Virus record (IMG/VR): IMGVR_UViG_3300031991_000033
DNA length: 64,000 nt
Source: a virus
Reading direction: 5' to 3' (one strand)
Within the stretch, counting starts at the first letter, position 1. Every line of letters starts with the position of its first letter. Of this stretch, positions 1 through 64,000 are shown piece after piece. The position numbers and the translations under genes were made by a program. Below the pieces are notes generated by a model. It saw only the letters and a program-made list of their open reading frames with translations, ran no database searches and was not told where the DNA came from.

Positions 1-30
1 AGACTTTAGCCAAGAATAAGGAGATGAGAA

Positions 31-303
31 ATGAGTTTTAACGAGTTGATGGACATGATTCGTGAAGAGCAAGATCGTATTGAACTTGATCTTAATGATG
101 TAAATGAAGCGATTGAAATCTTGGACAATGGAACTGGTTTCCGTTACCTCTGGAAAGAGGGTAAGTACGACACCATCTATAAGCTTGCTGGCAAGTTTAA
201 GATTTTTGTTTCACAAGAGTTTTTGCACGATGTAAGCAATAACTCGATCGAGGATGATTGGCAGCTTGCGAGCACCAGCTTTGACTCAACAAGAGATCAA
301 TGA
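31..303 (+). CDS. hypothetical protein (possibly continues, frameshifted, into 254..463)
   Basis: ATG preceded by AAGGAG; acidic 90-aa ORF; the overlapping ORF 254..463 is in another frame and lacks a clear RBS. Confidence 0.6.
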   Translation: MSFNELMDMIREEQDRIELDLNDVNEAIEILDNGTGFRYLWKEGKYDTIYKLAGKFKIFVSQEFLHDVSNNSIEDDWQLASTSFDSTRDQ

Positions 304-440
304 GTGGAACGAAATGTGGGATATCATCAAAGATTTGGATATCGATGCGATTCGTGAGAAGTGGGCTGTTCGTGGTATGCGAATCGAAGGCTCAGACTTT
401 GATGTGTTTGAGTATTCCACAGACCAAGGTTTGGATATGA

Positions 441-899
441 GTGGATTCAGCCGTTGTGGTTAAGAAGCGTGCAATCATTTTTGACTGGTGGAATACCCTC
501 TGGCATCCCGAACAACGGATGGATTTTGAGGTTCAACAGTTCTTACAATTTTTGCACGATCATCAAAAGGTGTTTTTGGGGATTATCAGTAATACCCCAG
601 AAGACGATGGTGAAGGCGGAAGGTATGTTCGTAGAAAGCTCAAAGAGCTTCAATTGCTGCATATTTTCGAGTTCGTGATTGTCAGTGGCACTATAAAAAT
701 TCACAAACCAAACTCAGAGATTTTCTATATGGCTATGCGGTTTTTACCGTGTGAACCAGAAGAGATTTTGATGGTTGGAGATAGTGAAACTTGTGATGGC
801 GGTTGTCGAGCGGTCGGCATCGACTATTTCAAAGTGGATATGAAGAAAGAGAAATGGGTAGGTCGTTTGAAAATGGAACTCTACCCATTCTTTTTTTAG
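441..899 (+). CDS. HAD-superfamily hydrolase
   Basis: IIFDWWNTL motif I, ISN motif II, KP motif III, MVGDS..CD motif IV. Confidence 0.85.
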   Translation: MDSAVVVKKRAIIFDWWNTLWHPEQRMDFEVQQFLQFLHDHQKVFLGIISNTPEDDGEGGRYVRRKLKELQLLHIFEFVIVSGTIKIHKPNSEIFYMAMRFLPCEPEEILMVGDSETCDGGCRAVGIDYFKVDMKKEKWVGRLKMELYPFFF

Positions 900-1267
900 T
901 CAGCAGAGTTTGGATCAATACCACGGTCTGATTCTGGCGGCACGATTTCATCTCGATCACGAGGGTGTTCTGGTTTCCAACTTCTTGGAGAGCCGGAAGA
1001 TTTGTCTGTTTCGAGCTTGCGAGCTAGACCCTTAAGTTCGCCGTCAGAATTCTCTTCGGCTAGATCGGTCAAAAACCGCATGAATTGTCGGTGGTATTTA
1101 GACATTACAACTTTTGTGACTTCACGTTGCGTGCCTTCGTAGTCGTCACCGACATCGTTGCCGTTGGTATTAAACTTGAACTTGTCGGTTGGGTCTTTAG
1201 GAGAATCGAAGTCTTCTTCCATGACCTTTCTGATCTCTGCCCACTGTCTAAAGTTTAAGATCGCCAT
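896..1267 (-). CDS. hypothetical protein with capsid-targeting-like N-terminus
   Basis: MAILNFRQWAE start; AAGGTG RBS; TAAATA upstream on the minus strand (~1342-1347). Confidence 0.75.
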   Translation of the reverse strand: MAILNFRQWAEIRKVMEEDFDSPKDPTDKFKFNTNGNDVGDDYEGTQREVTKVVMSKYHRQFMRFLTDLAEENSDGELKGLARKLETDKSSGSPRSWKPEHPRDRDEIVPPESDRGIDPNSAD

Positions 1268-1473
1268 AATGTTTCACCTTTACCTTCAAAAATGAAGCCC
1301 GTGAGCATACTTACTAAGTGAGGTAAGCTGCTGCCCTATCGTATTTAGTGCAGCCAGTTCATAAATGTGTCTTCCATCGACACATAAAGTGACGGATATG
1401 TCACATAAAAATGGGCTGTTCCTGAGTATATACACTCAAGTCAGAGCAAGCGATAAATCGAGGAGCAAGAAAT

Positions 1474-3375
1474 ATGCGACGTAAACTAATCAAACAAGAA
1501 GCTTTCGAGCAGATCGCTAATAGCTCGGTAGTCATGGTTGAACATGAACTGGTTGAAGCAGAGCGTATCCTGTTCAGAGCACTTGGTCAGGGTGTCACGC
1601 TACACTCTTTCAACGAGTCTACCGTGCTTTACGAGACCGAAGACGAAACCTACGTACATGCGGGCTATAAGATCGGTAATGGTAAGGTCACTTTCAATAA
1701 CATTGAAGAACTTGTCATCGACGAAGAGTCCAAAGCTGCACGTCGTCGAGAGGTTCTCAGCGAGATGCTTGACAGTGTAATGAAGGAAAAGTCTGAGAAG
1801 GCTAAGGGCTTGTTCTCGGATTACATGGGTCTTTCTACGTTCACCGAAGCCAAGAAGTTTGTAATCAAGGCTAAGGAAGACGCAGAAGGCGGCGACGACT
1901 TCGAAGCCGAAGAGCATGATGACAAAAAGAAGAAGCCTCACCAGCTTCCAGATAAGAAGTCTCTTTTCGAAAAGATGGACGACAAGAAGAAGAAAGACAA
2001 AAAGGAAAAAGACAAGAGCGGTGGTAAGGGTTTGAACTTCGAGAAGGGTAAAGACGCCTTCAAGAAGAAGCTCAAGTCTGCTGGCAAGAAGATCGAAGAA
2101 GCTTATTTGGTCGCCGAAAATGTTCTCGATTATGTCGAGTATATGACAATCGGTCCAGTTCTTGAAGAGTCTGTAATTCAGACTGACAAGAGTGGCGAGT
2201 TGACCGACATTCAAATTCCAACTTCTCGTGTACGCAACGAAGGTAAGATTCTCAACTTCGATTGGAAGATCATGAATCACAAGTGCAAGGTACTGCGTAG
2301 CGGTGCTAAGAGCTTGTGTGAAGATCAAGACTTTGTACGCAGCATTGCCGACCTCAAGGTTCAGAACAATGTTTCTAACGCATCTGGACTTGAAGAAGCT
2401 TTGGATTCCATCGCCGTCAAATGGCCAAATGTGCTTTATCTCACACAGGATGAGCTTGCTCACCTTGTAGGCGAAGCACTTCAGATGGCTGGTGAGCGTA
2501 ACTTTGACGACCGTACCTGCACCTTTATGGCAGAAGGTATTCTTCGTCGAGTTCACGAATCTTACCGTGACAAAGTAAACCAGATCATGCAGCTTGCTAA
2601 CGCTCCTAAGAACGAAAGCAACGCTGATGCTTATGAGCACTTCAAGGCAGTAGTCGAAGACTTCTTCCCATACGTGGATCACAAGACTGGTGTTGAGTTG
2701 AAGGTCTTTGAAGACCTCTATGAATCTCTCGCAGACATTTACAACATGGCAAAGCGTCGTGGTCACGAAGCTCTGCAAGCAGAAACGGCTGGCATGTTGA
2801 ATGACATTGCAGACGTTTTGAATGACGAAGTTCGTCCAGACCTTGAGTTGGCAGAAGAGGTTGCACAATGGCTCACACGATTCGTTGAATCGAATGTGCA
2901 AGGTGCATCTGATTCTTGGAGTGTTTCCAACATGCCTCACCACACTGTAAACGGTGATCACCCACAGATGGCTCGTAACGCACGTGTTCCAGCTATCGCC
3001 GGTACTCACAATGGTGAATGGGGTGATTCTGCACCAATGATCGGTCAGGACAATATGAGCTACAAGGGTAGCAACTCTTCGCAAGCACGTTCAAGTTCTT
3101 GGGGTAACATCGGCGGAAACGACACGTTCCCAACGTTGAAGAACCCTTACATTCCAAAGCCTTTCGGTGATTACACCATGAAGGGCGAGAAAGGTGTGGA
3201 TAAGGACACGTTCGGTCAGCACCACGGCTCATGGCAGTCCGGTGACACTTGGCCAAACTTGAAGAATCCATACGTACCGAAGGAAGATGGCGGCACAGGC
3301 GGTCAGGGCTACAAGATGAAGAATGGCTCTGAAACTGATCTGGTCGTTGACAAAGGTGTAAACACTTCTAAGTAA
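1474..3375 (+). CDS. large head-associated (prohead core-like) protein
   Basis: 633 aa; directly upstream of protease/scaffold/MCP; Lys-rich linker; duplicated C-terminal T(F/W)PxLKNPY(I/V)PK; GAGGAG RBS. Function inferred from position. Confidence 0.65.
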   Translation: MRRKLIKQEAFEQIANSSVVMVEHELVEAERILFRALGQGVTLHSFNESTVLYETEDETYVHAGYKIGNGKVTFNNIEELVIDEESKAARRREVLSEMLDSVMKEKSEKAKGLFSDYMGLSTFTEAKKFVIKAKEDAEGGDDFEAEEHDDKKKKPHQLPDKKSLFEKMDDKKKKDKKEKDKSGGKGLNFEKGKDAFKKKLKSAGKKIEEAYLVAENVLDYVEYMTIGPVLEESVIQTDKSGELTDIQIPTSRVRNEGKILNFDWKIMNHKCKVLRSGAKSLCEDQDFVRSIADLKVQNNVSNASGLEEALDSIAVKWPNVLYLTQDELAHLVGEALQMAGERNFDDRTCTFMAEGILRRVHESYRDKVNQIMQLANAPKNESNADAYEHFKAVVEDFFPYVDHKTGVELKVFEDLYESLADIYNMAKRRGHEALQAETAGMLNDIADVLNDEVRPDLELAEEVAQWLTRFVESNVQGASDSWSVSNMPHHTVNGDHPQMARNARVPAIAGTHNGEWGDSAPMIGQDNMSYKGSNSSQARSSSWGNIGGNDTFPTLKNPYIPKPFGDYTMKGEKGVDKDTFGQHHGSWQSGDTWPNLKNPYVPKEDGGTGGQGYKMKNGSETDLVVDKGVNTSK

Positions 3376-3386
3376 GGGGGAGCTAG

Positions 3387-4055
3387 ATGAATCAACAACA
3401 ACTGTTTATTGATTGTTGTGATGGCTCTGGCTTCCATCTGGAACTAAACGAGTCCACCACTAAAGGTGGACTCGCAAAGTTCCGGGGAAAATTCCAAGAA
3501 GCCGAAGCGATCAATAAGAACAAACGAATGTATCCTTATAGCGTTCTCGATGAGAACGTTAAGAAGTTGGCTGAAGCGATCACTGATCGCAGACTGATTG
3601 GCGAATTGGATCACCCTACAGACAGTATTGTTCACTTTGCGAATGCTTCGCACGTGATCACTAAGTTGTGGTGGGATGGTAACACACTTATGGGTGAAGG
3701 AGAAATCCTATCTACCCCAAGTGGTCGTATCTTGCACGCACTCATCAACGATGGTGTCAAGATCGGTATTAGCTCACGAGGCGTCGGTCAAGGTACTACT
3801 AACGAGGACGGTATCTTGGTTATTGGCGAAGGTTACAAGCTTATCACTTTTGATGCTGTAGCCGACCCATCTACCTACGCTGCGTTCCAAGAACGAGTGA
3901 CGAGCCGACGAAACGAATCGACTGTTGAAAGAAAGCCACTCATTTCTAATAGTTCTTCTGTAAAAAATGAGAGTTGCGGCATAGATACTGTCAGCAAAGA
4001 GGCATTAGTTGCTTGCCTTGGACAGATCATTAAGACACGGGTAGAGCAAGCATAA
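3387..4055 (+). CDS. prohead maturation protease, T4 gp21-like
   Basis: NKNKRMY, GELDHP, GISSRG and ITFDAVADPS motifs of the gp21 family; synteny. Confidence 0.93.
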   Translation: MNQQQLFIDCCDGSGFHLELNESTTKGGLAKFRGKFQEAEAINKNKRMYPYSVLDENVKKLAEAITDRRLIGELDHPTDSIVHFANASHVITKLWWDGNTLMGEGEILSTPSGRILHALINDGVKIGISSRGVGQGTTNEDGILVIGEGYKLITFDAVADPSTYAAFQERVTSRRNESTVERKPLISNSSSVKNESCGIDTVSKEALVACLGQIIKTRVEQA

Positions 4056-4089
4056 GTTTGTACGGAACAAATTAAGGCGAGGTATTAAA

Positions 4090-5025
4090 ATGGACAAACT
4101 GCTCGAAGCACTTAAGAAAACATCTCTTACCGAATCTCAGGTAAACGATGTAGTTAAGGCTGTAGACTCTATGGTTTCCGAGGCAATTAAGCAGGTCGAA
4201 GCCAAGAAGCAAGCCGAGTACGACGCAAAGATCGAAGAAGCCTATGACAAAGTGCAGGCTGAGATTGATGCGACTGAAGCTAAGGCTCTCGAAGGTTACA
4301 AGCAAGCACATGTAATCATTCAGGATCAACAGCTTCGTATCGAAACTCTCGAACGAGAGTACGAAAACAAGATGGAAGAAGGTTATCAGCAGGCATGGGA
4401 AATGTTGCAGGCTGAGCAAGAGAAGAATGAGACCATCGAACTCCACGTTCAGCGTGAAGCCGATGAGAAGCTCAAGGCAATGCGTGACTTCATGGTTGAG
4501 AAGCTCGACCTCTTCTTGCAGATGCAGAAGGCTGAAGTTTACGAGGAAGCTCGTCGTGACATTCTTAATGATCCTAAGATGGTTGAACACCGTGTTGCTA
4601 TCGAAAAGATGGCTGACATCATGTCTGACTACCTCTCGGTCGAAGAAATGGCAGGAACTTCTTCTAAGAAATTGAGCGAAGCTGCTAACTACATTGAAGA
4701 CCTTGAAGGTCGTCTGAAGATTCTTGAGAAGAAGAATATCAATCAGTCGAAGCAACTTCACTCAGTCAACGAAACGCTTCGTCAAAACGAACAACTGGTA
4801 AATGAGGCTCGCTCCTTGTTGACCGAATCCGAAAGAAAAGAACGCAAGAATAGCTCTGGAACTGTAAGTGGGCGTGGTCAAAGGGTAATCACTGAGGCAC
4901 AGGAACAATTGATTCCTGAATTCAGCAATACCAGTAAGAAATCCGAAGGTAAGCTCGTGAACGAGCAACAACACCAGCTTGTTGAAGACATGTTGGTCCT
5001 TTCGGGACTCCAAGAGAGTAAGTAA
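4090..5025 (+). CDS. prohead core scaffold protein, T4 gp22-like
   Basis: acidic coiled-coil protein between protease and MCP; many (L/V/I)xE candidate cleavage sites. Confidence 0.8.
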   Translation: MDKLLEALKKTSLTESQVNDVVKAVDSMVSEAIKQVEAKKQAEYDAKIEEAYDKVQAEIDATEAKALEGYKQAHVIIQDQQLRIETLEREYENKMEEGYQQAWEMLQAEQEKNETIELHVQREADEKLKAMRDFMVEKLDLFLQMQKAEVYEEARRDILNDPKMVEHRVAIEKMADIMSDYLSVEEMAGTSSKKLSEAANYIEDLEGRLKILEKKNINQSKQLHSVNETLRQNEQLVNEARSLLTESERKERKNSSGTVSGRGQRVITEAQEQLIPEFSNTSKKSEGKLVNEQQHQLVEDMLVLSGLQESK

Positions 5026-5061
5026 CACAAAGATTGTAATACCCAATTTGCGAGGTAAAAA

Positions 5062-6528
5062 ATGAATTACAATGCGAAGTTTTTGAACGAAGCTAAAGAG
5101 GTTGAGTCCAAGTGGGCACAGACCAAGCTTCTCGGCGGCATTGGTGATCGCTTTACCCGTTCGGCCACGGCTGTTCTCCTTGAGAACCAGCACCTAGCTA
5201 ACGAGCTTCTTGCAGAAGCCATGACCGACACAGGCGACATCGCTCAGTTTAAGCGTATCAGCATTCCGCTGGTTCGCCGTATCTATCCGCAGTTGATTGC
5301 GAACAAGATCGTTTCCGTGCAGCCGTTGCTCGGTCCAACCGGTCTCGTTTACTACCTGCGTTTCCGTTACAGCAGCAACAAAGGCTCTATGCGTGGTGCC
5401 GATCTTCAGGGTGGATATCCATCTGATGATTCGACCTCGTTGCAGCAGCTTGCTTCCGGTGATGGCAACTTGGATATCTTCTACACCAGCCAGTTCATTC
5501 AGAACGAAACGTCTTCGACGAATCCGGGTGGTGCTAATAGCTGGGTTTCCACTTTTGCACCGCTTGAGCACACTCCGGTTCTTCCGGGTACGCTCACCGG
5601 TACTCTGTATGACGGCACGACTGCTGTTCAGACCTTCGTGGTCAGCAGCAACGGAACCTTCACTTTCACCGACATCGGTACACCAACCATCAAGGCTATC
5701 TCCGCTGGTTCCAGCGTAGACGTTGAGACTGGTGAAGTAACGGTTCAGTGGAACTCTGGTGGTGATCCGGGTGAAAACCACATAGTATGCTCTTACGAGT
5801 ATAACATGGAATGCAACCAAGATTTGCCAGAAGTGAATCTCGTTGTCGAGTCCGAAGAAATTGCTGCTAAGACCCGTAAGCTCAAGGCTGTATGGTCTTA
5901 TGAAGCACAGCAAGACCTTCGCTCTCAGCACAACTTGGACGCTGAAGCAGAGTTGACCGCCGTGCTTGCACAGGAAATCAACTTGGAAATCGACCGTGAA
6001 GTCTTGACCGATTTGCGTAACAACGCTGGTACGGTAGCTGTTTGGGACTTCAACACCGCCTTCGGTGACACCATCAAGGAAAAGTATGAGTCCTTGTATG
6101 TTAAGGTTGTCGAAGTGTCGAACGTCGTTCACCGTAAGACCCTTCGTGGTGGTTGCAACTGGCTTGTAACCTCTCCTGAAGTGGCATCGATCTTCGAAAC
6201 CGCCACGGCTGGTTTCGCACCGGCTCCGTCTGAAACCTTTACCAGCAGCTTGGGTATCCAATACGTTGGTACGGTTAACAACAGATGGCGTCTGTACAAA
6301 GACCCACTGTTCCCACAGGGACAGATTCTTATGGGTTACAAGGGCGACTCTTACATGGATAGTGGATACTTCTACTGCCCATACGTGCCGCTCACACAGA
6401 CTCCAACGGTGCTTGACCCAGAGTCCTTCTGCCCACGTAAGGGTATCCTTACCCGATACGGCAAGAAGCTTCTCCGTGAGGGGGCAAAGTTTTATGCCCG
6501 CATGTCCATCGCCAACTTCATCGTATAA
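5062..6528 (+). CDS. major capsid protein, T4 gp23-like
   Basis: LLENQ, LVRRxxPxLIA..VQPL.GPTG, AKTRKLKAVWS.EAQQDL, EINLEIDRE, YCPYVPL and GILTRYG motifs; biased codon usage. Confidence 0.97.
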   Translation: MNYNAKFLNEAKEVESKWAQTKLLGGIGDRFTRSATAVLLENQHLANELLAEAMTDTGDIAQFKRISIPLVRRIYPQLIANKIVSVQPLLGPTGLVYYLRFRYSSNKGSMRGADLQGGYPSDDSTSLQQLASGDGNLDIFYTSQFIQNETSSTNPGGANSWVSTFAPLEHTPVLPGTLTGTLYDGTTAVQTFVVSSNGTFTFTDIGTPTIKAISAGSSVDVETGEVTVQWNSGGDPGENHIVCSYEYNMECNQDLPEVNLVVESEEIAAKTRKLKAVWSYEAQQDLRSQHNLDAEAELTAVLAQEINLEIDREVLTDLRNNAGTVAVWDFNTAFGDTIKEKYESLYVKVVEVSNVVHRKTLRGGCNWLVTSPEVASIFETATAGFAPAPSETFTSSLGIQYVGTVNNRWRLYKDPLFPQGQILMGYKGDSYMDSGYFYCPYVPLTQTPTVLDPESFCPRKGILTRYGKKLLREGAKFYARMSIANFIV

Positions 6529-6570
6529 CGATGATTGGCTGCGACAAGCAGCATGAACCAAGAAACAACG

Positions 6571-6603
6571 AACCCCGGTCAGAAATGACCGGGGTTTTTT
6601 GTT
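6571..6603 (+). terminator. rho-independent terminator after MCP
   Basis: aaccccggtca-gaaa-tgaccggggtt followed by a T-run. Confidence 0.92.
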
Positions 6604-6647
6604 GTCTTACTCTCTTATACTTGCAAGTGGATTTACAAGGAGAAGAT

Positions 6648-7064
6648 ATGGATCATCAACAACCGATGCCGCTCAAAGACCTACCCGAATATCTAAGGCA
6701 AGCAAGAGAAAACGGCGATACCTCGTCGCCACTCGTTGGTATGGGTCAAATCATTGTGCCAGAAGAGCCTTCATTCTGGTCTGGAATCAACAAAACCGCT
6801 TTAGCTCTTTTAGCATCTTTCGTTTTGTGTATCGGACTCGTAACTTATGATACAATGTCCAAAGAAAGCCTGACAGTCATTGTTGATGTTGCGAATCCAT
6901 CACAAGTTGTTCCGCAAGCTGTATCCGACAGCGGAGGTACAATTACCGCTGTTAGACAAATCAACGATTCAACCTACGAAGTCAAGATCAGCACACGAAA
7001 AGATAAGAAGTCGTTCTTAGAAGAACTACGACGAAGAATGAATATCAAAGGTTACAGCGATTAA
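6648..7064 (+). CDS. membrane-anchored hypothetical protein
   Basis: ATG after AAGGAG; one hydrophobic segment (TALALLASFVLCIGLVTY). Confidence 0.7.
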   Translation: MDHQQPMPLKDLPEYLRQARENGDTSSPLVGMGQIIVPEEPSFWSGINKTALALLASFVLCIGLVTYDTMSKESLTVIVDVANPSQVVPQAVSDSGGTITAVRQINDSTYEVKISTRKDKKSFLEELRRRMNIKGYSD

Positions 7065-7073
7065 GGACGAGAA

Positions 7074-7925
7074 ATGAAAGTATTCTACGATGGTCGACAG
7101 ACTGTTGAAAAGAATAACAGTCCTTCTCCTAGTGCCGGAAAGCCAGCACTAGCAGTAAAGTCTTGGCAAGAAAAAGTTCCAGTTGAAATCATGCCAGTCG
7201 AACCTGTTACACCGGAACAACTTGCTTTGGTGCATGATCCGAATTACGTCAAAGGTGTTCTCGAATGCACTATTGAAAACGGATTTGAAAACAAGTCCAA
7301 AGAAGTTGCAGACTCTTTACTTTGGACGAACGGAAGTTTTGTGAGTGCCGCCCGCCACGCCGCAAAATACAAAGATTGGACTGTCAGCCCAACCAGCGGG
7401 TTTCATCACGCAACGTATGCTCAAGCGATGGGTTTTTGTACCTTCAATGGTTTGGTACTTGCTGCCGTCCTTTTGAAGCAAGAGGGCTTGGTCGAGCGTG
7501 TTGGTATTGCAGACATTGATATGCATTACGGTAACGGCACCGACCATATTATTCAGACGCTCAAGCTCGACTACATCACTCACTTTACATTCGGAAGATA
7601 CAGGATGTGGGGTCAAGATTTCATCAACAAGCTTCCGGGTATCATGGATGTGTTGTTTGAACAAAACCTAGACATCCTGTTCTATCAAGCTGGTGCCGAT
7701 CCTCATGAGGATGATCCTTATGGTGGTGCTCTTACAACGGAGCAATTGAAAGAGCGTGATCGGATTGTCTTCACCAAAGCGAAAGCAAAAGGTGTTCCTG
7801 TGGTCTGGAACCTTGCTGGTGGTTATCAGCCAGACATCTCAAAAGTCCTTGAGATTCACGACAATACAGCACTAATGCACATAGAAATTTTTGAAAAGCT
7901 TGCAGGTCAAGCAGATGTTGTGTAA
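7074..7925 (+). CDS. histone deacetylase / AcuC-family Zn-dependent deacetylase
   Basis: GFHHA, GFCTFN, DIDMHYGNGT, YQAGADP..DD and LAGGY motifs. Confidence 0.93.
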   Translation: MKVFYDGRQTVEKNNSPSPSAGKPALAVKSWQEKVPVEIMPVEPVTPEQLALVHDPNYVKGVLECTIENGFENKSKEVADSLLWTNGSFVSAARHAAKYKDWTVSPTSGFHHATYAQAMGFCTFNGLVLAAVLLKQEGLVERVGIADIDMHYGNGTDHIIQTLKLDYITHFTFGRYRMWGQDFINKLPGIMDVLFEQNLDILFYQAGADPHEDDPYGGALTTEQLKERDRIVFTKAKAKGVPVVWNLAGGYQPDISKVLEIHDNTALMHIEIFEKLAGQADVV

Positions 7926-7970
7926 CCTAGTGTCGTACTGATTTCTTCTTTAAGTCGCAAAGGTTCCAAA

Positions 7971-8786
7971 ATGCAATACGATCACATCGTCGTCGATTCC
8001 TACAATATGGCTTACCGCCAATGGTGGAATGCCAAAGACCTGATGCACAACGGCATCCACACCGGACTTGAGTTCGGATTCATCAAGAAGATCATGAGTT
8101 ACCTCAAGACAGACGGCGATAAGCTGATCTTGGCTTGGGATGGTCGTCCAACTCGATGCACTTCGCTTGTCGAAGGGTACAAGTCTGGAAGGGTCAAGGT
8201 GAACGGCGAAGAACCCGATTGGACGGTTCGTCTGACACGTTTGCGATCAATCTTTACCGAGCTTTGTCACACACTCTATGACGAAAATGAAGAAGCGGAC
8301 GAACAGATTGCAAAGTTTGTGTTGTCCAATAAGCACAAGCGAATTCTGATCGTCAGCAATGACAAAGACTTCCAACAGCTTATCTCATCTACTGTTCACG
8401 TTGAAACCAGTGGCGTTTTGATGGACGGTGCGACTTGCCAAGAAAAGTGGCAAGTTCCTCCTTATAAAATCGCCTTGTACAAAGCGTTGGATGGTGATAA
8501 GTCTGACAACATTCAGGGAGTTCCTCGTCTTTTAACCAAGACAAAGATCAAACTGGTCAACAAGGCTGAGACAATTGATGATCTTGTGTCACACTTCACG
8601 GATGCTGATCTGACCGATAAAGAACGTGAGAAGTTGGCGATCTACAAGGATCAGGTTGTCATGAACTATCAAATTGTCAACTTACTCGCCCTCGAAGGTG
8701 CTTACGACCTTTCGATTCCTACGGGGAACAAGATTCCTTTGAGAGAGATTGTTGAGGAACTCAACTTCTCAAGTATTGCTGTTTAA
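7971..8786 (+). CDS. 5'-3' exonuclease (flap endonuclease / T4 RNase H-like)
   Basis: VVDSYN, AWDG, YKSGR, EADE, SNDKDFQQL and GDKSDNIQGVP motifs. Confidence 0.9.
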   Translation: MQYDHIVVDSYNMAYRQWWNAKDLMHNGIHTGLEFGFIKKIMSYLKTDGDKLILAWDGRPTRCTSLVEGYKSGRVKVNGEEPDWTVRLTRLRSIFTELCHTLYDENEEADEQIAKFVLSNKHKRILIVSNDKDFQQLISSTVHVETSGVLMDGATCQEKWQVPPYKIALYKALDGDKSDNIQGVPRLLTKTKIKLVNKAETIDDLVSHFTDADLTDKEREKLAIYKDQVVMNYQIVNLLALEGAYDLSIPTGNKIPLREIVEELNFSSIAV

Positions 8787-8800
8787 GCCATGTTTTGAGC

Positions 8801-8832
8801 AAAAGCCCCGGTGATGAGCCGGGGCTTTTTTG
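8801..8832 (+). terminator. rho-independent (possibly bidirectional) terminator
   Basis: aaaagccccgg-tgatgag-ccggggctttt plus T-run. Confidence 0.88.
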
Positions 8833-8901
8833 TTTACTACACTACATAATAACGTAACGGGTAACACTCAGTTATGTTACACAGCTTCAAAGGAGCACAC
8901 T

Positions 8902-9081
8902 ATGACCGTAAATCAAGCAGACATGAACGAGCTACGCCGCATCTACACGAATACGTACAATGCAGATAAGGCTTGTTTTAACCGTATCATTCAAGGTATC
9001 GTATCTCTCAACAACGAAGTTCGTTTGTTGAAGTTGGAGAACATGAAGTTACGTGAAGAATTGAACGAGCAAAAGAAATAA
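8902..9081 (+). CDS. small coiled-coil hypothetical protein
   Basis: AAGGAG RBS before ATG 8902. Confidence 0.65.
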   Translation: MTVNQADMNELRRIYTNTYNADKACFNRIIQGIVSLNNEVRLLKLENMKLREELNEQKK

Positions 9082-9132
9082 ATCTGTGGTTAATAGATAC
9101 TCCTGACAGTGAATTCTATAAGGAGGTAACGA

Positions 9133-9588
9133 ATGGAATCACAGGACACTACAAAAATGGAAATGCCCGATCTTCGCAAGATTGCGAAAGAGAGCGGCAT
9201 GGTTTCGGACATTCCCGAAGCTTTTCTTTGTGACAGTCGGAGTTGTCGCAAAGAGCAAGACACGATCTGGGCACTTTCTGGTTTCCCCACGAGCACTGAT
9301 CGAATCAATGATTTGATCAAGAAACGTGTTGATTCAGTCTACGCCAAGAAACAACGCATCAAAGAGCTTGAAAAAGAGCTTGAGATGGAAACCGTTGTTA
9401 CAGAAGATTTATTGACTGCTCTTGGCTATGACGAGATCACTTGGAAAGAAGGTGATGGTAGCAAGTATAGCAAGGGCGATCATTTGTACGCCGTGCGATA
9501 CAATGAAGATGGCGAACGTTATTCCGGTCACTATTGGGGCGGAAAGTACGAAGGTCACGCTTACACTCTGGGTCGAAATTACAACTGA
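9133..9588 (+). CDS. hypothetical protein
   Basis: AGGAGG RBS; TAGATA upstream; followed by a terminator. Confidence 0.75.
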   Translation: MESQDTTKMEMPDLRKIAKESGMVSDIPEAFLCDSRSCRKEQDTIWALSGFPTSTDRINDLIKKRVDSVYAKKQRIKELEKELEMETVVTEDLLTALGYDEITWKEGDGSKYSKGDHLYAVRYNEDGERYSGHYWGGKYEGHAYTLGRNYN

Positions 9589-9591
9589 GTT

Positions 9592-9632
9592 AAAAGACAG
9601 CATAGGTAGTAGTTGCCTATGCTGTCTTTTTG
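9592..9632 (+). terminator. rho-independent terminator
   Basis: aaaagacagcatagg...cctatgctgtctttt. Confidence 0.85.
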
Positions 9633-9700
9633 TTGTTTAAGAGCTTTGGACATTTCTTTGTGATTAGCAATCCCTAACTATTCTCAAGGGGGAGCTTAAA

Positions 9701-10153
9701 ATGTCTGAACAAACACATAATGAGGGATCGCCTTGGTTCTGGAAGATTTTTGGTGGTGCGATTGTTGGTGCCATTACGTTTTTATTGGTTGCACATATCA
9801 CCAACATTAACGCAAACATCGAACGTTCAAAATCAGAGGTAAAACTCGACGTTCGTGAACTTCGAGTGATCACAGAAGCAAACCGTGATAAGATCACGGA
9901 TTTGGAAAGATTAAGGGATCAAATCGCTGCCGTAACCGGTGATTTGAAAGAGGTTTCTGTTTCGTTCGACGAACGTAAACAGAAGATTGCCGCTCTTGAG
10001 GTTTCACTTGAACACCAAAGAACGGAGATCGAGAATATGAAGTTGTTGCATACAAAATTGACCGAGCAACTTCAAGAATTGAAAGAAAAATTGATTGTCG
10101 CCGAAACAAAAACTCCTACGGCTCCGGTTGAAGGAGAAAAGAAGAAGGAATAA
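9701..10153 (+). CDS. protein with N-terminal TM segment and coiled coil (possibly lysis-related)
   Basis: WFWKIFGGAIVGAITFLLVA TM segment then heptad repeats. Confidence 0.65.
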   Translation: MSEQTHNEGSPWFWKIFGGAIVGAITFLLVAHITNINANIERSKSEVKLDVRELRVITEANRDKITDLERLRDQIAAVTGDLKEVSVSFDERKQKIAALEVSLEHQRTEIENMKLLHTKLTEQLQELKEKLIVAETKTPTAPVEGEKKKE

Positions 10154-10156
10154 CCG

Positions 10157-10684
10157 ATGCCATCAACATTTAAGTCATTCTTAGAGAATTGGGATGATTT
10201 CTTTGACGTTGATGCTTGGCAGGCAGAGCGTGATGCACGAGGCGAGGTTGTTGACCGCCAGCCTAACTCTGAACGAGGACAATTGCGTCTTTATCACGGG
10301 TTCAATAGAGACCCACAAACTTTCAACTACGAATTTGATCCCAGCAAGTCTGAACAAGGTATGCTGTGGTTCACACACAATATGATCCGTGGATACGACC
10401 CTTACGAATACGCTTCGTCTAAGGGTCGTTTCGTTTTGACATACATTCTGGATATCGAGAAAAGGTCTGAAAAGGTAACATATCAAAACGGCAAGTCGGA
10501 ATACATTGTGCCAGAGGATATGAGGGAATTAGCAATACCTACTTCTAATAGCAGGTACATGGTGTCGTTTGATCATCTGATTGTTTTGCCAGAAGGTTGG
10601 TTCTTCACATACAAAACCGAAAAATTCATAGGCACAACACAAATCATTCACGCCAGCCCAAGTATGGTGAGCGAGGTTGGGTAA
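10157..10684 (+). CDS. hypothetical protein, possible ADP-ribosyltransferase-like fold, capsid-targeting-like N-terminus
   Basis: MPSTFKSFLE start; LRLYHG...GMLWFT pattern recalls ART strands 1-2. Confidence 0.55.
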   Translation: MPSTFKSFLENWDDFFDVDAWQAERDARGEVVDRQPNSERGQLRLYHGFNRDPQTFNYEFDPSKSEQGMLWFTHNMIRGYDPYEYASSKGRFVLTYILDIEKRSEKVTYQNGKSEYIVPEDMRELAIPTSNSRYMVSFDHLIVLPEGWFFTYKTEKFIGTTQIIHASPSMVSEVG

Positions 10685-11703
10685 TGAAAACTTTTACACA
10701 ATGGTTGGAGAACGTTCAATCATCCGTCCAAGTAGATGATCGAGAGTTTCGCAGCGAGATGCAAGAAGCTGCGAAGCAGATGATTTACTTGATGCACGAC
10801 CGTGCAGAAAAGGTTCGTGCTTTTCAACCAGAACAGTATTTACAAAAGTTGAAACAAGAGTTGTCGGGATATCCCGGTTTGAACCAACTTCTGCAAGCAC
10901 TCCAATCAAAGCAAATGCAGGCGATCTTTGATCAACAAACAAAACTCCGTGATTGGATTATGCAACAAGATTACCGGGCGACATTGCATCTACGAGACAT
11001 TTCCAGAGACATTTTTACCTACCTTGATTCATTAGATCAAAATCAAGAAGTTGATGAATCTGGTATTCAACAGCTAGTGCAACAAGCTGTTCAAGGAACT
11101 ATAGAACACATGGCTGGTATCAAAGCCATGATCGAAGAAGCTATCAGTCGTATTACAAACTGGAACGGCTCGCCCGTTACAATCAAACCCGCTTCGCATA
11201 GTAGCGAGTTTGGCGGCGGCGTTGATATTTCGCCAACTTCTAGTGCTTTGGTTTATACCGGACGTGGGGAATATGCTCCATACTTTTCATTATTCCAAGA
11301 TTTAGACGATTACGAAGGCATCGTAATTGATGATGTTCTTGAAGGTGGAGATGACGACTTTTTTCAATCTCCGCAAATGCAGGCTGACTACTTTTCTTTG
11401 ATTGGCGAGTTGCGTAACCCCGGTAGCACAAACAAAGGTAAGGTACTGACTTTGTACACCGCCAGACCGAAGAGTGATCGGGAAGATTTCATGCAACGTA
11501 GAACATTGCCAACCAATGTGTTTTTGGCGAATAACTATGATCATGTGGAAGGCTTGGCACACGATCTTTCCAGTGGTGAGCCAAGAGATGTTTGGAAGGT
11601 CAGGATTGACAGCCGGTATCTTACACAAACCCTAGATGGACCGATTAAGTATTACCAAATCACCGCTCAGAATGCACCAGTCTTGAAGTTGGAACTCCTT
11701 TAG
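10684..11703 (+). CDS. hypothetical protein with capsid-targeting-like N-terminus
   Basis: MKTFTQWLE start, coupled to the upstream stop (TAATG). Confidence 0.7.
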   Translation: MKTFTQWLENVQSSVQVDDREFRSEMQEAAKQMIYLMHDRAEKVRAFQPEQYLQKLKQELSGYPGLNQLLQALQSKQMQAIFDQQTKLRDWIMQQDYRATLHLRDISRDIFTYLDSLDQNQEVDESGIQQLVQQAVQGTIEHMAGIKAMIEEAISRITNWNGSPVTIKPASHSSEFGGGVDISPTSSALVYTGRGEYAPYFSLFQDLDDYEGIVIDDVLEGGDDDFFQSPQMQADYFSLIGELRNPGSTNKGKVLTLYTARPKSDREDFMQRRTLPTNVFLANNYDHVEGLAHDLSSGEPRDVWKVRIDSRYLTQTLDGPIKYYQITAQNAPVLKLELL

Positions 11704-11709
11704 TGTAAG

Positions 11710-12153
11710 ATGAAACTTCCAGACTTTGTAATCGAAAGGTTTCACATGTTCAATAAATGGCTTAAAAAACGAGAAGTTCCGCAAGAACCACAGCTTCCCA
11801 CGACATTTGAAGAAGCTGCACAGTTTGTCGCAGATCGCATCGAAGCTGACACGGTTCAGCAACCAATGTTTCACATGACGGGAGGAATGGCGGTACGTAA
11901 CTCTCTTGGTTTATGGGATAAAGAAAGCCCCTTGCATAAGCACATGAAGGAGAGATTCGGCTTGTGCCATGCCGACGATACAGGGAGTTTAATCACAAAT
12001 GCTGCACATGCTATCAAGAACGGTCAAGAATACGATCCGCAGGCTGACATCGAGCGTTTCAAGAAGCATTGGCTCTTTATGGGTTACGATCCTGCCACTA
12101 TGGAAAAGATCGGCGACACCCCAGACAGTTTCACAATCGTCGTCACCCGTTGA
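11710..12153 (+). CDS. conserved hypothetical protein
   Basis: GMAVRNSLGLW...HADD pattern; 147-aa ORF. Confidence 0.7.
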   Translation: MKLPDFVIERFHMFNKWLKKREVPQEPQLPTTFEEAAQFVADRIEADTVQQPMFHMTGGMAVRNSLGLWDKESPLHKHMKERFGLCHADDTGSLITNAAHAIKNGQEYDPQADIERFKKHWLFMGYDPATMEKIGDTPDSFTIVVTR

Positions 12154-12361
12154 ATTTACACGCATCAGTATCCCTCTGGTGCGTCGAATTTACCCACAGC
12201 TTATAGCAAGTCAAATTATAGAAGTTCAACCCTTACAAGGTCCAACCTCTTTAATTTACTACTTGCGACATCAATACTCAACCAATAGCGGCGGTCGTCG
12301 TGTACTCGCACATACCGTAGAAAAACCGGAAGACGTGGATTGGGTTAAGGAAGGATTCTGA
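12149..12361 (+). CDS. MCP N-terminal fragment paralog ending WVKEGF (start codon uncertain)
   Basis: 33/44 aa identical to MCP residues 63-106; ends EDVDWVKEGF*; the nearest in-frame ATGs (11999, 12008) lie inside the upstream gene. Confidence 0.75.
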   Translation, partial: VEFTRISIPLVRRIYPQLIASQIIEVQPLQGPTSLIYYLRHQYSTNSGGRRVLAHTVEKPEDVDWVKEGF

Positions 12362-12609
12362 TGACCAATCCGTTTCACCCGGAAATTGAGTTGAATATCG
12401 AAACAACTGTGATCCGTGCTCAACGCCGCAAGTTAAAAGCGACGTGGACGATGGATGTGGAGATTGTCCGACCCGATCCCGCCACCATTGAAGCTCTTAC
12501 AAGAATTGTACTCGACGAATGGAACGCTACCGTGGAAAATATGACCCAAGGTTACGTAACCATATTTGACGAAGAGTACCTTGATGAATGGGTCAAGGAG
12601 GGCTTCTGA
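12361..12609 (+). CDS. MCP mid-region fragment paralog ending WVKEGF
   Basis: PEIELNIETTVIRAQRRKLKATW vs MCP 256-278 (12/23 identical); TGATG coupling; ends DEWVKEGF*. Confidence 0.8.
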   Translation: MTNPFHPEIELNIETTVIRAQRRKLKATWTMDVEIVRPDPATIEALTRIVLDEWNATVENMTQGYVTIFDEEYLDEWVKEGF

Positions 12610-12944
12610 TGTCTTATGCCGATCCAATAGACCCTAATGAACGACCACATTACAACAACCGTGGGATAATTACGAGGTATGCCCCTAAGTTGTTGAAAGA
12701 TGCGGCGAAGTTCTATTCAAGAATAGAAATACGCAACAATCCCAACCCGCCACAGCCGAATCTCAACAACGACATATTTCCCGTCCGTGCGAATGATTTT
12801 ATAGACGCTGGCTACATCTTCACACCTTATGTGCCGTTGATGAGTACACCGCCAGTTTTAGACCCCGATTACATGTCACGTCGGGTGGAACGAGTTGAAG
12901 TTGAAAAAGCGGAAGATGTTGATTGGGTCAAGGAAGGATTCTAA
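12609..12944 (+). CDS. MCP C-terminal fragment paralog (segments swapped) ending WVKEGF
   Basis: matches MCP 460-485 (15/26) and then MCP 430-454 (14/25); ends EDVDWVKEGF*. Confidence 0.8.
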   Translation: MSYADPIDPNERPHYNNRGIITRYAPKLLKDAAKFYSRIEIRNNPNPPQPNLNNDIFPVRANDFIDAGYIFTPYVPLMSTPPVLDPDYMSRRVERVEVEKAEDVDWVKEGF

Positions 12945-12945
12945 A

Positions 12946-13209
12946 ATGTATACACAAACAGAAGAGTGGACAAGATATGGATATTTTGGACGATGTAACA
13001 CTTGTGGATGCGTTGGTGTTAGAGAGTTTACCTTTCACAAAGGTCAACAAGTTTGGTGTGATGTTTGTCGTGATGTAACAAGTAGAAAAATGGGTGTCGC
13101 CCTGCCTTACCAAAGAGAAGAATTATGTACCCATCAACCGGAAGACTCCACTATGACCTCGATACCGAAGGCTATCATCGCTTGGCTGTACAATGTGATC
13201 AAGGTCTAG
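12946..13209 (+). CDS. small Zn-ribbon protein
   Basis: CNTC...CDVC; ATG 2 nt after the upstream stop; 85-nt overlap with the next gene. Confidence 0.55.
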   Translation: MYTQTEEWTRYGYFGRCNTCGCVGVREFTFHKGQQVWCDVCRDVTSRKMGVALPYQREELCTHQPEDSTMTSIPKAIIAWLYNVIKV

Positions 13210-13529
13210 CAGATTGCTACCGCAGTCTGATCCCCAAATACTACAATGCTAAGCGTCCCCGCTATCCCGCCCATATCACTGTTGTGCGTTCGTATAAAGA
13301 GATACCGCCTAATCTTGAACCTTGGGGCAAATACCAAGGCGAGAAGATTGAGTGGTTCTACGAGCCAGTGATTCGGATGGGTACAACCTACTTTTGGCTC
13401 AACGCATTGTGTAATAGACTGGAAGATATCAGAATCGAGCTTGGGCTTCCAGTGCGTAGTGAGTATACTAGACCGCCCGAAGGATTCAGGAAATACTTTC
13501 ACATGACAATCGCCAATATGAAGGATTAA
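13125..13529 (+). CDS. 2H phosphoesterase-family protein
   Basis: two HxT motifs (AHITV, FHMTI) about 77 aa apart. Confidence 0.75.
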   Translation: MYPSTGRLHYDLDTEGYHRLAVQCDQGLADCYRSLIPKYYNAKRPRYPAHITVVRSYKEIPPNLEPWGKYQGEKIEWFYEPVIRMGTTYFWLNALCNRLEDIRIELGLPVRSEYTRPPEGFRKYFHMTIANMKD

Positions 13530-13532
13530 GTA

Positions 13533-13940
13533 ATGGATTACTGTCTAGGTTTCGTTTTCGATCCCAAAAAAGAAAACGTCTTGTTGTTAAAGAAAGCCCG
13601 TCCAGAATGGCAGGCTGGCTTATTCAATGGTGTTGGCGGAAAGATAGAGTCCGATGAGACTCCGCTCGACGCCATGATCCGTGAATTTGAGGAAGAGACC
13701 GGTTACGAGAATCTCGATTGGGGGTATTTCATCGAGATGTACGGTCACGATTGGAGAGTGTACTGCTACAAATCTCAACTACCCTTGAAAGTGTTGATTG
13801 AGATTTGTGGCAATACAAAAGACGCCGAAGAGCCATGTAAACTATTCAGTCCGCAAAACTTGAGCGGCACGATTTCAAATTTGCACTGGCTGATACCGAT
13901 GGCGTTAGACGACATCAGTTACAATTTTGAAAGGACATAA
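13533..13940 (+). CDS. NUDIX hydrolase
   Basis: GGKIESDETPLDAMIREFEEETG Nudix box. Confidence 0.92.
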   Translation: MDYCLGFVFDPKKENVLLLKKARPEWQAGLFNGVGGKIESDETPLDAMIREFEEETGYENLDWGYFIEMYGHDWRVYCYKSQLPLKVLIEICGNTKDAEEPCKLFSPQNLSGTISNLHWLIPMALDDISYNFERT

Positions 13941-14714
13941 ATGAGTGTCCAAGAATGGCTAGGGTGTGACGATCATCAACCTCACATTACCGTAAAGAGC
14001 GGTCACATTCGCAACGAGACGGTTCTCGAATTTGGCGGCGATTTCAGCAAAACCATAGAGTATACATTCAACTCTTATGGTTTTCGTTGCAAAGAATTGA
14101 GTCGTAGTGGTCTAATTTCGGTAGGGTGTAGTATTTGTTGTGGTGTTGGGGTGAGAGAAAACGAAAGGGTGTCCGCAAAACTAGCCAATCATCTAAATCT
14201 CGAAGACTATAACATAGCGTTTCCGGGGAAGAGTATTGACTATTGTTTTAGGATGCTTGATTGGGCGGTGCCGCTATTCCTTCCAAAATTTGTATTCATC
14301 CAAGCACCAGCGGATTCACGAAGAGAACACATTGATGAGTTCGGTGCTTACGATTTTGTTCCTAATGGCACACCGATTTTTGACGGCGAACGGCAACGAG
14401 TTTTCCAAGAATATCGAGACGGTTATTCCAAAATCTATAACGCACACCAAAACGCCATACACTTCTACCAAAAATGCCGAGCCATCGAACACTTGCTGGA
14501 ACGGTATAAAATTCCGTGGTTGATGCTCTTGCCAAAGAAACTCACAGAAGACGTTGCTCAGTTAATGCAAAAAAACCCTCGATACGTGAAGCTCGTAGGC
14601 TCCATTGACCTAGGGTCCGATAATGGTCATCCGGGACCAGAGTCTCATGCACTCTGGACAGAAGGTTTAATTCAGATGCTTACGAAGCATCATTTATCGA
14701 AAGGACAAATATGA
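13941..14714 (+). CDS. SGNH/GDSL-like hydrolase-fold protein
   Basis: NSYGFR, GCS, NIAFPG and D.GHPG motifs. Confidence 0.65.
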   Translation: MSVQEWLGCDDHQPHITVKSGHIRNETVLEFGGDFSKTIEYTFNSYGFRCKELSRSGLISVGCSICCGVGVRENERVSAKLANHLNLEDYNIAFPGKSIDYCFRMLDWAVPLFLPKFVFIQAPADSRREHIDEFGAYDFVPNGTPIFDGERQRVFQEYRDGYSKIYNAHQNAIHFYQKCRAIEHLLERYKIPWLMLLPKKLTEDVAQLMQKNPRYVKLVGSIDLGSDNGHPGPESHALWTEGLIQMLTKHHLSKGQI

Positions 14715-15166
14715 CAATTTCATTCCCAGCACTCGAAGAGAACGGAGAAACAAAAGCTTGGTGGCTCAACAATGGTGCCTTCTGGTTTACAGATGGCGAC
14801 TTCCAACTTGAGTTGATGCCAAGCGAATGTAACATCTTAGCTGAAGAAGGTGCCAAGCATCTTGGCTCAGAAGAACCAGTGCAAATTTGGGAAGCCAAAG
14901 ATTTGATCAGACCGGGTTTGTTTGTAACCACCGCTGATTACAAAGCGGAGATCGTGGGCGACGAGCTACACGTTGAAGAGACGGGCGGGATGAGCCGCAT
15001 GTTTGGTCAAAACATTTCCAAGAAGCACACGGTTAAATTCGACCGTTTCTTGACTCTCCTTCGGGCTTGTTACGGTGAGAAGGAGAGTCTACAAGACGGT
15101 ATGATTTCGCCACTCATGGGTGCTGTTTGTTTACAAGGCGAGAAGGATACGAAGTGCCCGGTTTAG
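14711..15166 (+). CDS. hypothetical protein
   Basis: ATGA coupling; AAAGGA RBS. Confidence 0.7.
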   Translation: MTISFPALEENGETKAWWLNNGAFWFTDGDFQLELMPSECNILAEEGAKHLGSEEPVQIWEAKDLIRPGLFVTTADYKAEIVGDELHVEETGGMSRMFGQNISKKHTVKFDRFLTLLRACYGEKESLQDGMISPLMGAVCLQGEKDTKCPV

Positions 15167-15519
15167 GCGTTCTTCCACTCTTCGCCTTCTTCATCTTCAC
15201 CTTCGACCTCAACGATCATTCCCTTGACCCAACGTCCAGACTCAAGAGAGAAGTTCTCAAGCTCTGACGTGCGGACGAAGAATTTGATCTGGGTTTCGCC
15301 GAGCGGCGTTCCCATAAGTGCATCGAAAAGGAATCCAGCCGAGCCGACAAAACAGATCGGCTCGAAGTTGGTCTCGATTACGCCGTCGTAGCTTCGAGAC
15401 TTGACCCGTTGGATCGGTCGTTTATTCTCCCACATGTCGTAGGCGTTGATGAGCAAAGCTTCACGCAACTGCTCTGTGACGGGGAGACCGCTGGTCATGA
15501 TGCAATAGATACCGTGCAT
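15163..15519 (-). CDS. hypothetical protein
   Basis: GGAGG RBS before MHGIYC; convergent stop overlap. Confidence 0.65.
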   Translation of the reverse strand: MHGIYCIMTSGLPVTEQLREALLINAYDMWENKRPIQRVKSRSYDGVIETNFEPICFVGSAGFLFDALMGTPLGETQIKFFVRTSELENFSLESGRWVKGMIVEVEGEDEEGEEWKNA

Positions 15520-15591
15520 TTTTGAACCTCCACAAACAACAGAAGAAGTGTGTACCATCATATTGTACGCACTTCTTCTGTTTTGTAAAAG

Positions 15592-15999
15592 CTAGACCAA
15601 CTTCCAAAAATTGTTTTCTTCGGTGATCAAATTGCCATTCCAAAGTTGCATCAACACAACACCCAGAGGGACACCGAATTCATGAGCCATCATGTCGAGT
15701 CTCAAGAGCGTCGGCGGCAGTAGTGCGTTCAAAGCATCCATTGCCTGAATGTCTTGCTTCTCGGCTCTTTCAACCAAGACCTTCTGTTGGTCGAAGTCAT
15801 GAATAGCCGGTAGGACTTCTTCAACAATTGGTTTCACGATGTCCAACTCAGGACAGAGATATTTCCATCTCTGCATCAAGTTGTCCAAGTCGTTCTGGTT
15901 TTTGCAGGCACGGAGTTCTTCTCCGTACTGCGATGCTTCCGTGTAGTGGTTGATCTTTAGACCACCGGGGAAGAGATGTGATTCTTTGTACTCGTTCAT
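15592..15999 (-). CDS. hypothetical protein
   Basis: MNEYKES start, coupled to the stop of 15996..16232. Confidence 0.65.
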   Translation of the reverse strand: MNEYKESHLFPGGLKINHYTEASQYGEELRACKNQNDLDNLMQRWKYLCPELDIVKPIVEEVLPAIHDFDQQKVLVERAEKQDIQAMDALNALLPPTLLRLDMMAHEFGVPLGVVLMQLWNGNLITEENNFWKLV

Positions 16000-16232
16000 G
16001 TTTGTTTGTTTTTCGGGATTTGACAGGTTGTGAAGTAACACCACAAGAATCGATAACCAACCCAATCACCGGGTTTGCTTCCGCTATACATCTTGGGTGC
16101 GGCTTTGAAAAGCCACTCTTTGAAGTAGTGAACCCAGAGTTTGGGTGCTCGCCAGAGGTAGCTCATCTTCTCAGGCAAGATGAGCATAAAGGCACTAGAG
16201 CGTTTCTTGGTTTTTCGCTTCCAGACGATCAT
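15996..16232 (-). CDS. small basic/aromatic hypothetical protein
   Basis: ATGA coupling at both ends (gyrA stop and next gene start). Confidence 0.5.
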   Translation of the reverse strand: MIVWKRKTKKRSSAFMLILPEKMSYLWRAPKLWVHYFKEWLFKAAPKMYSGSKPGDWVGYRFLWCYFTTCQIPKNKQT

Positions 16233-18700
16233 ACCTTCTCCGCTTCTTCAACCGTTAGCTTGACCACCGAATCCATGCTGTCGAGCTTGACGATCTTAAC
16301 GCCCATCGTGGTTCGACCAGTGTTCCGAATGTCGCCCTCGCCAAGTCGAATGCACTTGCCTGAACTGGTCATCACCAGAAGCGTGTCACCTTTATCGACA
16401 CAGCAGGCACCAGCCAGCTTGCCGTTCTTGATGATACCCTTCTTGTTCATCACCGAGTAGCCTTTGACGTTGCGGCTACCCAACTTCTTGTATTCGTCGG
16501 ACGAGGTTTTCTTGCCAAGACCACCAGTGGTCACAACCAAGATGTCAGGCACCGATTTTGGATCAACCGTCATCACCTGAACCACTCGGTCGTCTTTGTC
16601 CAACTTCATTGCAGAGGAACCACGTGTTCCTCGACCTTGAGTTGGGATGATACTTTCAGCATATCGAACACATCGTCCATTTGCAGTAACGATGAAGATG
16701 TCCTTGTTGCCCTTGGACAAGAAGGCGAATGCTACTTCATCGTCGTCCACAAGCTTGACGCCCTTGATGCCAGCGTTCTTGCGGCTGGTGTCGTATTCGG
16801 CAATGTCGGTCTTCTTGATGTAACCGTTCTTGGTCACGACCACCAAGAAGCCACGTTGATTGACACTCTTCACTGCAACCATGTTTGTAACATGTTCGCC
16901 ATCCGACAAGCTGAGTAGGTTGCTCACGTGCAATCCCTTGCCTGTCTTGGAAGACTGTGGAACTTCGAACGCACGGCGTTGGTACACGATACCTTTGTTC
17001 GTGAAGAACAAGACGTGATCTTTGCTGTGCATTTCAAACATCTCAGTGATGTTCTCTGGGTCAGCGTTTTTACCAACGCCTTTCGCACCAGTGCCGCCAC
17101 GACCTTGAATCCTGTATTCTTTAACCGGAATGCTGCGAACGTAGCCTTCACCGGTCAAAGACACCACGAGGTTCTCGTCAGGGATCAGGTCTTCGTCAGC
17201 AATCTCGCTGGCATCCAAGGCGAGAGAAGTACGACGGTCATCGCCAATCTTCTTGGAAATATCGTCGAGTTCCTTCACGACAACCTTGAGCAATTCCTTC
17301 TCGCTACCAAGAACTTTGTCAAGCCACTTGATGCGTTCGTTCAAGTTGTCTCGTTCTGCGAGAAGCTTGTCGCTTTCCAGACGAGTCAACTGTCGCAAGG
17401 TGATGGCAAGAACGGCTTTCGCCTGTTCCAAAGTTTGTACAAACTTCTTCTTGATCAATCCTTGTTCGGCGTCTTCCGGTGAATCGGACGCACGGATCAA
17501 GGCAATCACTGCGTCGATCTTATCGGTGATACCGATCAAACCTTCAAGGATGTGAACTCGCTTCTTGGCGGACTCCAACTCAGCATTGAACTTGTTGGTC
17601 AAGATCACCTTGCGGTGGTCCACGAAAGCTTTGACGAGCGTAAGGATCGGTGCGTCTGGCACCACCTTACCATCAATCAGCACGGTACAGTTGACCGAGA
17701 CCGTCTTGCGAAGACATGTGTGTTTGAGAAGTTGGTTGAGAATTAGGCTGGCATTGCCGCCTTTGGCAACTTCAATCACGACACGGATGCCTGTCTTCTT
17801 AGAAGACAGGTTCTTCAAGTCGGCAAGACCTTCCAGCTTGTTCTTTTCTCCATCGACGAGTTTCTCAACGTCAATGCAGAATTGTGCGGGACTTGTTTGG
17901 TAAGGCAACTCGGTGACAATGATTTCAGACTTGCCACCTTTGTGCTTGACGATCTCGTAGTTGCCTTCGCACTTGATGGTTCCGTGACCGGTGGTGTAGT
18001 ATTCGAGTACACCGTCTTGGCTAAGAATCTTGTCACCAGTCGGGAAGTCTGGACCGGGCATCAGGTTGAGAACTTCTTTTGGTGTAATCTTCTTGGGGTT
18101 CTCAATGAATGCCTTGATGACATCGATCACTTCACGCAAATTATGCGGAAGCATTTTGGTCGCCCAACCAACAGCAATACCTTCACAGCCATTCACCAAC
18201 AAGTTGGGGATAGCACTTGGAAGGATTGTTGGCTCTTCTCGTTTTTCGTTGTAGTTGGGGACATAAGGTACGCATTTGTCAGAAAGGTCGGCGAGCATTG
18301 CCGATCCAAACTGAGAAAGTTTTGCTTCGGTGTAACGCATGGCGGCTGGCGGATCACCGTCAACGTTTCCGAAGTTACCTTGACCTAGCACCAGTGGATA
18401 ACGCATCACCCAAGGTTGCACAAGGCGATACATGGTCGGGTAAACGACCGCTTCGCCGTGAGGGTGATAGTTACCACTGGTGTCGCCGCAGATTTTAGCA
18501 CTTTTTTCAGTGCTTGAACCGGGCGAGAGTTTGAGATCGTTCATCGCAACAAGGACACGGCGTTGCGATGGTTTCAGACCGTCACGTGCGTCTGGAAGGG
18601 CACGATCTTCCAGAGACATGAAGGCGTATTGTGTGAACCGCCCGTCCAGAACTTCGGAGAACGGCTCCGTTACCATATTTGTATCGAGTGTTTCAGTCAT
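16229..18700 (-). CDS. gyrA: DNA gyrase subunit A
   Basis: RALPDARDGLKPSQRR, YHPHG, catalytic AAMRYTE, GPDFPTG, GyrA-box-like QGRGGTG and beta-pinwheel CTD repeats. Confidence 0.95.
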   Translation of the reverse strand: MTETLDTNMVTEPFSEVLDGRFTQYAFMSLEDRALPDARDGLKPSQRRVLVAMNDLKLSPGSSTEKSAKICGDTSGNYHPHGEAVVYPTMYRLVQPWVMRYPLVLGQGNFGNVDGDPPAAMRYTEAKLSQFGSAMLADLSDKCVPYVPNYNEKREEPTILPSAIPNLLVNGCEGIAVGWATKMLPHNLREVIDVIKAFIENPKKITPKEVLNLMPGPDFPTGDKILSQDGVLEYYTTGHGTIKCEGNYEIVKHKGGKSEIIVTELPYQTSPAQFCIDVEKLVDGEKNKLEGLADLKNLSSKKTGIRVVIEVAKGGNASLILNQLLKHTCLRKTVSVNCTVLIDGKVVPDAPILTLVKAFVDHRKVILTNKFNAELESAKKRVHILEGLIGITDKIDAVIALIRASDSPEDAEQGLIKKKFVQTLEQAKAVLAITLRQLTRLESDKLLAERDNLNERIKWLDKVLGSEKELLKVVVKELDDISKKIGDDRRTSLALDASEIADEDLIPDENLVVSLTGEGYVRSIPVKEYRIQGRGGTGAKGVGKNADPENITEMFEMHSKDHVLFFTNKGIVYQRRAFEVPQSSKTGKGLHVSNLLSLSDGEHVTNMVAVKSVNQRGFLVVVTKNGYIKKTDIAEYDTSRKNAGIKGVKLVDDDEVAFAFLSKGNKDIFIVTANGRCVRYAESIIPTQGRGTRGSSAMKLDKDDRVVQVMTVDPKSVPDILVVTTGGLGKKTSSDEYKKLGSRNVKGYSVMNKKGIIKNGKLAGACCVDKGDTLLVMTSSGKCIRLGEGDIRNTGRTTMGVKIVKLDSMDSVVKLTVEEAEKV

Positions 18701-18708
18701 TGTTCCCC

Positions 18709-20634
18709 CTAGTTGATCAAGCTGTTGACTTGGTTTGTGATGTGTTCTTTACGCAGTGGGACATTACTGCCCATGAGAACAGATACCATCCGTTCCGCTT
18801 CAACGGCGTCGTCAATGCTGAGCCTGATCAAGTGCCTTCGTTCAGGTTCCATTGTGGTTTCTGCGAGTTGCTCGGCATCCATTTCACCGAGACCTTTGAA
18901 TCGCACAACCTTGCCTTTGCCGTCACCGACAATACCTTTGAGTTCGGTATCGCTGAAACAGTAGGTCCGTTTCTTGCCAACCTCGTGGCAGAACAACGGT
19001 GGTTGTGCTAAGTACAGAAACCCACCAGTAACCAGCGGTTTCATGTAACGATAGAAGAAAGTCAACAGCAAAGTTGAGATGTGGTGACCGTCATCGTCGG
19101 CGTCGGACATGATGATGATCTTGTGGTAACGAAGTTTTTCAATGTCAAACTCGTCACGGATACCGGTTCCGATAGCCATGATGAGAGACTGAATTTCCTT
19201 GTTCTTCAAGATCGTAACGATGTCACGTTTCTCGGCGTTGATGATCTTACCACGAATCGGCAAGATGGCTTGCGTTTCTGGGTTGCGACCGTCCTTTGCA
19301 GAACCAGCCGCTGAATCACCTTCCACGATGAACAACTCAGAGTTCTCTCGTTTGTTGGTGTTACAGTCGAACAACTTGCCGGGCATACGATTGGTTCGAC
19401 CCAACAAGCCTTTACGCTTGATGAGATCGGACTGCTTCTTTGCCGCACTACGAGCCGCCGCTGCAACTTTTGCACGATGAACGATTTCTTTGAGTGTTCC
19501 AGCGTTCTTCTCAAAGTAGTTGGTGAGAATCGTGTAAGTGACGTTCTCAACAACAGATTTTGCTTCAGTGCTTCCCAGCTTGGACTTCGTTTGTCCGGTG
19601 AATTCAGGACGAGGGAACCGAATGCTGATGATTGAAGTAAGACCTTCCAGAGTGTCACGTCCACTCAGGTTCTCTTCATTGTCTTTGAGCAAACCGTTGT
19701 TGCGTGCCATCGTGTTGACAGCACGAGTCAACGCCCCCTTGAATCCAGAAATGTGTGTGCCGCCGTCAGCCTGAAAGATGTTGTTGGTGAAACCCAGCAG
19801 GATTTCATCATCATCTTCTTTGGAATATGCAAGGGAGATTTGAACAACACAGTTGCCTTCACGGGATTTGAGTTTTGCAGTATCTTCGCCGTGGATTGGC
19901 TCAACAGGATAGCATTCCTTGCCAGCCATCATGTGTTTCAGATAGTCGTTCAGACCACCGTTGTATTGCCAATCTTCTTCCACGCCGGTTGATTTGTTTT
20001 GATAGGTGACTTTGAGTCCGGTGTTGAGGAATGCGATTTCTTGCAGGCGGTGAATCAACATCTTGTCGTTGAGTTCCACATCGGCTTTGAAGATTTCGGT
20101 GTCAGCGATCCAAGTGATCTTGGTTCCTAGCTTCTCACCTTTCTTCAAGGCACGTTCTTTGCGTACCTTGTGTTGAGGTACGCCACGGACATACTCTTGA
20201 ATCCAAACGTGTCCGTTTCGCTTGATTTCCGCAATCAGTTTGCTAGACAATGCGTTGACGCATGATAGACCAACGCCGTGTAAACCGCCAGATGCGGTGT
20301 AAGCACCAGACTGGAACTTACCACCAGCGTGAAGAACCGTTAGTACAAGTTCAAGGGCTGATTTCTTTTCGGTTGGGTGTTTTGCAACGGGAATACCTCG
20401 ACCGTTGTCTTGTACCGAGATGGTTTTACCATCTTTGTCAATAACGATATTGATTTCATCGCAATGACCAGCCATTGCTTCGTCAACAGAGTTGTCAACG
20501 ACTTCCCAAACAAGGTGGTGTAGACCTTTCTTGTCAGAATCGCCGACATACATACCGACGTTTTGTCGTACAGATTCCAGACCTTTGAGGACTGAGATTT
20601 GTGCGGCATCATAACTTGTATCTTGTTTTGCCAC
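18709..20634 (-). CDS. gyrB: DNA gyrase subunit B
   Basis: EVVDNSVDE, DNGRGIP, LHAGGKF, GGLHGVG, VEGDSA, PIRGKIIN, DADDDG and RFKGLGEM; GTG start. Confidence 0.95.
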   Translation of the reverse strand: MAKQDTSYDAAQISVLKGLESVRQNVGMYVGDSDKKGLHHLVWEVVDNSVDEAMAGHCDEINIVIDKDGKTISVQDNGRGIPVAKHPTEKKSALELVLTVLHAGGKFQSGAYTASGGLHGVGLSCVNALSSKLIAEIKRNGHVWIQEYVRGVPQHKVRKERALKKGEKLGTKITWIADTEIFKADVELNDKMLIHRLQEIAFLNTGLKVTYQNKSTGVEEDWQYNGGLNDYLKHMMAGKECYPVEPIHGEDTAKLKSREGNCVVQISLAYSKEDDDEILLGFTNNIFQADGGTHISGFKGALTRAVNTMARNNGLLKDNEENLSGRDTLEGLTSIISIRFPRPEFTGQTKSKLGSTEAKSVVENVTYTILTNYFEKNAGTLKEIVHRAKVAAAARSAAKKQSDLIKRKGLLGRTNRMPGKLFDCNTNKRENSELFIVEGDSAAGSAKDGRNPETQAILPIRGKIINAEKRDIVTILKNKEIQSLIMAIGTGIRDEFDIEKLRYHKIIIMSDADDDGHHISTLLLTFFYRYMKPLVTGGFLYLAQPPLFCHEVGKKRTYCFSDTELKGIVGDGKGKVVRFKGLGEMDAEQLAETTMEPERRHLIRLSIDDAVEAERMVSVLMGSNVPLRKEHITNQVNSLIN

Positions 20635-20751
20635 GCTTTTCTCCCGTTGTTTGCAGACTTTGGACGATTCGATTCGAATTATACGAACATTATCGGAAAT
20701 GACAACCTAGGGCTTTAGCAAAGAATGGTCCCAAACTGGCTAAATACCTGC

Positions 20752-21618
20752 ATGGAAACGTTCTCAAAATGGCTTATGTCCGAAATGCCGATCAACAAGT
20801 TTCAACTTGCTGGCGATTGGGGTCCGAAAGCTCCGAAGCGAGGTTGGGACAAACCGTCGATTGGCATTCTAACAAATCCCAAGGGCGTACAGAAGATCAA
20901 GAATATGTGGGCGAACACCGACATCGACTTTGACATGTACTTTGTCCGCCAAGCAGGGGCAATGCAACATTTGGAAGTTGGAGAAGTGGACCCTGCTTGG
21001 GTTCAAGAGAATTTGGGGATGGAATTAGAGCCGAACCCGGCTGGGATTACAATCCTCTTTACGCAAAATCGTGGAGATGAAAAAGTCCCAATGACTGGTT
21101 GGACAATTGGACACCGATTGGGTCATGCCTTGAGTCGTCGTAGTCGAGGAGGTATAACAGGGAAGTTCTTCGAAGAAATGACCAATATGCTCCGAAAAGA
21201 GCTTTCCGAACTTTTCGAAATGGCTTACGGCTCTCCTATTAAAACGTTGCAGCCTTGGATGCGAAGCGATCAAGATATCCAACAAATTGCGAAGAGTGAA
21301 CAAAAGTTGAAATACATCGCCCAAGCTTTGGGTTCTATGAAGTCAGCAAGAGAAGGTAATCTGAGAAATTACGGTGAGTTCGCTTTCGAGTTGTTTGGAC
21401 AATACGTTTTACAAGGTGCGGTTAAATTTCGAATGCCGCCTGCCCAACTAGGAAAACGCTCACATTGGGGCAATGTGTCGTATCAATATCACAATCGGAT
21501 GAAGAGAGACTTTGAACAAGTCGAAATTCAACACAAACTCGAAGTGATGGAAGATATAATCAATCAAGAGTGTGAGCGAATTTTACACTCTGCTGTTGGC
21601 AAGATTTTTGTGATGTAA
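20752..21618 (+). CDS. hypothetical protein with capsid-targeting-like N-terminus
   Basis: METFSKWLMSE; TAAATA 5 nt upstream of ATG; HRLGH motif. Confidence 0.7.
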   Translation: METFSKWLMSEMPINKFQLAGDWGPKAPKRGWDKPSIGILTNPKGVQKIKNMWANTDIDFDMYFVRQAGAMQHLEVGEVDPAWVQENLGMELEPNPAGITILFTQNRGDEKVPMTGWTIGHRLGHALSRRSRGGITGKFFEEMTNMLRKELSELFEMAYGSPIKTLQPWMRSDQDIQQIAKSEQKLKYIAQALGSMKSAREGNLRNYGEFAFELFGQYVLQGAVKFRMPPAQLGKRSHWGNVSYQYHNRMKRDFEQVEIQHKLEVMEDIINQECERILHSAVGKIFVM

Positions 21619-21621
21619 CCT

Positions 21622-22041
21622 ATGCAAGATTTTCACGAGTGGTTGACGACCGAAGCAAAAACAAATGACATCGTTTTCTCGTCCTTTTGGAAGTACGAAG
21701 GATTCGGAGAAGGTGGCGTCATTGTCTACATTCGTGGGAAAAAATACGAATACACGATGGATGCCTTGTATATTGACAAGTTGGAAAGGTGGTCGAAGTT
21801 TGCTCCGGGTAAGGTCTTGAACCGAATCAAAGACATGGTTAGAACCGGTCATGCCAAGCAAGTTGAACCGCCGCCAGTCCAAAAAACACAAAAGTTGCAA
21901 CAGAAGACAGTGAGACAACCAAACGGACCAGTACGAGACCCGAATTCCTGTCCGAATTGTGGTACACCGCCACCACACTACATTCTGGGTATAGAATGTC
22001 CCGGTTGTGGCTTAAATACCTCTGAGCATGAGGAGAATTGA
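21622..22041 (+). CDS. Zn-ribbon protein with capsid-targeting-like N-terminus
   Basis: MQDFHEWLTTE; CPNC...CPGC. Confidence 0.7.
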   Translation: MQDFHEWLTTEAKTNDIVFSSFWKYEGFGEGGVIVYIRGKKYEYTMDALYIDKLERWSKFAPGKVLNRIKDMVRTGHAKQVEPPPVQKTQKLQQKTVRQPNGPVRDPNSCPNCGTPPPHYILGIECPGCGLNTSEHEEN

Positions 22042-22044
22042 GAT

Positions 22045-24633
22045 ATGGACTTTAAGGACTGGTTTGAGTCAGAAGAAAGCGAATTCGTAGAGAACCAACA
22101 GGCACCGCTGTGCCCAAAGTGCAACTCGCCTATGAAGTTGCGTACAGCTAAGCAGGGTCGAACGGCTGGTAGCCAATTCTATGGATGTTCCAATTACCCA
22201 AGATGTAATGGAAACAGAGGTTATAACCCAAACATGGGTCAATCCCCAGAACCGCAAGAACAACCAAATTCTAGCCCACAACCTGCTGCCGCCAATGTTC
22301 AAAAACCCGCCTCGCCTGCTGGTGGACGTAGTTGGATTTACGCCAAGGTCAGTAAGAAGGGTGACAAGCGTTTTCCAACATTTGGAAAAGAGATTGCTGC
22401 ATCAAAACGTCCAGATGGTAATTGGGACTACATGGTCCTCGATAACCCTCAAGATGTTGGTCTCATCTATGCTAATGAGATTGGCAGTGGGTTGATTCAG
22501 TCTCTTAAGAATATCAAAACAGACAAACCATTGATGACGCAGAACCCAAGCCTCGAAGACTTGGAACAACAGTTCGCCGCAATGGGTGGATCGCCTACAG
22601 ACCGTCAGCCCGATCAAGGAAGCGACAAAGGCGAACAACCACAAGCTGAAAGCAAGAAGTTGATTCCGCCGAATCAAATCAGTCAGGAGCAAAGCCAGAT
22701 TGATGAACGCTTTGCTCATATTGTGGGCGGCAAAGAACAACAGCACATCATGATCAACGCTCTTGCTGGAACCGGCAAGACAACGATGTTGAAGCATTTG
22801 GCTTGGAAATACGGCAAGCCGGGACAAAAATGGCTTTACATCGTTTTCAATACAAAGAATAAGGTCGAAGCCGCTGAAGAATTCCCTTCGTTTGTTGATG
22901 TAAGAACGAGCAACGGATTCTTGGGAGAAGTGCTTCAGAGTCCACAGAATGTGAATAACATCGGACGCACTGAGCGTATGGTAACGTTGCAGAACCAGCG
23001 TAGCGAATCTGATGGCGGCGGCGGAAGGCTTGAGAAGTCCCGTATGGTCGCTGATAGCCCTGAGTTCAGTGCCTTGATGCAAAAATTGGGATTGCCAGAG
23101 CAACTTCGTGATGCTTACGAATATGGCAAGATGTCTAAGACACTCAATAGTTTGTTGAAGAGCATTCGATACAACTTCAAAGAAGCTGTGTTGCAATTGG
23201 TCGGTCTCGGAAAATCCTTTGCTCTTGACCCAAGAAACCCAGAAGGTTTGGGGCAAGGCTTGAATAAGATTTTTGGTTCTTACGATATCGATACAGCAAT
23301 GATCGATACAAAAGAACGTATTGCGAAATACCAACCGAGCTACCGTGACTCTATCGAACACTATCTGCAAGAGATTCTTGGTTATGACTTCATGTCGAAA
23401 GACTACAAAGATGAAGTCATGCAGGCAACCATTTGGATGATGAATCAATTGATGCCAAATGCCACCAAGATGCGTCACGGTACAGGTCGTTTGGCGGTTG
23501 AACTCGCCGGTTTCCGTGATTTCGACGACGATCTCTGGTATGCAGCTACTTATGCTAACCAACTCAGATGGCCACATTATGACGTGGTTCTTGCCGACGA
23601 AGTTCAAGACTTCAACGAGAACCAGAAGATCATGTTGAACAAGCTGAGTGAAGCTGGTGCAAGAATTGTAGCCGTGGGCGATCCAAACCAGTCTATCTAC
23701 CGATTCCGTGGGGCTGATGGTGAAGCTTTCGGCAACTTGAGCAACATGCTTGGCAGCATATCACAAGGCGATGGACAGGTTGTTTACAACTTGACGAACA
23801 ACTTCCGTTCACGCCCGGAGATTCTCGATTTTGCCAACTCTGAAACCCATGTGAAGGGTTTGAAGTCTGGTCGTCAATTCAATGACGGCAAGAAGGGCGT
23901 TGTTACCAAGGGTGAAACCAAATACGATGATGTATTTGACAGTTTGGGTGCTGAGGTCGCACAAGCTGGCGGCAAGGTGCCGGTACAAACAGCCTTCATC
24001 TCTCGAACCAACGAGCCATTGGTTAAGACTGCGTTGCAACTTTTGGCTCAGAAGATTCCGTTCCTGATTGTGGGCAAGGACATTGCTAAGGAACTTATCA
24101 AACACATTCGTAAGATTTCGGCGATTAAGGGTCTTCGAGACAACGATCCTTCACGCACACTTGCTGCCGAGTTGTCTGGCTTCTTAGATGACGAAAAGAA
24201 TAGTCATCACGGCAAGAGTACCAAGAAAGCTTATCTACAAGAAACAGAAGAGACGACAAACGCTTTGTTGGCGTCGATTGAGTCTTACGAGTCTGAGAGT
24301 GGCGGCATGGGTGGCACGATTGTTGGATTCAAACAGTGGATTTCTGCACGTCTTGGCGGTCTTGAAGTTGAAGAAAACGAAAAAGACCTTCGCAAGTACA
24401 AGCAGATGATGAAGGATCAGAATCCAGTTGTTTTGACGACCGCTCACAAATCGAAGGGTCTTGAATTCAGTCGAGTGTATGTTCTTCGTTACGACAACTT
24501 CCCGCATCCAAAAGCAGAGCGTGAAGAAGACCTTCAACAGGAAGAAAATGCAAAATACGTTACTCTTACAAGAGCAAAGGACGAATTGCACATTCTTGCC
24601 CTCGATGGTCAGCCGGGATACGTAAAAAGGTAG
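22045..24633 (+). CDS. UvrD/REP-like SF1 helicase with N-terminal topoisomerase-I-type Zn ribbon
   Basis: CPKC..M.LR...FYGCSNYPRC; ALAGTGKT, DEVQD, VGDPNQSIYRFRGA, NFRS, TAHKSKGLEF and YVTLTRAK. Confidence 0.92.
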   Translation: MDFKDWFESEESEFVENQQAPLCPKCNSPMKLRTAKQGRTAGSQFYGCSNYPRCNGNRGYNPNMGQSPEPQEQPNSSPQPAAANVQKPASPAGGRSWIYAKVSKKGDKRFPTFGKEIAASKRPDGNWDYMVLDNPQDVGLIYANEIGSGLIQSLKNIKTDKPLMTQNPSLEDLEQQFAAMGGSPTDRQPDQGSDKGEQPQAESKKLIPPNQISQEQSQIDERFAHIVGGKEQQHIMINALAGTGKTTMLKHLAWKYGKPGQKWLYIVFNTKNKVEAAEEFPSFVDVRTSNGFLGEVLQSPQNVNNIGRTERMVTLQNQRSESDGGGGRLEKSRMVADSPEFSALMQKLGLPEQLRDAYEYGKMSKTLNSLLKSIRYNFKEAVLQLVGLGKSFALDPRNPEGLGQGLNKIFGSYDIDTAMIDTKERIAKYQPSYRDSIEHYLQEILGYDFMSKDYKDEVMQATIWMMNQLMPNATKMRHGTGRLAVELAGFRDFDDDLWYAATYANQLRWPHYDVVLADEVQDFNENQKIMLNKLSEAGARIVAVGDPNQSIYRFRGADGEAFGNLSNMLGSISQGDGQVVYNLTNNFRSRPEILDFANSETHVKGLKSGRQFNDGKKGVVTKGETKYDDVFDSLGAEVAQAGGKVPVQTAFISRTNEPLVKTALQLLAQKIPFLIVGKDIAKELIKHIRKISAIKGLRDNDPSRTLAAELSGFLDDEKNSHHGKSTKKAYLQETEETTNALLASIESYESESGGMGGTIVGFKQWISARLGGLEVEENEKDLRKYKQMMKDQNPVVLTTAHKSKGLEFSRVYVLRYDNFPHPKAEREEDLQQEENAKYVTLTRAKDELHILALDGQPGYVKR

Positions 24634-24707
24634 TTTTGAACCGAAAGGTTGACTTCTTTGTGTAATTCGTCATAATGCGAATAACTCTTACACAAAGGAA
24701 GTGTACC

Positions 24708-24989
24708 ATGCCGGAACTTTTTATTCCCGAAACTGAAACCGAAGAAGAAAGTAAGATCACTGTCAACTATGAGCCGACACAGGAAGATGAAGAGAAGTTC
24801 CTTCTCATGTATTTTCTGAACGTTCAGCCAAGTGAGGTTGATTTTGATCTGAAAGATGAAGAACGTCGTCGTTGGGTCATTGGTCGTTTCATGATGCAGA
24901 AGCAGATGGAACAGCAAGCAATGATGGAACGACGTGCCACGATGCAGTTGGCACAAGGTCTTGATCTAAGTAACCTCAAACAACGATAA
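24708..24989 (+). CDS. hypothetical protein (faint resemblance to tail/baseplate assembly chaperones)
   Basis: AAAGGAAG RBS; FLLMYFL...E......R.W.I pattern; followed by a terminator. Confidence 0.6.
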   Translation: MPELFIPETETEEESKITVNYEPTQEDEEKFLLMYFLNVQPSEVDFDLKDEERRRWVIGRFMMQKQMEQQAMMERRATMQLAQGLDLSNLKQR

Positions 24990-24993
24990 GCCC

Positions 24994-25032
24994 AAAAGGG
25001 TGCCTACACTTTGTATGTAGGCACCCTTTTTG
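24994..25032 (+). terminator. rho-independent terminator
   Basis: aaaagggtgcctaca-ctttgta-tgtaggcaccctttt. Confidence 0.88.
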
Positions 25033-25046
25033 TTTGGAGTGTTACA

Positions 25047-25436
25047 ATGATTGTATTATCTGATCGCCAAAGAATCATAGTACAAGCAATCTTCGACCGT
25101 ATCGATGAAACAAGAGATCGTGAAATTGCTGAGATCGAGGAACGTAACTATGTAAGACTGGTTGAGATCAACGAGACTTGTGCTCAACGATTGGCTGAGA
25201 TAGACGCCCAAAAAGAAATTAGGCGTAAGGAACACGAAGAAAAAATGACGGCAATTCGAGCTAGATACGATGCAGAGATTGCCGCTATTGAAGATGAACA
25301 TTTTAGACGTGTTGAAGAAATAGAACTCATGCATCGTCGGCGTTTGGATATGTTGCAAACAGCCTCATTCGGTGTCGATGAGGAAAATGCCACAAACGAG
25401 TTTGACCACATAAATTGGATCAAAGAAGGGTTCTGA
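25047..25436 (+). CDS. coiled-coil protein ending WIKEGF
   Basis: GGAG RBS; charged helical repeats; ends DHINWIKEGF*. Confidence 0.75.
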   Translation: MIVLSDRQRIIVQAIFDRIDETRDREIAEIEERNYVRLVEINETCAQRLAEIDAQKEIRRKEHEEKMTAIRARYDAEIAAIEDEHFRRVEEIELMHRRRLDMLQTASFGVDEENATNEFDHINWIKEGF

Positions 25437-25792
25437 TGTTAAGTTTGGAGCAGATCATCAAATCGATCTTCGCTCACGACCAAGCTGATCGAGATCGTGA
25501 CGCTCAGTCTCAGTATTTCTCGGCAGTTGATCGGAATCCCGGTCGAGCAGTTCATCGACATCATGTTGAAGCTCAAGCTGGCGGCATCACAAGACAATCT
25601 CTTAATGATGCTTTTCGCATCATCAATCAACGCAATTATGATTGGAACGCTCATCATAATGTTCCTATGAATTTTGATCGTGAAGCTCTTGATCAAATGT
25701 TCGCACAATACGCTGATACAATCGTCACCCCATCGCCTCCCGAACCAGAAGATTCCGCCGATGAGGTAAATTGGATCAAAGAAGGATTCTGA
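25436..25792 (+). CDS. hypothetical protein ending WIKEGF
   Basis: TGATG coupling; Pro/acidic linker then DEVNWIKEGF*. Confidence 0.75.
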   Translation: MLSLEQIIKSIFAHDQADRDRDAQSQYFSAVDRNPGRAVHRHHVEAQAGGITRQSLNDAFRIINQRNYDWNAHHNVPMNFDREALDQMFAQYADTIVTPSPPEPEDSADEVNWIKEGF

Positions 25793-25806
25793 TTCACAAT
25801 CTTTGC

Positions 25807-25837
25807 AAAAAGCCATCCATTTGGATGGCTTTTTTTG
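25807..25837 (+). terminator. rho-independent terminator
   Basis: aaaaagccatcc-attt-ggatggcttttttt. Confidence 0.85.
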
Positions 25838-25942
25838 TGCCCCAAACACTCTTTTGATTATGCAAGAAACAACTTTGGAAAAATTACATAAATGTGTAAG
25901 ATTTTCAAACTCTGGTGTATAGATACTTACAAGATTGGAGGA

Positions 25943-26407
25943 ATGATGTTCACATTAGAGAAAGCAAAACCGGTGGTTGATAAGGATATCATCAACGAAT
26001 GCAAGGAACTTCTCAAAGAGAAACCTCCACAGGACAAGGAGATGCACCTGAACATTGAGCAGGCTGCGTTTCTTCTTGGGGTATCAAAACAAACTCTTCG
26101 CAATTGGGAGGCGAATGGTAAATTAACGCCTGCCGCTCGAACTGATGGTGGTCATCGTCGTTATACGAAGAGTCAGATCGACGTGGTAAAAAAGGAGCAA
26201 TTAGGATGCTCCGAGTTTGTTATCCCCAAGGTAACGCCTGAAAGCATTCGTGAATTGATTGAAAGTTTGTTAGCGTCTTTTGATTCTTACAAACCAGTTA
26301 ACATCTCTGTTAGAGATCAACGCTCTTTAACAGGGAAGGTTGTAGTGTCAGTAGATTCTGCTGACGGGTTATCCAGTGTGAGTAAGTCATTCAATGCATG
26401 GAACTAG
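25943..26407 (+). CDS. MerR-type HTH DNA-binding protein
   Basis: IEQAAFLLGVSKQTLRNWEANGKL..ARTDGGHRRY; GGAGG RBS. Confidence 0.85.
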   Translation: MMFTLEKAKPVVDKDIINECKELLKEKPPQDKEMHLNIEQAAFLLGVSKQTLRNWEANGKLTPAARTDGGHRRYTKSQIDVVKKEQLGCSEFVIPKVTPESIRELIESLLASFDSYKPVNISVRDQRSLTGKVVVSVDSADGLSSVSKSFNAWN

Positions 26408-26415
26408 GAGGAAGC

Positions 26416-26721
26416 ATGAATGAAACTAGGAACAAAGTGTTATTTACCTTTCCGGTAGTGGTTGCAACGCACAGCCAAACACTTTGGCAGTCAATTGAAC
26501 CTTATGTGGATCATCTCGATTTTCCATGTGAGAAGTTCATCGTAAGTCTTAAATCAAGAGACGATGGCACCGCCACGTACAACGTAAGTTGTGTTGTTGA
26601 CTCTGAGGCGATACGGAACAGTGAGTTTAGGGATATTGCCAACTTCCTTGGCGTCCTTGCGAGCAGCGTCGAGTTGCTTCTGAGCTTCCTCAAGCTGATC
26701 GGACAGAGCCGAGATCGTTAG
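26416..26721 (+). CDS. hypothetical protein (3' end overlaps the convergent gene)
   Basis: AGGAGG RBS before MNETRNK. Confidence 0.55.
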   Translation: MNETRNKVLFTFPVVVATHSQTLWQSIEPYVDHLDFPCEKFIVSLKSRDDGTATYNVSCVVDSEAIRNSEFRDIANFLGVLASSVELLLSFLKLIGQSRDR

Positions 26722-27456
26722 GTTGAGAGACTCGACCTTAGCAGCATTCAAGTTGCGTTCGGCTGTCATGTCTTTTTCCAAAAGTTGTACTTGGAAATCG
26801 TAGTCTCTCTTCAACTTGTTTCCAAGCACGGCTTCAGCCTTGGCGACTTCTGACTTGAGAGTCTCGTCGTGCTTAGCAACCTTATCACGCAGTTCGTGAA
26901 GCTCATTTTCCTGAGCGACCAGTTCGGCTTCACGATCCGCCCAATCCTTTTGCAGTCTTTCACTGCGAAGGGTTTCATCACGCTTCAGACGGACAACCTC
27001 TGCGTCGAACTCTTCTTTCTTACGCTGTTGATCCATCTTTGTGCTGTATTCGTATTCTTCTTTCTCACGTTGCCAAACACGGTTGCGTTCAGCTTGTTCT
27101 TCGACCCACTGTTTGCGTCGTTCATCACGTGACTTGTTCCAGTCGAATTCTTCTTCGGCACGTTTGGTTTTTACATCTTCCAACGTAAGAGCTTCTTGTT
27201 CGATGTCGTGCAACTCAACAATTCGTTGTTCTTTCAATGCAATGGCTTCGTCAACCTGATGCATCTTTTCGATCTTGTCAGTGATGGCTGCACTGACGTT
27301 GGCAAGAGTGCTCTGTAGGGAGACTTGTAGAGCACCTACCTCGCCCACAATCGTTTCAGGAGAGAGTGCTTTGACTGCATCCAACACGGATTGTGTCTTC
27401 TTCGCTCTTGACCCTGATGGCGTCTTTGTGGTAACCTTTTTCGTCGCTGCTGGCAT
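26554..27456 (-). CDS. long coiled-coil protein
   Basis: AAAGGA RBS; E/K/R-rich heptads; W.REKEEYEY motif. Confidence 0.8.
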   Translation of the reverse strand: MPAATKKVTTKTPSGSRAKKTQSVLDAVKALSPETIVGEVGALQVSLQSTLANVSAAITDKIEKMHQVDEAIALKEQRIVELHDIEQEALTLEDVKTKRAEEEFDWNKSRDERRKQWVEEQAERNRVWQREKEEYEYSTKMDQQRKKEEFDAEVVRLKRDETLRSERLQKDWADREAELVAQENELHELRDKVAKHDETLKSEVAKAEAVLGNKLKRDYDFQVQLLEKDMTAERNLNAAKVESLNLTISALSDQLEEAQKQLDAARKDAKEVGNIPKLTVPYRLRVNNTTYVVRGGAIVS

Positions 27457-27550
27457 TTTTGTGTTCCTTTGTGTAAGGTTGTTTGATAAGTACATTTTCG
27501 CAAGAAAACGGAAAGACTTTAATCAAAACCCAAACTTTTGAAAGTATAAG

Positions 27551-27961
27551 ATGAAGCTCTATTTCGACGGCTCTTGTGGACCGAAAAATCCCGGTGGTTA
27601 CGCTTGCTGGGCATTCGTGATCATCAAGGACGGCAAAGAAATTGCCCGCAGAACCGGGATTGAATGCCAAGGTGAAGGAGCAACGAACAACGTGGCTGAG
27701 TACGCAGGTTTGAAACATGGTTTGCAGTACATGATCCAAGAAAACATCACGCAAGAAGTTGAAATTTTTGGCGATTCAAAACTTGTAATCAGCCAAGTTA
27801 ACGGTGAATGGAAATGCAAATCTGCTCATTTGAAACTCTGGTTAGAAATGATCCACGAGTTGCTGAATCAATTCAGTTTGTGGAGTGCGAATTGGGTTCC
27901 ACGCAATGAGAACTCGTTAGCAGACGGTCTTTCTAAATGGGAATCAGTTGTCAATGCGTGA
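27551..27961 (+). CDS. rnhA: ribonuclease HI
   Basis: YFDGS..NPG, TNNVAEY, GDSKLVI.Q..G.W and WVPR..N..AD. Confidence 0.92.
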   Translation: MKLYFDGSCGPKNPGGYACWAFVIIKDGKEIARRTGIECQGEGATNNVAEYAGLKHGLQYMIQENITQEVEIFGDSKLVISQVNGEWKCKSAHLKLWLEMIHELLNQFSLWSANWVPRNENSLADGLSKWESVVNA

Positions 27962-28268
27962 ATACAGTGCCCTCGACCGGATGAATATCCGCCGTGCAGT
28001 CATCCACACCAGAGATACAATCAAGAATATCATCCAAGACTGTATCGGCGACGGTGAACTTGAGGGCGTTGTCGAAGACATAGAAGAATATCTCCAATGT
28101 TCTGGTCACTACTTGAGCTATTGGAGCGACTACATCATGGATTATAACCCCGATGGGTATCTTACGATAAAACTCTTTTGGAAGGGCGATCATTGTGCTA
28201 CAATCACCTTCCGCAGCGTCACGGGCACATACGTCGAAGACGTTGATTGGGTAAAAGAAGGATTCTGA
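27954..28268 (+). CDS. protein resembling the tail-sheath C-terminal domain, ending WVKEGF
   Basis: SALDRMNIRR resembles the sheath motif SALDRINVRR; ends EDVDWVKEGF*. Confidence 0.7.
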   Translation: MREYSALDRMNIRRAVIHTRDTIKNIIQDCIGDGELEGVVEDIEEYLQCSGHYLSYWSDYIMDYNPDGYLTIKLFWKGDHCATITFRSVTGTYVEDVDWVKEGF

Positions 28269-28269
28269 A

Positions 28270-29325
28270 ATGCGTATCGAAGAAGATGTGAAGCTCGATT
28301 TCTGCGATGTTCTCATTCGCCCCAAACGATCTGAAAGTCCCAGCCGGTCTGGAATCGATCTGTTTCGAGATTACACATTCAAAAACAGCGGTAAGCAATG
28401 GCACGGTGTTCCAGTCATGGCTTCCAATATGGACACCGTTGGAACTTTCGCAATGGCTCACGCCCTTGCAAAGTTTCAGATGCAAACTTGCTTACACAAA
28501 CATTATTCAATCAGCCGCTTGATTGATTACTTCTCCAACACTTCCTTAGAAACCGTTTGTCACACTTTCTATACACTTGGGATCATGGAAGAAGACTATG
28601 CCAAGTTTAAGGAAGTCTACGAAGCATCCGATAAACGAATCGAGAACGTTTGTATCGATGTTGCCAACGGTTACAGTGCTTTCTTTGTTGACCGAGTAAA
28701 GCAGTTCCGAAACAAGTTTCCAGAAGTCAACATCATGGCTGGCAATGTTGCAACGCCAGAGATGGTACAAGAGTTGATCTTCAACGGGGTAGACATTGTA
28801 AAGGTAGGTATTGGACCCGGAAGTGTTTGTATCACCCGTAAGGTAGCTGGTGTTGGGTATCCACAGCTATCTGCTGTTATCGAGTGTGCTGATGCCGCTC
28901 ACGGGCTTGGTGGTCACGTCTGTTCTGATGGTGGTTGCCAAATGCCGGGAGATGTTGGTAAGGCATTTGGTGCCGGTGCAGATTTTGTAATGCTTGGTGG
29001 AATGTTTGCCGGGTGTGACGAATGCGAAGGTGATTGGGAGTACAGCGAAGAAGATGGAACAGCCAAAACTGCTCTCACCTTTTACGGCATGTCTTCTGCA
29101 CACGCTATGGACAAATACAATGGTGGTGTCGCCAGCTATCGTGCCCCAGAAGGCAAGCTGGTGTCAGTGCCTTATAAAGGCTTTGTGGAAGGCGTGGCTC
29201 AAGAGATTCTAGGCGGACTTAGAAGTGCCTGTACTTACGTTGGTGCTTTGAAACTCAAAGATTTGAGCAAATGCACTACGTTTGTGAAGGTGAATCAGAC
29301 TCACAATCATGTTTTTGGATCGTGA
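28270..29325 (+). CDS. guaC: GMP reductase
   Basis: [41 protein letters not shown] and FYGMSS. Confidence 0.95.
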
Positions 29326-29498
29326 CATCTGCCCCGCCTCCAACGCTGCACTTGGCTCGACCGGTTTGATTCATTATCATACCAGACTCGATGGTGAGGT
29401 TTTGTTTGAACTTCTCCAACAGCGTTCGTTTTTTGATGAATTCTGATGCTTCGATATTTGCGATTTCATTGTATATTGCCATGCTATAAAGGAGTGCG

Positions 29499-29690
29499 GT
29501 GATGTGTATTTTGACTAACATGGGAAATTTCGGCGGCGACACACCAGAGCTTGAATGTGACAACTGTGACATGAGATTCTCGCTTGTTTGGAACCGAAAT
29601 CCCGTCTACACTGAACCAGAGTATTGCCCGTTTTGTGGTGACGAAGTAGAAGAAATCATCTGGGAAGAAGAGGTAGAGAGCGATGACTGA
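29499..29690 (+). CDS. small Zn-ribbon protein
   Basis: CDNC...YCPFCG; AAGGAG RBS. Confidence 0.7.
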   Translation: MMCILTNMGNFGGDTPELECDNCDMRFSLVWNRNPVYTEPEYCPFCGDEVEEIIWEEEVESDD

Positions 29691-30207
29691 AGATACACGC
29701 AATGTGATTGACTACTATAAGTATTGGGAAACCGAAGCGATTCGTGCTGATCTCGATACAAAGCGTCACAATTTTTCAGTCTTGATCTCGAACAAGTTCC
29801 ATGATTTCAACATTGGAACTGTGATTCGCAACTCGAACGCTTTTATGGCACAGGCGGTTCTTATTTATGGACGCCGCCAATTCGATAAGCGTGGTACAGT
29901 CGGAGCACACCATTATCAGAACATCAACTTCCTCCGAGAGATTGAGGAAGTTGTTTTCCCAGAAGATTACTGCATCGTAGCTATCGAAAACGATGATGAC
30001 GCCGTTCCTGTGGAGACTTTCCAATGGCCAAAGGATCGTCATGTTGTGATGATCTTTGGTCAAGAGTCTGAAGGTGTGCCGCCAGAGCTATTGAAGATTG
30101 CTCAACACAAGGTCTACATCAAGCAGTATGGCAGCACTCGCAGCCTGAATGTCGGCTGTGCCAGTGCGATTGCGATGTACGACTATTGTCGCAAGGTGAT
30201 TGATTAA
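29683..30207 (+). CDS. SpoU/TrmH-family RNA 2'-O-methyltransferase
   Basis: NIGTVIR, FGQESEGV and SLNV..AS.IAMY SPOUT motifs. Confidence 0.9.
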   Translation: MTEDTRNVIDYYKYWETEAIRADLDTKRHNFSVLISNKFHDFNIGTVIRNSNAFMAQAVLIYGRRQFDKRGTVGAHHYQNINFLREIEEVVFPEDYCIVAIENDDDAVPVETFQWPKDRHVVMIFGQESEGVPPELLKIAQHKVYIKQYGSTRSLNVGCASAIAMYDYCRKVID

Positions 30208-30758
30208 GGGTGAAGTTGATCAATCATAAAGAGCGGTACGGCATCTTCGATGATGCGTGCGTACTTTTCGCTGGCTTCAATGTTGAAGATAACACGAATG
30301 CGTTTCTTTGTAACGCTTTTCGTGCATGTCATGTACATGCTGTTGAAGTAGTCTAGCACAATGTCTGTGCCTTCTTCTTGGAGCTTGGTCGTGTTGAGAT
30401 AGATGTTTTTGTTTCCACGACCACAGCGACCGCCGCCGTCCAAGTACCAGACCATAAGTGCTGTGTACTTTAATGGATGAAGCAACTCGTCCGAAACGGT
30501 GCGGTCTTTCTCCGCATACGCAATGTCATGGAGTTCTGTGAACTCCTCATTGCATATCGAATTACACCGATAAGTTGATTTTTCTAAGCGTAATTGGTCG
30601 TTCTGAAAGAAGCCTTCCAACTCTTGCATTTTATAATGCAACCAGAGTGGGTTGTTACTTCTCATGGAGAGATAGTAGTTCACTCCTCTTGGCGGTTTCA
30701 CAATAGACGAGCCACCTAGAACCGTGCCAATCACGATATCTCTTTGCGTTTCTGTCAT
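30204..30758 (-). CDS. free-standing LAGLIDADG endonuclease-like protein
   Basis: IVIGTVLGGSSI and ALMVWYLDGG are the two LAGLIDADG-type helices, both degenerate. Confidence 0.75.
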   Translation of the reverse strand: MTETQRDIVIGTVLGGSSIVKPPRGVNYYLSMRSNNPLWLHYKMQELEGFFQNDQLRLEKSTYRCNSICNEEFTELHDIAYAEKDRTVSDELLHPLKYTALMVWYLDGGGRCGRGNKNIYLNTTKLQEEGTDIVLDYFNSMYMTCTKSVTKKRIRVIFNIEASEKYARIIEDAVPLFMIDQLHP

Positions 30759-30957
30759 ATTACATTTCTTCCCCTATGCACCGTGTATCTACCGGTTATG
30801 AGAGAAGAATTGCTCAGATTGTATTTTCACCAATTGCCAACCACTTTGTCCAAATTTGGATAGTTCGTGCTTACCTATCCATGAACGGTGGAAATGAAAC
30901 TCAAATAAACACTGAGGCGACTCAGATCGCCAAAACTCAATTCAAGGAGATATTCAC

Positions 30958-31290
30958 ATGGGTGCAAGTTCTGTAACTGGCGTAGGTCATGGCTCTGTAG
31001 AGGGCAAGAACGCAGGCTCCAAGCATTGGACAGTTGGCGTAGGTCGTCTTCTCGGTCCAAAGGTTATGGCTGCTGATGTTGTAACACTTTCTGGCGGTGC
31101 TGCTACTGTAGTGCTTCCAAAGCTTTCCGGTAATGCAACTGATTACATTGTAATCGCAACTGACCAAACTGCTGCAAATGCTGTAAAAGCAAGTCTCGCA
31201 TTTGGTACGAATGACTGCACGTTGACCTTCGCTGGTACAACGACTGACGTTATTTCGTGGACGATTATCAAGAAGGGTCTCACGACCTAA
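30958..31290 (+). CDS. small Gly/Thr/Ala-rich probable virion protein
   Basis: AAGGAG RBS; MCP-like codon bias; beta-rich composition. Confidence 0.7.
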   Translation: MGASSVTGVGHGSVEGKNAGSKHWTVGVGRLLGPKVMAADVVTLSGGAATVVLPKLSGNATDYIVIATDQTAANAVKASLAFGTNDCTLTFAGTTTDVISWTIIKKGLTT

Positions 31291-31297
31291 ATATGAA

Positions 31298-31394
31298 TCA
31301 CCTGAGCTTCGGCTCTAGTGAAGGTGTGTCCTAGTACACCTAACTCACTGTTACCCTATCGCCTCGGTGCGTTGCCGAGGCGATTTTTTTTTTT
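31298..31394 (+). ncRNA. candidate small structured RNA or structured 3' UTR
   Basis: TAAATA at 31288-93; gagc-UUCG-gctc hairpin, aggtgt/acacct hairpin and terminal terminator hairpin. Confidence 0.4.
31358..31394 (+). terminator. rho-independent terminator
   Basis: atcgcctcgg-tgcgttg-ccgaggcgat plus long T-run. Confidence 0.9.
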
Positions 31395-31414
31395 GTTACA
31401 TGCCTAAATATAGC

Positions 31415-32929
31415 ATGGACTTTAAGACATGGATATTTTCTGATAATGCGAAGACGGCGAGCAGTGGTTTGTCGATTGAGGGATTTGGATTTGATACTCA
31501 AGATATGTCTGACCGAGTTAGTAGAAAGTTGTATACACCATATCAGACTGTTACAAAAAATGTACCGCCGTCTCGACCTGAAGATATGCATAAGAAATTT
31601 GTCAGACAAACGAAGCGAAATAATCAAGACAATGATCGACATATGAACATTGATCAAATAGTTAAGTTCGATCAGGAATCTAAAAGTTTATCATACAAGG
31701 AAGAAGATGATCCTTCCGATCTATTGCGGTTGATCCATTTGGATAAAATTGTTCAATTGCCAACTATGGAAATCGATGATCGGTTACCTTCGTTTGAAGG
31801 TGGTTCGATTTATTACGCTTTCACATTCACTCCATCAGAACAATTTTCCGTTAGAAGTCGTGATAAAAAAGCGATCTATGCTGATACAACTTTTGATAGC
31901 GATATTGAACGTTTGCAGAAGCAGATGACATTTAACAAAAATAGAATGGATCGAATCAGAAAGATGCATCCTATAAGTAAATTGGAGGAGAAAACTCCAA
32001 ACTTAGAGATGATTGTTCGAGCGGCCATGCAAGATATTCATGTTTATGATCAACGGGCTATGAAAGCAATTAACCAAAAATTAACTGGCACTGGTATAGT
32101 TTTGACCTCATTGCCACAAATTCAAATGTTGCAACAATGGTTTGGCTCTTCTGAACGAATAGAATTCGTAAAGCTAGTTCAAGATCAAAATCGCCTGCAA
32201 ATGTTGATCAAGCCTCAAAGTCGTAATGTTTTGGATACAAAAGATTCTCGAAAGTTTTTTGAAGATGCTTGTTTGGCGATGGCAAAAATTCTCAAAAAAC
32301 CACGGACGCCAAATCAGCAAGAAAAACAAGCACAATTTATCCAACTTTCTGTTCAAGCGGTTACTACTAAAATGCAGGGCAAAGGTTACGATTATGTTAT
32401 TTGGCCAGAAAGTAGTTCTTCATTTAATCAGTTACTCGGTGAAGCCTTGGCAGAACATTATGGTGCGTATCCAATGCAGGGATTCAGTAAATTGACTAAA
32501 GGTGAAAGTCAGGTTGATATTACGAGTGCCATCAAGAATGGAAAGAATCACCTGTCAATTTTGAAACAATTTGACAGAATGCGTGGCGTCGTTAGAGAGA
32601 AGGATGTTGTTGGGCTGGATGGTAAAACTCGGTTAGGCAAAATCATCAATAATGGCAAAAACCAAAAAGATGACAAACCAGAGATTAAAAAAGTCGATTA
32701 TGGTCGCCCATACATGCGTATATGGAAGATCGAAAAACCAGAAGGCGTCAATTACAAGAAAGCACGAATTCTTATAATTGACGACAATTCCAGTTCAGGT
32801 GCGACCATGCAAGCAGTACACAAACTTTTAATTCAAGAGAAGCCTAGGTATGTTGACATGTTCATACCCTTGCAGCTTAAAAATTACGTTCGTACATCTA
32901 CTGTTGACTCAAAATCTGGGATCAGCTAA
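31415..32929 (+). CDS. protein with C-terminal phosphoribosyltransferase domain and capsid-targeting-like N-terminus
   Basis: MDFKTW start; ILIIDDNSSSGAT PRPP-binding motif; PESSS. Confidence 0.75.
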   Translation: MDFKTWIFSDNAKTASSGLSIEGFGFDTQDMSDRVSRKLYTPYQTVTKNVPPSRPEDMHKKFVRQTKRNNQDNDRHMNIDQIVKFDQESKSLSYKEEDDPSDLLRLIHLDKIVQLPTMEIDDRLPSFEGGSIYYAFTFTPSEQFSVRSRDKKAIYADTTFDSDIERLQKQMTFNKNRMDRIRKMHPISKLEEKTPNLEMIVRAAMQDIHVYDQRAMKAINQKLTGTGIVLTSLPQIQMLQQWFGSSERIEFVKLVQDQNRLQMLIKPQSRNVLDTKDSRKFFEDACLAMAKILKKPRTPNQQEKQAQFIQLSVQAVTTKMQGKGYDYVIWPESSSSFNQLLGEALAEHYGAYPMQGFSKLTKGESQVDITSAIKNGKNHLSILKQFDRMRGVVREKDVVGLDGKTRLGKIINNGKNQKDDKPEIKKVDYGRPYMRIWKIEKPEGVNYKKARILIIDDNSSSGATMQAVHKLLIQEKPRYVDMFIPLQLKNYVRTSTVDSKSGIS

Positions 32930-34436
32930 GTAGTTTATAGACCTCTGGAAGGTCAATAGCATCGTCGCCCCAACGTTTTGTGAAATCCCAAGGTACGTAT
33001 TGGACTTCTTCACAATAAGAGGACGGTCCGGCTTTTCTGGCGACAGCATCCACATACATTGAGAAACGACCTTCGGTTGTCTCAAACACGTATTTTGGGA
33101 TGTCGAGTGCGAGAATCTCTTCCTCGAACTCTTTTGCAATCGCAGTGTCGATACAAATGTTGTGAAGTTTCTTTTCACGACGCAACATTTGCAGAACTTT
33201 CAGCCACCATTGATACGGCTTGGGATTGAACTCCACACCACGACCGGTGTGTTTGAAACCCAGCAAAGTCAAGCTGAGTTTTTGGGCATAGCAACGCTCA
33301 ACGATTTGCGTGAATTCCCGCTCGGTCAATGTTCCCATGACAATCTGAATGTTGGCACGGCTCTTGGAAATTCCATTCACATGAACCAACGTAGCGATGT
33401 CATCAATTGTATCCGCCTTCTCAACCGAGAAAGCGAATGCACCTGCGTGCTCCATGATCTTTGCACATTGAACCTGATCTTTCAACCAACCAACGTTTTT
33501 GGTGGTGAAGTTGGGAACAATACCTTTCTCACGAGCCATTTGAAGAATTTCAACAAACTCAGGGTGCATTGTTGGCTCGCCACCACCCAAAGCTACCTCA
33601 AATACCTTGTGTGCGGCAAATGTATCGAACAGGTAGTAGAGATCACTTCTGGACGCATGACCTTTGTCTGGTGTTGAATCTTGGTAGCAGTAAGTACAAG
33701 CGAATGGACAGTAATCGTTGATTTTTACGTCAACGAGTTCTGGCACAGACGCCCGTTCTGGCTCGGTGTTTCCGCTCAGCGTCACACGAGTTTTCGCACC
33801 GGTTTCTGGCCAAAAGAAAGTCCAAAAATTGTACAGTTCATCTTTCCGGCAAACAAAGTAGCTCCGTCCGTCTTCTGGCAGTGAAACGGTTGTGCGTTCG
33901 CCCTTGTCAGCATACTTGTGTGGACCTTCCTCGTTGTCGTTTCCACCAAGAATGACAAGACGGTTGTTCAGAATGAACTGGCTCAGGTCTTCGTAGAACT
34001 CTTTGTCTGGGAAACGTGTGTTGTATTCACACGGCAGTTCCCATAGACTTTGGTGGTCGATGTAACCCTCTTTGAGTTCTACACCCATCCAGTCTTTGAG
34101 GATTGACTTTGCGAGATGTTCTGGAAGCTCACGTGTGAGCATGTTCCAAAGAACTTGACCAAGATATTGCTTCTTGGTTTCGGGAGCGGCGGCGGTGAAC
34201 CAGTTCCATCCAAAATCGTACAGTTCGCCGCTTTCACGCTCTTCTTGACGACGCAACTCAGCCTGCATGTGGATGTTTTGGAACTCATCATCGAGTTCAG
34301 AGTATTTTTCTTCTTCGTCTTCACGAGACCAGCCCCAATCATCTTCCAATTCCACACCCTCTGGAAGCAGGATCAAAGAGTGACTGGACGAAGAATTACA
34401 GGCGAGTCCAAGACGAAGTTTGTGCAATTTGAGCAT
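32922..34436 (-). CDS. radical SAM protein
   Basis: CPFACTYC (CxxxCxxC), GGGEPT.HP, N-terminal NSSSSHS; AAGGAGG RBS. Confidence 0.9.
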   Translation of the reverse strand: MLKLHKLRLGLACNSSSSHSLILLPEGVELEDDWGWSREDEEEKYSELDDEFQNIHMQAELRRQEERESGELYDFGWNWFTAAAPETKKQYLGQVLWNMLTRELPEHLAKSILKDWMGVELKEGYIDHQSLWELPCEYNTRFPDKEFYEDLSQFILNNRLVILGGNDNEEGPHKYADKGERTTVSLPEDGRSYFVCRKDELYNFWTFFWPETGAKTRVTLSGNTEPERASVPELVDVKINDYCPFACTYCYQDSTPDKGHASRSDLYYLFDTFAAHKVFEVALGGGEPTMHPEFVEILQMAREKGIVPNFTTKNVGWLKDQVQCAKIMEHAGAFAFSVEKADTIDDIATLVHVNGISKSRANIQIVMGTLTEREFTQIVERCYAQKLSLTLLGFKHTGRGVEFNPKPYQWWLKVLQMLRREKKLHNICIDTAIAKEFEEEILALDIPKYVFETTEGRFSMYVDAVARKAGPSSYCEEVQYVPWDFTKRWGDDAIDLPEVYKLLS

Positions 34437-34504
34437 GAAAAAAGCCTCCTTCATGAGTGAGATTTCCCATTCTACGAAGAAGGCTTTGTTTTGTCAAAGT
34501 CAAA

Positions 34505-35377
34505 TTACGGAGGGGTGATCAAATCACCAGATTCCAAAACGTATGGCACTGAAGTGACGTTTGTTGGACTCGTGTTTCCACCTGAGTAGGTGTAATTGGT
34601 TTTACGTGCCAAATCACCTGTCTTAGCACCCGCATGGTATTCAATGGTCTGAGTGATACGGCTACTTCCATCAACTGTGTTCTTTTGGAAGATGTACAAC
34701 CCGCTGCGTCCTTCGAGCAAAGCATAATCATCAACGGCGGCACCCGAATTGAATCCAAGACTTACACCTTTTGCATTGACAGCGTTGTCAACAACTGCTG
34801 CATCTACAACCGATGCGTCCACATCCAAAAAGATCAGCTTATTTTCGCCTTCTGGGAAGGTGAAACGATTGGCGATTGTGTGTCTGTCAAAGTATGTTGG
34901 GATTTCGGAAACGCCAGCTTTTTTGTTAAACAACAAGACGGTTTCAGCTTGATTGTTTTTGATATAGAAACGCATACTTGTTGCGTCTTTTCGTTGTTTG
35001 ATAACGATACGATCTTTACCACTTGGGAACTTATCGACCATAGACGCTGTGAACCATGCCGAGAATTCAGCGTTGTTATTCAAAGATGATACAACTTCAG
35101 CAGCAGTTGTTGCTGCTAGAGACGAAGCCGAGATTGTTACGGAGAGAGAAGCCCAATTTCTGAAGTCGTTAATCGCAAATTCAATGTTCAATACGGCTTT
35201 TGAATCACCGTCGCCATCGTTACCCGAAAGGTTGTATGGAGCCTCGGCGTGGACTGTAACAAGTTCCTCGCCCCGCCCACGATTTCCGGGGACTACAAAT
35301 TTGGGAATGTGGTGCCTGTCCGCAAGCAACCAGTTGCCCTCGAAGTCTGACGTAAATGGATTCTGATAAAATGGCAT
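34505..35377 (-). CDS. probable virion structural protein
   Basis: GGAGAG RBS; TATATA upstream; beta-rich composition. Function inferred. Confidence 0.6.
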   Translation of the reverse strand: MPFYQNPFTSDFEGNWLLADRHHIPKFVVPGNRGRGEELVTVHAEAPYNLSGNDGDGDSKAVLNIEFAINDFRNWASLSVTISASSLAATTAAEVVSSLNNNAEFSAWFTASMVDKFPSGKDRIVIKQRKDATSMRFYIKNNQAETVLLFNKKAGVSEIPTYFDRHTIANRFTFPEGENKLIFLDVDASVVDAAVVDNAVNAKGVSLGFNSGAAVDDYALLEGRSGLYIFQKNTVDGSSRITQTIEYHAGAKTGDLARKTNYTYSGGNTSPTNVTSVPYVLESGDLITPP

Positions 35378-35502
35378 ATTTCTTCTCTCCTGTCTCTCTT
35401 CTATATAGCCGATTCATTTCAAAATGTAAGAATCGATACTCTCATTACAGTAACCACACGTTGTAAACGTGACTTTCATTGATACGAGAAAAGGATATTC
35501 AA

Positions 35503-35838
35503 ATGACGATTGTAGATTGTACTGGTAACGAGTTGTGCTCCAAGGCACCACAGATTGTTGAGGCTCAGCCTTTTGGTTCTATGGTTTTGGTCGAGCATTT
35601 GACCGCCAAGGAAATTTTGGGCACCACCCTCGAAGTCAACAAGAACACTCAGGTGGGTTCCCCACAGGCTTATATTGCCAAGCTGGGACCAAAAGTTTCT
35701 GAGGAAAGCGGTTTGAAAGTTGGTCAGCGTGTGTTGTTGCAGGGTACTTACGTCCCTGTGCCACACTATGGTGACACCAAACGTGAGCGTGGATTGGTCG
35801 AAATCCACAACATCAAGGCTATTTTGGTTGAAGGCTAA
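35503..35838 (+). CDS. GroES/gp31-like co-chaperonin
   Basis: QPFGSMVLVE, KLGP, LKVGQRVL and IKAILVE pattern. Confidence 0.75.
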   Translation: MTIVDCTGNELCSKAPQIVEAQPFGSMVLVEHLTAKEILGTTLEVNKNTQVGSPQAYIAKLGPKVSEESGLKVGQRVLLQGTYVPVPHYGDTKRERGLVEIHNIKAILVEG

Positions 35839-35897
35839 GCCTTTACAAACAACGCCAATTTCGTAGAATTACGGTGACTTTACACAAAGGAACTGAA

Positions 35898-36569
35898 ATG
35901 AAGATCATTGGCGTTGTAGGCGGGATCGGCTCTGGGAAATCGACTGTTGCAAGGTATTTGAGAGACCTTGGCTCAGGGTTGATTGAAGTAGACAAAATCA
36001 CACACGAAGCGTTACAACTTCCTGAAGTGATTGATCAAACCCGTGCTCGTTTTGAAAAGTACGGGTATTCGCCAACCGAGAACCACAAAGCAAATCGTAA
36101 GTCAATTGCAAAGATTGTGATCGCCAATGAAGAAGAGTTCAAATGGCTCGAACGTTTGACTCTTCCCATTGTCGAAGAAATGCTCAAGAAAAGGATGAGT
36201 CGTTATATCGACGGCATCCCCGCTCTCACTCTGGATTGTCCTTTGCTCTTTGAGACCGGTTGGGACAAACTTTGTGATTTGGTTCTTTTCGTAGACACGT
36301 CGCCAGAGGTTCGGTGTCTACGCTATGTCAAACGCTGTCTTGATATTCCACAAGACGCAGACCCTTCTACTTACGCATCGCCACAAGTCATTGCCGAACT
36401 CACGCAGAAATGGGCTTCGCTCGAAGGACGCCAGATGCCTCTTTCAAAGAAGAAAGAGAAAGCAAACTTTGTGATTAACGCTAATGAGCGGTATCAGTTG
36501 GCGACTGAGGATTTTTGGAGAATCTACATTGGAGAGCCTGTAACACCGGCTTGGGCACGTAGCGACTGA
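35898..36569 (+). CDS. coaE: dephospho-CoA kinase
   Basis: IIGVVGGIGSGKSTV, D.PLLFE.G, RQMPL..K...ANFVI. Confidence 0.9.
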   Translation: MKIIGVVGGIGSGKSTVARYLRDLGSGLIEVDKITHEALQLPEVIDQTRARFEKYGYSPTENHKANRKSIAKIVIANEEEFKWLERLTLPIVEEMLKKRMSRYIDGIPALTLDCPLLFETGWDKLCDLVLFVDTSPEVRCLRYVKRCLDIPQDADPSTYASPQVIAELTQKWASLEGRQMPLSKKKEKANFVINANERYQLATEDFWRIYIGEPVTPAWARSD

Positions 36570-37002
36570 CAACCTTCTCCCATCCAGTCGGTCCAATCAA
36601 TCCTTTAACAACGCTGCTTGACACGTGCTCATGTTCAACAGCGGCAGGCAACCAGACGGGTTGTGCTTCTCCGTTCATTTGACGATTGAAGCTGACGATA
36701 GCCTTTTCGAAACGATAATCGTCTTCGTTTCTCAATCCACGCACATAGAACTTTGCACCTACCTCAGAGCAGTAGTCAACTAGGTATTTGTTCTCGAAGA
36801 TCGATACTTCAATGTTCGGTATGTGTTGCGTACTCTGATCCAGAAGTTCTTTACGTTCTGGGATTGTAAAGAGGGTTTTCTTCATCGGATTCACTCCGAT
36901 GGAAACAAAAAGTTTGTCGAACAGTTTTGCTGCATCTTCAATCAATTGGAGATGACCGAAGGTAACTGGATCAAAGCTTCCTGCGTAAACTGCGATTCTC
37001 AT
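36481..37002 (-). CDS. coaD: phosphopantetheine adenylyltransferase
   Basis: AVYAGSFDPVTFGH, NP.KK.LF...ER, VRGLR..DY.FE and VSSS.VK. Confidence 0.93.
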   Translation of the reverse strand: MRIAVYAGSFDPVTFGHLQLIEDAAKLFDKLFVSIGVNPMKKTLFTIPERKELLDQSTQHIPNIEVSIFENKYLVDYCSEVGAKFYVRGLRNEDDYRFEKAIVSFNRQMNGEAQPVWLPAAVEHEHVSSSVVKGLIGPTGWEKVVSRYVPKPVLQALQCRFSKNPQSPTDTAH

Positions 37003-37013
37003 TTTATCACTCC

Positions 37014-37140
37014 AAATAAAAAGACCCTTCGTCGTCACATTGGCGACGAAGGGTCTTTGATTCAATACTTGTAACCCATCGCCGAATCACCCCCTTTAAG
37101 GCAATGTGTCTTATGACATCATTGAAAAGCGGGTTACGAG
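37014..37140 (-). ncRNA. candidate sRNA or coaD leader RNA
   Basis: TTGCGG-16nt-TACAAT promoter (37169-37142); gtaaccc/gggttac closing stem; internal hairpin; 15-bp terminator stem at 37020-37058. Confidence 0.45.
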
Positions 37141-37201
37141 TATTGTACGGAGTCTTTGAACTTCCGCAATACTCTATTAGAGCAACGAAGGGAAAAATCT
37201 T

Positions 37202-37480
37202 ATGTGGATCAAGAATATCGAAATAAAAAATGTGGCTTCACTCGGTTTTGACAATCGCAAGTACGAAGGGTGTCACGCCTTGGTGAAAAGAGTCACGATT
37301 GAATTGGATGTTGTCATGCTTCCTGTGCATGAAGAACATTCAGACCCTATGGATCGAGTCAAAGAGACAATGGATCATCAGGTTTGGTATCTTCGAGACC
37401 CGATTTTGAAGGCTGTCTACCAAAAAGAATTAGGCAAGGGCGGAGGACCGCCCTTGCCTAATGAAGAGATTCGAGATTAG
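37202..37480 (+). CDS. hypothetical protein
   Basis: AAGGG RBS; 92-aa ORF. Confidence 0.6.
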   Translation: MWIKNIEIKNVASLGFDNRKYEGCHALVKRVTIELDVVMLPVHEEHSDPMDRVKETMDHQVWYLRDPILKAVYQKELGKGGGPPLPNEEIRD

Positions 37481-37914
37481 TTGCAGACTTGCAAGACGCC
37501 TCGTACTTCAACAACCTTGTAAGTCGGCTTCCAGTCGGTCAGCTTGTTGCTGTAGAAGGGCTTGCCGCCTTCTTTGAGGTTGATGGCAGCGGTGATGTGG
37601 GGCATCTCATTGATCGTGACAACACCCGGAATACCAAATACCGACTTGCCGTTCTTACGCAGAAACTCCACACCAAATGCGGCGACTCGATAGTCCTTTG
37701 CGAATGAAATAACGTTCATCACAATCTCTTGACCAAGCAGAGATTTGTCGTTGAGTTCACTGTCAAAGTCGCCCATGTTCACGGTGACGTGGTGAATGAG
37801 CGGATCGCCTTGGGCGGTTTGCAACTGAAAACCGTTAAGGGCACGGATTTCATCGGTAAAAACGTCCAAAAGGTCTCGTCTGGATTCTTGATTCAAGACA
37901 ACTGCCGTATACAT
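37477..37914 (-). CDS. 2H phosphoesterase-family protein
   Basis: HHVT and PHIT motifs. Confidence 0.8.
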   Translation of the reverse strand: MYTAVVLNQESRRDLLDVFTDEIRALNGFQLQTAQGDPLIHHVTVNMGDFDSELNDKSLLGQEIVMNVISFAKDYRVAAFGVEFLRKNGKSVFGIPGVVTINEMPHITAAINLKEGGKPFYSNKLTDWKPTYKVVEVRGVLQVCN

Positions 37915-37977
37915 CGATAATCTCCCTGTGTGAGTGGTTATTCGATTTTACGAACTTTGCAAGATTTGTAAAGCTGT

Positions 37978-38217
37978 TTATCGAGGCTTTTTCTTGTGAA
38001 TATCCACGAATGGCCAAACTCGGATGTGGACATCCTCTTCTGGCGGCATTGCTTGTGGTTGTTGGTCCACTTGAATCTCGATCATGCGGTCTTCACCTTG
38101 GATGCGTACACCCTCGTTGACTGGACGGCTGAAATAGGAAACTCCGATTGTTACTCCCAAAACGATGACCACGAAGGTGAGAACACCGAATAGGACTGAT
38201 TGTGTTTTTTCGTTCAT
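37978..38217 (-). CDS. small single-TM protein
   Basis: GGAGG RBS; VLFGVLTFVVIVLGVTIGVSYF. Confidence 0.7.
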   Translation of the reverse strand: MNEKTQSVLFGVLTFVVIVLGVTIGVSYFSRPVNEGVRIQGEDRMIEIQVDQQPQAMPPEEDVHIRVWPFVDIHKKKPR

Positions 38218-38308
38218 ATATCCTCCGTGGATTATGTACTCGTCGTTGACAAATTTCGTAAGTTCGATAGAATCAGAACTTACCTTACAGAAAAGGATTC
38301 GGACCAAA

Positions 38309-39376
38309 ATGCAACTTACAAAACAACAGACCGGAGTCCTGTACCAATTGGTGCAAGGGGTCAAGAACGGTGTAGAAGAACAGACGCTTGGCGGTTACGC
38401 AGGCACCGGAAAAACAACGCTTATCAAGTATCTGTGCAACTTCTTTCCCAACTTTGCCGTTGCTGCTTACACTGGTAAAGCTGCGAATGTTTTGCGTAAG
38501 AAAGAGATTCAAGCAACCACCATTCACAGCCGGATTTATATCCCTGTGATTGAGTTCGGTGTTTTAACTGGTTTTGAGCTTGCACCCAGAGATGATTTGG
38601 GTTGCCAAGGTTTTATCATCGACGAAGCTTCGATGGTTTCGCAAGACATTTACGAAGACTTGTCATCTTACAGTTTGCCAATGGTCTATGTTGGCGACCA
38701 CGGTCAGCTTGAACCTATTGGCAGCGATTTCAATTTGATGTCCAGTCCAATGTATCGGCTGGAAGAGATTCACCGTAATGCCAACGACATCGCCAAGTTT
38801 GCTGAGTTCTTGCGTAAGGGAAGAAACTCTTTCCACTTCCGTGGTGAGGAAGAAGAGCGAGTTCAATTCTTGGCGAAGAAACATGTCACTGACGACGATC
38901 TTGTTAGTGTTGAACAGATCATTTGTGCCTACAATGCTACTCGTGTTGATTTGAACAAACGTATCCGCTCGGCTCTTGGTCTTGAGGGCGGTGTTCAAGT
39001 TGGTGATCGAGTGATGTGCTTGAAGAACAACAAGCAACTGCATTTATTCAATGGAATGCAGGGGGTTGTCAAAAAGCTATACGAGAGTGACCGTGGTAGA
39101 AAGTTGATGGACTTTGAGTTCGACAACACGGTATACACCGGCATCTGGTACGACACAAAATGGTTCAATGTCGAAAAGCCCGACTTTGAGTATAACGGTC
39201 AAGAATATCCGAACCCGTTCGACTTTGCTTACGCCATTACTTGTCACAAAGCACAGGGCGATGAGTGGGAAAGCGGATTGGTTTACGAGCAGAAGTGCAA
39301 AAATTGGGATCACAAGCGTTGGGCATATACCGCCGCTTCTCGATTCAAGAACCTGTTGAAATGGGCTTACTGCTAA
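38309..39376 (+). CDS. Dda/RecD-like SF1B helicase
   Basis: GYAGTGKT, AYTGKAA, TIHS, DEASM, GDHGQL.P, YAITCHKAQG and YTAASR. Confidence 0.92.
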   Translation: MQLTKQQTGVLYQLVQGVKNGVEEQTLGGYAGTGKTTLIKYLCNFFPNFAVAAYTGKAANVLRKKEIQATTIHSRIYIPVIEFGVLTGFELAPRDDLGCQGFIIDEASMVSQDIYEDLSSYSLPMVYVGDHGQLEPIGSDFNLMSSPMYRLEEIHRNANDIAKFAEFLRKGRNSFHFRGEEEERVQFLAKKHVTDDDLVSVEQIICAYNATRVDLNKRIRSALGLEGGVQVGDRVMCLKNNKQLHLFNGMQGVVKKLYESDRGRKLMDFEFDNTVYTGIWYDTKWFNVEKPDFEYNGQEYPNPFDFAYAITCHKAQGDEWESGLVYEQKCKNWDHKRWAYTAASRFKNLLKWAYC

Positions 39377-40287
39377 CGGCTTGGCAGTGGAATGTAGTCC
39401 AACGGATATTGTCCTTGCGGATTATTTCTATCAACGATTGGCGGCAACCAAGCTTGGCTTGATAAACCAAATACTGGCTCGCTGGGGGATATTGCATAAA
39501 CAAGTTGTCCACGTCCTCGATCTATATTGTCTAAGAAGTTTGCAAGTTCTTCTGCGACGACAATTTGGTTTCGATCAGGATCGATTTCTTGGCTATCTTC
39601 CGCCATTGCAACAAAGACCTTCTGCATAATCTTGCCTTCAACATACGCAGGACTTTCTGTTCTTGCGTCCGAACTGGCTACTACACTGAACAACCTTTGT
39701 TGCTTTTCTGTAAGAGCGGTGATTTTTGGCAGACTTGCCGAAGCGTAGCAACTAAGTTGCCACCAGACGGTTTCTTGGTTATTGTCTGAGGCTGCACCGG
39801 CAATCGCTTCCATGATGTCTTTACGCTCACCCAGCGTATCAAGGTATCCGCTTGGGGCACCATGACCGATGGTGAATACAACAAGTGTATCGCCCGGTTT
39901 TGCATTCACCTTCATTTGTTCGCTTACGAATTGTCTTATCTTGTCGTTGTCGAGTGTTTGATAGATTCTTCGACTATCGATGCGTCCATTCTTGTTGATA
40001 TTGAATTCCCCGATATCACGAATGGTAAGACCTTTGTTGGCTGCAAGGTTAACTGCTTGTATTGCAAGGTTGGCATCATCATTTGCCATTTGCTCGAATG
40101 TGTGTTTCAAGATAAGCAGTCGAATAGAAACGTTGTCGAATTTAACTGTACCAACATATTGAACGGGAACTGGATCAGTTTGGATTTCAAGAATCGGTTC
40201 TGGCTTCTTAAAGAACGAGATTGCGAAAAGAATCGATAGGTTGAACAAAAGCAATGCGAGAAGTAAGTTTCTGGTGTTAGGATTCAT
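39373..40287 (-). CDS. membrane-anchored caspase/legumain-fold-like protein
   Basis: N-terminal hydrophobic segment; GDTLVVFTIGHG and LSCYA His/Cys dyad pattern. Confidence 0.6.
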   Translation of the reverse strand: MNPNTRNLLLALLLFNLSILFAISFFKKPEPILEIQTDPVPVQYVGTVKFDNVSIRLLILKHTFEQMANDDANLAIQAVNLAANKGLTIRDIGEFNINKNGRIDSRRIYQTLDNDKIRQFVSEQMKVNAKPGDTLVVFTIGHGAPSGYLDTLGERKDIMEAIAGAASDNNQETVWWQLSCYASASLPKITALTEKQQRLFSVVASSDARTESPAYVEGKIMQKVFVAMAEDSQEIDPDRNQIVVAEELANFLDNIDRGRGQLVYAISPSEPVFGLSSQAWLPPIVDRNNPQGQYPLDYIPLPSR

Positions 40288-40813
40288 CGAGCACGTCTAC
40301 TTCCTTGAATAAGTTCGTTTTCTGTAATACTTCCTGCATTTTAATTAGATGTTTACAAAGACCCGGCAACTGCTTTGGATTTGCAGGTGCCCGTTTCCCG
40401 GTCGATCTATATTTGGCTGGTTTACGACCATACAAGCTTTCATCGACGCTGTTGTAATAAGAGAAACGCCAACGAAAATCTGGGCAGTTGCATCGGACAT
40501 TTACTTGTGTGTTTTCAAGCGACAGTCTTTCAAGGTTATAGAACATTCCATCGTCAGCGAATAATTTCACACTTTCCCCGACAATTTGCCTATTGTAATT
40601 CACGCCCTTAAACAATATCATTGGGTTGTACTCATTCCCCTCACTTTGGGCTAGACCTTTGACGTAAAGAGTGTTCATCCCCAAGTAAGGAACCCACTTG
40701 AGTTTGGTAATGACCACAGGTTGAGTGGCGTGTTGCCGCAAACCAGTTTTTGGGTAAGCTTCAACTGCACTATCGTAAAGGTCTTGAATTGATGATTCCC
40801 ATAAAATGTTCAT
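40277..40813 (-). CDS. SWIM-type Zn-finger protein
   Basis: VRCNCPDF...GLCKHL; TAGATA 5 nt before ATG. Confidence 0.75.
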   Translation of the reverse strand: MNILWESSIQDLYDSAVEAYPKTGLRQHATQPVVITKLKWVPYLGMNTLYVKGLAQSEGNEYNPMILFKGVNYNRQIVGESVKLFADDGMFYNLERLSLENTQVNVRCNCPDFRWRFSYYNSVDESLYGRKPAKYRSTGKRAPANPKQLPGLCKHLIKMQEVLQKTNLFKEVDVLDES

Positions 40814-40849
40814 GCAAATATCTATCAATCCAACTCTGATAATGGAGAT

Positions 40850-41158
40850 ATGATGGTAAGATTAACTGAGCAAGCAATTTTGGCAGTCCAAGAAAGTATG
40901 AGGCGTGCCAAGCTAGACCCCGCAAAATTCGCACTTTATCTGTATGTGCATGAAGGTAATCTGTCTATCACCTTTACAGATGAACTTGATGGTGTTTCCA
41001 AGATGGGTGCAATTTTTGTAAAAGTCGATGAAATCATTGAAAGTCACCACAAAAATGACCCACTTGTGATTGATTATGTAACAAACGGGTCAAAACAAGG
41101 ACTCATTTTCTTAGAGGAGAGCCAATATGAGCGTTACAGTAACCGAGAAAGCAGCTAA
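40850..41158 (+). CDS. Cys-less IscA/HesB-like paralog
   Basis: VRLTEQA N-terminus and V.VD...IDY pattern of the HesB fold; no cysteines. Confidence 0.5.
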   Translation: MMVRLTEQAILAVQESMRRAKLDPAKFALYLYVHEGNLSITFTDELDGVSKMGAIFVKVDEIIESHHKNDPLVIDYVTNGSKQGLIFLEESQYERYSNRESS

Positions 41159-41468
41159 AGAAGTCAAAAAAGTCATGGAAGAACAGGGTCTCAAACCCGG
41201 CGAAGATATTCTGCGAGTTGCAGTCGCCGGTGGGGGTTGTTCTGGCTTCAGTTACGGTTTGACTTTCGCCAAAAAAGCAGAACTTGATGCACTCAACGAT
41301 GTGACCTACGAAGGTCATGACATTGAGTGGGTTGTCGATAATCGGAGTGCTCCTTTCTTGGAAGGCACAACGGTCGATTTCCACGACGGAATCGATAAGC
41401 GTGGCTTTACGTTTGACAACCCGCAAGCGACGAAAAGTTGTGGTTGTGGGTCTTCTTTCAGCGTTTAA
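41127..41468 (+). CDS. iscA: A-type Fe-S cluster carrier (IscA/ErpA/HesB)
   Basis: VTEKAA, GGGCSGFSY and NPQA..SCGCGSSF. Confidence 0.93.
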   Translation: MSVTVTEKAAKEVKKVMEEQGLKPGEDILRVAVAGGGCSGFSYGLTFAKKAELDALNDVTYEGHDIEWVVDNRSAPFLEGTTVDFHDGIDKRGFTFDNPQATKSCGCGSSFSV

Positions 41469-41585
41469 GAAGAAATCACCTTTTTCATTTTCTTGCATTT
41501 CAAATAGTCTCGCAACTGCTTGTTGCGAGACTATTTGCTTTCATAGTCCATAGATACATAAAACCCTTACTGTGTGGGAGGTTCT

Positions 41586-42128
41586 ATGGAAAAAGCAAAG
41601 CTCGCAATGGTCGGACTAATTGTCCTTCTTTCAATTGCCCTTCTAGGTGCATGGCAAATGCGTCAAGGAGGAGGCGGTTTATTTCAGCCTGATAAACCAA
41701 ACTGGCAGTGGAGCGATGATTGGAACTCTAATCAAATCAGTCCACCACCACAAGGTCAGCCGATTAGTCCGCCAAATCAGTCGCAACCAAATCCACAACC
41801 AAATCAACAATTGGTAGCACAGACTTTTGATCAAGCCAAGCAACTTTCTCAACAGTCGGGACGACCTATTCTTCTGATCTTTGGTGCGTCTTGGTGTCAC
41901 TGGTGTCAAAAGATGGAACAAGAAACACTTACTGATTCCGGCGTCAAGTCGTCGATGATGAAATATGTGTTCGTTAAGATTGATACAGATCGTGACAAAT
42001 CCAGCACCAGTCAATTCGGTGTGCGTGGTTTGCCAACATCGGTGATTGCGAATTCCAGCGGACAGGAAGTCAAAAAGCAAGAAGGGTTTATGGACGCCAA
42101 CAAGATGAAAAGCTTTTTGGGGAATTGA
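41586..42128 (+). CDS. membrane-anchored thioredoxin-like protein
   Basis: TM segment, Pro/Gln linker, ASWCHWC, GLPT. Confidence 0.88.
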   Translation: MEKAKLAMVGLIVLLSIALLGAWQMRQGGGGLFQPDKPNWQWSDDWNSNQISPPPQGQPISPPNQSQPNPQPNQQLVAQTFDQAKQLSQQSGRPILLIFGASWCHWCQKMEQETLTDSGVKSSMMKYVFVKIDTDRDKSSTSQFGVRGLPTSVIANSSGQEVKKQEGFMDANKMKSFLGN

Positions 42129-42337
42129 TATGATTAAGGCATCTCGCTCTTGCGGAGTATACCATAACATTTCCAAACGAACTGTTCTGGCGATGACAAC
42201 TCCAAGTATCCTTGATGAAGTAGATGAAAACGCTTGGAGCATCACTTCTTTCGATCCAGATACCGGCGTAGTGTGTATTGATTTACAGAACGCTGCGACC
42301 TTAATGCATTTAACGTTTACTCTTCCTTCGTTGAAGT

Positions 42338-42386
42338 AAAAAATACCCTCTCGATACTCTCTTAACAGGTACGAGAGGGTATTTTT
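42338..42386. terminator. inverted repeat / bidirectional terminator
   Basis: aaaaataccctctcg...cgagagggtattttt. Confidence 0.7.
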
Positions 42387-42623
42387 ATGTCTAAAGATTG
42401 CTACTTTTATATCGATATGGAGCAGGACGTTCCTGAAGAGGATAGAGCTATCTCCCCACTTTGCGTCAATTGCAAGCAAGAGAAGTTCCCCAACCAAGAC
42501 GTTGGATGGTTTTGGGATGGTTCCAACGGTTTCGGACCGTGGGTCTACAAATGTAAGATTTGCGGAACGGTAATTCACGATCCCAATCAGGAAGAGCATG
42601 AAGAAATTGAGACCACCAATTAA
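42387..42623 (+). CDS. small Zn-finger protein
   Basis: CVNC...CKIC. Confidence 0.65.
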   Translation: MSKDCYFYIDMEQDVPEEDRAISPLCVNCKQEKFPNQDVGWFWDGSNGFGPWVYKCKICGTVIHDPNQEEHEEIETTN

Positions 42624-43392
42624 AACACACAGCGGCAAGTATTATCTTGCCTCTTGGATTGTTGAAAACTTTCCTCCCAACTATACCGACTTAGAGTATT
42701 GTGATCTCTGCTGCGGCGGCTGTAGTGTGTTCCTTAATAAGGAACCATCTGTCCGTGAGTTGATCAACGACAAAGACTCTGGCGTTGTTAGTATTTTCAA
42801 AGCGTTACGTGATGACCCAAAAGACTTTATTGGAAGAATGAAGCACATCAAGTACAGCGAAAAAACTTTTCAACAGGCATTTCAACGTAATGAAGAAGGC
42901 TTTGATGATTATTACGAATTAGCTGTTAATGAGTTTGTTCTACGCAGAATGAGTCGCAATGGTTTGAAAAAGTCTTTCGCATGGACGAATCGAGTCCGTG
43001 GAGGAAAACCGGGCGATGTTAATGCTTGGGAGACTATGGTTCAACAGCTTGAAGACCTTGCTGTACGCTTAAAAGACACCATCATTCTTAATGAAGACTT
43101 CCAAGCCTTGGTTCCTTCGTGGAATGAAGAAAATGTCTTTATGTTCATTGATCCACCATCTTTGCCAGAAACGACGGATGGTACGGTGAATGAAGAAAAT
43201 AATGAGATGGGCGTCGAGGAACACATCAAATTCCTGAATGCAGTCAAAGACTCAAGTGCCAAAGTGATGATTTGCGGTTATGACTGTGTTTTGTATTCGA
43301 AGCACCTTGAGAACTGGAAGGTTCATAAGAAAAAGGTTGCCAAGCAGAACTCTTCGGTCAAAAGACAATACTCTCTGTGGGTAAATTACTGA
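42598..43392 (+). CDS. Dam-like (D12 class) adenine methyltransferase with atypical motifs
   Basis: SGKYYLA.WI, DLCCGGCSV, IND.D and FIDPPS. Confidence 0.8.
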   Translation: MKKLRPPIKTHSGKYYLASWIVENFPPNYTDLEYCDLCCGGCSVFLNKEPSVRELINDKDSGVVSIFKALRDDPKDFIGRMKHIKYSEKTFQQAFQRNEEGFDDYYELAVNEFVLRRMSRNGLKKSFAWTNRVRGGKPGDVNAWETMVQQLEDLAVRLKDTIILNEDFQALVPSWNEENVFMFIDPPSLPETTDGTVNEENNEMGVEEHIKFLNAVKDSSAKVMICGYDCVLYSKHLENWKVHKKKVAKQNSSVKRQYSLWVNY

Positions 43393-43411
43393 TCGGTTTC
43401 CTACATAGAGT

Positions 43412-43684
43412 ATGAGATTCAAGACTTGGGTTGAACCATACATGCAGGAATTTTTTATACCGGGAACCACTCACACACGTCCACAGGACATTACAAATGT
43501 GGGAATGGGTGTCGGATCGAAGTACGTTAGCGACGATGAAGCTGGTGTGCCGAAAAATAAAGAAATAGTAAAGACTGCTGACTTTGGTGTAGATACCCAA
43601 GAAGAGAAAGAAGAATCCGAGAAACTAAAACGTTTGCGTAGGCTTAAGGCTTTCAGAAACCTTCAAAGGAGAAACTATGTCTAA
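43412..43684 (+). CDS. small protein with capsid-targeting-like N-terminus
   Basis: MRFKTWVE; TACATA 4 nt before ATG. Confidence 0.65.
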   Translation: MRFKTWVEPYMQEFFIPGTTHTRPQDITNVGMGVGSKYVSDDEAGVPKNKEIVKTADFGVDTQEEKEESEKLKRLRRLKAFRNLQRRNYV

Positions 43685-44018
43685 CCCAAAGAGTCCAATC
43701 ATCACGTTCAGCGTCAACATCGCTGCACCGATGCAAGAATCAATTGGTCCTGTCACCAATTCGAAGAACACCGCTGTATTGCACCCAGATCGTCACGTAG
43801 ATGATCAGGATGTTGGATATCAGCAACAAGTCCAGCATGATACCCTTCGTAGTACGTATATTCCGGGTTTCTTGAATGGCGAGAACATTGTTAAAAACAA
43901 TGATGGCACTATTACCGCTTATGGTATGAAGGCAAAGTATCTGATGGATACTTACACCACTGGTGCTAACCCAATCCTTTCAGTTGTATCGATCTCATCT
44001 GAATCTGAACTTGCATAA
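43677..44018 (+). CDS. hypothetical protein
   Basis: AAGGAG RBS. Confidence 0.7.
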   Translation: MSNPKSPIITFSVNIAAPMQESIGPVTNSKNTAVLHPDRHVDDQDVGYQQQVQHDTLRSTYIPGFLNGENIVKNNDGTITAYGMKAKYLMDTYTTGANPILSVVSISSESELA

Positions 44019-44029
44019 CGGGGGTCTTA

Positions 44030-44422
44030 ATGGGACTCACGTATTCTGAGTTACTCGCCTTGATGGAAATGGCGACCAACCAAGACCCAATGTCAGGCGA
44101 TTTGATGGGAAGTGGTCAAGAAAGCTCTGCAATGAAAGTTGTACGAGCCGGGATGAATCTACGTGAAGACGAAGATGACATGGAGTTTTGGAATGACTTT
44201 ATGCAACTTTGTGGAGATGCTGAAGGTATGGCAGAACTTTTAGGAGTTAAGTCTGCTGAGGTACGACGATGGACTGCGAGAATTCGTGAGAATATCGACA
44301 AAGTGCGTGAGATCAACTCTACTAACCCGGAAGGGGAAGACAACAGTAAGTTGATGGCTACTGGCGATAACGACGGTGCTGTCACTGTTGGTAATGATGG
44401 TCTTGCTGCCAGAAGAGGTTAG
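44030..44422 (+). CDS. acidic hypothetical protein
   Basis: GGGGG RBS; 130-aa ORF. Confidence 0.7.
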   Translation: MGLTYSELLALMEMATNQDPMSGDLMGSGQESSAMKVVRAGMNLREDEDDMEFWNDFMQLCGDAEGMAELLGVKSAEVRRWTARIRENIDKVREINSTNPEGEDNSKLMATGDNDGAVTVGNDGLAARRG

Positions 44423-44442
44423 TCGGTTGAAGGAAACCCGGA

Positions 44443-46479
44443 ATGACAAAAGTTGTAAGAGAGAAAAACAAAAGGAAGTTGCTTACGCAACGTACCGCAA
44501 TGGAACGTGCCAAAACGCCGTTCGTTAACTCTCACGGCATGAACGCCGAACAGTTGAGAGATAAATTGCTTCAGACCTCTAGTCAGCTTAATGAAAGACC
44601 CGGAGTTCTAAAGATTGCTTCTACTCAACAAAGACCGCAACAACGTAAAGCGATTTCCAGAAACCAGACTGAATCTAATCGTCGTCACAAACCTGACAAA
44701 GCTCCCAAAACCAGCACTGAAGATTCACCAAGGTTGTTGATTGATGTACCCAGCGTTGGTACAAAACTATCGGTAGAGTACCCAACACCGGACTGGTTCA
44801 AATATAAAGGCAAGGCAGAAGTTTCTGTCGTTGTGCCTTTGTATAAGTCTGCCGGTGTTGTTAAAGATTTAATTGATTCTTGGGATGTAATCAACGACGG
44901 CATTAAAGTCGAGGTCATCTTCGTAGATGATAGTTGCCCAAACAGTACCAAAGATGTAATTGCTCAATACTGGCAGCATCGCAAACATGAACTGCCTCAT
45001 GGTGTTGGAAAGTTGATCTTCAATACTCAAAACAAAGGGTATGGCGGTGCCTGTAACACGGGTGCGGAATACGCAACTGGCGATTACATCATTTACCTCA
45101 ATGCTGATACCACAGTAACACCCGGTTGGGTTAAACCAATCGTCGATGCTTTCAAAAACGATCCGGCTGTTGGAATCGTTGGCAATATGCAGTTGAAAGA
45201 AGGCGGCACTTGGCATGGGACTATCGATGGTGCCGGGTCTGAGTGGACTTGGAGTAGTGGTAGCTTTACCCATATTGGGCGGCATAGTTACGAACGTAAT
45301 ATGCTACCTTTCCCTTGGAAGCCATCAGAAGCCCCGGCTGATATTCTTCAGCTTGGCGAGAGAGAGATGGTAACCGGTTGTTGTCTAGCAATTCGTGCGG
45401 ATTTGAACCGTGATATGGGTGGTTTTAATCCAAACTTCCGTGTTGGTTATTGGGAAGATTCCGACCTGTGTATGAGTGTACGTGAAAAAGGATGGAAGGT
45501 TGTTTGCGAACCAAATTCTGTAATTTATCACAAACTTGGTCACACAAACTCTGGTGCTCACGAACACCATGACTTCAATCGTAATTATTTCTGGAACAAA
45601 TGGGTTGACTCTGGTCGCCTTGATCCATTAGTAAAAGACAAAAGATACAACAAGCGAGAAATCAAGAGCATCTTACTACAACGTAAAGGTGCTCATGGTG
45701 ATGTTTTAGTTGCTTCTTATCTTGCTTCTGCTTTGAAGAAAAAGTATCCCGGTTGTCGTATCGGCTTCTACACAAAATGCCCCGCAGTATTGCGAAATAA
45801 CCCCCACATTTCCAAGGTATTTTCAGAAGTTACTTTCTCTGAAAGACAATTTCAGTTGGTTTACAATCTGGATATGGTTTACGAATTCCGACCTTGGATC
45901 AATGTTTTGCAAGCCTACGCAGATATGGTTGGTGTTAAGGTTGAAGAATGCGAGCCGTATATTGCCAAAGAAGGTTTCGACGGTCTTCCAGATGAACCTT
46001 ATGTTGTGCTTCATGCGGGTAGAACAAATTGGGTGGGTCGAGATTGGAATGTGAATCATTTTGACGAGATCGCCAAACGATTACTGCATTTGGGCAAAAA
46101 GGTTGTTTGCATTGGAACAGAAGCCGATAGGCGAACTCCATGCGACATTGACCTGCGTGGTCGAACATCAATTACACAACTAGCTGGTGTGATTTCTCAA
46201 GCCGAGGCTTTTGTGGGCATTGATTCTTTCCCTTTTCATGTTGCTCAGGCTGTAGGTACAAAAGGTGCATGTTTCTTTGGTTCCATACTACCGCAGACTA
46301 GAATTTATCAAGACAACATGAAAGGTGTTTCTGTTTCTGATTTACCTTGTATTGGTTGTCACCATAGAAAGCCTCGCCCATCTGTTGTTACAAACATTTG
46401 TGAAACTGGAACTCATGATTGTGTAAACAATCTATCTGTAGACATGTTCTGGTCAAAGATCGAAGAAGTCCTCCAATAA
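44443..46479 (+). CDS. fused GT2 plus GT9 (heptosyltransferase-like) glycosyltransferase
   Basis: VSVVVPLY, VDD.CP, LNADT and YWEDSDLC (GT2); GAHGDVL, DLRGRTS and FVGIDSFP.H.A (GT9). Confidence 0.88.
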   Translation: MTKVVREKNKRKLLTQRTAMERAKTPFVNSHGMNAEQLRDKLLQTSSQLNERPGVLKIASTQQRPQQRKAISRNQTESNRRHKPDKAPKTSTEDSPRLLIDVPSVGTKLSVEYPTPDWFKYKGKAEVSVVVPLYKSAGVVKDLIDSWDVINDGIKVEVIFVDDSCPNSTKDVIAQYWQHRKHELPHGVGKLIFNTQNKGYGGACNTGAEYATGDYIIYLNADTTVTPGWVKPIVDAFKNDPAVGIVGNMQLKEGGTWHGTIDGAGSEWTWSSGSFTHIGRHSYERNMLPFPWKPSEAPADILQLGEREMVTGCCLAIRADLNRDMGGFNPNFRVGYWEDSDLCMSVREKGWKVVCEPNSVIYHKLGHTNSGAHEHHDFNRNYFWNKWVDSGRLDPLVKDKRYNKREIKSILLQRKGAHGDVLVASYLASALKKKYPGCRIGFYTKCPAVLRNNPHISKVFSEVTFSERQFQLVYNLDMVYEFRPWINVLQAYADMVGVKVEECEPYIAKEGFDGLPDEPYVVLHAGRTNWVGRDWNVNHFDEIAKRLLHLGKKVVCIGTEADRRTPCDIDLRGRTSITQLAGVISQAEAFVGIDSFPFHVAQAVGTKGACFFGSILPQTRIYQDNMKGVSVSDLPCIGCHHRKPRPSVVTNICETGTHDCVNNLSVDMFWSKIEEVLQ

Positions 46480-46516
46480 CCCATATATAAGCTGGGGAAC
46501 TTTAGGAGGTCTATCC

Positions 46517-47473
46517 ATGCTCAAAATTCAAGCAAAAGATTACAGTTGCCGACTATTCCTATTCGAGAGGGTAGATTGCCTTTCGATGCAGGAAGTCAAA
46601 CAGAATGTAGGTTGGGGGATTACTGCTTTTGATTTGCCAAAGGCTTGGGAATTCACCCAAGGCGAAGGCGTTGTAATTGCTGTGATTGATACGGGTTGTG
46701 ATTTAGATCATCCTGACCTAAAGGCAAACCTGATTCCGGGTTACAATTTCATTAAGCCCGGCACGCCGCCAGAAGACGATAATGGTCATGGTACGCACGT
46801 AACAGGCACTCTCGTTGCGGAAAACAACACCATTGGAATGGTTGGTGTTTGTCCAAAAGCGAAGGTCATGCCACTCAAAGCTCTTGATCAAGATGGCAAT
46901 GGCAATATGCTTAACATTGCCAAGGCGATTCGGTATGCTGCCAACAACGGTGCCGATTTTATCTCAATGTCTCTTGGGGCACCGATTCCTGTAGGCGAAG
47001 TTCGCAAGGCAATTAAGTATGCACTTGGCAAAGGTGTGATTACATTCGTAGCTGCCGGTAACGTTGGGAATACAAAAGAAGTATTCTATCCAGCCGCCTA
47101 CCCAGAAACGATTGCCGTTGGTGCTGTTGATTTGGAACTACACAGAGCGAGTTTCTCAAACACTGGTAAAAACCTAGATTTCATGGCACCGGGAGTAGAC
47201 ATCTATTCAACGGTTCCCGATGATTGGTATGCCAAGATGAGCGGCACGAGTATGGCACAACCTTTTGTGTGCGGAGTGGCTGCTTTGGTTAAGAGTTATG
47301 TCGTTGTGCATGGCAAACGACCAGATATTGAGTTAAAGACTGCGATTGATTACCGACGCTTGTTGATGGAAAACACTATTCCGGTAAACAATGGAAATTA
47401 TGACGATCCGAAATTTTATCAAGGTTTTGGTATCATCGATCCACGTAAGTTTATGGAATCAATCAAGCGTTAA
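46517..47473 (+). CDS. subtilisin-like S8 serine protease
   Basis: VIDTG, HGTHV.G, AAGN and SGTSMA catalytic motifs. Confidence 0.95.
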   Translation: MLKIQAKDYSCRLFLFERVDCLSMQEVKQNVGWGITAFDLPKAWEFTQGEGVVIAVIDTGCDLDHPDLKANLIPGYNFIKPGTPPEDDNGHGTHVTGTLVAENNTIGMVGVCPKAKVMPLKALDQDGNGNMLNIAKAIRYAANNGADFISMSLGAPIPVGEVRKAIKYALGKGVITFVAAGNVGNTKEVFYPAAYPETIAVGAVDLELHRASFSNTGKNLDFMAPGVDIYSTVPDDWYAKMSGTSMAQPFVCGVAALVKSYVVVHGKRPDIELKTAIDYRRLLMENTIPVNNGNYDDPKFYQGFGIIDPRKFMESIKR

Positions 47474-47861
47474 AATCCTTCTTTGATCCAGTCAACCTCT
47501 TCAGCCGGAAGTGTTCGTTCGAGCTTCCGGCTGGCTTTTTGTAGTGCCCAATATCTTAACCAATCGCTCTCTGGTGAGTTCTCGCCCGGTTCTCGCCCGG
47601 TTCTCGAATATGGCGTAGAATTTCTGAAAATCGATTTGGGACATCTCGCAGGCGAATGCGTCCCATTCCTTGTCTGACAGGATTTTCTGGATGTTGCACA
47701 AATTCTACAATGTCGCCGACAATCAAGTATTCTCCTTGATCATCCATGAAAGATAAAGGTCTTTTGGTTGAGTAAGACCTTTCTTCGTAGTAATCGTAGC
47801 AAGCAAAATGAATTGTTTGATCAATTATGCTGACTACTTCTCCAACAACGATGTCAGACAC
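47470..47861 (-). pseudogene. WIKEGF-tagged protein frameshifted by an 11-bp tandem duplication
   Basis: GGAGG RBS plus GTG at 47861; removing one gttctcgcccg unit gives ...REPGENSPESDWLRYWALQKASRKLERTLPAEEVDWIKEGF*. Confidence 0.75.
47578..47606. repeat. 11-bp tandem repeat (gttctcgcccg x2.6)
   Basis: read directly from the sequence. Confidence 0.95.
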
Positions 47862-48316
47862 TTGAATACCTCCAATAGATAATTCACGGTGTATTCGTAC
47901 AAGCCGGGGCACTTGGACTCTCGATTCCCAGCGACGTTCAAGATTTTGATATCGTTGTCCAGAATCCATCTTGCAACCTTCTCGTGTTCTTGGGGTGCAT
48001 GTACGCTTACATCATAGTACGGCTTTCCATACTGTTCAATAGCTTTGAGTGTACAAATTTCACCAGCACTGTAGAAATTATGGGCAAATCGGATTGTCCC
48101 GTCAGAATCTCGTGCATTGGCGTGCGTTCGAGGAACATAACTAGAAGAAGAGTGTTCTACGATTCCGTAGAGATCGGCAAGATCGGGGCGTGGTCCATCT
48201 TCAGTAAGAAAACCTTTAGGAATCCAGCCGCCAGTTTCGAGACCGAAACGCTTGGCAGCTTCCAAACCGCCTTGATCAGCACCCGTTTGAGCACCTGATA
48301 CAATCTTTGTAAGCAT
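47834..48316 (-). CDS. SLOG-superfamily (putative molybdenum-carrier-like) protein
   Basis: KIVSGAQTGAD.GGL, GGWIPKGF..EDG, N.RDSDGT and LNVAGNRES. Confidence 0.85.
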   Translation of the reverse strand: MLTKIVSGAQTGADQGGLEAAKRFGLETGGWIPKGFLTEDGPRPDLADLYGIVEHSSSSYVPRTHANARDSDGTIRFAHNFYSAGEICTLKAIEQYGKPYYDVSVHAPQEHEKVARWILDNDIKILNVAGNRESKCPGLYEYTVNYLLEVFKCLTSLLEK

Positions 48317-48317
48317 C

Positions 48318-48638
48318 TCAAAATCCTTCTTTGACCCAATCAACTTCGGAATATGCAACGCCTTGATTGGAGAGGCATTGAATGTAGTCGTTTAGACTAC
48401 CGTGATTGTCTTTTATGAAACGCAATGTTTTGGGTTCTTGGTTTTGTGAAACCACCCAAGTGAATTCATCCGACAATAGTTTAGACTCAGTGATTATCAC
48501 GCCATGAATTGCTGAGTGGTGCAATAACCGAGTTTTGATGAAACTTACGGCTTCTGAGAAAGAGTGGAAGTAGTAATCTTCAAGATGACCCATCCATTCA
48601 ATGAATCCGTAATACTTTATAGTCCTTCTTTTATCCAT
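48318..48638 (-). CDS. hypothetical protein ending WVKEGF
   Basis: ends SEVDWVKEGF*. Confidence 0.7.
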   Translation of the reverse strand: MDKRRTIKYYGFIEWMGHLEDYYFHSFSEAVSFIKTRLLHHSAIHGVIITESKLLSDEFTWVVSQNQEPKTLRFIKDNHGSLNDYIQCLSNQGVAYSEVDWVKEGF

Positions 48639-48895
48639 TCGTCTGAGTCCATTGGCACATTTTTGACATGTGCAAAGTGTTCAATGTCAGGGATTCCAGA
48701 CTCAGGATGTGGGGTGACTTTGAAGCCAAACACAACTTCTGCACCCTTTACAAGCCCAGATTTCTCTGGTGGCTCGTATCTGTTAGGGAACAAGTCAAGA
48801 CCTATCACACGCTTAAGGTTGTTGGCTTTTACAAGCACAACGCCCTCTCGCCTGTCGATAGTAACAATTTCTCCGTGATGTTCTTTTACAGTCAT
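48617..48895 (-). CDS. small beta-rich (OB-like?) protein ending WIKEGL
   Basis: ATGA coupling to the McsA-like gene; ends DSDEWIKEGL*. Confidence 0.7.
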   Translation of the reverse strand: MTVKEHHGEIVTIDRREGVVLVKANNLKRVIGLDLFPNRYEPPEKSGLVKGAEVVFGFKVTPHPESGIPDIEHFAHVKNVPMDSDEWIKEGL

Positions 48896-49464
48896 TGCTG
48901 TATCTCTTTGAGTTGATTCACGAGAGCAGCCGCTTGTACAAAGTTGCCATGTTCTTTGGCGTGTGCAAGTTTAAGCTTTAACTCTTTGATTTGTTCTTCT
49001 TTGCTCTTGTAACCTTTTGGTTTTTTACCTACATGTTTGGTTCCACCTTGAACCTTTTCTGCAAATTCAAGCACAAGGTCTTCAAAGTGGTCATAACACT
49101 TGGGACATCCAAGTTTTCCTGTCATTGATAGGTTTTCGGAGGTATGTCCACAACTTGGGCAAGGCTCGATATTACCAGCTTCTTGATTTGATGGCAAATC
49201 CTCTGGATCGAGGTCGCCTTGAAGAATTTCCCACAACTGTTCCTGTGTAACAATTTTTGTACCAACAGGTAGTTGTTGAGGCTTTACTGGCATTGTTGGG
49301 GGAAGAACGTCCTGTACTCGTGGTTCATACAAAGGAATTGTTTGTAAGAACGCATCCCGACATTTAGGACACAATTCGATCCCATGAATCGCTCGTCCGT
49401 TACATTTGACTTCGACGACCGATACAACATTTGTAGCTTGCTGACAGTTTGGACAGATTTTCAT
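48892..49464 (-). CDS. McsA-like Zn-finger / UVR-domain protein
   Basis: CPNC..CPKC, CPSCG......TGKLGCPKCY..F, HVGKKP and C-terminal UVR motif (L..A....NF..AA.L..QL). Confidence 0.85.
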   Translation of the reverse strand: MKICPNCQQATNVVSVVEVKCNGRAIHGIELCPKCRDAFLQTIPLYEPRVQDVLPPTMPVKPQQLPVGTKIVTQEQLWEILQGDLDPEDLPSNQEAGNIEPCPSCGHTSENLSMTGKLGCPKCYDHFEDLVLEFAEKVQGGTKHVGKKPKGYKSKEEQIKELKLKLAHAKEHGNFVQAAALVNQLKEIQQ

Positions 49465-49485
49465 AGTGAATCCAGTTTAACAAAG

Positions 49486-50346
49486 TTATGCGTATGGGTC
49501 CAGAGAGTTTGCTCTAAACCTGAAAGTGAAACCATCGTTCTCAACGGGTTCGGCGTCGTCTGTCACGACACGTTTAACCCACACAGGAAAACCTTCTGTT
49601 GGTAGCAATCGAACGATGGTGATTGGAGAATTTTCTGCCGGTCTGTAAAAACCAACACCGGTGGGGACAGCTAACGAACTGTCCAACGCTTCTGCGATGG
49701 AGTTTACAGGACTTCCTTCTTGAAGTACAGCGACAGAAACTTCCGAATCATTATCGAAGTTGTCTGACACGTAAGCGATTAGTTCGTGGTCTTTTTTGTC
49801 ATCGTGACCAGAACCGCCGAGACCGCCGCCGAAGTCTATATCAAAAACGATTTGGTTGTTTAATGCTTGGGCGGTAACTTTGACTTCTCGAAGTACGGCG
49901 TAGTTGTCGTTGTTGACCAAATTGTTTAATTGATTTTGTAAGTCCGTTGCCCAAACGCTGACATCCGAGTTTCGGTTCGAAACAAATTCCAACCCTTCAA
50001 AGGATAAGGTCATTGATCCGGTGTTCGGAATTGGCGATACTGTAAGACGTTGGAGTTCGGTGGCGTCTCGAATTCCCATTTCTACGGAACTTCCGAACTC
50101 TTGCTCTTCCATAATCCATAATCTTACGGTATAAATTGGTGTCGAGCCGTCGTTGAAGATGTAAAAACAACGATAGTCTTCGTAACCACCTTCCTGCTCT
50201 TCTGCCGTAACGTCATCAAACAAATTGTTGATGACTTGGGTTGTGACCGGTGTGTTCGAGGGCAAGCCGCCCAAAGACTGTTCAGGATCGGCGTTGGTCG
50301 CTCCTCCCGACAGGACTATTGAAATATCTGCTTTTGATGTTACCAT
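49486..50346 (-). CDS. probable virion structural protein
   Basis: SGG..N.DP..SLGG, NLFDDV, YRC.YI.N and VWVKR; GGAGGG RBS. Confidence 0.65.
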   Translation of the reverse strand: MVTSKADISIVLSGGATNADPEQSLGGLPSNTPVTTQVINNLFDDVTAEEQEGGYEDYRCFYIFNDGSTPIYTVRLWIMEEQEFGSSVEMGIRDATELQRLTVSPIPNTGSMTLSFEGLEFVSNRNSDVSVWATDLQNQLNNLVNNDNYAVLREVKVTAQALNNQIVFDIDFGGGLGGSGHDDKKDHELIAYVSDNFDNDSEVSVAVLQEGSPVNSIAEALDSSLAVPTGVGFYRPAENSPITIVRLLPTEGFPVWVKRVVTDDAEPVENDGFTFRFRANSLDPYA

Positions 50347-50389
50347 ATTCTCCCTCCATCATATTGGAGTAACTATAAGGAGTTTTGTT

Positions 50390-51142
50390 ATGAAAGAAGT
50401 CAAAGTCGAGTGGATGCTTAAGAAGAAGAGCATTTCGCAAGTTTACAGTTCGGGGTTGGAATACGCCTTTCTGACTGAAAAATTCGAAATGATCCATCAA
50501 CTGGTGTACTGTAAGGACTTCATGCAAGATGCAATTGCAGGATTCTTACAGAATAAGTCCATGTCCATTTACGGTTTCAGCTACAGCCCCAAGACTTGTC
50601 TCCCTATCTATTGGAAGAAGACACGTCTTTTGTTCACCGATTGTACTGATAGGGCAATGCCCAATCGGATTGCTGGTTCTAAGGACTTCTTGAACCAAGT
50701 TGAAAAGCGGCTGAAGATGGTCAGAACACAAATCTACAAGGTTTCTGATCCGCCGAAACAGTACAGTAAGTCCGGTGCTTGGGTGTACGATGCGAGTCCA
50801 CGCTGGATGATCTCGCCGCCCATGATTTCCCTCTACACATTGCTCATGCGTGTCAGCCTTGTTCACAAACAAGGTGATGACTTCATGAAGACGGTTGAAG
50901 GGGTGTCCGCTGGCAAAATCCCAAGTTTGCAAACCGAAGATCAATACCAGATGAAGTCGGCTCAAAAAGCTCTTGGCTGGATTCTGGAAAAGGGCGACAA
51001 GAAGTTGTTCTTCAAGAACGCCATTGACAATTACAAAGACAAGCCGGTCAGTATGATGCACAACGATTTGGGCATTGTTTCTTATGCAACTGGTTGTCCG
51101 AAGAGTGAATTTCCGAAATGGTACGAAGAGATAACTGTATGA
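50390..51142 (+). CDS. hypothetical protein upstream of amidoligase
   Basis: AAGGAG RBS; ATGA coupling to the next gene. Confidence 0.7.
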   Translation: MKEVKVEWMLKKKSISQVYSSGLEYAFLTEKFEMIHQLVYCKDFMQDAIAGFLQNKSMSIYGFSYSPKTCLPIYWKKTRLLFTDCTDRAMPNRIAGSKDFLNQVEKRLKMVRTQIYKVSDPPKQYSKSGAWVYDASPRWMISPPMISLYTLLMRVSLVHKQGDDFMKTVEGVSAGKIPSLQTEDQYQMKSAQKALGWILEKGDKKLFFKNAIDNYKDKPVSMMHNDLGIVSYATGCPKSEFPKWYEEITV

Positions 51143-52083
51143 GCCAGTTTTCGTTTGGAACCGACCCTGAATTCATGTTGAAGAAGGGTAATCGGTATGT
51201 CAGTGCTATACCGATTGTCAACGCAAACCACGAAGCCCCAATTATCAAAGGCGACCATCGCTTTTATTGGGATAATGTGCTTGCTGAGTGTGCTGTCAAG
51301 CCAGCCTTTTCGAAAGAAGAGGCTGTGGCGAACATCGGAGACTGTCTCAAAAAATACGCAGAGATTGTCGCCCCTGCAAAACTTGTAATCCAAGCATCGC
51401 AGACTTACCCCAAGTCTGCCATGAAAGACAAGGGTGCAATGGAAGCTGGTTGTAAGCCCGATAGCTGTGCTTATACAATGCGACTTATGAAAGGAGACCT
51501 CTCTCCAAGAGATCAAGTCGCCAATAGCTCGTTTCGGACTTGCGGCGGACATGTACACATCGGTAGCGAAACTCTTACCGGCGAAGGACCGGAAGCAGTC
51601 TTCTTGATTTATCTCATGGATTTGTTCTTGGGTGTTCCTTCGATTTTCATGGATATCGACGAAACAGCCCCACGACGCCGTACTTTGTACGGACAAGCGG
51701 GACGCTTCCGAGAGAAACCTTATGGTATGGAGTATCGATCACTTAGCAGCTTTTGGCTGTCTAGTCCTGTGTTGGTCGAACTCATCTATGACGTTTCCAA
51801 CTTTGTACTAGAACTTCTGGAAGACGGTCAGAACATCATCGGTTGGGACGAAGACATGTATTGGGACTTGCGTCTCGACAATGTTCCTTTTGGAGAAGCT
51901 TTCCAATTTGTCGATTTTGACAAGAACATTTTGAAGAATTGCATCGATGGAAGCAACCGCAAGATTGCTAAAGAGTTTCTCAACTTTGTCGAAATGCAGA
52001 TGCCTGCCACTCTGTACAACCGTATGAAAAAACAGATGGGTAAAAGGAAACAATACGATCTTTACAAGGAGTGGTCACTATGA
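51139..52083 (+). CDS. phiEco32-like COOH-NH2 ligase (amidoligase type 2)
   Basis: GTDPEF, DNVLAE, GC.PD, R..GGHVHIG and RR.LYG.AG..R.KPYG.EYR.LS. Confidence 0.88.
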   Translation: MSQFSFGTDPEFMLKKGNRYVSAIPIVNANHEAPIIKGDHRFYWDNVLAECAVKPAFSKEEAVANIGDCLKKYAEIVAPAKLVIQASQTYPKSAMKDKGAMEAGCKPDSCAYTMRLMKGDLSPRDQVANSSFRTCGGHVHIGSETLTGEGPEAVFLIYLMDLFLGVPSIFMDIDETAPRRRTLYGQAGRFREKPYGMEYRSLSSFWLSSPVLVELIYDVSNFVLELLEDGQNIIGWDEDMYWDLRLDNVPFGEAFQFVDFDKNILKNCIDGSNRKIAKEFLNFVEMQMPATLYNRMKKQMGKRKQYDLYKEWSL

Positions 52084-52856
52084 ATTGGACAAGAGAAAGA
52101 TACATGCAGTGGATTTTTGAACAAGAACAAAGAGCAAGAGACGAAGCTCGTGAATCACTCGATGTGGAGGAAGGAATGATTAAAAGTTGTCATGTATATT
52201 ACAAAAATGAAAATCCGTATTTCGCCGTGATTTGTATTCCGGGTCGGGCAAATGATGGAGCTTTGTTTGCCAACGAATACTTTACTGAGTCTGGCATTGA
52301 CAATGCAGTTTTTGTTGGTCCAACACCGGATGGTTATGCTTGGTATCCAATGCCTCATGATGCCAAGAATCAGTCGGCAGCATTACAAGGAATCCCAAGG
52401 GCGATCAAAGCTATTGAAGCTGTTCGTGCTGCTGTTGAAAAACGGTTTGATATTCCCAAAAGGCGAACCATCTTGGCTGGATTTTCTGCTGGCGGTGTGA
52501 TGGCAATTCAGACCGCAGCCTACTCGGAAGAACCCTATGCTGGTGTGATTTGTCATAGCGGTGCCATTTTGGAACCGAAAGATTTGCCGATGTGTAAGAA
52601 CCAAGGTTGCCCCGTTCTTCTTACGCATAATCGAGACGACATGTGTTTCGAGTGGTATGAGCGGTTTTTACCGATGAAAGAGGTATTGATTAAGAAGGGG
52701 TGGAAGACTTATACTTTGGAACGAAATAGCGGCGGTCATGTAACCTCATCTGACGATATGAGTGAAGGTGCTTATTTCATCAGACAAGAATGTAGAACTG
52801 TTTCTATTGAAGGCAGTTCCTTCTTCCCTTCAAGATACGAATTGGTTTCCGAATGA
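52080..52856 (+). CDS. alpha/beta hydrolase (phospholipase/carboxylesterase family)
   Basis: AWY, LAGFSAGG nucleophile elbow, H..DD and GGH. Confidence 0.85.
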   Translation: MNWTRERYMQWIFEQEQRARDEARESLDVEEGMIKSCHVYYKNENPYFAVICIPGRANDGALFANEYFTESGIDNAVFVGPTPDGYAWYPMPHDAKNQSAALQGIPRAIKAIEAVRAAVEKRFDIPKRRTILAGFSAGGVMAIQTAAYSEEPYAGVICHSGAILEPKDLPMCKNQGCPVLLTHNRDDMCFEWYERFLPMKEVLIKKGWKTYTLERNSGGHVTSSDDMSEGAYFIRQECRTVSIEGSSFFPSRYELVSE

Positions 52857-53611
52857 CAACTGTCCGAATGAAAGCCAGTGTTAGAGAGTTCGACCAACTT
52901 GTAGGCGAAGGGCTTGAACCCATCGCACTACATCCTGATAGCAAAGTTCCAATCGTAAAAGCTTGGAACGGCGATTGGAATGAGGTCGAACAGCGTGAGT
53001 GGGTTAAACGAGCACGTACAAACATTGGAATTCGCCTTGGTGCGGTCGTGGATGTTGAGGGAGATTCGAAGAAGGCGAATGAGACAATCGCCAAGCTGAT
53101 TGGGGACTTCCCACACCCCGTTTACAAAAGCAAGAAGTCTTTCCACCATCTGTTTCTGAACCCCGATCCTGACTTGAAGATACTCACATACAAGAGTATC
53201 GAGTTTAGAGGCAGAGATCATCAATCAGTTGTGCCGCCGAGCTTTGTCAACGGCGTTACTTACGAGTGGATTCACAAAGAGTTCCCCATCCCCAAGATGC
53301 CGGAAACCTTGCTTAAGTTCTATAATGACATCAAGTCAAGACATGCATCGGGACACGTCCAAATTCGTGCTGGACGTAAAAGACCATATTGCTCTGTCTG
53401 TCGTAAACGAAAGTTCATTCATGCAGACCGTATGTTGTATGAGTTGATGGCGTTCAAAGAACACGATTTGGATTGGCAATGCCACAAATGTCGTGAACTC
53501 GATCTTCGACAACGGGTGCGAGAAATCAAGAAAGTAGTAAAGAACAATGCGAGTATTAGTGACTGGCGGGACTGGATTCGTTGGAAAGAATCTAACACAA
53601 AAACTTCTTGA
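52853..53611 (+). CDS. Prim-Pol domain protein with C-terminal Zn finger
   Basis: P.SK.P, NIGI..G.VVDVE, H.LF and VVPPS....Y.W; CSVC...CHKC. Confidence 0.8.
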   Translation: MTTVRMKASVREFDQLVGEGLEPIALHPDSKVPIVKAWNGDWNEVEQREWVKRARTNIGIRLGAVVDVEGDSKKANETIAKLIGDFPHPVYKSKKSFHHLFLNPDPDLKILTYKSIEFRGRDHQSVVPPSFVNGVTYEWIHKEFPIPKMPETLLKFYNDIKSRHASGHVQIRAGRKRPYCSVCRKRKFIHADRMLYELMAFKEHDLDWQCHKCRELDLRQRVREIKKVVKNNASISDWRDWIRWKESNTKTS

Positions 53612-54416
53612 AGAAGGTCATGATGTCTCTGTGACATCATTTAGTGGAGAAAACTTTCCCGAAGGTGTGTGTGGAATCTATTCAGGTGATCTTACAGAAA
53701 TCAATGATCGCTTTGATGTTGTTTTCCACCAAGCCGCTAACAACGACACAAGAGATATGGATTACGTTCGCATGTTTCGTGCGAACGTCTACGATCCAAT
53801 CATCATGTTCAACAACCTAAGAAAAGCGGGTTGTGTCAAGTTTGTTTATGCTTCGAGCACAGCGGTGTATGGAAACTCACCAGCACCATACACAGAAGAT
53901 ACGCCGGTTGACCCCTTGAACCCATACGCTGAATCAAAACTTGCATTCGATCAGTTTGCGATGGATTTTGCTAAGAAAACCGGAACGTCTGTCATTGGTT
54001 TTCGATATTGCAATGTTTATGGCAAAGGCGAAGAACACAAAGGTTCTCGCATGAGTATGATCAGCCAGATTTACAACAAAGCTCGCAAAGACGAAGTGGT
54101 CAATTTGTTCAAAGATGGAAATCAAAGACGTGATTGGGTACACGTATCTGATGTTGTGAAAGTCAACCGCCTCGCCATGATGTCTTCAAAAACTGGCATC
54201 TATAACATTGGTGGCGGTGCGTCTTACACATTCAAGGAAGTGGTTCAGGCAATAGAAAACGCACTTCAACAAAAAGTTGAAGTGCGTTTTATCGATTGTC
54301 CGTTTGAAGACGAATACCAATCTTATACCGAGTGTGACATCACCAAGGTTGGTGTGGAGTTAGGTTACCACCCTAGTGTGAATCTCAACGAAGGTGTAAG
54401 ATTACTTGGTTTTTGA
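53547..54416 (+). CDS. NAD-dependent epimerase, ADP-glyceromanno-heptose 6-epimerase (HldD/RfaD)-like
   Basis: VTGGTGFVG, YASS.AVYG, PLNPY..SK, RY.NVYG..E.HKG, RDWVHV.DV and YQSYT..D. Confidence 0.85.
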   Translation: MRVLVTGGTGFVGKNLTQKLLEEGHDVSVTSFSGENFPEGVCGIYSGDLTEINDRFDVVFHQAANNDTRDMDYVRMFRANVYDPIIMFNNLRKAGCVKFVYASSTAVYGNSPAPYTEDTPVDPLNPYAESKLAFDQFAMDFAKKTGTSVIGFRYCNVYGKGEEHKGSRMSMISQIYNKARKDEVVNLFKDGNQRRDWVHVSDVVKVNRLAMMSSKTGIYNIGGGASYTFKEVVQAIENALQQKVEVRFIDCPFEDEYQSYTECDITKVGVELGYHPSVNLNEGVRLLGF

Positions 54417-55268
54417 TTTCTGCCATTCTACGAATTCGTGGAATGAAGGAACCCCTTCAACAGCACCGTAGCCAAAGAAATCGGTCTTAACACGACCTTC
54501 GTCGTCACCGATTCCACCAACACGACCTTGCGGAGCGTGTCCTACATTACCCGGAGCGGCACCAGTCTGATCACCTAATCCAACATTTGGATTAGATGGC
54601 GGAAGAACTGCGTCTTCCTTCAGATCAACTTTGCGAACTTTGCCAGCGGCATTTTTCATGAAGTCTGCCCAGAAGTTTTCTTTAACTTCTTTGACGCCCT
54701 TCTTCATGTATTTCTTGTCAGAAGAACAAGAGCCGCACATATTCTTTTTGGACTCACCGAAGGCTGGTTTCTTACCAAATAGGCTGCTCATGCCGCCCAT
54801 GTCGTCTTCGTCTTCCATGTCATCTTCAAGATCATCTTCGCCGTCGAGATCATCTTCACCATCCATGTCGTCGAGATCACCCATCTCGTCGTCCATTTCG
54901 TCGCCCATGTCGTCGAGACCACCCATCTCGTCGCCCATGTCCATCTCTTCTTCACCGCCCATGCCAAGGTGGTCTCTTCCGCCCATGCCTGCGAGCGATT
55001 GCATGTCATCCATCTCGTCTGGTGGGAATGGAGCATCGCCTGCGTCGTCCATTTCATCACCCATCTCATCGTCGCCCATACCGTCTACATCGACCTCTGG
55101 ACCCATCTCGTCTTCCATGCCCTCTTCATCATCGAGTTCATCTGGACGAAGACCCATTTCTGCAAGTTTACTGCCAGCGACTCCGATAGAACGTAAAGGG
55201 GTCACTCCCAAAGCCATCGGACCTCCGAGGCTTTCGTTAATCAGCTTATATGTTTTGTAAGAAATCAT
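54402..55268 (-). CDS. very acidic Asp/Met/Gly low-complexity protein
   Basis: MISYKTYKLINE start; DDMGDEM-type repeats. Confidence 0.8.
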   Translation of the reverse strand: MISYKTYKLINESLGGPMALGVTPLRSIGVAGSKLAEMGLRPDELDDEEGMEDEMGPEVDVDGMGDDEMGDEMDDAGDAPFPPDEMDDMQSLAGMGGRDHLGMGGEEEMDMGDEMGGLDDMGDEMDDEMGDLDDMDGEDDLDGEDDLEDDMEDEDDMGGMSSLFGKKPAFGESKKNMCGSCSSDKKYMKKGVKEVKENFWADFMKNAAGKVRKVDLKEDAVLPPSNPNVGLGDQTGAAPGNVGHAPQGRVGGIGDDEGRVKTDFFGYGAVEGVPSFHEFVEWQKSKTK

Positions 55269-55365
55269 AATTCCTCTTCTCCACACTCGGTTACTACGAG
55301 GGTAAATAGATCGATACACAATTACCCCTTGTTACCGTATATACCTCTCAGACGGAGAATTTGTA

Positions 55366-55779
55366 ATGGCTAATCAACTTTACCGCAAAGCGAAACAAAA
55401 GTTTCTACAAGGAATGATCGCTTGGGAACTGGACGTTATTAAATGTGTACTGGTAGACACGGGGGTCTACACGCCAGATTTAGTGAACGACGAGTACCTT
55501 TCTAATATACCTTATGCGGCACGAGTTGCTATTTCACCACGATTGGTGAATATGTCTGCATTTAATGGAATTGCCGATGCTGGCGATGTAACAATTCCAG
55601 CGGTAACGGGTTCTTCTTTTGAAGCAATTGTGATTTTCAAGGATACGGCAAATGAGTTGACTTCCCCTTTGATCGTCTACATCGACGAAACGGCAGACAT
55701 TGAATTACCGGTAGTGCCAATGGGCACTCCTGTTACAATCAATTGGCCGGATACAGCAAACAAAATTTTCCGATTGTAA
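55366..55779 (+). CDS. probable virion (tail-associated) protein
   Basis: GGAG RBS; TATATA upstream; MAN.LY...K..FL...I.W pattern. Confidence 0.7.
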   Translation: MANQLYRKAKQKFLQGMIAWELDVIKCVLVDTGVYTPDLVNDEYLSNIPYAARVAISPRLVNMSAFNGIADAGDVTIPAVTGSSFEAIVIFKDTANELTSPLIVYIDETADIELPVVPMGTPVTINWPDTANKIFRL

Positions 55780-55788
55780 GGAGCAAGA

Positions 55789-56235
55789 ATGGCGATTCTA
55801 AGATACAGAGACGGCGAAACCGTCACAACTCTTCTGAGCACTGAATTGAATGCTATGGCAAACGGTGCCAGAGTGCTTTCAGACCCTCATGACAACACTT
55901 CAGATTTGGATGTTTACGCAGATTTCGAACTTTTGGTGAAATACAGTGTGGCTCCAAGCAATGGTACTAAAGTAGTAGAACTATACATTGTTCCGACAAT
56001 CGATGATATCAACTACGCTGAAGGTTCGATATCAGTGATTCCGCAACGTTATTTGTTGATTGGCATTTTTGAAACAGTCAACCCAAGCATTTCATCGTTT
56101 GAACGCTTGATCATACCAAATGTTGTAATTCCACCAAGAAATTTTAAGGTACTTATAAGGAACACTTCGGGTCAAGATTTTGCGGCAACCGGTAATACGT
56201 TGCGAATGAAAAAGTTCAAGCTCGAAAGTATCTGA
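55789..56235 (+). CDS. probable virion protein
   Basis: AAGGAG RBS; in the structural operon. Confidence 0.65.
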   Translation: MAILRYRDGETVTTLLSTELNAMANGARVLSDPHDNTSDLDVYADFELLVKYSVAPSNGTKVVELYIVPTIDDINYAEGSISVIPQRYLLIGIFETVNPSISSFERLIIPNVVIPPRNFKVLIRNTSGQDFAATGNTLRMKKFKLESI

Positions 56236-56238
56236 TGC

Positions 56239-58497
56239 ATGTTTAGAACACATCCGAGTCATGTTACAAACAGAAATATCAGACCAAACTTTCCACCCCA
56301 ACCTGAGTTTCCACAAGGTATCCAAGCTGAAGCTTTAAGTATCTGGTGGCCAATTCTACCGGGCGGGGTCGAAGGTTTCGGTCTCTATACGTATGCACCC
56401 GGACTTGATCGGCGATGTGTTGGACAATTTATTGGAAGTTGGGATGCCGATCAGCATTGGGAATATGATGCACAAATAGGTTACAACCTTTCTATCGACG
56501 CTCGCACTCGTTACATTTTCAGAGCGAATAACGACTCTTGGAAATTCAGTAATGGCGAGCAAATTTCGATTTCCTTGTGGTTTAAGCTTCGCTCTATAGT
56601 TTCGAGCAAAACTAATGAAGCTTTGATTGTAAGTGCCGGTGGGTATAATGTTGCTCGTTCTTGGGGTGTTGTTTGGCAACCCGGACGAAACCCTGCTCAA
56701 GGGCATGTTTCTTTCACATTCGGAAATGGAACTAGAGGCTTTGATTATTCGTCAACGAATGGTTCTACAGATGAGTTAAATCGTTGGTATCATGTTTTCA
56801 TGAACCACAAGTTTGGTTCTTCAGATGAAAGTTCAATCTATATCGATGGTGTTTTGAACCGGTCTGGCGGTGGTAATACTAACTCTCCATATACCGGATA
56901 CCAAGATTTGTATTTTGGCAAAGCAGCACCAGATGCCAACTCTACGCAAATACTAGATGGGAACATTACGGATGTTCGTATTTACCGTGACCACCCAGAC
57001 CCACACACATTAGCTAAGGAAATTTACGAACCCCGTTCGAGATGGGATTTGTATTACCCCGGTGCTAAAAGCAAGGTCTTTTTTGTTCCGCATTTTTCAA
57101 GAAATGCTTTGATTCCAAAAGGCATCATCAACACACCTGTTTCCGGTGATGCCCCTTCTTTGGAGACATCGCCACAGTTTCGTGTTTCAACTGTTGTCAA
57201 TCAAGTTGTCGGAACCGCTGTTGGCAATCCCGCCTTGATTGCTATTGGGGTTGAAATTCTTGGCGGACTTGAAGCAACAGATATTACTGGTGGATTGCAA
57301 CCTAGTGGCGAAGCTTTGAATGAAACACCAGATGTTGCCGATGGTGACACAAGACGACCTGTTGGTGGTGCCGAATTAGGTGGTCTCAATCAAGCTGGAT
57401 TTGTTTTTTATTCGGGTGTCGTGGTTGGTGGAGAATTTGACGTTTCTCCTTGGGAACGTTACCCGATCTCCGGTGGTGCCGTGATTGGTGGAAATGCACC
57501 AACTACTTTTTGGGATGTAGTAGACGGAGCAGGTGGTGTCGTACTAGGTGGTGGTGTTGGTAGCACTTACAACAACTTTGAAGATACAGCAACAGGCGGA
57601 ATTGTATTAAACGGTCAGGTCGGAAACGAATACTTTGACATTGGTTCCGGTTCAATTCTGCTTGGTGGTACTGGTTTGATTTTTGAGGGAATTTATGGCG
57701 GTGGAGAAGCTGATATCAATGTAATCTACGCAAATCAAATCGCCAGCGGTGGGGTAGAAGTAGCTGGCGACCCGGTTGGTGGCTTCTTTATGGAAGAGTT
57801 CGGTTCGGGTGGAGCAGAAGCGGCAGGCGATGTAGTTGAAAACGTTGAAGTTTTAGTTGGACAAACTGGCGTGGTTGCTGGTGGTGTCGGCAGATCGAGT
57901 TTCTACGATACAGTTGCAATTGGTGGAGGTTCGCTTGTTGGCGGAACTGGTTTGTTTATCGAATTTTGGATCAATCGTGGGTCAGGCGGCGGTGTTGTTG
58001 GTGGAATTGGACACAATAATCTTGGACGCCGACATGTAACAACATCTAGTGGCGGCATTGCTTCTAGTGGTACACTTGACTTCTGGCACACATTGACGCA
58101 ACAACCTGAAGGTGGAGTCGAAATTACAGGTGGTCACGATGTCTTTTTGAGTAATTGGAGCTACACCTATAATCCAAAGAATCGAACAGTATTCGTTGGC
58201 GGTGGAGCTAAGTCTATTACCAATACCTACAACTTCATTTCAGATGGATCGCCACAATTCAAAATTGGTGGAACCATAGATTTCGTGTTCATGTATGACG
58301 ATAGAGTTTGTAAAGAATCATTCGCATGTGTGGTCGAATACCCGAACAAATACGTTGAGTGTTTTTTGCCGAAACAATTTGATCCTCGACAAGGCAAAGG
58401 TAGACCACAATGGGAAGGACGCTCTGCACTGCTGCCAGCGGTAACAGCTTGCAGACAATATCTCTACTTGCCACCGGAAGACGACGAAGACGAGTAA
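56239..58497 (+). CDS. LamG/concanavalin-like domain plus Gly-rich repeat protein (tail fibre/adhesin-like)
   Basis: ISISLWFK, WYHV, IYIDGVL and G.I.DVRIY; repeated GG.V.GG units. Confidence 0.75.
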   Translation: MFRTHPSHVTNRNIRPNFPPQPEFPQGIQAEALSIWWPILPGGVEGFGLYTYAPGLDRRCVGQFIGSWDADQHWEYDAQIGYNLSIDARTRYIFRANNDSWKFSNGEQISISLWFKLRSIVSSKTNEALIVSAGGYNVARSWGVVWQPGRNPAQGHVSFTFGNGTRGFDYSSTNGSTDELNRWYHVFMNHKFGSSDESSIYIDGVLNRSGGGNTNSPYTGYQDLYFGKAAPDANSTQILDGNITDVRIYRDHPDPHTLAKEIYEPRSRWDLYYPGAKSKVFFVPHFSRNALIPKGIINTPVSGDAPSLETSPQFRVSTVVNQVVGTAVGNPALIAIGVEILGGLEATDITGGLQPSGEALNETPDVADGDTRRPVGGAELGGLNQAGFVFYSGVVVGGEFDVSPWERYPISGGAVIGGNAPTTFWDVVDGAGGVVLGGGVGSTYNNFEDTATGGIVLNGQVGNEYFDIGSGSILLGGTGLIFEGIYGGGEADINVIYANQIASGGVEVAGDPVGGFFMEEFGSGGAEAAGDVVENVEVLVGQTGVVAGGVGRSSFYDTVAIGGGSLVGGTGLFIEFWINRGSGGGVVGGIGHNNLGRRHVTTSSGGIASSGTLDFWHTLTQQPEGGVEITGGHDVFLSNWSYTYNPKNRTVFVGGGAKSITNTYNFISDGSPQFKIGGTIDFVFMYDDRVCKESFACVVEYPNKYVECFLPKQFDPRQGKGRPQWEGRSALLPAVTACRQYLYLPPEDDEDE

Positions 58498-58808
58498 AGA
58501 GGATTGTAAACCACCGAAACACATGCGAAATCTTTATCTTTGTGTGTTTCGTTTTTTATGATCCTGTAAATCGTTGTCAAAGTGACGCCAAATTGATCAG
58601 CCAGAGTTTTCACACAAACTCCTTGTTTGAATGCGTTTCTGATTGCCGCAGCTTGTTTGAATTTTAACTTGGGTCCGTAGTTGGCTCGCTTTGTATTCAT
58701 ACCATAAAATTCAAGCCAACGTGTTGCCGTCTTGTTTGATACTTTGAAGTGATCAACAATCGCTTGTTTGTCCTCGAACTTTTCAAGATGCTTCTGTAAA
58801 GGTCTCAT
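58464..58808 (-). CDS. double HTH DNA-binding protein
   Basis: IVDHFKVSNKTATRWL and LADQFGVTLTTIYRII. Confidence 0.75.
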   Translation of the reverse strand: MRPLQKHLEKFEDKQAIVDHFKVSNKTATRWLEFYGMNTKRANYGPKLKFKQAAAIRNAFKQGVCVKTLADQFGVTLTTIYRIIKNETHKDKDFACVSVVYNPLYSSSSSSGGK

Positions 58809-58902
58809 ATACTAATAAGAATGTCCAAGTACAATTTTTGCAAAAAACGATTTGAGATGTTTATCTACAGGAGACCCCATCATTCAATAGGAGAATAACG
58901 AT

Positions 58903-59319
58903 ATGGCTCTAGTAGTACCTAATGCTGGTGAGTTGGAACTTTTGGACAAGATGTTGAAGGATGCTTTGTCTTTGAACGAAGATTACATTCTCAAGTTGTT
59001 CCAGAACGACTACACCCCAGATCAGACCACAGCTAACGGTTCTTTGACCGAAGCTAACTTCACGAACTACGCCGCTGTGACTTTGACACGTGCCGGTTGG
59101 AACAGTGCTGTAACTGTTTCCAACAAAGCTGAATCTTCTTATGGTTCTGCTGCACAGTCTTGGACTTGCGGTACAACCGGTAACACCATTTACGGTTATT
59201 GGGTTGCCAATCCATCGAACGTTGTTCTGTGGGCTGAGCGATTCGCTGTTTCCCGTGTATTGGCTAACGGTGACGTTCTTAACCTTACACCGAAATTTAC
59301 ATTAAATTCTGAGAATTAA
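58903..59319 (+). CDS. probable virion protein
   Basis: AGGAG RBS; MCP-like codon bias; LKLF.ND..P, EA.F..YA and YGYWV. Confidence 0.75.
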   Translation: MALVVPNAGELELLDKMLKDALSLNEDYILKLFQNDYTPDQTTANGSLTEANFTNYAAVTLTRAGWNSAVTVSNKAESSYGSAAQSWTCGTTGNTIYGYWVANPSNVVLWAERFAVSRVLANGDVLNLTPKFTLNSEN

Positions 59320-59382
59320 GTAATTTTTGGAGTTGAAATTTAACGCCCTCCTCGCTATATTATGTAGTGAAAGGAGGGCGTT

Positions 59383-60231
59383 ATGTTTTGCCCAATATGC
59401 GAAAAAGAATTTCAACCTAATGGTCGCCAAAAGTATTGTTCTACAACTTGTCGAGAAGTTGTAGCACGTGAGCAAAGAGTTGCTTTTCGTAAACGACTTC
59501 AAAAAGAATCTCGTGAATCTACTACAAATACTTGTAAGCAATGTGGTGCTGAGTATACTCCCTATTATTACGATTCTGATCGACAGCAGTTTTGCTCTAA
59601 CGATTGTAAAGTGGAGCACCACAAACTTAGGTATCTTGAAGACAAGAGGCGATCCACAATCATTGAACCACGTGATTGCCTCTATTGCTGTCAATCATTC
59701 ACCCCTGATTACACACCCAACCACGAACGACAGGTTTATTGTTCCAATACTTGTAAGGTTGAATACCACAAAGAGCAATCAAGATTACGTGCAGAGGAAA
59801 TTCGCAAGAACACAGTCAAGCAGTGTCCAATATGTGATTGTGAGTTCACGCCAGAGAAGACATTGAAACAACTTTATTGTTCTGAGAAATGTCGTAAAAC
59901 GATAGGTCGTCGCATTTACAGTATGATGCAGCGGTATCGTGATTCTCTCGGAATTGACAAATCCAGCAAGAGTCAAAAATTGTTGGGTTATTCTCCCAAA
60001 GATTTGTTAGAACACCTGCAAACATTTACAGAGTGGGATCAACTGAAGAATCAATCTTGGCATCTTGATCATAAGATTCCAATTATCGCATTTATGCGTA
60101 ATGGCATCACTGATCCAGTAATTATCTGCAACTTGTCAAATCTTCAACCATTAGCAGGTGGGGATAATTGCTCAAAGAATGATACGTTCGATCAAGCTGC
60201 GTTTGAACAATATATGGAACAGTTTGTTTAA
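59383..60231 (+). CDS. HNH homing endonuclease with repeated Cys-rich Zn modules
   Basis: four CxxC..F/Y.P......(Y/F)CS..C repeats; WHLDHKIP...NLQPL...DN.SKN. Confidence 0.85.
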   Translation: MFCPICEKEFQPNGRQKYCSTTCREVVAREQRVAFRKRLQKESRESTTNTCKQCGAEYTPYYYDSDRQQFCSNDCKVEHHKLRYLEDKRRSTIIEPRDCLYCCQSFTPDYTPNHERQVYCSNTCKVEYHKEQSRLRAEEIRKNTVKQCPICDCEFTPEKTLKQLYCSEKCRKTIGRRIYSMMQRYRDSLGIDKSSKSQKLLGYSPKDLLEHLQTFTEWDQLKNQSWHLDHKIPIIAFMRNGITDPVIICNLSNLQPLAGGDNCSKNDTFDQAAFEQYMEQFV

Positions 60232-60729
60232 TACTTGCGAAGAAAAGCAGAACGGTTACCGTTTTCATCCTCGTCACCATATTCGTGATCGAGTTCGTAG
60301 CCATACTTCTTGGTTTGAAGTAATTTCGCAAGTCTTGGGTTAACCACCCAGAGCTTAGTGTAAGCCCTTCGGATACATCGCCTCCATGTTATTTCGTTCT
60401 TGCTCAGCCTGCCTGATTAGCTTCATGCCAACCATTTCGTAACCTTGCCATTGTGGATGAACAACGACATCAAAGTCCCATCGAGCCATTGGCTCACCAG
60501 ACATTTCGGTCGCTTCGTCGTCATCGCTCCAAGAAGTAAATGCCGCACCGATAACCTCATCTTTGTTATTTAATGCAATTATTGTAGGCTGTTTTGTACT
60601 ATCGGGGCGAATTTTTACGAGATTGGCGATCTGATAGGCTTGTTCGCCGTATTCCCAATCTTCTTCAGGATCAATGTGAATGATTTGAAGACCTTCGTTA
60701 AATTGTAGCCATTCTTTGAAGTCGAGCAT
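60228..60729 (-). pseudogene. GNAT-like acetyltransferase, frameshifted near 60370
   Basis: MLDFKEWL start; FDVVVHPQWQG...VG.KL motif A; the shifted frame continues RAYTKLWVVNPRLAKLL...YGY to a stop at 60228. Confidence 0.65.
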
Positions 60730-60774
60730 AATACCTATATAATGTAGGAACTGCCAAATTAAGGACTTTCAGCC

Positions 60775-61671
60775 ATGATCAAAAAAACACTCATCTTTTT
60801 CATTCTTACTATGGCAATCCTTACAGGGTTTGTTTTGTATGAAAAACTCGGCACTCAGCCGCCGAAGGGTTTCATTAACCCATCCGTTCCTCAGAATGTT
60901 CTGCCGCCGAGCAACAATCCACCTAAAGAACCAAACCAAGATGCTGTGGGATTACAGATCATTCGTGAAATGAATGAAAGAAATGCACAGATCAAAAACT
61001 TCTCCTGTGATCGTGCAATTGTTTATACGTGGCACCAAGGTTTAAGACTTAAGTTTAACGGATCGGTTTATTTCGAAAAGCCGATGGGTCTTAAGATGAA
61101 GGTTTCTTCGATTGTTGGTGAAGAGTTTTTTATGGGTTCCAACCAAGATGAGTTTTGGTTTTGGTCTCGCAGGCTTGATCCGCCAGCTTTGTATCATGCA
61201 AAGCATAAGGACTACAATAAAACAAGGTTGAAGAGTGCATTCAATCCATTGATGATTATGGATTCTTTTGGTTTCAGAGAAATCTTTATTGGTCCGGGCA
61301 TCGCCGTAAAAGAAGTGAACGAGGGCGAGACTACAAAAATTGCAATCATCGAAAAAACCGTGAATAGTATTGGACAACCGATTGGGCATATCACTTTTGT
61401 TGACAAGGTTCACAAAAGATTGCTTGGTCATTTAGTGACAGATGTCAATGGAGAAATGATTGCATCTGCTGAAATTTTGGCATACAACAATGGTTTGCCA
61501 TCGCAAATTTTGTACACTTGGTATGAAGAAGATCAGGCGATGTTGTTAGAGCTTCCGGGTGGCAAAACCAATGTCTCCATGCCCGAAAGTTACTGGACTC
61601 GTCCTCAGATGAATCGTGAGATTGATATGAGTGCAACAGCGGTGGAATTGAAGTGGGACTTCAGGGAGTAA
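60775..61671 (+). CDS. secreted or membrane-anchored protein (possibly LolA-like fold)
   Basis: N-terminal TM/signal; beta-rich G.VYFEKP...KM...MGSN..EFWFW. Confidence 0.65.
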
Positions 61672-61672
61672 A

Positions 61673-62410
61673 TTGAGTTACTATGACGACCTTGGGGTAA
61701 CTAGGAATGCCACTGAGGAAGAGATTAAGAAAGCTTACAAAAAACTTGCTTTTCAACATCATCCTGATAGACATCCAGACAACCTCGAAGAATCAACGGC
61801 GATATTCAAACTTGCAGCACAGGCATACGAAGTGCTTAGTGATCCTGCGAAGCGATCAGAGTACGATCTGAAAGGATACGTAGGTCGTCGTCGTCGTCCT
61901 CCTCCTCCTCCTCCTCCTCCTCCACACAGACCCGACCCTCCAAAGCCAGCAACGCCAAAGAAGCCTGAGCCGCCTCCAAAGCCAACGAAACCCAATTTAC
62001 TCACGCCTGAAATTACATTCTTTGGTGGGGATAATCATGTTGGTCGATCCATTATGGTACACCTACATTTGACCGCTGCCGAACTTCACAATGGTTGTAA
62101 GAAGCGGTTTATCATTAATAAAAGAGATTTTTGTTCTTATTGTGGCGGTTCGGCGAGAGGGTGGTTTCCTTGTCCAAAATGCAAAAATCACTCGTTGGCA
62201 AGAGGGGTTTGTGGATATTGTAATACCAAAGGTGAAGTAGATACACATTGTCCACAATGTAAAGGCTCAGGTTTTGGCGGTCAGGTTGTAGAAGAGATGT
62301 CTTACGCAATGCCGCCGAAAGCACAAATCGGTCATCAATTCACCATTCGTGGAGCGGGCGAGACCGCAGCAAACAAACCACCCGGCAATGTGGTTATCGT
62401 GCTTGTTTAA
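61673..62410 (+). CDS. DnaJ-like chaperone
   Basis: [29 protein letters not shown]; poly-Pro linker; four CxxC repeats. Confidence 0.9.
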
Positions 62411-62671
62411 TTACTTATTCAAAGCACGACGCACAGCTTCACGACGGAGTTTTTCTACACGTCGCTTGTCTGCGTCAAGTCTTTGAGGACTTACAGGTGC
62501 CGTATTGGTCTGTAAACCAAGTGCTCGAAGTTGTTCTGGGCTTGCACCTGCCGAAATTCCACCTTGTACAGAACCCGTTACTGGACCTGCAACTGCTTGA
62601 ACAGTGCGAGCCTGTCCGTTAATGGTTCGGCGTCTTACGCCACGTTTTCCGCCCCCACATCCACATCCCAT
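62411..62671 (-). CDS. small basic protein with MGCGC N-terminus
   Basis: AGGAG RBS; TACATA upstream. Confidence 0.7.
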   Translation of the reverse strand: MGCGCGGGKRGVRRRTINGQARTVQAVAGPVTGSVQGGISAGASPEQLRALGLQTNTAPVSPQRLDADKRRVEKLRREAVRRALNK

Positions 62672-62731
62672 AATTTTCTCCTAATCTGCGACGAGGTTAC
62701 TCTATTTTATGTAGCATCTAAGGAGAGAAAT

Positions 62732-64000
62732 ATGAATGCACAAATCGACCAAGAGAAGGCTGAAGCCATTGTAAAACACGCCGTTGAAGTCATCAAAGAG
62801 AAACTGATGGTTCAACCTTTATACGCTGAAGTGATTTGTCAGCAGTTGGTGCGAGCCTGTCCTGAATACGCTGATGGTTACCATTTGTTGGGATTGATCA
62901 AACAGCGTCTTCAACAGTTCGACGAGGGTGTCACAATCATCAAACGAGCTATCGAACTCGACCCAGACAACGCCGACAATTACAACAACATCGCTTTGTG
63001 TTACGCTAATCTAGGTCAGTACGAACTTGCCAAAGAGAATCTCGACAAAGCCATTTCTTTGAGAAACAACTATCTGTACTACAACAATCTGGCATTGCAA
63101 TACCGTCAGACCCGTGAGTACGAACGAGCTATTGAATTGTTCGAGAAGGCTATCGAGATCAATGAAAGCAAAGACCCACAACTTTGGAATAATCTTGGCG
63201 GCATCTACGGCGAACTCAAAGACCTAGACAAAGCCGAAGAGTGTTTCTTGAAAGCCGCCGAGCTTGATCCAAAGTTTTCTGCATCTCACGTCGATCTGGC
63301 TTTCACCTATCATTTGAAGGGTGATTGGGTGCGTGGGTTTGAAGAGTATGAGTGGCGTGTAGAGCACTTCAAACAACTTGATCACTACAAGCGTCATTAC
63401 GATATGGACAAGAAGTGGGATGGTCAAGATTCTTTGTTTGGAAAAACCATTATGGTTTACGGCGAACAAGGCTTGGGAGATGTGATTCAGTTTTCCCGTT
63501 ACTTGAAAAAATTGAAAGCTCTTGGTGCCGCTAAGGTGATCTTGCACACTCCATCTTCTTGTGAACCGATTGTTGCACGTGTTGAAGGTGTTGACGAAAC
63601 CTTCGTTGCAGATATTGTAAACGACAAAGAAATCGACATGCCTGAATACGATTACCAGTGCATGTCTATGAGTTTGCCTCACTTGCTGAAGGATTATACA
63701 CCTACTGGTGAGCCATATTTGAAGCCTTTGGCAACACTACCATTTGATGATTACCAAGATAAGTTGAAGATTGGCATTGTTTGGGCAGGAAGCCCTGCTC
63801 ACCCGAACGACTCTACTCGTTCAATGTTTTTGAATGAATTCCGCCCGATTCATGATTTGAGAGGCGTGAAGTTGTTCAATTTGCAGGTCAATTATCGTAA
63901 GCGAATTTATACGATGGGCAAACGAATTGTTGACCTAACGGATGGTTGCGAAGACATGAAGATCGTTGATTTAACAACGATGATTGAGACTTTTGAAGAC
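62732..64000 (+). CDS. TPR-repeat plus GT9-like glycosyltransferase (runs off the window end)
   Basis: not in the ORF track because it has no stop in the window; AAGGAG RBS; TPRs (AIELDPDNADNYNN, LWNNLGG), then WDG...GKTI.VYGEQGLGD.IQF.RY and IGIVWAG. Confidence 0.85.
   Translation, partial: MNAQIDQEKAEAIVKHAVEVIKEKLMVQPLYAEVICQQLVRACPEYADGYHLLGLIKQRLQQFDEGVTIIKRAIELDPDNADNYNNIALCYANLGQYELAKENLDKAISLRNNYLYYNNLALQYRQTREYERAIELFEKAIEINESKDPQLWNNLGGIYGELKDLDKAEECFLKAAELDPKFSASHVDLAFTYHLKGDWVRGFEEYEWRVEHFKQLDHYKRHYDMDKKWDGQDSLFGKTIMVYGEQGLGDVIQFSRYLKKLKALGAAKVILHTPSSCEPIVARVEGVDETFVADIVNDKEIDMPEYDYQCMSMSLPHLLKDYTPTGEPYLKPLATLPFDDYQDKLKIGIVWAGSPAHPNDSTRSMFLNEFRPIHDLRGVKLFNLQVNYRKRIYTMGKRIVDLTDGCEDMKIVDLTTMIETFED

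What the first reader, a model, noticed from the sequence alone, without database searches (positions are those of the whole stretch)
12149..48895. Nine unrelated small proteins share a conserved C-terminal tag, W[VI]KEG[FL]-stop: candidate phage adaptor/decoy system
Seen: nine reading frames in four separate loci, on both strands, end in the same peptide. The Trp-to-stop spans are 12341-12361 (EDVDWVKEGF), 12589-12609 (YLDEWVKEGF), 12924-12944 (EDVDWVKEGF), 25416-25436 (DHINWIKEGF), 25772-25792 (DEVNWIKEGF), 28248-28268 (EDVDWVKEGF), 47470-47490 (EEVDWIKEGF), 48318-48338 (SEVDWVKEGF) and 48617-48637 (DSDEWIKEGL). The codons vary synonymously (gtt/gtc/gta, atc/ata, aag/aaa, gaa/gag, gga/ggc/ggg, ttc/ttt, tga/taa) and the motif always abuts the stop. 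This points to selection on the peptide and its free C-terminus, not on a DNA repeat. The N-terminal parts are unrelated: capsid fragments, a sheath-like domain, a coiled coil and small beta domains, mostly followed by an acidic or Pro linker. Inference: a modular 'variable binding domain plus common docking tag' family that delivers different targets to one shared partner (protease/unfoldase, clamp or TPR receptor), or acts as a degron or sorting signal. Known precedents for shared C-terminal docking peptides are the T4 gp45 clamp-binding tails of gp33/gp55/gp43 and the ssrA tag. I do not recognise this motif.
Basis: partly seen in the sequence, partly recalled or inferred. Interest (0 to 1): 0.95.

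Follow-up and report, generated by a model that had tools for sequence, protein, structure and literature searches.

The report
Shared C-terminal tag on phage mini-proteins
A fragment of a very large T4-like phage, and dozens of other uncultured phages, end many unrelated small proteins in the same peptide, [VI][DN]-W-x-K-E-G-F-stop. Several carriers are re-coded pieces of the phage's own capsid protein, and in a relative also of the tail sheath, which points to an undescribed "bait plus common handle" system whose receptor is still unknown.

Summary
All nine W[VI]KEG[FL] hits in the 157.8-kb record abut a stop; shuffles give none.

- **Selection is on the peptide.** Third codon positions vary freely.
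- **The tag is widespread.** I collected 127 distinct tagged C-termini from about 60 viral or metagenomic contigs (31-57% GC), mostly huge T4-like phages plus one HK97-like phage. One contig has about 25 tagged genes in 12 kb.
- **Consensus:** acidic-acidic-[VI]-[DN]-W-x-K-E-G-F-COOH.
- **It is not a host motif.** It was not enriched in 401 Planctomycetota genomes.
- **Carriers A, B and C are pieces of the phage's own gp23-type capsid protein.** C is circularly permuted. Tagged capsid pieces recur in four clades, and one relative has a clear tail-sheath piece. F and I look sheath-like but are not significant.
- **Carrier G is broken** by an 11-nt tandem duplication.
- **The large terminase ends in a similar tail,** KEFGW.

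The receptor was not found. No shared phage gene stood out, and one complex prediction gave no verdict.

Best reading: a modular docking handle on fast-evolving bait proteins. The closest known analogue is the T4 capsid-targeting sequence on diverse internal proteins. Whether the system acts as decoy or adaptor, capsid loading signal, or assembly cap is unresolved.

The parts
12149..12361 (+). Tagged mini-gene A. It is a re-coded copy of MCP residues 62-111 (N-arm, the region homologous to the T4 Gol peptide by my memory) plus a linker and EDVDWVKEGF. The true start is uncertain: the frame is open from 11999, and the upstream gene ends at 12153.
   Evidence: Pfam Gp23 E 7.8e-12, 45.7 bits, profile positions 3-48. 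phrog_138 E 1.9e-11. 70% identity to the phage's own MCP over 50 aa.
12361..12609 (+). Tagged mini-gene B (82 aa). It corresponds to MCP residues 256-311 (start of the spine helix, RKLKA-W motif) plus YLDEWVKEGF. Its ATG overlaps the stop of A.
   Evidence: BLASTP against the phage's own MCP: 30% over 56 aa, E 1e-6 pairwise. An L011 homologue matches the same MCP region.
12609..12944 (+). Tagged mini-gene C (111 aa). It is a circular permutation of the MCP C-terminal region: MCP 460-485 comes first, then MCP 407-454, then a charged linker and EDVDWVKEGF.
   Evidence: Two BLASTP segments, E 3e-9 and 3e-8. Pfam Gp23 positions 310-338, below the cut-off. The genome search PF07068 hit.
25047..25436 (+). 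Tagged gene D (129 aa from the ATG at 25047). Coiled-coil-like, ending DHINWIKEGF.
   Evidence: No family found. A tagged coiled-coil counterpart lies in the syntenic locus L024.
25436..25792 (+). Tagged gene E (118 aa). Its ATG overlaps the stop of D. It has a Pro/acidic linker and ends DEVNWIKEGF.
   Evidence: No family found.
27954..28268 (+). Tagged gene F (104 aa), lying between RNase H and GMP reductase. It may be a mimic of the tail-sheath C-terminal domain. Ends EDVDWVKEGF.
   Evidence: A homologue in L012 sits in the same synteny. hhalign of F 3-26 against sheath 677-700 gives P 0.005, but the Smith-Waterman score lies within the shuffle null. Model pLDDT 75.7. Sheath C-domains and gp25/TssE appear among the structure hits, but at Z 5.3-7.5, which is within noise.
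47470..47969 (-). Tagged gene G, broken by an 11-nt tandem duplication at 47584-47605. The tag frame (EEVDWIKEGF) has no start of its own.
48318..48638 (-). Tagged gene H (up to 106 aa), ending SEVDWVKEGF. The cpYpsA gene starts just after its stop.
   Evidence: No family found.
48617..48895 (-). Tagged gene I (92 aa), a small beta-rich protein ending DSDEWIKEGL. It carries an 'FG..PHPESG.P' motif like the sheath N-terminus. It lies directly downstream of the McsA-like gene.
   Evidence: blastp-short against the sheath orthologue gives E 0.04, which is not significant against shuffles.
5062..6528 (+). Full-length T4 gp23-type major capsid protein (488 aa), the source of the pieces in A, B and C.
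   Evidence: PF07068 E 2.1e-85. Sequence. The propeptide site ELLAE|A is visible in the sequence.

Best explanation
The peptide [ED][ED]-[VI]-[DN]-W-x-[K]-E-G-F-COOH is a short linear docking handle that must sit at the free C-terminus. It is attached to a fast-evolving set of small 'bait' proteins, often arranged in translationally coupled tandem arrays. A recurrent class of bait is a re-coded fragment of the phage's own polymerising virion proteins: the most conserved MCP segments (N-arm/Gol-like region, spine helix, C-terminal strands), and, in at least one relative, the tail sheath.

The handle tethers whatever each bait binds to one common receptor. My preferred reading (inferred, not shown) is an adaptor or decoy system. 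The capsid-like and sheath-like baits would engage proteins that recognise these conserved virion surfaces, such as host sensors of capsid or sheath proteins or unassembled subunits. The handle would then deliver or sequester the complex at the common receptor.

Shown: the motif, its position at the C-terminus, peptide-level selection, modularity, spread across phage lineages, and the capsid-derived baits (sheath-derived in one relative). Inferred: that a receptor exists, what it is, and the outcome of docking.
For: - The motif is far beyond chance and always terminal.
- Codon third positions are free.
- The logo from 127 distinct C-termini has W-6, G-2 and F-1 at 100%, E-3 at 97%, [DN]-7 at 91%, [VI]-8 at 72% and K-4 at 69%.
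- The AlphaFold2 model of an L017 paralogue (pLDDT 91.5) shows the last ~13 residues at lower confidence as a short helical turn after the last strand; I take this to mean an accessible tail, though packing was not examined.
- Carriers are unrelated to each other and have no Pfam or PHROG family, apart from the MCP pieces.
- Tagged MCP pieces occur in four clades: G0 A-C; L011, five pieces; G406; L107 (phrog_138 E 3.7e-7).
- G406 has a sheath piece, E 7e-4. The sheath itself was identified by Pfam.
- The repertoire is accessory and plastic. G404, whose MCP is 84% identical and which is 91% complete, has only 4 degenerate tags and no MCP mini-genes. LR756511 (595 kb) and G405 have none. L017 has about 25 tags in 12 kb.
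- The tag occurs in an HK97-like phage (G1) that shares no detectable protein with G0 except a weak ClpP-family hit.
- Background: bacterial immune receptors that sense major capsid proteins are documented (bioRxiv 10.64898/2026.01.04.697583).
Against: - No receptor was identified.
- No host protein carries the motif: 8 hits against 5 control hits in 401 Planctomycetota genomes, and 4 hits in 185,579 species genomes, of which one is real and lies on a phage-like contig. The tag is therefore not mimicry of a host motif.
- Nothing shows that the baits bind anything.
- A decoy that resembles an immune trigger could activate a sensor rather than block it.
- The F-sheath and I-sheath similarities are not significant on their own.
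- There is no expression or virion-proteome data.
Confidence: 0.4

Rival explanations
1. Capsid or prohead targeting signal. This would be a C-terminal counterpart of the T4 capsid-targeting sequence (CTS) or of encapsulin and HK97-protease loading peptides. Tagged proteins dock on the scaffold, shell, portal or prohead protease, are packaged as internal or ejected proteins, and are released by the gp21-type protease cutting ..K-E|G-F.
For: - G0 has a complete T4-type head module: T4-type TerL, gp20 portal, S77 protease (E 1e-27), scaffold and gp23 MCP.
- In T-even phages, diverse anti-defence internal proteins share only a conserved CTS (PMC3012670). Hypervariable arrays such as L017 resemble such loci.
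- E-3/G-2 fits Glu at P1 and a small residue at P1'. The G0 MCP propeptide site is ELLAE|A.
- In the G0 clade, position -5 is V, I or M, as the T4 rule (hydrophobic-x-Glu, from my memory of the T4 literature) would require.
- The TerL of this clade ends in a similar conserved tail, [IL][LM][KR]EFGW-stop.
- Most tag-bearing clades have gp23-type MCPs.
Against: - G1 is HK97-like, with a ClpP-type prohead protease and no S77 or gp23.
- G409 (74% complete) shows no gp23.
- Position -5 is K, Q or E in G406 and L017, which does not fit a hydrophobic P3.
- G0 already has a T4 CTS-like N-terminal motif on 11-14 other proteins, and none of the nine tagged proteins carries it.
- Sheath fragments make odd head cargo.
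- Cutting after E would remove only two residues.
Confidence: 0.22
2. Assembly-control caps. The MCP and sheath fragments bind the polymerisation surfaces of unassembled MCP and sheath subunits and prevent premature or aberrant assembly (polyhead or polysheath type). The tag is the handle by which the caps are held or later removed.
For: - The fragments are the most conserved MCP blocks: N-arm, spine helix and C-terminal strands.
- The G406 piece covers the conserved sheath motif NPIVQ..IWGQ..L.
- C is circularly permuted, as if to present a folded sub-structure.
- Tagged MCP pieces are conserved across four clades.
Against: - Many carriers are not virion-protein fragments: the L017 family, a MORN-like repeat protein, coiled coils.
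- Close relatives with 84% identical MCP do without them.
- No binding has been shown.
Confidence: 0.13
3. C-terminal degron or timer. The tag makes its carriers substrates of a host or phage protease so that they are short-lived or act as competitive substrates.
For: - The tag is strictly C-terminal and appears exposed in the model.
- G0 encodes ClpP and a McsA-like protein, and three tagged genes lie in the McsA-like operon.
Against: - The motif is unlike known bacterial C-degrons (ssrA LAA type; from memory).
- ClpP is also present in tag-less LR756511 and absent from tag-bearing G409.
- The McsA-like gene is absent from all other tag-bearing DNA held.
Confidence: 0.1
4. Nascent-peptide or translation-level signal. 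The last residues act inside the ribosome at termination, for example to promote termination-reinitiation in coupled arrays.
For: - The motif always abuts the stop.
- In 31 of 47 tags an ATG lies within -1 to +2 nt of the stop.
- The ribosome would be a receptor common to all phages.
- The AAR-GAR-GGN codons resemble a Shine-Dalgarno sequence.
Against: - Tight gene packing is usual in phages.
- 14 of 47 tags have no nearby ATG.
- The G codon's third position and AAA/AAG and GAA/GAG vary freely, so an SD is not what is conserved.
- Conservation extends to -10, including W and [DN], with no known arrest motif (from memory).
Confidence: 0.05

Closest known systems
T4 capsid-targeting sequence (CTS) on T-even internal proteins (IPI, IPII, IPIII and their polymorphic loci)
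   Same: Diverse, fast-evolving small phage proteins, known or thought to be anti-defence, share nothing but a short conserved terminal peptide that directs them to one common site (PMC3012670). The phage has a T4-type head with an S77 protease. The genes sit in arrays.
   Different: The CTS is N-terminal and is removed by gp21. Here the peptide is C-terminal with a different sequence, and it also occurs in an HK97-like phage. G0 carries a separate CTS-like N-terminal motif on other proteins. Baits made of MCP or sheath fragments are not, to my knowledge, a feature of the IP loci.
Encapsulin cargo-loading peptides and the C-terminal capsid-targeting tail of the HK97 prohead protease
   Same: A short C-terminal peptide shared by unrelated cargo docks on the inner surface of an HK97-fold shell (from established literature, recalled from memory).
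   Different: The consensus differs. No evidence here places the tagged proteins inside capsids. The carriers include fragments of the shell protein itself.
SspB-type protease adaptors (substrate-binding domain, linker, C-terminal ClpX-tethering peptide), and viral adaptor families such as poxvirus ANK/PRANC proteins
   Same: The architecture is a variable binding module plus a conserved C-terminal tether to one hub. In the viral case the families are multigene, accessory and rapidly diversifying. This comparison concerns how the system may work only.
   Different: There is no sequence similarity to the SspB tether (LRVVK, from memory) and no demonstrated hub. A flexible linker is present in only some carriers.
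T4 Gol peptide of gp23, and capsid-sensing immune proteins (Lit, CapRel, Avs7/Dsr1)
   Same: Mini-gene A corresponds to the gp23 segment that contains the Gol region in T4 (my alignment from memory of T4 gp23). Major capsid proteins are documented immune triggers.
   Different: No defence gene, sensor or EF-Tu link was examined or found here. The decoy role is inference.

Membership tests
T4-type CTS-bearing internal proteins | About 10-residue targeting peptide at the N-terminus, removed by the prohead protease | tested here: not met
   The shared peptide is at the C-terminus in all 127 cases. None of the nine carriers starts with the CTS-like motif.
T4-type CTS-bearing internal proteins | Phage has a gp21-type (S77) protease and scaffold core | tested here: inconclusive
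   Present in G0 and its relatives. Absent from the HK97-like G1, which has two tags.
T4-type CTS-bearing internal proteins | Proteins are found inside the virion | not testable with these tools
   The phage is uncultured and there are no proteomes.
Substrates of the S77 prohead protease (hydrophobic-x-Glu| rule) | Hydrophobic residue at P3, Glu at P1, small residue at P1' | tested here: inconclusive
   E-3 is 97% conserved and G-2 100%. Position -5 is V, I or M in the G0 clade but K, Q or E in G406 and L017.
T4 gp45 clamp-binding C-terminal tails (gp43, gp33, gp55) | The phage encodes a gp45-type sliding clamp | tested here: not met
   PF02916 was not found in G0, G404 (91% complete), G1, G2 or LR756511. 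Most of these records are incomplete.
Clp-ATPase IGF/LGF loop mimics that dock on ClpP | [LIV]-G-[FL] tripeptide | tested here: not met
   Position -3 is Glu in 97% of tags.
ssrA-like C-terminal degrons | Non-polar C-terminal tripeptide (LAA type) | tested here: not met
   The tag ends E-G-F. The degron consensus is from memory.
Class III PDZ ligands | [DE]-x-hydrophobic-COOH at the extreme C-terminus | tested here: met
   E-G-F-COOH fits by sequence only. No PDZ partner was sought, and known bacterial PDZ proteins are mostly extracytoplasmic (from memory). This is a lead, not a membership claim.
Gp23 major capsid protein family (PF07068), for mini-genes A, B and C | Significant match to the family profile | tested here: met
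   A scores 45.7 bits against a 24.4-bit cut-off, covering profile positions 3-48 only. C scores 15.1 bits, below the cut-off. B matches only through pairwise comparison with the phage's own MCP. All three are fragments, not full members.
Tail-sheath C-terminal domain (PF17482), for F | Sequence or fold match to the sheath C-terminal domain | tested here: inconclusive
   No Pfam hit. hhalign P 0.005 over 24 columns. Smith-Waterman score within the shuffle null. Phi812 sheath at Z 7.5, among unrelated hits of equal Z.

The most novel reading that the evidence does not exclude
Huge phages encode a library of re-coded fragments of their own most conserved virion proteins (capsid, sheath), together with other baits. 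All carry one C-terminal handle that couples them to a single receptor. The library would work as a programmable trap: a decoy or targeted-removal system for host immune sensors that recognise conserved virion proteins. This would be a phage counter-measure of a kind not yet described.
Probability: 0.2. Interest if true: 0.95.

Novelty: new variant of a known kind. Interest (0 to 1): 0.8.

Why it matters
A strictly conserved, phage-specific C-terminal peptide is shared by well over a hundred unrelated proteins in many uncultured phages, most of them huge. This implies one undiscovered receptor and gives a handle for finding it: the peptide can be synthesised and used for pull-downs.

The recurrent tagged mini-genes made from the phage's own capsid protein, and in one relative the tail sheath, are to my knowledge unprecedented. 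Three readings follow:
- If they act against capsid-sensing immunity, they would reveal a new anti-defence principle.
- If they are loading signals, they would extend the T4 CTS idea to a C-terminal signal usable for protein packaging.
- If they are assembly caps, they would bear on how very large capsids and tails are built.

The tag also gives annotators a simple way to flag a whole class of dark-matter phage genes.

Tried and rejected
**Rejected explanations**
- DNA repeat or RBS as the cause of conservation: rejected because third positions are free.
- Host endogenous motif: not enriched in 401 Planctomycetota genomes or in the 185,579-species collection.
- gp45-type clamp: not found.
- T4 late promoter TATAAATA: none in 158 kb.

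**Searches for a shared phage-encoded partner**
- BLAST and phmmer between G0, G1 and G2 found only a CoaD-like protein and a weak ClpP-family hit.
- McsA-like, S8 protease and cpYpsA neighbours have no homologues in any other tag-bearing DNA held.
- ClpP family: present in tag-less LR756511 and absent from tag-bearing G409, so it does not discriminate.
- Neighbour clustering across about 60 loci showed only clade synteny.

**Complex prediction**
- Tag tails against two copies of G0 ClpP: no verdict.

**Database and literature searches**
- Tag profile against 5.8 billion proteins: only 10 unnamed metagenome proteins.
- Literature search for the motif: nothing.
- Earlier scan notes on relatives: nothing.
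- The look-up of encoding contigs for B: not on record.

**Carriers D, E, G and H**
- No significant similarity to any G0 or G404 protein.

**Structure searches**
- L017 paralogue: no clear PDB or Atlas relative. Best Foldseek E 2.7e-3 at TM 0.2; best VIA Z 5.8.

**Expression and read data**
- No RNA holder listed for the A-C region.
- Contigs laid on 47300-49000: only the probable source run covers G, so nothing can be said on whether the 11-nt duplication is polymorphic.

Full report
**Names used.** G0 is the 157,792-bp IMG/VR record that contains the window. Lxxx are fetched loci. A to I are the nine tagged reading frames in window order.

**The observation**

The window lies at 6938-70937 of the 157,792-bp IMG/VR record, which CheckV estimates as 31% complete.

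- In the whole record these nine are the only occurrences. All nine are followed directly by a stop, and none is internal.
- Forty shuffles of the genome gave zero hits.
- KEGF is by far the most common four-residue ORF ending in the record, with 8 occurrences against at most 2 for any other.

**One reading frame is broken**

The tag frame at 47470-47490 (G) has no start codon. An 11-nt tandem duplication, GAGAACCGGGC x2 at 47584-47605, separates it from the 137-aa ORF 47556-47969. Reading with one copy gives a continuous 162-aa tagged protein.

**Selection acts on the peptide**

In 47 tags from many contigs the third codon positions are free. Gly uses GGA 17, GGT 12, GGC 9 and GGG 9. Phe uses TTT 28 and TTC 18. 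Val uses all four GTN codons, and all three stops occur.

The K-E-G codons look like a Shine-Dalgarno sequence, and 31 of 47 tags have an ATG within -1 to +2 nt of the stop. However, the free third positions and the conservation of W, [DN] and [VI] further upstream exclude a nucleotide-level explanation.

**Spread of the tag**

- Back-translated patterns found the tag in IMG/VR contigs, in 26 metagenome stretches, and on one phage-like contig binned with a Pirellulaceae MAG.
- Chance hits on very short ORFs were few.
- In all I hold 127 distinct tagged C-termini on ORFs of at least 40 aa.
- The logo is: acidic at -10 and -9; V or I at -8 (72%); D or N at -7 (91%); W at -6 (100%); any residue at -5; K at -4 (69%; otherwise Q, E or R); E at -3 (97%); G at -2 and F at -1 (100%).
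- GC content of the contigs runs from 31% to 57%.
- Arrays are common: five or six tags in L011 and L026, five in G406, and about 25 of 26 consecutive genes in L017 (12.7 kb of a 120-kb contig), most with ATGs overlapping the preceding stop.

**The tag is phage-specific**

W-x-K-E-G-F-stop gave 8 hits against 5 control hits in 401 Planctomycetota genomes. Only the phage-like Pirellulaceae contig hit looks real. A planctomycete host is suggested by that contig and by an earlier scan note on a planctomycete-type bL12 fragment in this genome. I did not test the host assignment further.

**The carriers**

G0 is T4-like in its head genes. It has a T4-type TerL, a gp20 portal with an intein, an S77 (gp21-type) protease, a scaffold, and a gp23-type MCP at window 5062-6528.

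- A is MCP 62-111, 70% identical, with a Pfam Gp23 E-value of 7.8e-12.
- B is MCP 256-311.
- C is MCP 460-485 followed by MCP 407-454, that is, a circular permutation.
- L011 (33% GC) is syntenic with window 7971-13529 at 47-71% protein identity. It carries five tagged MCP pieces where G0 has three.
- G406, the closest TerL relative (72%), has an array containing a 43-aa MCP piece and a 77-aa piece of the tail sheath. The sheath piece matches sheath residues 638-676 at E 7e-4. The sheath itself was identified by Pfam.
- In a fourth clade, a 70-aa tagged ORF in L107 hits the MCP profile at the spine helix, E 3.7e-7.
- F resembles the start of the sheath C-terminal domain: hhalign P 0.005, and sheath and gp25/TssE chains at Z 5.3-7.5 among the structure hits.
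- I shares an FG..PHPESG.P motif with the sheath N-terminus.
- Both the F and the I similarities fall within shuffle or noise ranges, so I call them suggestive only.
- D, E, G, H, the roughly 150-aa L017 family and the other carriers have no detectable family.
- The L017 paralogue folds confidently (pLDDT 91.5). Its last ~13 residues are at lower confidence and form a short helical turn. It has no clear structural relative.

**The repertoire is accessory**

G404 (458.8 kb, 91% complete, MCP 84% identical) has only four degenerate tags and no MCP mini-genes. G405 (234.6 kb) and LR756511.1 (595 kb, TerL 48% identical) have none.

**Search for the receptor**

- G0, the HK97-like G1 (two tags flanking terS) and G2 share almost no detectable proteins. 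The only hits are a CoaD-like protein and a weak ClpP-family match.
- The McsA-like, cpYpsA and S8-protease genes around G, H and I occur in no other tag-bearing DNA I hold.
- ClpP is also present in tag-less LR756511 and is missing from tag-bearing G409.
- No gp45-type clamp was found.
- One data-derived lead remains. The TerL of G0 ends ..PHDGIMKEFGW-stop, and eight relatives end [IL][LM][KR]EFGW-stop. It is the only other gene in G0 with a tag-like end.
- This TerL tail is conserved even where tags are absent, and G1's TerL lacks it. It may mark a shared docking site in the packaging machinery, or it may be a coincidence.

**Interpretation**

The facts fit a modular design: a variable bait plus a constant C-terminal handle that needs its free end.

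The closest documented case is the T-even internal-protein system, in which diverse anti-defence proteins share only a capsid-targeting sequence (PMC3012670). That signal, however, is N-terminal. G0 has its own CTS-like N-terminal motif (MxxFxE[FW]L) on 11-14 other proteins.

The recurrence of tagged capsid fragments, and of a sheath fragment in one relative, is the most telling and least precedented feature. It suits three models:
- a decoy or adaptor acting on proteins that recognise conserved virion surfaces (capsid-sensing immunity is documented);
- a cap on polymerisation surfaces;
- less obviously, head cargo.

I commit to the docking-handle adaptor/decoy model at 0.4. The rivals are capsid targeting at 0.22, assembly caps at 0.13, a degron at 0.10, and a translation-level signal at 0.05.

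**Limits**

There are no expression data, no virion data and no binding data. The one complex prediction gave no verdict and is listed only under things tried.

Noticed in passing
window 10157, 10684, 21622, 22045, 60729(-); also G000:C1:2273, 90629(-), 122859, 137411(-), 154957: Eleven to fourteen G0 proteins begin with M-x-x-F-x-E-[FW]-L, for example MKTFKEFLLNE, MRTFREFLERE and MKTFTQWLENV. This is much like the T4 capsid-targeting sequence MKTYQEFIAE (from memory). Of 51 core-motif occurrences, 14 lie in the first 15 residues. This is a second shared terminal motif in the same phage. It includes a UvrD-like helicase.
   Followed up: partly
G000:C1:1-1836 (upstream of the window); L056-L063: The T4-type large terminase ends in a conserved tail, [IL][LM][KR]EFGW-stop, in G0 and in eight relatives. 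The tail resembles the tag.
   Followed up: partly
window 1-19 and upstream (G000:C1:4440-6956): The gp20-type portal gene (838 aa) carries an intein splicing domain at about residues 113-325.
   Followed up: no
window 47584-47605: An 11-nt tandem duplication (GAGAACCGGGC x2) frameshifts tagged gene G. Whether it is polymorphic could not be told.
   Followed up: partly
window 12945-13209: A small CxxC...CxxC zinc-ribbon ORF starts 1 nt after the stop of C. It was missed by a simple longest-ORF call.
   Followed up: no
window 48892-49464 (-): A 190-aa protein with two CxxC zinc fingers and a UVR-like C-terminal helix resembles McsA, the activator of the McsB arginine kinase (by eye; no Pfam hit). 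It heads the operon McsA-like, I, H, cpYpsA (SLOG), G, which converges on an S8 subtilase.
   Followed up: partly
L080-L082 (G404:C1:304000-358000, + strand): Eighteen ORFs end in D-T-N-stop and eight in N-T-N-stop within about 55 kb of the relative G404. This may be another shared ending, or a conserved intergenic DNA signal read in frame.
   Followed up: no
L123:1228-1692 (G407): An untagged 154-aa paralogue of the C-terminal half of the MCP, which keeps the MCP's own ..ANFVI end, lies next to an actin-like gene in a 245-kb, 57% GC relative.
   Followed up: no
G000:C1:120370-120825(-) and 156842-157795: Two further G0 proteins match the insertion-domain part of the MCP of G404 (31% over 114 aa; 47% over 97 aa). 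They are untagged.
   Followed up: no
L017:1559-2035 and 10752-11399: Two tagged proteins in the L017 array consist of tandem ~23-aa repeats (..AYxYAKxVIKxRWxEAE..). L011:3-401 is a tagged MORN-like repeat protein.
   Followed up: no
P0005 (ENA contig, 835 bp): This is a strain variant in which mini-genes B and C are fused into one 164-aa ORF. It has a short internal duplication, has lost B's tag, and keeps only the terminal tag.
   Followed up: no

Follow-up and report, generated by a model that had tools for sequence, protein, structure and literature searches.

Tandem capsid-protein fragments with a shared C-terminal tail in a huge phage, putative peptide mimics

The window analyzed here, a stretch of 64,000 nucleotides from the IMG/VR virus record IMGVR_UViG_3300031991_000033, contains three back-to-back mini-genes (positions 12149 to 12944), each built from pieces of the phage's own T4-type major capsid protein (MCP) and each carrying a WVKEGF tag, as a first-pass annotation of the letters had described. 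They are best explained as old derivatives of a T4-type MCP gene that were cut to three highly conserved regions, and as members of a class, found in huge phages, in which a conserved block of an essential protein is joined to a lineage-specific C-terminal tail. We found no published description of this class, and literature searches on capsid decoys, capsid fragments, and huge-phage C-terminal motifs returned nothing relevant. Tentatively, we read the mini-proteins as putative peptide mimics or baits with a common docking tail. The genes concerned are the following.

5062 to 6528, plus strand: resident MCP, T4-type, 488 amino acids (Pfam Gp23, E = 3.5e-84), parent family of the three blocks
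11710 to 12153, plus strand: DUF6794 gene, 147 amino acids, upstream of ORF1 (PF20594, E = 2e-6, residues 53 to 100)
12149 to 12361, plus strand: ORF1, 70 residues, N-arm MCP block (MCP 62 to 111, the most conserved Gp23 block) followed by a tail of 21 residues that ends in W-V-K-E-G-F-stop
12361 to 12609, plus strand: ORF2, 82 residues, MCP 256 to 311 block (two beta-strands and the start of the spine helix), then a W-V-K-E-G-F-stop tail
12609 to 12944, plus strand: ORF3, 111 residues, two C-terminal MCP blocks, permuted, then a 21-residue tail as on ORF1

The translational coupling through TGATG that had been proposed for every gene is present from ORF1 to ORF2, where the ATG of ORF2 overlaps the TGA of ORF1, and from ORF2 to ORF3, but it does not extend to ORF3 itself, which ends in TAA with the next ATG one base downstream (12946). 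Every residue count given for the capsid matches was reproduced exactly. ORF1 residues 3 to 46 match MCP 63 to 106 with 33 of 44 residues identical (35/50 over MCP 62 to 111), and ORF2 residues 7 to 29 match MCP 256 to 278 (12/23), in an alignment that reaches MCP 256 to 311 and is the most diverged of the three (17/53). ORF3 has two matches, residues 18 to 43 with MCP 460 to 485 (15/26) and residues 63 to 87 with MCP 430 to 454 (14/25); the second extends to MCP 407 to 454 (ORF3 residues 37 to 87), and the order is permuted, with the 460 to 485 piece preceding the 407 to 454 piece. Local alignment scores were 187 versus 28 ± 4 in shuffled sequences for ORF1, 71 versus 30 ± 4 for ORF2, and 93 and 69 versus 29 ± 4 for ORF3. 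At the profile level, the kinship with the Gp23 family held for ORF1, which scored above the cut-off of 24.4 bits (45.7 bits, E = 8e-12) over profile positions 3 to 48 of 376 only, but ORF3 stayed below that cut-off (15.1 bits, E = 0.015) and ORF2 had no match to Pfam Gp23.

On the MCP structure modeled with AF2 (pLDDT of 77), the blocks correspond to N-arm, spine-helix, and C-terminal-strand elements. MCP 112 to 255 and 312 to 406 have no counterpart in the ORFs, and the insertion and A domains are absent. With gp23/gp24 (PF07068, HK97 fold) the mini-proteins share sequence descent, as ORF1 exceeds the profile threshold and the matches of the other two ORFs to the resident MCP are significant, whereas they differ by the loss of both domains and by the permutation of ORF3. 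Judged from their sequences, ORF1 to ORF3 are fragments that cannot form a capsid subunit, because they are 70 to 111 residues long, cover at most 46 of the 376 profile positions each, lack these domains and, in the case of ORF3, are permuted.

These fragments are not recent duplicates of the capsid gene. In the 16-residue block identical to the MCP, our recount agreed that 13 of the 16 codons differ synonymously from those of the MCP gene. More generally, synonymous sites are saturated between the mini-genes and the resident MCP gene (pS 0.79 to 0.85) and the peptides are still similar (pN 0.24 to 0.42; 50 to 70% identical), which rules out recent duplication. The same values support purifying selection on the peptides, one of the two explanations offered in the first-pass annotation, and speak against a duplicate that decayed recently. 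Recent capture from the MCP of a diverged relative, the other one, is less likely, the mini-genes of the window and of two other phages (L022 and P0006) sharing, by eye, several block residues that are absent from the resident MCP. Compared among themselves, the mini-genes of five phages, including two tandem paralogues in L020, gave a pS of 0.62 to 1.2 and a pN of 0.07 to 0.27.

An exhaustive profile search showed that ORF1 is a member of a large family of stand-alone mini-proteins on huge-phage contigs (several members sit on contigs of 120 to 477 kb). At least 25 short proteins of the ORF1 type combine the block with a W-x-K-E-G-F-type tail (tag A), and approximately 13 end in a second, basic tail, W-R-[SD]-I-[TD]-E (tag B). 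The family is large, selected, and unannotated, and its members are mislabeled in protein databases as capsid fragments. The orthologous fragment-plus-tag genes that the first-pass annotation suggested searching for in related phages were found for the ORF1 type, and they are complemented by a syntenic array in L022, a diverged relative whose flanking proteins are 36 to 71% identical. At the same position, L022 has five TGATG-coupled mini-genes ending in W-M-K-E-G-F, four of which carry the same MCP regions, in an order that is not collinear with the MCP and differs from that of the window. The N-arm block is split there into two peptides (about 15 and 27 aligned residues), one mini-gene is homologous to the ORF2 block (z = 6.7), and another has the same C-terminal block as ORF3 (z = 9.5). 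Since blocks and tails are conserved between the two arrays and nothing is alignable beyond them, the trio cannot be explained as a misassembled paralogue or as one that has simply decayed. A single misassembled or frameshifted full-length gp23/gp24 paralogue, one of the refuting scenarios named in the first-pass annotation, is excluded by the missing insertion and A domains, the permutation in ORF3, and the different order in L022. The sole full-length MCP copy in the 157.8-kb contig, which represents about 31% of the genome, is the one at 5062 to 6528, and no second full-length gp23/gp24 paralogue was found in this contig or in LR756511.1.

Among 5.8 billion proteins, the ORF2 search recovered no homologues and the ORF3 search only the strain variant P0005. 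Viral contigs and JGI metagenome contigs yielded nothing useful for relatives of either, and a distant DNA search of the array region against 50,697 phage records gave no match. In the array stretch, P0005 shows two short tandem duplications, two deletions, and one frame change; these indels join ORF2 with the second half of the ORF3 frame, abolish the ORF2 tail, and leave one open frame that runs to a tail. Given the absence of homologues save P0005 and the indels in that strain, at least ORF2 and ORF3 may evolve under weak constraint, and for these two the evidence of selection and conservation across phages comes from L022 and P0005 only.

The tail has the consensus ...[DE]-x-[DN]-W-[VI]-K-E-G-F-COOH. 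In the 157.8-kb contig, nine frames end in W-x-[KRQTE]-[EDH]-G-[FL]-stop, versus 0.1 in shuffles, and all nine lie within the window, three on ORF1 to ORF3 and six on small non-capsid proteins.

12341 to 12361, plus strand: tail 1 (ORF1), W-V-K-E-G-F-stop; AAGGAAGGA doubles as the ORF2 ribosome-binding site
12589 to 12609, plus strand: tail 2 (ORF2), W-V-K-E-G-F-stop; AAGGAGG doubles as the ORF3 ribosome-binding site
12924 to 12944, plus strand: tail 3 (ORF3), W-V-K-E-G-F-stop, with TAA
25416 to 25436, plus strand: same tail, unrelated small protein
25772 to 25792, plus strand: same tail, unrelated small protein
28248 to 28268, plus strand: same tail, unrelated 106-amino-acid protein with a tagged homologue in L023
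47470 to 47490, minus strand: same tail, in a frame disconnected from its upstream ORF
48318 to 48338, minus strand: same tail, unrelated 106-amino-acid protein
48617 to 48637, minus strand: tail variant W-I-K-E-G-L-stop, 92-amino-acid protein

The tails of ORF1 and ORF3 share 46 of 63 nucleotides and 16 of 21 residues. Because the tail codons vary synonymously among copies and, for 8 of 21 tails, no start is coupled to the tail downstream, the motif is, on codon evidence, selected at the protein level, and the uncoupled copies also rule out a by-product of ribosome-binding sites. Copying from the C terminus of a host protein was rejected as well: the pattern had six matches in 185,579 bacterial and archaeal genomes, which is the chance rate, and only one of the six, on a contig from a Pirellulaceae bin (L008), showed the extended consensus. 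The tail is absent altogether from the nearest public genome, LR756511.1, and a literature search with the motif returned nothing. No fragment relation to genes of the 157.8-kb contig was found for the other tagged proteins of the window or for the tagged mini-proteins of metagenomes. The T4 capsid-targeting sequence of internal proteins, which is N-terminal and cleaved, ssrA degrons, and PDZ ligands are similar in that one short terminal peptide is found on unrelated proteins, an arrangement that implies a single reader; unlike the T4 sequence, the tail described here lies at the C terminus, where it ends in Phe-COOH, and no described motif matches it. A single reader would serve many small phage proteins at once and, if found, could account for much of the unknown small-gene content of huge phages. 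ORF1 to ORF3 combine the features of the class, a short ORF with a conserved block, a tail common to unrelated proteins, and purifying selection with relatives.

In the mimic reading, which we favor with reserve, each mini-protein would imitate, in soluble and largely unfolded form, a single linear stretch of the unassembled capsid protein and would occupy whatever factor normally binds the matching stretch. Candidate factors are a host capsid sensor (of the Lit/EF-Tu or CapRel type), EF-Tu itself, a chaperone, or a neighboring capsid subunit, and the common tail would bring the mimics, along with the other tagged proteins, to a single shared docking partner. An extra N-terminal domain occurs in some family members, with no match in Pfam, no useful match in the Atlas, and no fold match in the PDB. 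In an AF2 model of one such member this domain is confident and the capsid block and tail have low confidence, which fits a linear-peptide bait. The probable correspondence of the ORF1 block to the EF-Tu-binding Gol region of T4 gp23, described below, also counts in favor of this reading. DSAD1, which acts against DSR2, is a phage-encoded inhibitor of a structural-protein sensor and, if the mimic reading holds, a comparable phage answer to host sensors of conserved virion proteins, although inhibitors of this kind are not, to our knowledge, fragments of the sensed protein. If they are mimics, the mini-proteins mark the parts of virion proteins that some cellular factor reads, and both bacterial sensing of conserved phage structural proteins and its evasion by phages become directly testable. 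Several points speak against this reading. A sensor that binds a bait should be set off by it unless the binding is unproductive; ORF1 lacks a usable start codon in the record; ORF2 and ORF3, with P0005 as their one homologue among 5.8 billion proteins, may be weakly constrained; and LR756511.1 lacks the tail.

A rather doubtful but possible alternative is that the pieces are assembly modulators, in the manner of microProteins or dominant-negative fragments, which would bind unassembled MCP, scaffold, or chaperonin and either restrain premature polymerization of the phage's own heads or poison the head assembly of a coinfecting relative, with the tail setting location or lifetime. T4 proheads assemble at the membrane, and an N-terminal membrane helix is found in three family members (P0044, P0049, and P0052). 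Satellites are also known to interfere with helper assembly through capsid-protein homologues (Ccm of SaPIbov5). Eukaryotic microProteins and dominant-negative fragments are small single-module derivatives thought to occupy the partners of their parent; the mini-proteins resemble them in being small and derived from a larger protein and differ in that they come from a phage, have peptide-sized blocks instead of folded domains, and share their tail with unrelated proteins, their action being putative. The blocks themselves fall on the N-arm, the spine helix, and the C-terminal strands of the modeled MCP, and the N-arms of T4 make extensive contacts with neighboring subunits after capsid expansion (PMC9958956). 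However, the N-arm block is near-identical across the clade, so that a poison would also act on the capsid of the phage that makes it. For structural complementation, the two N-arm peptides of L022 are short, and the same tail is found on proteins unrelated to the capsid.

An extension of the mimic reading, which we consider unlikely, is that huge phages keep libraries of such genes, in which peptide-sized copies of the most conserved stretches of their own essential proteins would capture any host factor recognizing the stretch, for example, an immune sensor, and the tail would hand it to a putative shared effector of the phage or the host, for example, a protease. If true, this would be a general counter-immunity system, and the baits would reveal the viral epitopes read by bacterial immunity.

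Distinctly unlikely, in our view, is the narrower proposal that proteins of the ORF1 type are free Gol peptides, which would bind host EF-Tu either to recruit or modulate it or to shield it from a Lit-type protease, with ORF2 and ORF3 as lineage-specific extras. ORF1 aligns with T4 gp23 from approximately residue 93 onward, in a stretch that holds all the invariant columns, and we take the ORF1 block to represent the Gol region of this protein, whose coordinates are presumably 93 to 122. Gol comprises 29 residues within the first quarter of gp23 and is the part of that protein with the highest conservation; it is reported to bind domains II and III of EF-Tu and to license the Lit protease (PMC3014915). 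The Gol/Lit/EF-Tu system is alike in using a short linear stretch of a T4-type capsid protein as the ligand, but Gol is a tail-less part of full-length gp23 without a gene of its own, and the regions represented by ORF2 and ORF3 are different ones. One phage lineage has the mini-gene in a conserved neighborhood of translation genes (among them methionyl-tRNA synthetase, a release factor, and, directly downstream, PTH2), which agrees with a role at EF-Tu. Nevertheless, the three translation-gene loci come from related phages and therefore count as one observation, and the tag-A loci (the window, L012, L013, L017, and L022) have no such neighbors. In addition, the proposal accounts neither for ORF2 and ORF3 nor for the divided N-arm block of L022, and EF-Tu is very abundant and would be hard to titrate. 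A co-fold that paired the ORF1 family alignment with residues 200 to 394 of E. coli EF-Tu scored 0.00; it was run without controls and counts neither way. The ORF1 type would be a natural stand-alone version of Gol and could settle whether the contact between capsid protein and EF-Tu is general in T4-type phages.

It is improbable that the trio in this genome is debris, a decaying remnant of an ancient capsid-gene copy in a family that is perhaps functional elsewhere. The argument for it starts with the 5' end of ORF1, where the first-pass annotation was right about the MCP block and the tag but not about the start, since the codon at 12149 is GTT and ORF1 has no start of its own. Two features lie immediately upstream.

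11999 to 12148, plus strand: open stretch in frame with ORF1 that carries the sole in-frame ATGs (11999 and 12008); the 3' end of the DUF6794 gene overlaps it in another frame
12104 to 12122, plus strand: homopolymer runs A4 (12104 to 12107) and C4 (12119 to 12122), where one base less in either run fuses the DUF6794 and ORF1 frames

Both in-frame ATGs fall inside the DUF6794 gene (the first is preceded by GGGAG, 11 nucleotides upstream), and the ORF1 frame contains no ATG, GTG, or TTG between 12008 and 12149. The stop of the DUF6794 gene is at 12151 to 12153, its last five bases overlapping the start first given for ORF1, and the gene-caller of the protein database did not call ORF1 (there is no self match). 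Homology of the ORF1 frame to the first L022 mini-gene begins at about 12110 (tblastn), and with one A fewer the distance from the ATG at 12100 to the conserved block becomes the same as in the L022 orthologue. The start of ORF1 is missing in the record, whether through a sequencing error or through a real break. Decay would also fit the low identity of ORF2 to the MCP, the duplications, deletions, and frame change in P0005, and the restriction of ORF2 and ORF3 relatives to P0005 and L022. Against this, the three frames are open and tightly coupled with intact tails, and neutral decay, over a time long enough to saturate synonymous sites, would have removed the peptide similarity and added stops. 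Besides, the syntenic L022 array keeps blocks and tails, and P0005 keeps one frame open to a tail.

Finally, it is very improbable that the tail is a cis-acting element, be it a nascent-chain or a ribosome-binding-site cassette, by which translation is coupled or stalled at gene ends while the capsid blocks are mere passengers: known arrest peptides do act through their last 10 to 20 residues, and the K-E-G codons read AAGGAGG or AAGGAAGGA, correctly spaced from the ATGs of ORF2 and ORF3, but after some of the uncoupled tails comes an intergenic region or a convergent gene, the sequence in most copies is the weak site AAAGAAGGA, and a ribosome-binding site does not explain the conserved W, [VI], [DN], and F.

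A scan of positions 9500 to 15500 revealed no promoters or other terminators above the shuffled expectation besides one strong terminator at 9592 to 9630, which probably marks the beginning of the operon.

The window carries a T4-type head module comprising the major capsid protein (MCP) gene, a probable portal gene and protease-like and scaffold-like genes, and belongs to a viral contig of 157.8 kb with an estimated completeness of 31%. Its nearest public relative is LR756511.1, a 595-kb uncultured phage (MCP identity of 76%). Downstream of the MCP, at a distance of 5.6 kb, the three mini-genes, ORF1 to ORF3, belong to a row of closely packed genes of the same direction, which a strong terminator (9592-9630) precedes. 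Each of the three ends in the tail W-V-K-E-G-F; both junctions are TGATG overlaps, and the stop of ORF3 is TAA.

Features of the window
5062-6528, MCP, 488 aa (Pfam Gp23, E = 3.5e-84)
12149-12361, ORF1
12361-12609, ORF2
12609-12944, ORF3
12946-13209, next after ORF3, small zinc-ribbon-like protein, 87 aa, two Cys-x-x-Cys pairs, without the tail

The 3' end of this last gene shares 85 nt with the next ORF (13125-13529).

The first-pass annotation had described the mini-genes as re-coded MCP pieces, and we reproduced all its residue counts (33/44 for ORF1, 12/23 for ORF2, 15/26 and 14/25 for ORF3) as well as the synonymous difference of 13 codons within the identical 16-residue block. The ORF2 match reaches further than described, to MCP 311, and the two ORF3 pieces, both present, proved to be permuted, MCP 460-485 preceding 407-454. 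In Smith-Waterman alignment to the resident MCP, ORF1 scored 187, ORF2 71 and the ORF3 blocks 93 and 69, compared to shuffled means of 28 to 30 (standard deviation of about 4), and ORF1 also exceeded the Pfam Gp23 gathering score (E = 8e-12). These alignments show that ORF1 to ORF3 descend from the MCP. Mapped onto the AlphaFold2-predicted MCP structure (pLDDT of 77), the ORF1 block spans two helices (59-74 and 79-83) and one strand (93-103), that of ORF2 spans strands 258-277, then helices at 280-290 and 294-320, and those of ORF3 span the strands from 409 to 484. We take the ORF1 block to be the N-arm region and the ORF2 helices to be the spine helix, the terms N-arm and P-domain core following the general HK97 fold. 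Nothing in ORF1 to ORF3 corresponds to the MCP insertion domain (about 112-255) or to its A domain (about 324-405) and, because the complete fold is missing, the three are not capsid-family members in a functional sense.

A diverged relative, L022 (a JGI contig of 7.9 kb), keeps orthologues of four window genes in the same order, followed by one unrelated SIR2-like gene and five TGATG-coupled mini-genes of about 61 to 76 residues. All five end W-M-K-E-G-F, and four contain capsid blocks.

Window genes with orthologues in L022
7971-8786, 71% identity
9133-9588, 36% identity
9701-10153, 63% identity
10157-10684, 62% identity

Capsid blocks of the L022 mini-genes
First half of the N-arm block
C-terminal block as in ORF3 (z = 9.5 versus ORF3)
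Strand block as in ORF2 (z = 6.7 versus ORF2)
Second half of the N-arm block (z = 9.5 versus ORF1)

No match was found for the fifth mini-gene, the blocks do not follow one another as they do along the MCP, and the window ORFs gave no alignment with the L022 mini-genes beyond blocks and tails. In a comparison by eye, several block positions hold residues that are common to the mini-genes of the window, those of L022 and P0006 (an ORF1-type mini-gene) but are not found in the resident MCP, and these common residues point to a mini-gene ancestor rather than to repeated fresh capture. Judged from this comparison, the array is inherited and stable in position, with blocks and tails alone conserved. 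Such an array, keeping only blocks and tails at the same place, is the strongest argument against plain decay and against one misassembled full-length gp23/gp24 paralogue, a scenario raised in the first-pass annotation that did not hold. SIR2-family genes lie near mini-genes in two loci, directly upstream of the array (L022:3999-4784) and 1.5 kb from the mini-gene of another contig (L013:7828-8556).

Synonymous differences between ORF1 to ORF3 and the resident MCP gene are past saturation (0.79 to 0.85), with lower non-synonymous values (0.24 to 0.42), which excludes a recent MCP duplicate; an old copy decaying neutrally would no longer show MCP similarity or open frames. Among the ORF1-type genes of five phages and two tandem paralogues of one phage, pS was 0.62 to 1.2 and pN 0.07 to 0.27 (29 codons). 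Blocks and tails are under selection.

Word-indexed and exhaustive profile searches (2637 matches at E ≤ 1e-3 in the latter) retrieved many short proteins made of the ORF1 capsid block, a basic linker and then a tail. At least 25 have the tail [DN]-W-x-[KTRQ]-E-G-F, and about 13 have a second tail consisting of a lysine run and W-R-[SD]-I-[TD]-E, often followed by P-W-E. As both types align at the W and E-[GP]-[FW] positions (MAFFT), they may be related. Some members have N-terminal additions (a membrane helix, the MCP's own N-terminal propeptide region or, in the database protein P0034, a spine-helix piece), and some a domain of about 80 residues that is confidently predicted to fold and had no fold match in a structure search. 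Several of the genes are found on contigs of 120 to 477 kb, where their neighbours are small hypothetical genes and the head module lies elsewhere. In L012, four successive small ORFs bear the tail (three are zinc-ribbon-like) and a tagged capsid mini-gene follows about 1 kb downstream, L020 contains two capsid mini-genes in tandem, and in two contigs the second tail is also found on other small proteins.

Loci with the second tail (capsid mini-genes and other small proteins ending in a basic run, then W-R-S-I-[TD]-[DE])
L019:9992-12095
L020:5468-10386

The modular design of block plus tail is shared by different phages. Translation genes, among them those for methionyl-tRNA synthetase, PTH2 and a release factor, form the conserved neighbourhood of the L019 and L020 mini-genes.

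Capsid pieces were also found in other proteins.

Proteins with capsid pieces
L012:1248-2276, minus strand, nucleotidyltransferase-like protein, 342 aa, on a JGI contig of 477 kb
L015:1515-1814, LR756511.1, 99-aa ORF, Cys-x-x-Cys zinc-ribbon-like N-terminus and MCP 430-474 (56% identity)
L016:1454-1960, LR756511.1, 168-aa ORF matching MCP 319-439 (31% identity)

The 342-aa protein has an N-terminal cytidylyltransferase-like domain and, embedded between domains, a 37-residue stretch 70% identical to MCP 359-395 (E = 1e-12), that is, a capsid A-domain piece in an enzyme. A search of LR756511.1 for a W-x-K-E-G-F-type tail found none; capsid pieces in this phage and in the enzyme therefore extend such re-use beyond one tail type. 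Outside the window, the end of its own contig (157502-157789) matches the MCP insertion domain (MCP 117-214, 41% identity, E = 5e-21) within a 340-codon open frame, and LR756511.1 has three similar matches, probably representing an Ig-like domain common to other virion proteins.

We tentatively read the mini-genes as capsid mimics with a docking tail. Given that the blocks have the size of peptides, may be split, permuted or placed in another order, and should be disordered on their own according to a structure model, they probably act as linear mimics that would occupy a reader of unassembled capsid protein. This reader may be EF-Tu or a host sensor, but also a chaperone or the MCP itself. 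The tail would link the mini-proteins to one common partner. ORF1 to ORF3 have something in common with the Gol peptide, with microProteins and with tagged cargo systems, each in a different respect, but none of these joins a fragment of the phage's own core protein to a shared C-terminal tail, and our literature searches found no description of this design.

That the mini-proteins are instead assembly modulators is unlikely, though worth weighing; T4 N-arms make extensive inter-subunit contacts following expansion (PMC9958956). A role of ORF1 in EF-Tu binding or translation seems improbable. ORF1 aligns with the T4 gp23 stretch containing all invariant columns (V99, R100, R101, P104, I107, A108, Q115 and P116), and we take Gol to be T4 gp23 residues 93-122. 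The Gol region is a 29-residue ligand of EF-Tu domains II-III that licenses the Lit protease, and it has been called the most highly conserved stretch of gp23 (PMC3014915); the likeness concerns ORF1, the other blocks deriving from elsewhere in the MCP.

Local debris is a quite improbable account of the trio; against it stands the L022 array, and in its favor the start of ORF1 and the distribution of ORF2 and ORF3. The ORF1 frame is open as first annotated, but 12149 is GTT, not a start codon, and the only in-frame ATGs (11999 and 12008) lie 140 to 150 nt upstream, within a DUF6794 gene, where the DUF6794 frame rather than that of ORF1 looks coding. Homology of the ORF1 frame to the first L022 mini-gene begins at about 12110. 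Loss of one base in an A4 (12104-12107) or C4 (12119-12122) run would fuse the DUF6794 frame with ORF1, and with one A fewer the distance from ATG 12100 to the block is that of the L022 start; the sequence may contain an error here, or ORF1 may be part of a fusion protein or be broken. Relatives of ORF2 and ORF3 were found only in L022 and P0005, a 164-aa protein from a near-identical strain (835-bp ENA contig). Through a change of frame, two deletions and a pair of short tandem duplications, ORF2 is joined to the second half of ORF3 in P0005; the ORF2 tail is lost, yet the frame is open through to a tail.

It is highly improbable that the tail is a cis-acting element: its K-E-G codons form a Shine-Dalgarno sequence correctly spaced from the ORF2 and ORF3 starts, but this Shine-Dalgarno sequence cannot account for the motif, since the 21 tails compared (seven loci) show synonymous codon variation and 8 of them lack a coupled downstream start. 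The tail is a protein-level feature and is common to unrelated proteins. Nine frames of the 157.8-kb contig, all within the window, end W-x-K-E-G-[FL]-stop (0.1 in shuffled sequence), usually preceded by [DE]-x-[DN], and ORF1 and ORF3 have a longer 21-residue tail in common (46/63 nt identical). One tail-ending frame (47470-47490, minus strand; region 47470-47969) is not joined to a start and, as the upstream ORFs are in the other two frames, is a second tagged window gene with a broken or shifted frame.

The tail is seen in many metagenome contigs, in one ORF of an unrelated viral contig (L005) and in L004, an IMG/VR contig (28.9 kb, high GC) of an unrelated small phage, so that it is not restricted to huge phages.

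Tagged ORFs of L004 (ends D-W-[IV]-K-E-G-F), on either side of a small-terminase-like gene that closely precedes the large terminase
1572-1730, 52 residues
2183-2356, 57 residues

In bacteria and archaea (185,579 species, one genome each), the tail DNA pattern occurs at chance rate (6 found, about 9 expected by our calculation), and among these matches the extended consensus was found only in a 2.9-kb contig binned as Pirellulaceae. A large expanded family with the same tail occupies L031:1-12724 (contig MDTG01031237.1, 120 kb), with more than 20 tandem paralogues of about 150 to 175 residues, nearly all of which end in W-[QE]-[QK]-E-G-F-stop. Repeat proteins, with repeats that by eye resemble MORN repeats, also carry the tail (L022:1-401, plus strand; L049, tag at 7537, plus strand).

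Follow-up and report, generated by a model that had tools for sequence, protein, structure and literature searches.

Results

The tagged gene and its neighbours

The gene described here lies on the plus strand between an RNase H gene and a gene for a GMP reductase of the IMPDH family (Table 1). It runs from an ATG at 27954 to a stop codon at 28266-28268 and encodes a protein of 104 amino acids that ends in EDVDWVKEGF. As this C-terminal peptide recurs on other proteins of the same phage, we call it the tag and the gene the tagged gene. The 3′ end of the RNase H gene overlaps the start of the tagged gene by 8 nt, and the GMP reductase gene starts 1 nt past its stop codon. With this codon overlap and 1-nt spacing, the three genes look translationally coupled. 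In Stenotrophomonas phage RAS14, the counterpart of the downstream gene carries the annotation GMP reductase. Genes for a SpoU methylase and a LAGLIDADG endonuclease are also found near the tagged gene, in this phage and in its relatives.

The window, that is, the whole 64-kb stretch of DNA that was analysed, is part of a viral record of 157,792 bp that is estimated to be 31% complete. Contigs carrying relatives of its tail sheath included some of 245-459 kb among the loci that we fetched, the protein-search table listed lengths of up to 693 kb, and one orthologue of the tagged protein, P0006, lies on a 622-kb contig. The low completeness and the large contigs of the relatives indicate that the record is a fragment of a very large phage.

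Table 1. Features of the tagged gene, its neighbours and the other tagged ORFs. Positions are those of the window; gene coordinates include the stop codon.
Feature	Position	Strand	Evidence
Tagged ORF 1, fragment of major capsid protein (MCP), residues 53-112	11999..12361	+	blastp 58% identity over 60 aa, E 1e-19; Pfam Gp23 E 3e-11
Tagged ORF 2, fragment of MCP, residues 257-312	12361..12609	+	blastp E 4e-4
Tagged ORF 3, fragment of MCP, residues 408-486	12588..12944	+	blastp E 1e-6 and 1e-5
Tagged ORF 4, Glu/Arg-rich body, origin not assigned	25011..25436	+	paralogue of ORF 5 (E 2e-4)
Tagged ORF 5, body without assigned origin	25436..25792	+	tag; paralogue of ORF 4
RNase H gene	27551..27961	+	ORF; Pfam RNase_H/RVT_3 on syntenic genes of relatives
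Tagged gene, stand-alone protein like the sheath C-terminal domain	27954..28268	+	ORF; five orthologues
Folded body, residues 1-91	27954..28226	+	model: helices 6-32 and 39-52, strands 59-64, 69-76 and 79-87; ends in TG
Sheath signature ALDRMNIRR, residues 6-14, start of helix 1	27969..27995	+	match to own sheath and T4-type gp18
Disordered tail, residues 92-104	28227..28265	+	pLDDT <50 for residues 90-104; shared tag EDVDWVKEGF at 28236-28265
GAAGGA within tag codons, Shine-Dalgarno-like	28257..28262	+	7 nt ahead of GMP reductase start codon at 28270
GMP reductase (IMPDH family) gene	28270..29325	+	Pfam IMPDH on syntenic genes
Tagged ORF 7, body without assigned origin	47470..47739	-	orthologue in viral contig G007 (L009, L095, L121)
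Tagged ORF 8, body without assigned origin	48318..48638	-	tag
Tagged ORF 9, ends in WIKEGL	48617..48895	-	weak match to sheath N-terminal region

The tagged protein has diverged orthologues in a conserved gene order

By exhaustive phmmer search we obtained four short orthologues (89-105 aa) with identities of 31-47%. A fifth, from locus L119, came from a scan of metagenomes and is 31% identical to the protein of the window. Across all five orthologues, identity ranges from 30% to 47%; the frame is intact in six phages and core positions are conserved. A k-mer protein search returned no match beyond the protein itself, and its profile version returned only the five known members. By tblastn, no relative of the tagged protein was found in 50,697 cultured-phage records (best E 4). 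The close sheath relatives G001-G005 showed no recognisable orthologue of the tagged gene or of its RNase H neighbour.

The order RNase H, tagged gene, GMP reductase is kept in L101, L102 and L119. L100 differs: its orthologue is separated from the RNase H gene by another tagged gene, and gene calling gave no GMP reductase there. The SpoU methylase and LAGLIDADG endonuclease genes usually come next after this run of genes. All five orthologues carry a variant of the tag; those from the phmmer search end in WIKEGF, WEKEGF, WIQEGF or WIKDGF.

Sequence identities give a measure of how fast the family changes. P0006 is 32-35% identical to the protein of the window. The sheath P0032 comes from the same sequencing run as P0006, and its C-terminal domain is 90% identical to that of the sheath encoded by our record. 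As its longest contig also equals that of P0006 in length (622,399 bp), the two are probably from one phage. Judged by these identities (32-35% versus 90%), the tagged family is evolving fast, and far faster than the sheath domain.

Sequence match to the phage's own sheath

The sheath gene of the same phage lies at G000:C1:99304-101676, about 65 kb from the tagged gene and beyond the window. It is a frame of 790 aa with Pfam Phage_sheath_1 and Phage_sheath_1C domains, the latter (PF17482) at E 2.8e-15. Its C-terminal region is homologous to residues 513-649 of T4-type gp18 and about 35% identical to it there.

When the tagged protein was compared by blastp with all six-frame ORFs, its best match outside the tag was this sheath, with residues 2-24 aligned to sheath residues 674-697 (E 0.32). 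The aligned segment holds ALDRxNxRR in both proteins: ALDRMNIRR in the tagged protein and ALDRINVRR in the sheath, next to FDRINVRR in T4-type gp18. The signature residues are invariant between the phage's own sheath and T4-type gp18. Across the six-frame translation of the genome (242,796 residues), only the sheath and the tagged ORF contained the pattern DR[ILVM]N[ILVM]RR, and it occurred nowhere in 386,076 residues of the other non-sheath loci that we fetched. The Smith-Waterman score was reached by 10 of 2000 shuffles when the whole sheath was used and by 1 of 2000 when the comparison was limited to its last 135 residues. At five of the nine identical signature residues the tagged gene and the sheath gene use different codons, which rules out a recent gene conversion or a recent DNA copy from the sheath gene.

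With a profile of 81 close sheath relatives from the clade, the tagged ORF ranked second in the genome (E 0.057). We then used a diverse profile of 14 sheath C-terminal domains, six from sheaths of the clade and eight from sheaths of cultured phages (a cyanophage, Campylobacter, Aeromonas, Klebsiella, T4-type, Ackermannviridae, PhiW-14 and an Erwinia jumbo phage). It was run with filters off on the 1388 six-frame ORFs of at least 50 aa. The sheath scored E 1.2e-67, the tagged ORF, as a stop-to-stop frame, E 7.5e-5, and the third-best ORF E 0.71. The annotated protein alone scored 13.5 bits (E 0.0035), and none of 3000 shuffles exceeded 4.5 bits. The stop-to-stop frame gained 5 bits because, upstream of the start codon, it resembles the sheath sequence that precedes the domain. 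This upstream stretch might be what is left of a longer copy. The Pfam model Phage_sheath_1C (PF17482) did not match the protein or its first 41 residues at E values up to 10.

Among the orthologues, the sheath signature is absent in three to four of the five. The divergent L119 orthologue has SLDRVFIRQ at the signature position and matches the sheath profile in the same register (P 8.5e-4). P0006 has two weak segments that are collinear and in register with the sheath. A profile of the orthologues built without the protein of the window did not match the sheath (P 0.86). When the family was compared with the sheath by hhalign, P improved from 0.039 to 0.0098 to 0.0015 as data were added, with a final probability of only 17%. 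The alignment always placed residues 1-98 on the whole sheath domain in one register, with TG on TG.

The tagged protein also gave a weak match to PHROG 31614, a family of unassigned function, and no sheath match in PHROGs.

Predicted structure and fold searches

A model predicted from the single sequence was poor (pLDDT 59.8), and its N-terminal helix was left unmodelled. An AlphaFold2 model made from the alignment of the five-member orthologue family, which contained no sheath sequence, reached pLDDT 76.4 and pTM 0.70.

We searched 48,161 PDB representative chains with the AlphaFold2 model using VIA. A phage sheath C-terminus ranked first. The top 50 also contained the C-termini of four other sheaths (7b5h_AO, 9gb1_1, 9khy_a and 9c39_H) and three small baseplate chains, 6gj1_D (6.1), 9ay5_M (5.1) and 7kh1_A7 (4.8), all of which scored below the sheath chains. 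Two of these three are probably of the gp25/TssE type; 7kh1_A7 is probably XM1 gp15, a homologue of gp25. For 7b5h_AO, the structural alignment placed residues 9-78 of the model on residues 378-468 of the chain, within 1-2 residues of the register set by the ALDR and TG anchors, which was itself derived from the sequence match of 7b5h_AO to the phage's own sheath.

Other searches did not return a sheath. With the low-confidence single-sequence model, the VIA search contained no sheath row. Foldseek, run against the PDB with both models and against BFVD, had no match at E <0.04, and no sheath was among its 50 best rows. Both ESM Atlas searches, one by shape and one with the model stored in the Atlas, were without a sheath; their rows were pilin-like or miscellaneous, with one DUF2634 cluster. 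Since the expected fold ranks first, and in the register predicted from sequence, we regard the modelled structure as supportive evidence for a sheath fold, not as decisive evidence.

Taken together, the profile match, the unique signature and its counterpart in L119, the order and lengths of the secondary-structure elements, the TG end and the top fold match make it very probable that the tagged protein is homologous to the sheath C-terminal domain. The earlier note, written from the sequence of the window, had described the ORF and its EDVDWVKEGF end correctly, and had suggested that it resembles the end of a gp18-type sheath. That resemblance has held up, with similarity to sheaths present in both the profile and the structure searches, and the sheath gene itself lies outside the window as the note had indicated. 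The pairing that it drew over the strand and TG region falls in the same register as the hhalign alignment and adds little score of its own.

The tag is shared by many proteins, some derived from virion proteins

Nine ORFs of the record end in W[VI]KEG[FL] directly before the stop codon, and all nine are in the window. Codon differences among the nine tags are almost all synonymous, which argues that the peptide itself is under selection. Tagged ORF 7 and its orthologue in G007 share the ending RTLPxEVDW[VI]KEGF.

Three of the tagged ORFs are tandem, collinear pieces of the phage's own MCP, whose gene is at 5059-6528 of the window (Table 1, ORFs 1-3). Tagged capsid fragments recur in three contigs of other related phages (L100, L105 and L118), so the tagging of virion-protein pieces is a habit that the clade has conserved. 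A gene for a DUF6794 protein lies upstream of the arrays of tagged capsid fragments both in the window and in L100. We considered this protein as a partner of the tag and rejected it, because three other records with tags lack it.

We also searched with the relaxed pattern [DN]-W-x-[KEQ]-[ED]-G-F-stop. It was found in 26 metagenomic stretches. The 622-kb relative has seven such tags in 20 kb, and 12.7 kb of a 120-kb contig contain 21 mostly tandem tagged ORFs, each about 150-220 aa long. The strict pattern did not occur in G001-G005; the relaxed pattern occurred once or twice in three of these genomes and in none of the other two. With only 0-2 relaxed tags in each of these genomes, the number of tagged genes varies widely.

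In total, 83 tagged ORFs were collected. The W and G of the tag are invariant in this set, and conservation of E and F is 90% or more. Pfam matched only one of the 83 (Gp23), and PHROGs added little. About 18 could be traced through virion proteins, about 12 as capsid-derived and 6 as members of the sheath-domain family. The tagged set thus samples more than one virion protein, as the earlier note had supposed. Its further suggestion, a library of structural-protein mimics, is supported only in part: these 18 or so can be linked to virion proteins, and the bodies of most of the 83 could not be matched to a known protein. The note had also proposed a comparison with portal, terminase, tube and SSB proteins. 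When all nine tagged ORFs of the window were compared by blastp with the six-frame ORFs, they gave no convincing match to other ORFs of the genome fragment, so no mimic of these four kinds turned up.

The DNA of the tag may have a second role. The Gly codon of the tag is GGA in seven of the nine tags of the window, compared with a usage of 20% for glycine in long ORFs (P 3e-4). This choice spells GAAGGA, which precedes the next start codon in six of the nine; in six of the nine tagged ORFs, the next start codon overlaps the stop codon or follows it by at most 2 nt. From its sequence and position, the tag DNA could thus double as a ribosome-binding site for the gene that follows. Such a role cannot account for the conserved W and F of the tag.

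The end of the sheath itself and the end of the tagged protein contain short stretches that look alike (TGSFAENADTF in the sheath, TGTYVEDVDW...F in the tagged protein); we mention this as an idea only.

In the papers searched, the strings WVKEGF and WIKEGF were not found, and we found no description of the family, the tag or tagged fragments of virion proteins.

Alternative explanations

The first alternative is chance: the protein would be an unrelated small alpha/beta member of the tagged family whose N-terminal helix happens to spell the sheath motif in this single genome. We consider this improbable. The diverse-profile values (E 7.5e-5 for the frame and 0.0035 for the protein, with 0 of 3000 shuffles reaching the score) speak against it, and the motif is found in the genome only in the sheath and in this ORF. 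It is kept in the divergent L119 orthologue. In addition, the fold had been named in advance and then ranked first of 48,161 chains, and the registers given by sequence and by structure coincide at both ends of the domain.

Alternatively, the protein could be a paralogue of the gp25/TssE-type baseplate sheath initiator and not a copy of the sheath's own domain. In the structure search, the sheath chains outscored the small baseplate chains. The protein has no match to Pfam GPW_gp25 (PF04965), and a canonical gp25 is present elsewhere in the relatives G001 and G002. The gene lies among genes of nucleotide metabolism, outside any baseplate module, and the DRxNxRR motif and the TG end are features of sheaths. 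For these reasons we think that a gp25 origin is unlikely.

Thirdly, the gene could be a decaying partial duplication of the 3′ end of the sheath gene, without function, in which the tag is kept as ribosome-binding DNA. The sheath-like frame upstream of the start codon would fit such a remnant, and the GGA bias, with GAAGGA ahead of the next start codon, would fit the proposed role of the tag. Against this, all six phages have kept the reading frame whole although the proteins are only 30-47% identical, and core positions are conserved. The invariant W and the F, conserved to at least 90% in the 83 ORFs, lie outside any ribosome-binding site, and three tags of the window have no coupled downstream gene at all. 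We therefore hold this explanation to be very unlikely.

Least credible is a small winged-helix-like regulator unrelated to the sheath, which was suggested by a weak phmmer match in PDB sequences of residues 16-61 to the winged-helix region of DDRGK1 (E 0.055-0.16), because that match is not significant, the model consists of two long helices and a three-stranded sheet, and no winged-helix chain appeared near the top of the structure searches.

Discussion

Taken as a whole, the data are best explained if the tagged protein is a free-standing copy, since diverged, of the C-terminal ("handshake") domain of the sheath that this phage encodes. We give this explanation a probability of about 0.7. 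Its parts differ in strength. The homology and fold assignment, the conservation of the gene and of its order, the fast divergence, the disordered tail and the selection on the tag peptide are directly supported. The mode of action described below is more tentative.

The body of the protein would be the sheath-domain copy, predicted to fold as two helices on a three-stranded sheet, with DR-x-N-x-RR at helix 1 and TG past the last strand. It would be followed by a disordered tail of 13 residues that ends in the clade-wide peptide [DN]-W-x-[KE]-[ED]-G-F. In assembled sheaths, the C-terminal domain serves as a platform: two subunits of the following ring add their N- and C-terminal arms to its sheet (bioRxiv 10.1101/2021.12.18.469577). 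XM1 gp15, a gp25-like protein, has the same fold and holds the first sheath ring (bioRxiv 10.1101/2021.12.18.469577). In the R-type pyocin, an attachment helix links the inner sheath domain to the tube (PMC6088184). A soluble copy of the platform, made from an operon of nucleotide metabolism, could compete for the ligands of the sheath C-terminal domain. Since gp25 and TssE start sheath growth with this same fold, a soluble copy would likely be a competitive look-alike.

Several targets can be proposed for such a look-alike, which would bind the ligands of the domain: sheath arms or tube, of this phage or of a rival, or a host sensor. One candidate is the phage's own sheath, where the protein could control assembly and act against premature polymerisation. 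Another is the tail of a rival phage, through its sheath arms or its tube. A third is a host sensor of virion proteins. In each case, the tail would tie the protein to a single partner, a common reader of every tagged protein, as other shared docking tails do. This competitive mechanism, drawn by analogy with gp25 and TssE, is one that we put forward as a possibility at less than even odds.

A wider proposal covers the whole tagged set. The clade might make, from operons that are not structural, address-tagged look-alikes of its own virion parts, at least three capsid pieces and the sheath domain, all recognised by one reader of the tail. They could be decoys for host sensors, or caps or poisons of polymerisation, directed at the phage's own particles or at those of a co-infecting rival. 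Avs proteins sense the capsid, the tube and other core virion folds, and the sheath is a proposed target (bioRxiv 10.64898/2026.01.04.697583). We regard this wider proposal as speculative and rather doubtful.

What is new here is a free-standing, tagged and fast-evolving copy of a sheath domain outside the tail module; the fold itself was already known. The handshake domain knits together the sheaths of contractile tails, pyocins and type VI systems. To our knowledge, the only free-standing relatives of this domain so far are the baseplate initiators gp25 and TssE. The tagged sheath domain and the tagged capsid fragments recur across a clade of phages of 0.45-0.6 Mb. This pattern suggests a capacity of phages to turn parts of their virion proteins to other uses, whether as regulators, as weapons or as decoys. 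The topic is a current one, since bacterial STAND/Avs sensors recognise the conserved folds of capsid, tube and other virion proteins (bioRxiv 10.64898/2026.01.04.697583). The tagged proteins and the seven-residue peptide could serve as bait for finding the partner of the tag. If the function proves to be mundane, for example that of a helper in sheath assembly, the protein would still be a new accessory factor of tail assembly.

Comparison with known systems

For the sheath, the comparison was made with Pfam PF17482, residues ~513-649 of T4 gp18, and the sheaths of phi812, Mu, phiCD508 and the Anabaena CIS. Like the C-terminal domains of these sheaths, the tagged protein is predicted to have two helices followed by three strands, with DRxNxRR at the start of helix 1 and TG past the last strand, after which a short tail follows. 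Unlike them, it is a free-standing protein of 104 aa and not the end of a 790-aa subunit, and it is about 16 residues shorter than the domain, with most of the difference in the loop that joins strands 1 and 2. Its gene is found with RNase H and GMP reductase genes and not with a tube gene, whereas in a related phage a gp19-like tube gene comes next after the sheath gene. It also differs from the sheath domain in falling below the Pfam threshold, in evolving fast and in bearing a tail with a shared tag.

The gp25/TssE/XM1 gp15 group resembles the tagged protein in being free-standing (about 110-130 aa). Its members have the sheath-domain fold, hold the arms of sheath subunits and appear among the structural neighbours of the model. 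The tagged protein has no profile match to that group and no baseplate gene cluster around it, and it carries the sheath motif and the tag.

For the tail, the nearest comparison is with short docking tails that are found on unlike proteins: the ...DDDIPF end of bacterial SSB, the acidic, Phe-ended tails of T7 gp2.5 and gp4, and clamp-binding peptides. The tag matches none of their motifs with its [DN]WxKEGF. Like these tails, it is acidic and predicted to be disordered, it ends in an aromatic residue with a free carboxylate, and it is carried by many unrelated bodies in one genome.

Codons of the tag

In the sheath-like 104-aa ORF, the K-E-G codons of the C-terminal tag spell the Shine-Dalgarno-like sequence GAAGGA (window 28257-28262), and the equivalent codons in the other eight tags were compared with it. 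GGA serves as the tag Gly codon in 7/9 tags, compared with 20% genome-wide (P 3e-4). The start codon of the next gene overlaps the stop of the tagged ORF or follows it by ≤2 nt in six of the nine cases. This spelling, the Gly codon bias and the adjoining start codons indicate that the tag is dual-coded, as a peptide and as a predicted ribosome-binding site.

Features located in the window and in loci of related phages (L-numbers)
Feature	Location	Strand	Remark
DUF6794 protein	window 11710-12153	+	just 5' of tagged capsid-fragment array
In-frame residues VFLNGNQLS	window 27927-27953	+	5' of ATG of the sheath-like ORF, same frame
184-aa ORF	window 30204-30758	-	positional counterpart of LAGLIDADG_2 gene in relatives
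Subtilase gene	window 46517-47473	+	Peptidase_S8, E 6.5e-59
Circularly permuted YpsA/SLOG protein	window 47834-48358	-	
Tagged ORF 9	window 48617-48895	-	ends WIKEGL
Small tagged ORF array	L105:1228-1521	+	with capsid-protein pieces
Small tagged ORF array	L100:3785-4962	-	with capsid-protein pieces
DUF6794 protein	L100:5461-5835	-	upstream of tagged capsid-fragment array in 622-kb relative
Small tagged ORF array	L118:2999-4005	-	with capsid-protein pieces
Tagged array	L124:1-12724		contig MDTG01031237.1, 120 kb; 21 tagged ORFs in 12.7 kb

Tagged arrays in related phages

The capsid pieces in the small arrays of L100, L118 and L105 match residues 40-109, 256-295 and 424-455 of the major capsid protein of this phage. 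These matches indicate that the tagged capsid-fragment array is conserved in the clade. Most of the tagged ORFs of L124 lie in tandem, and most have a length of about 150-220 aa; each has NWQQEGF or a close variant at its end. None of four L124 members tested had a significant Pfam family, and sub-threshold matches were found only in one.

In the 622-kb relative, a Macro-domain gene lies between the DUF6794 gene and the capsid-fragment array. The DUF6794 protein is probably not the tag reader, because it was not found in three other tag-bearing records.

Neighbouring genes

The subtilase gene and tagged ORF 7 are convergent, tail-to-tail. The YpsA/SLOG gene starts 1 nt past tagged ORF 8. The 184-aa ORF was matched by position alone to the LAGLIDADG_2 homing-endonuclease gene of L100, L101 and L102. 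One relative has an intein within a UvrD-like helicase (L101:5672-9205).

Possible pieces of the tail sheath

The in-frame residues upstream of the sheath-like ORF resemble FVIWGQKTL, which precedes the domain in the sheath, and raise the profile score by ~5 bits. A longer copy of sheath origin may have left them behind. The stretch now shares nucleotides with the 3' end of the RNase H gene.

Tagged ORF 9 is the second-best tagged ORF against the full-length sheath profile (P 0.011), a weak match, and may be a second sheath-derived piece. Its VFGF...PHPESGIP resembles VFGY-PHPESGDP, which lies towards the N-terminus of this phage's sheath protein (residues about 60-75).

Most sheaths in the clade (L015-L094) end in ...HRTGSF(G/A)ENADTF, an acidic stretch with a terminal Phe. 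These ends loosely resemble the ...TGTYVEDVDWVKEGF of the sheath-like ORF, a stretch too short for testing, and the likeness prompts the thought that the tag could mimic the C-terminal arm of the sheath.
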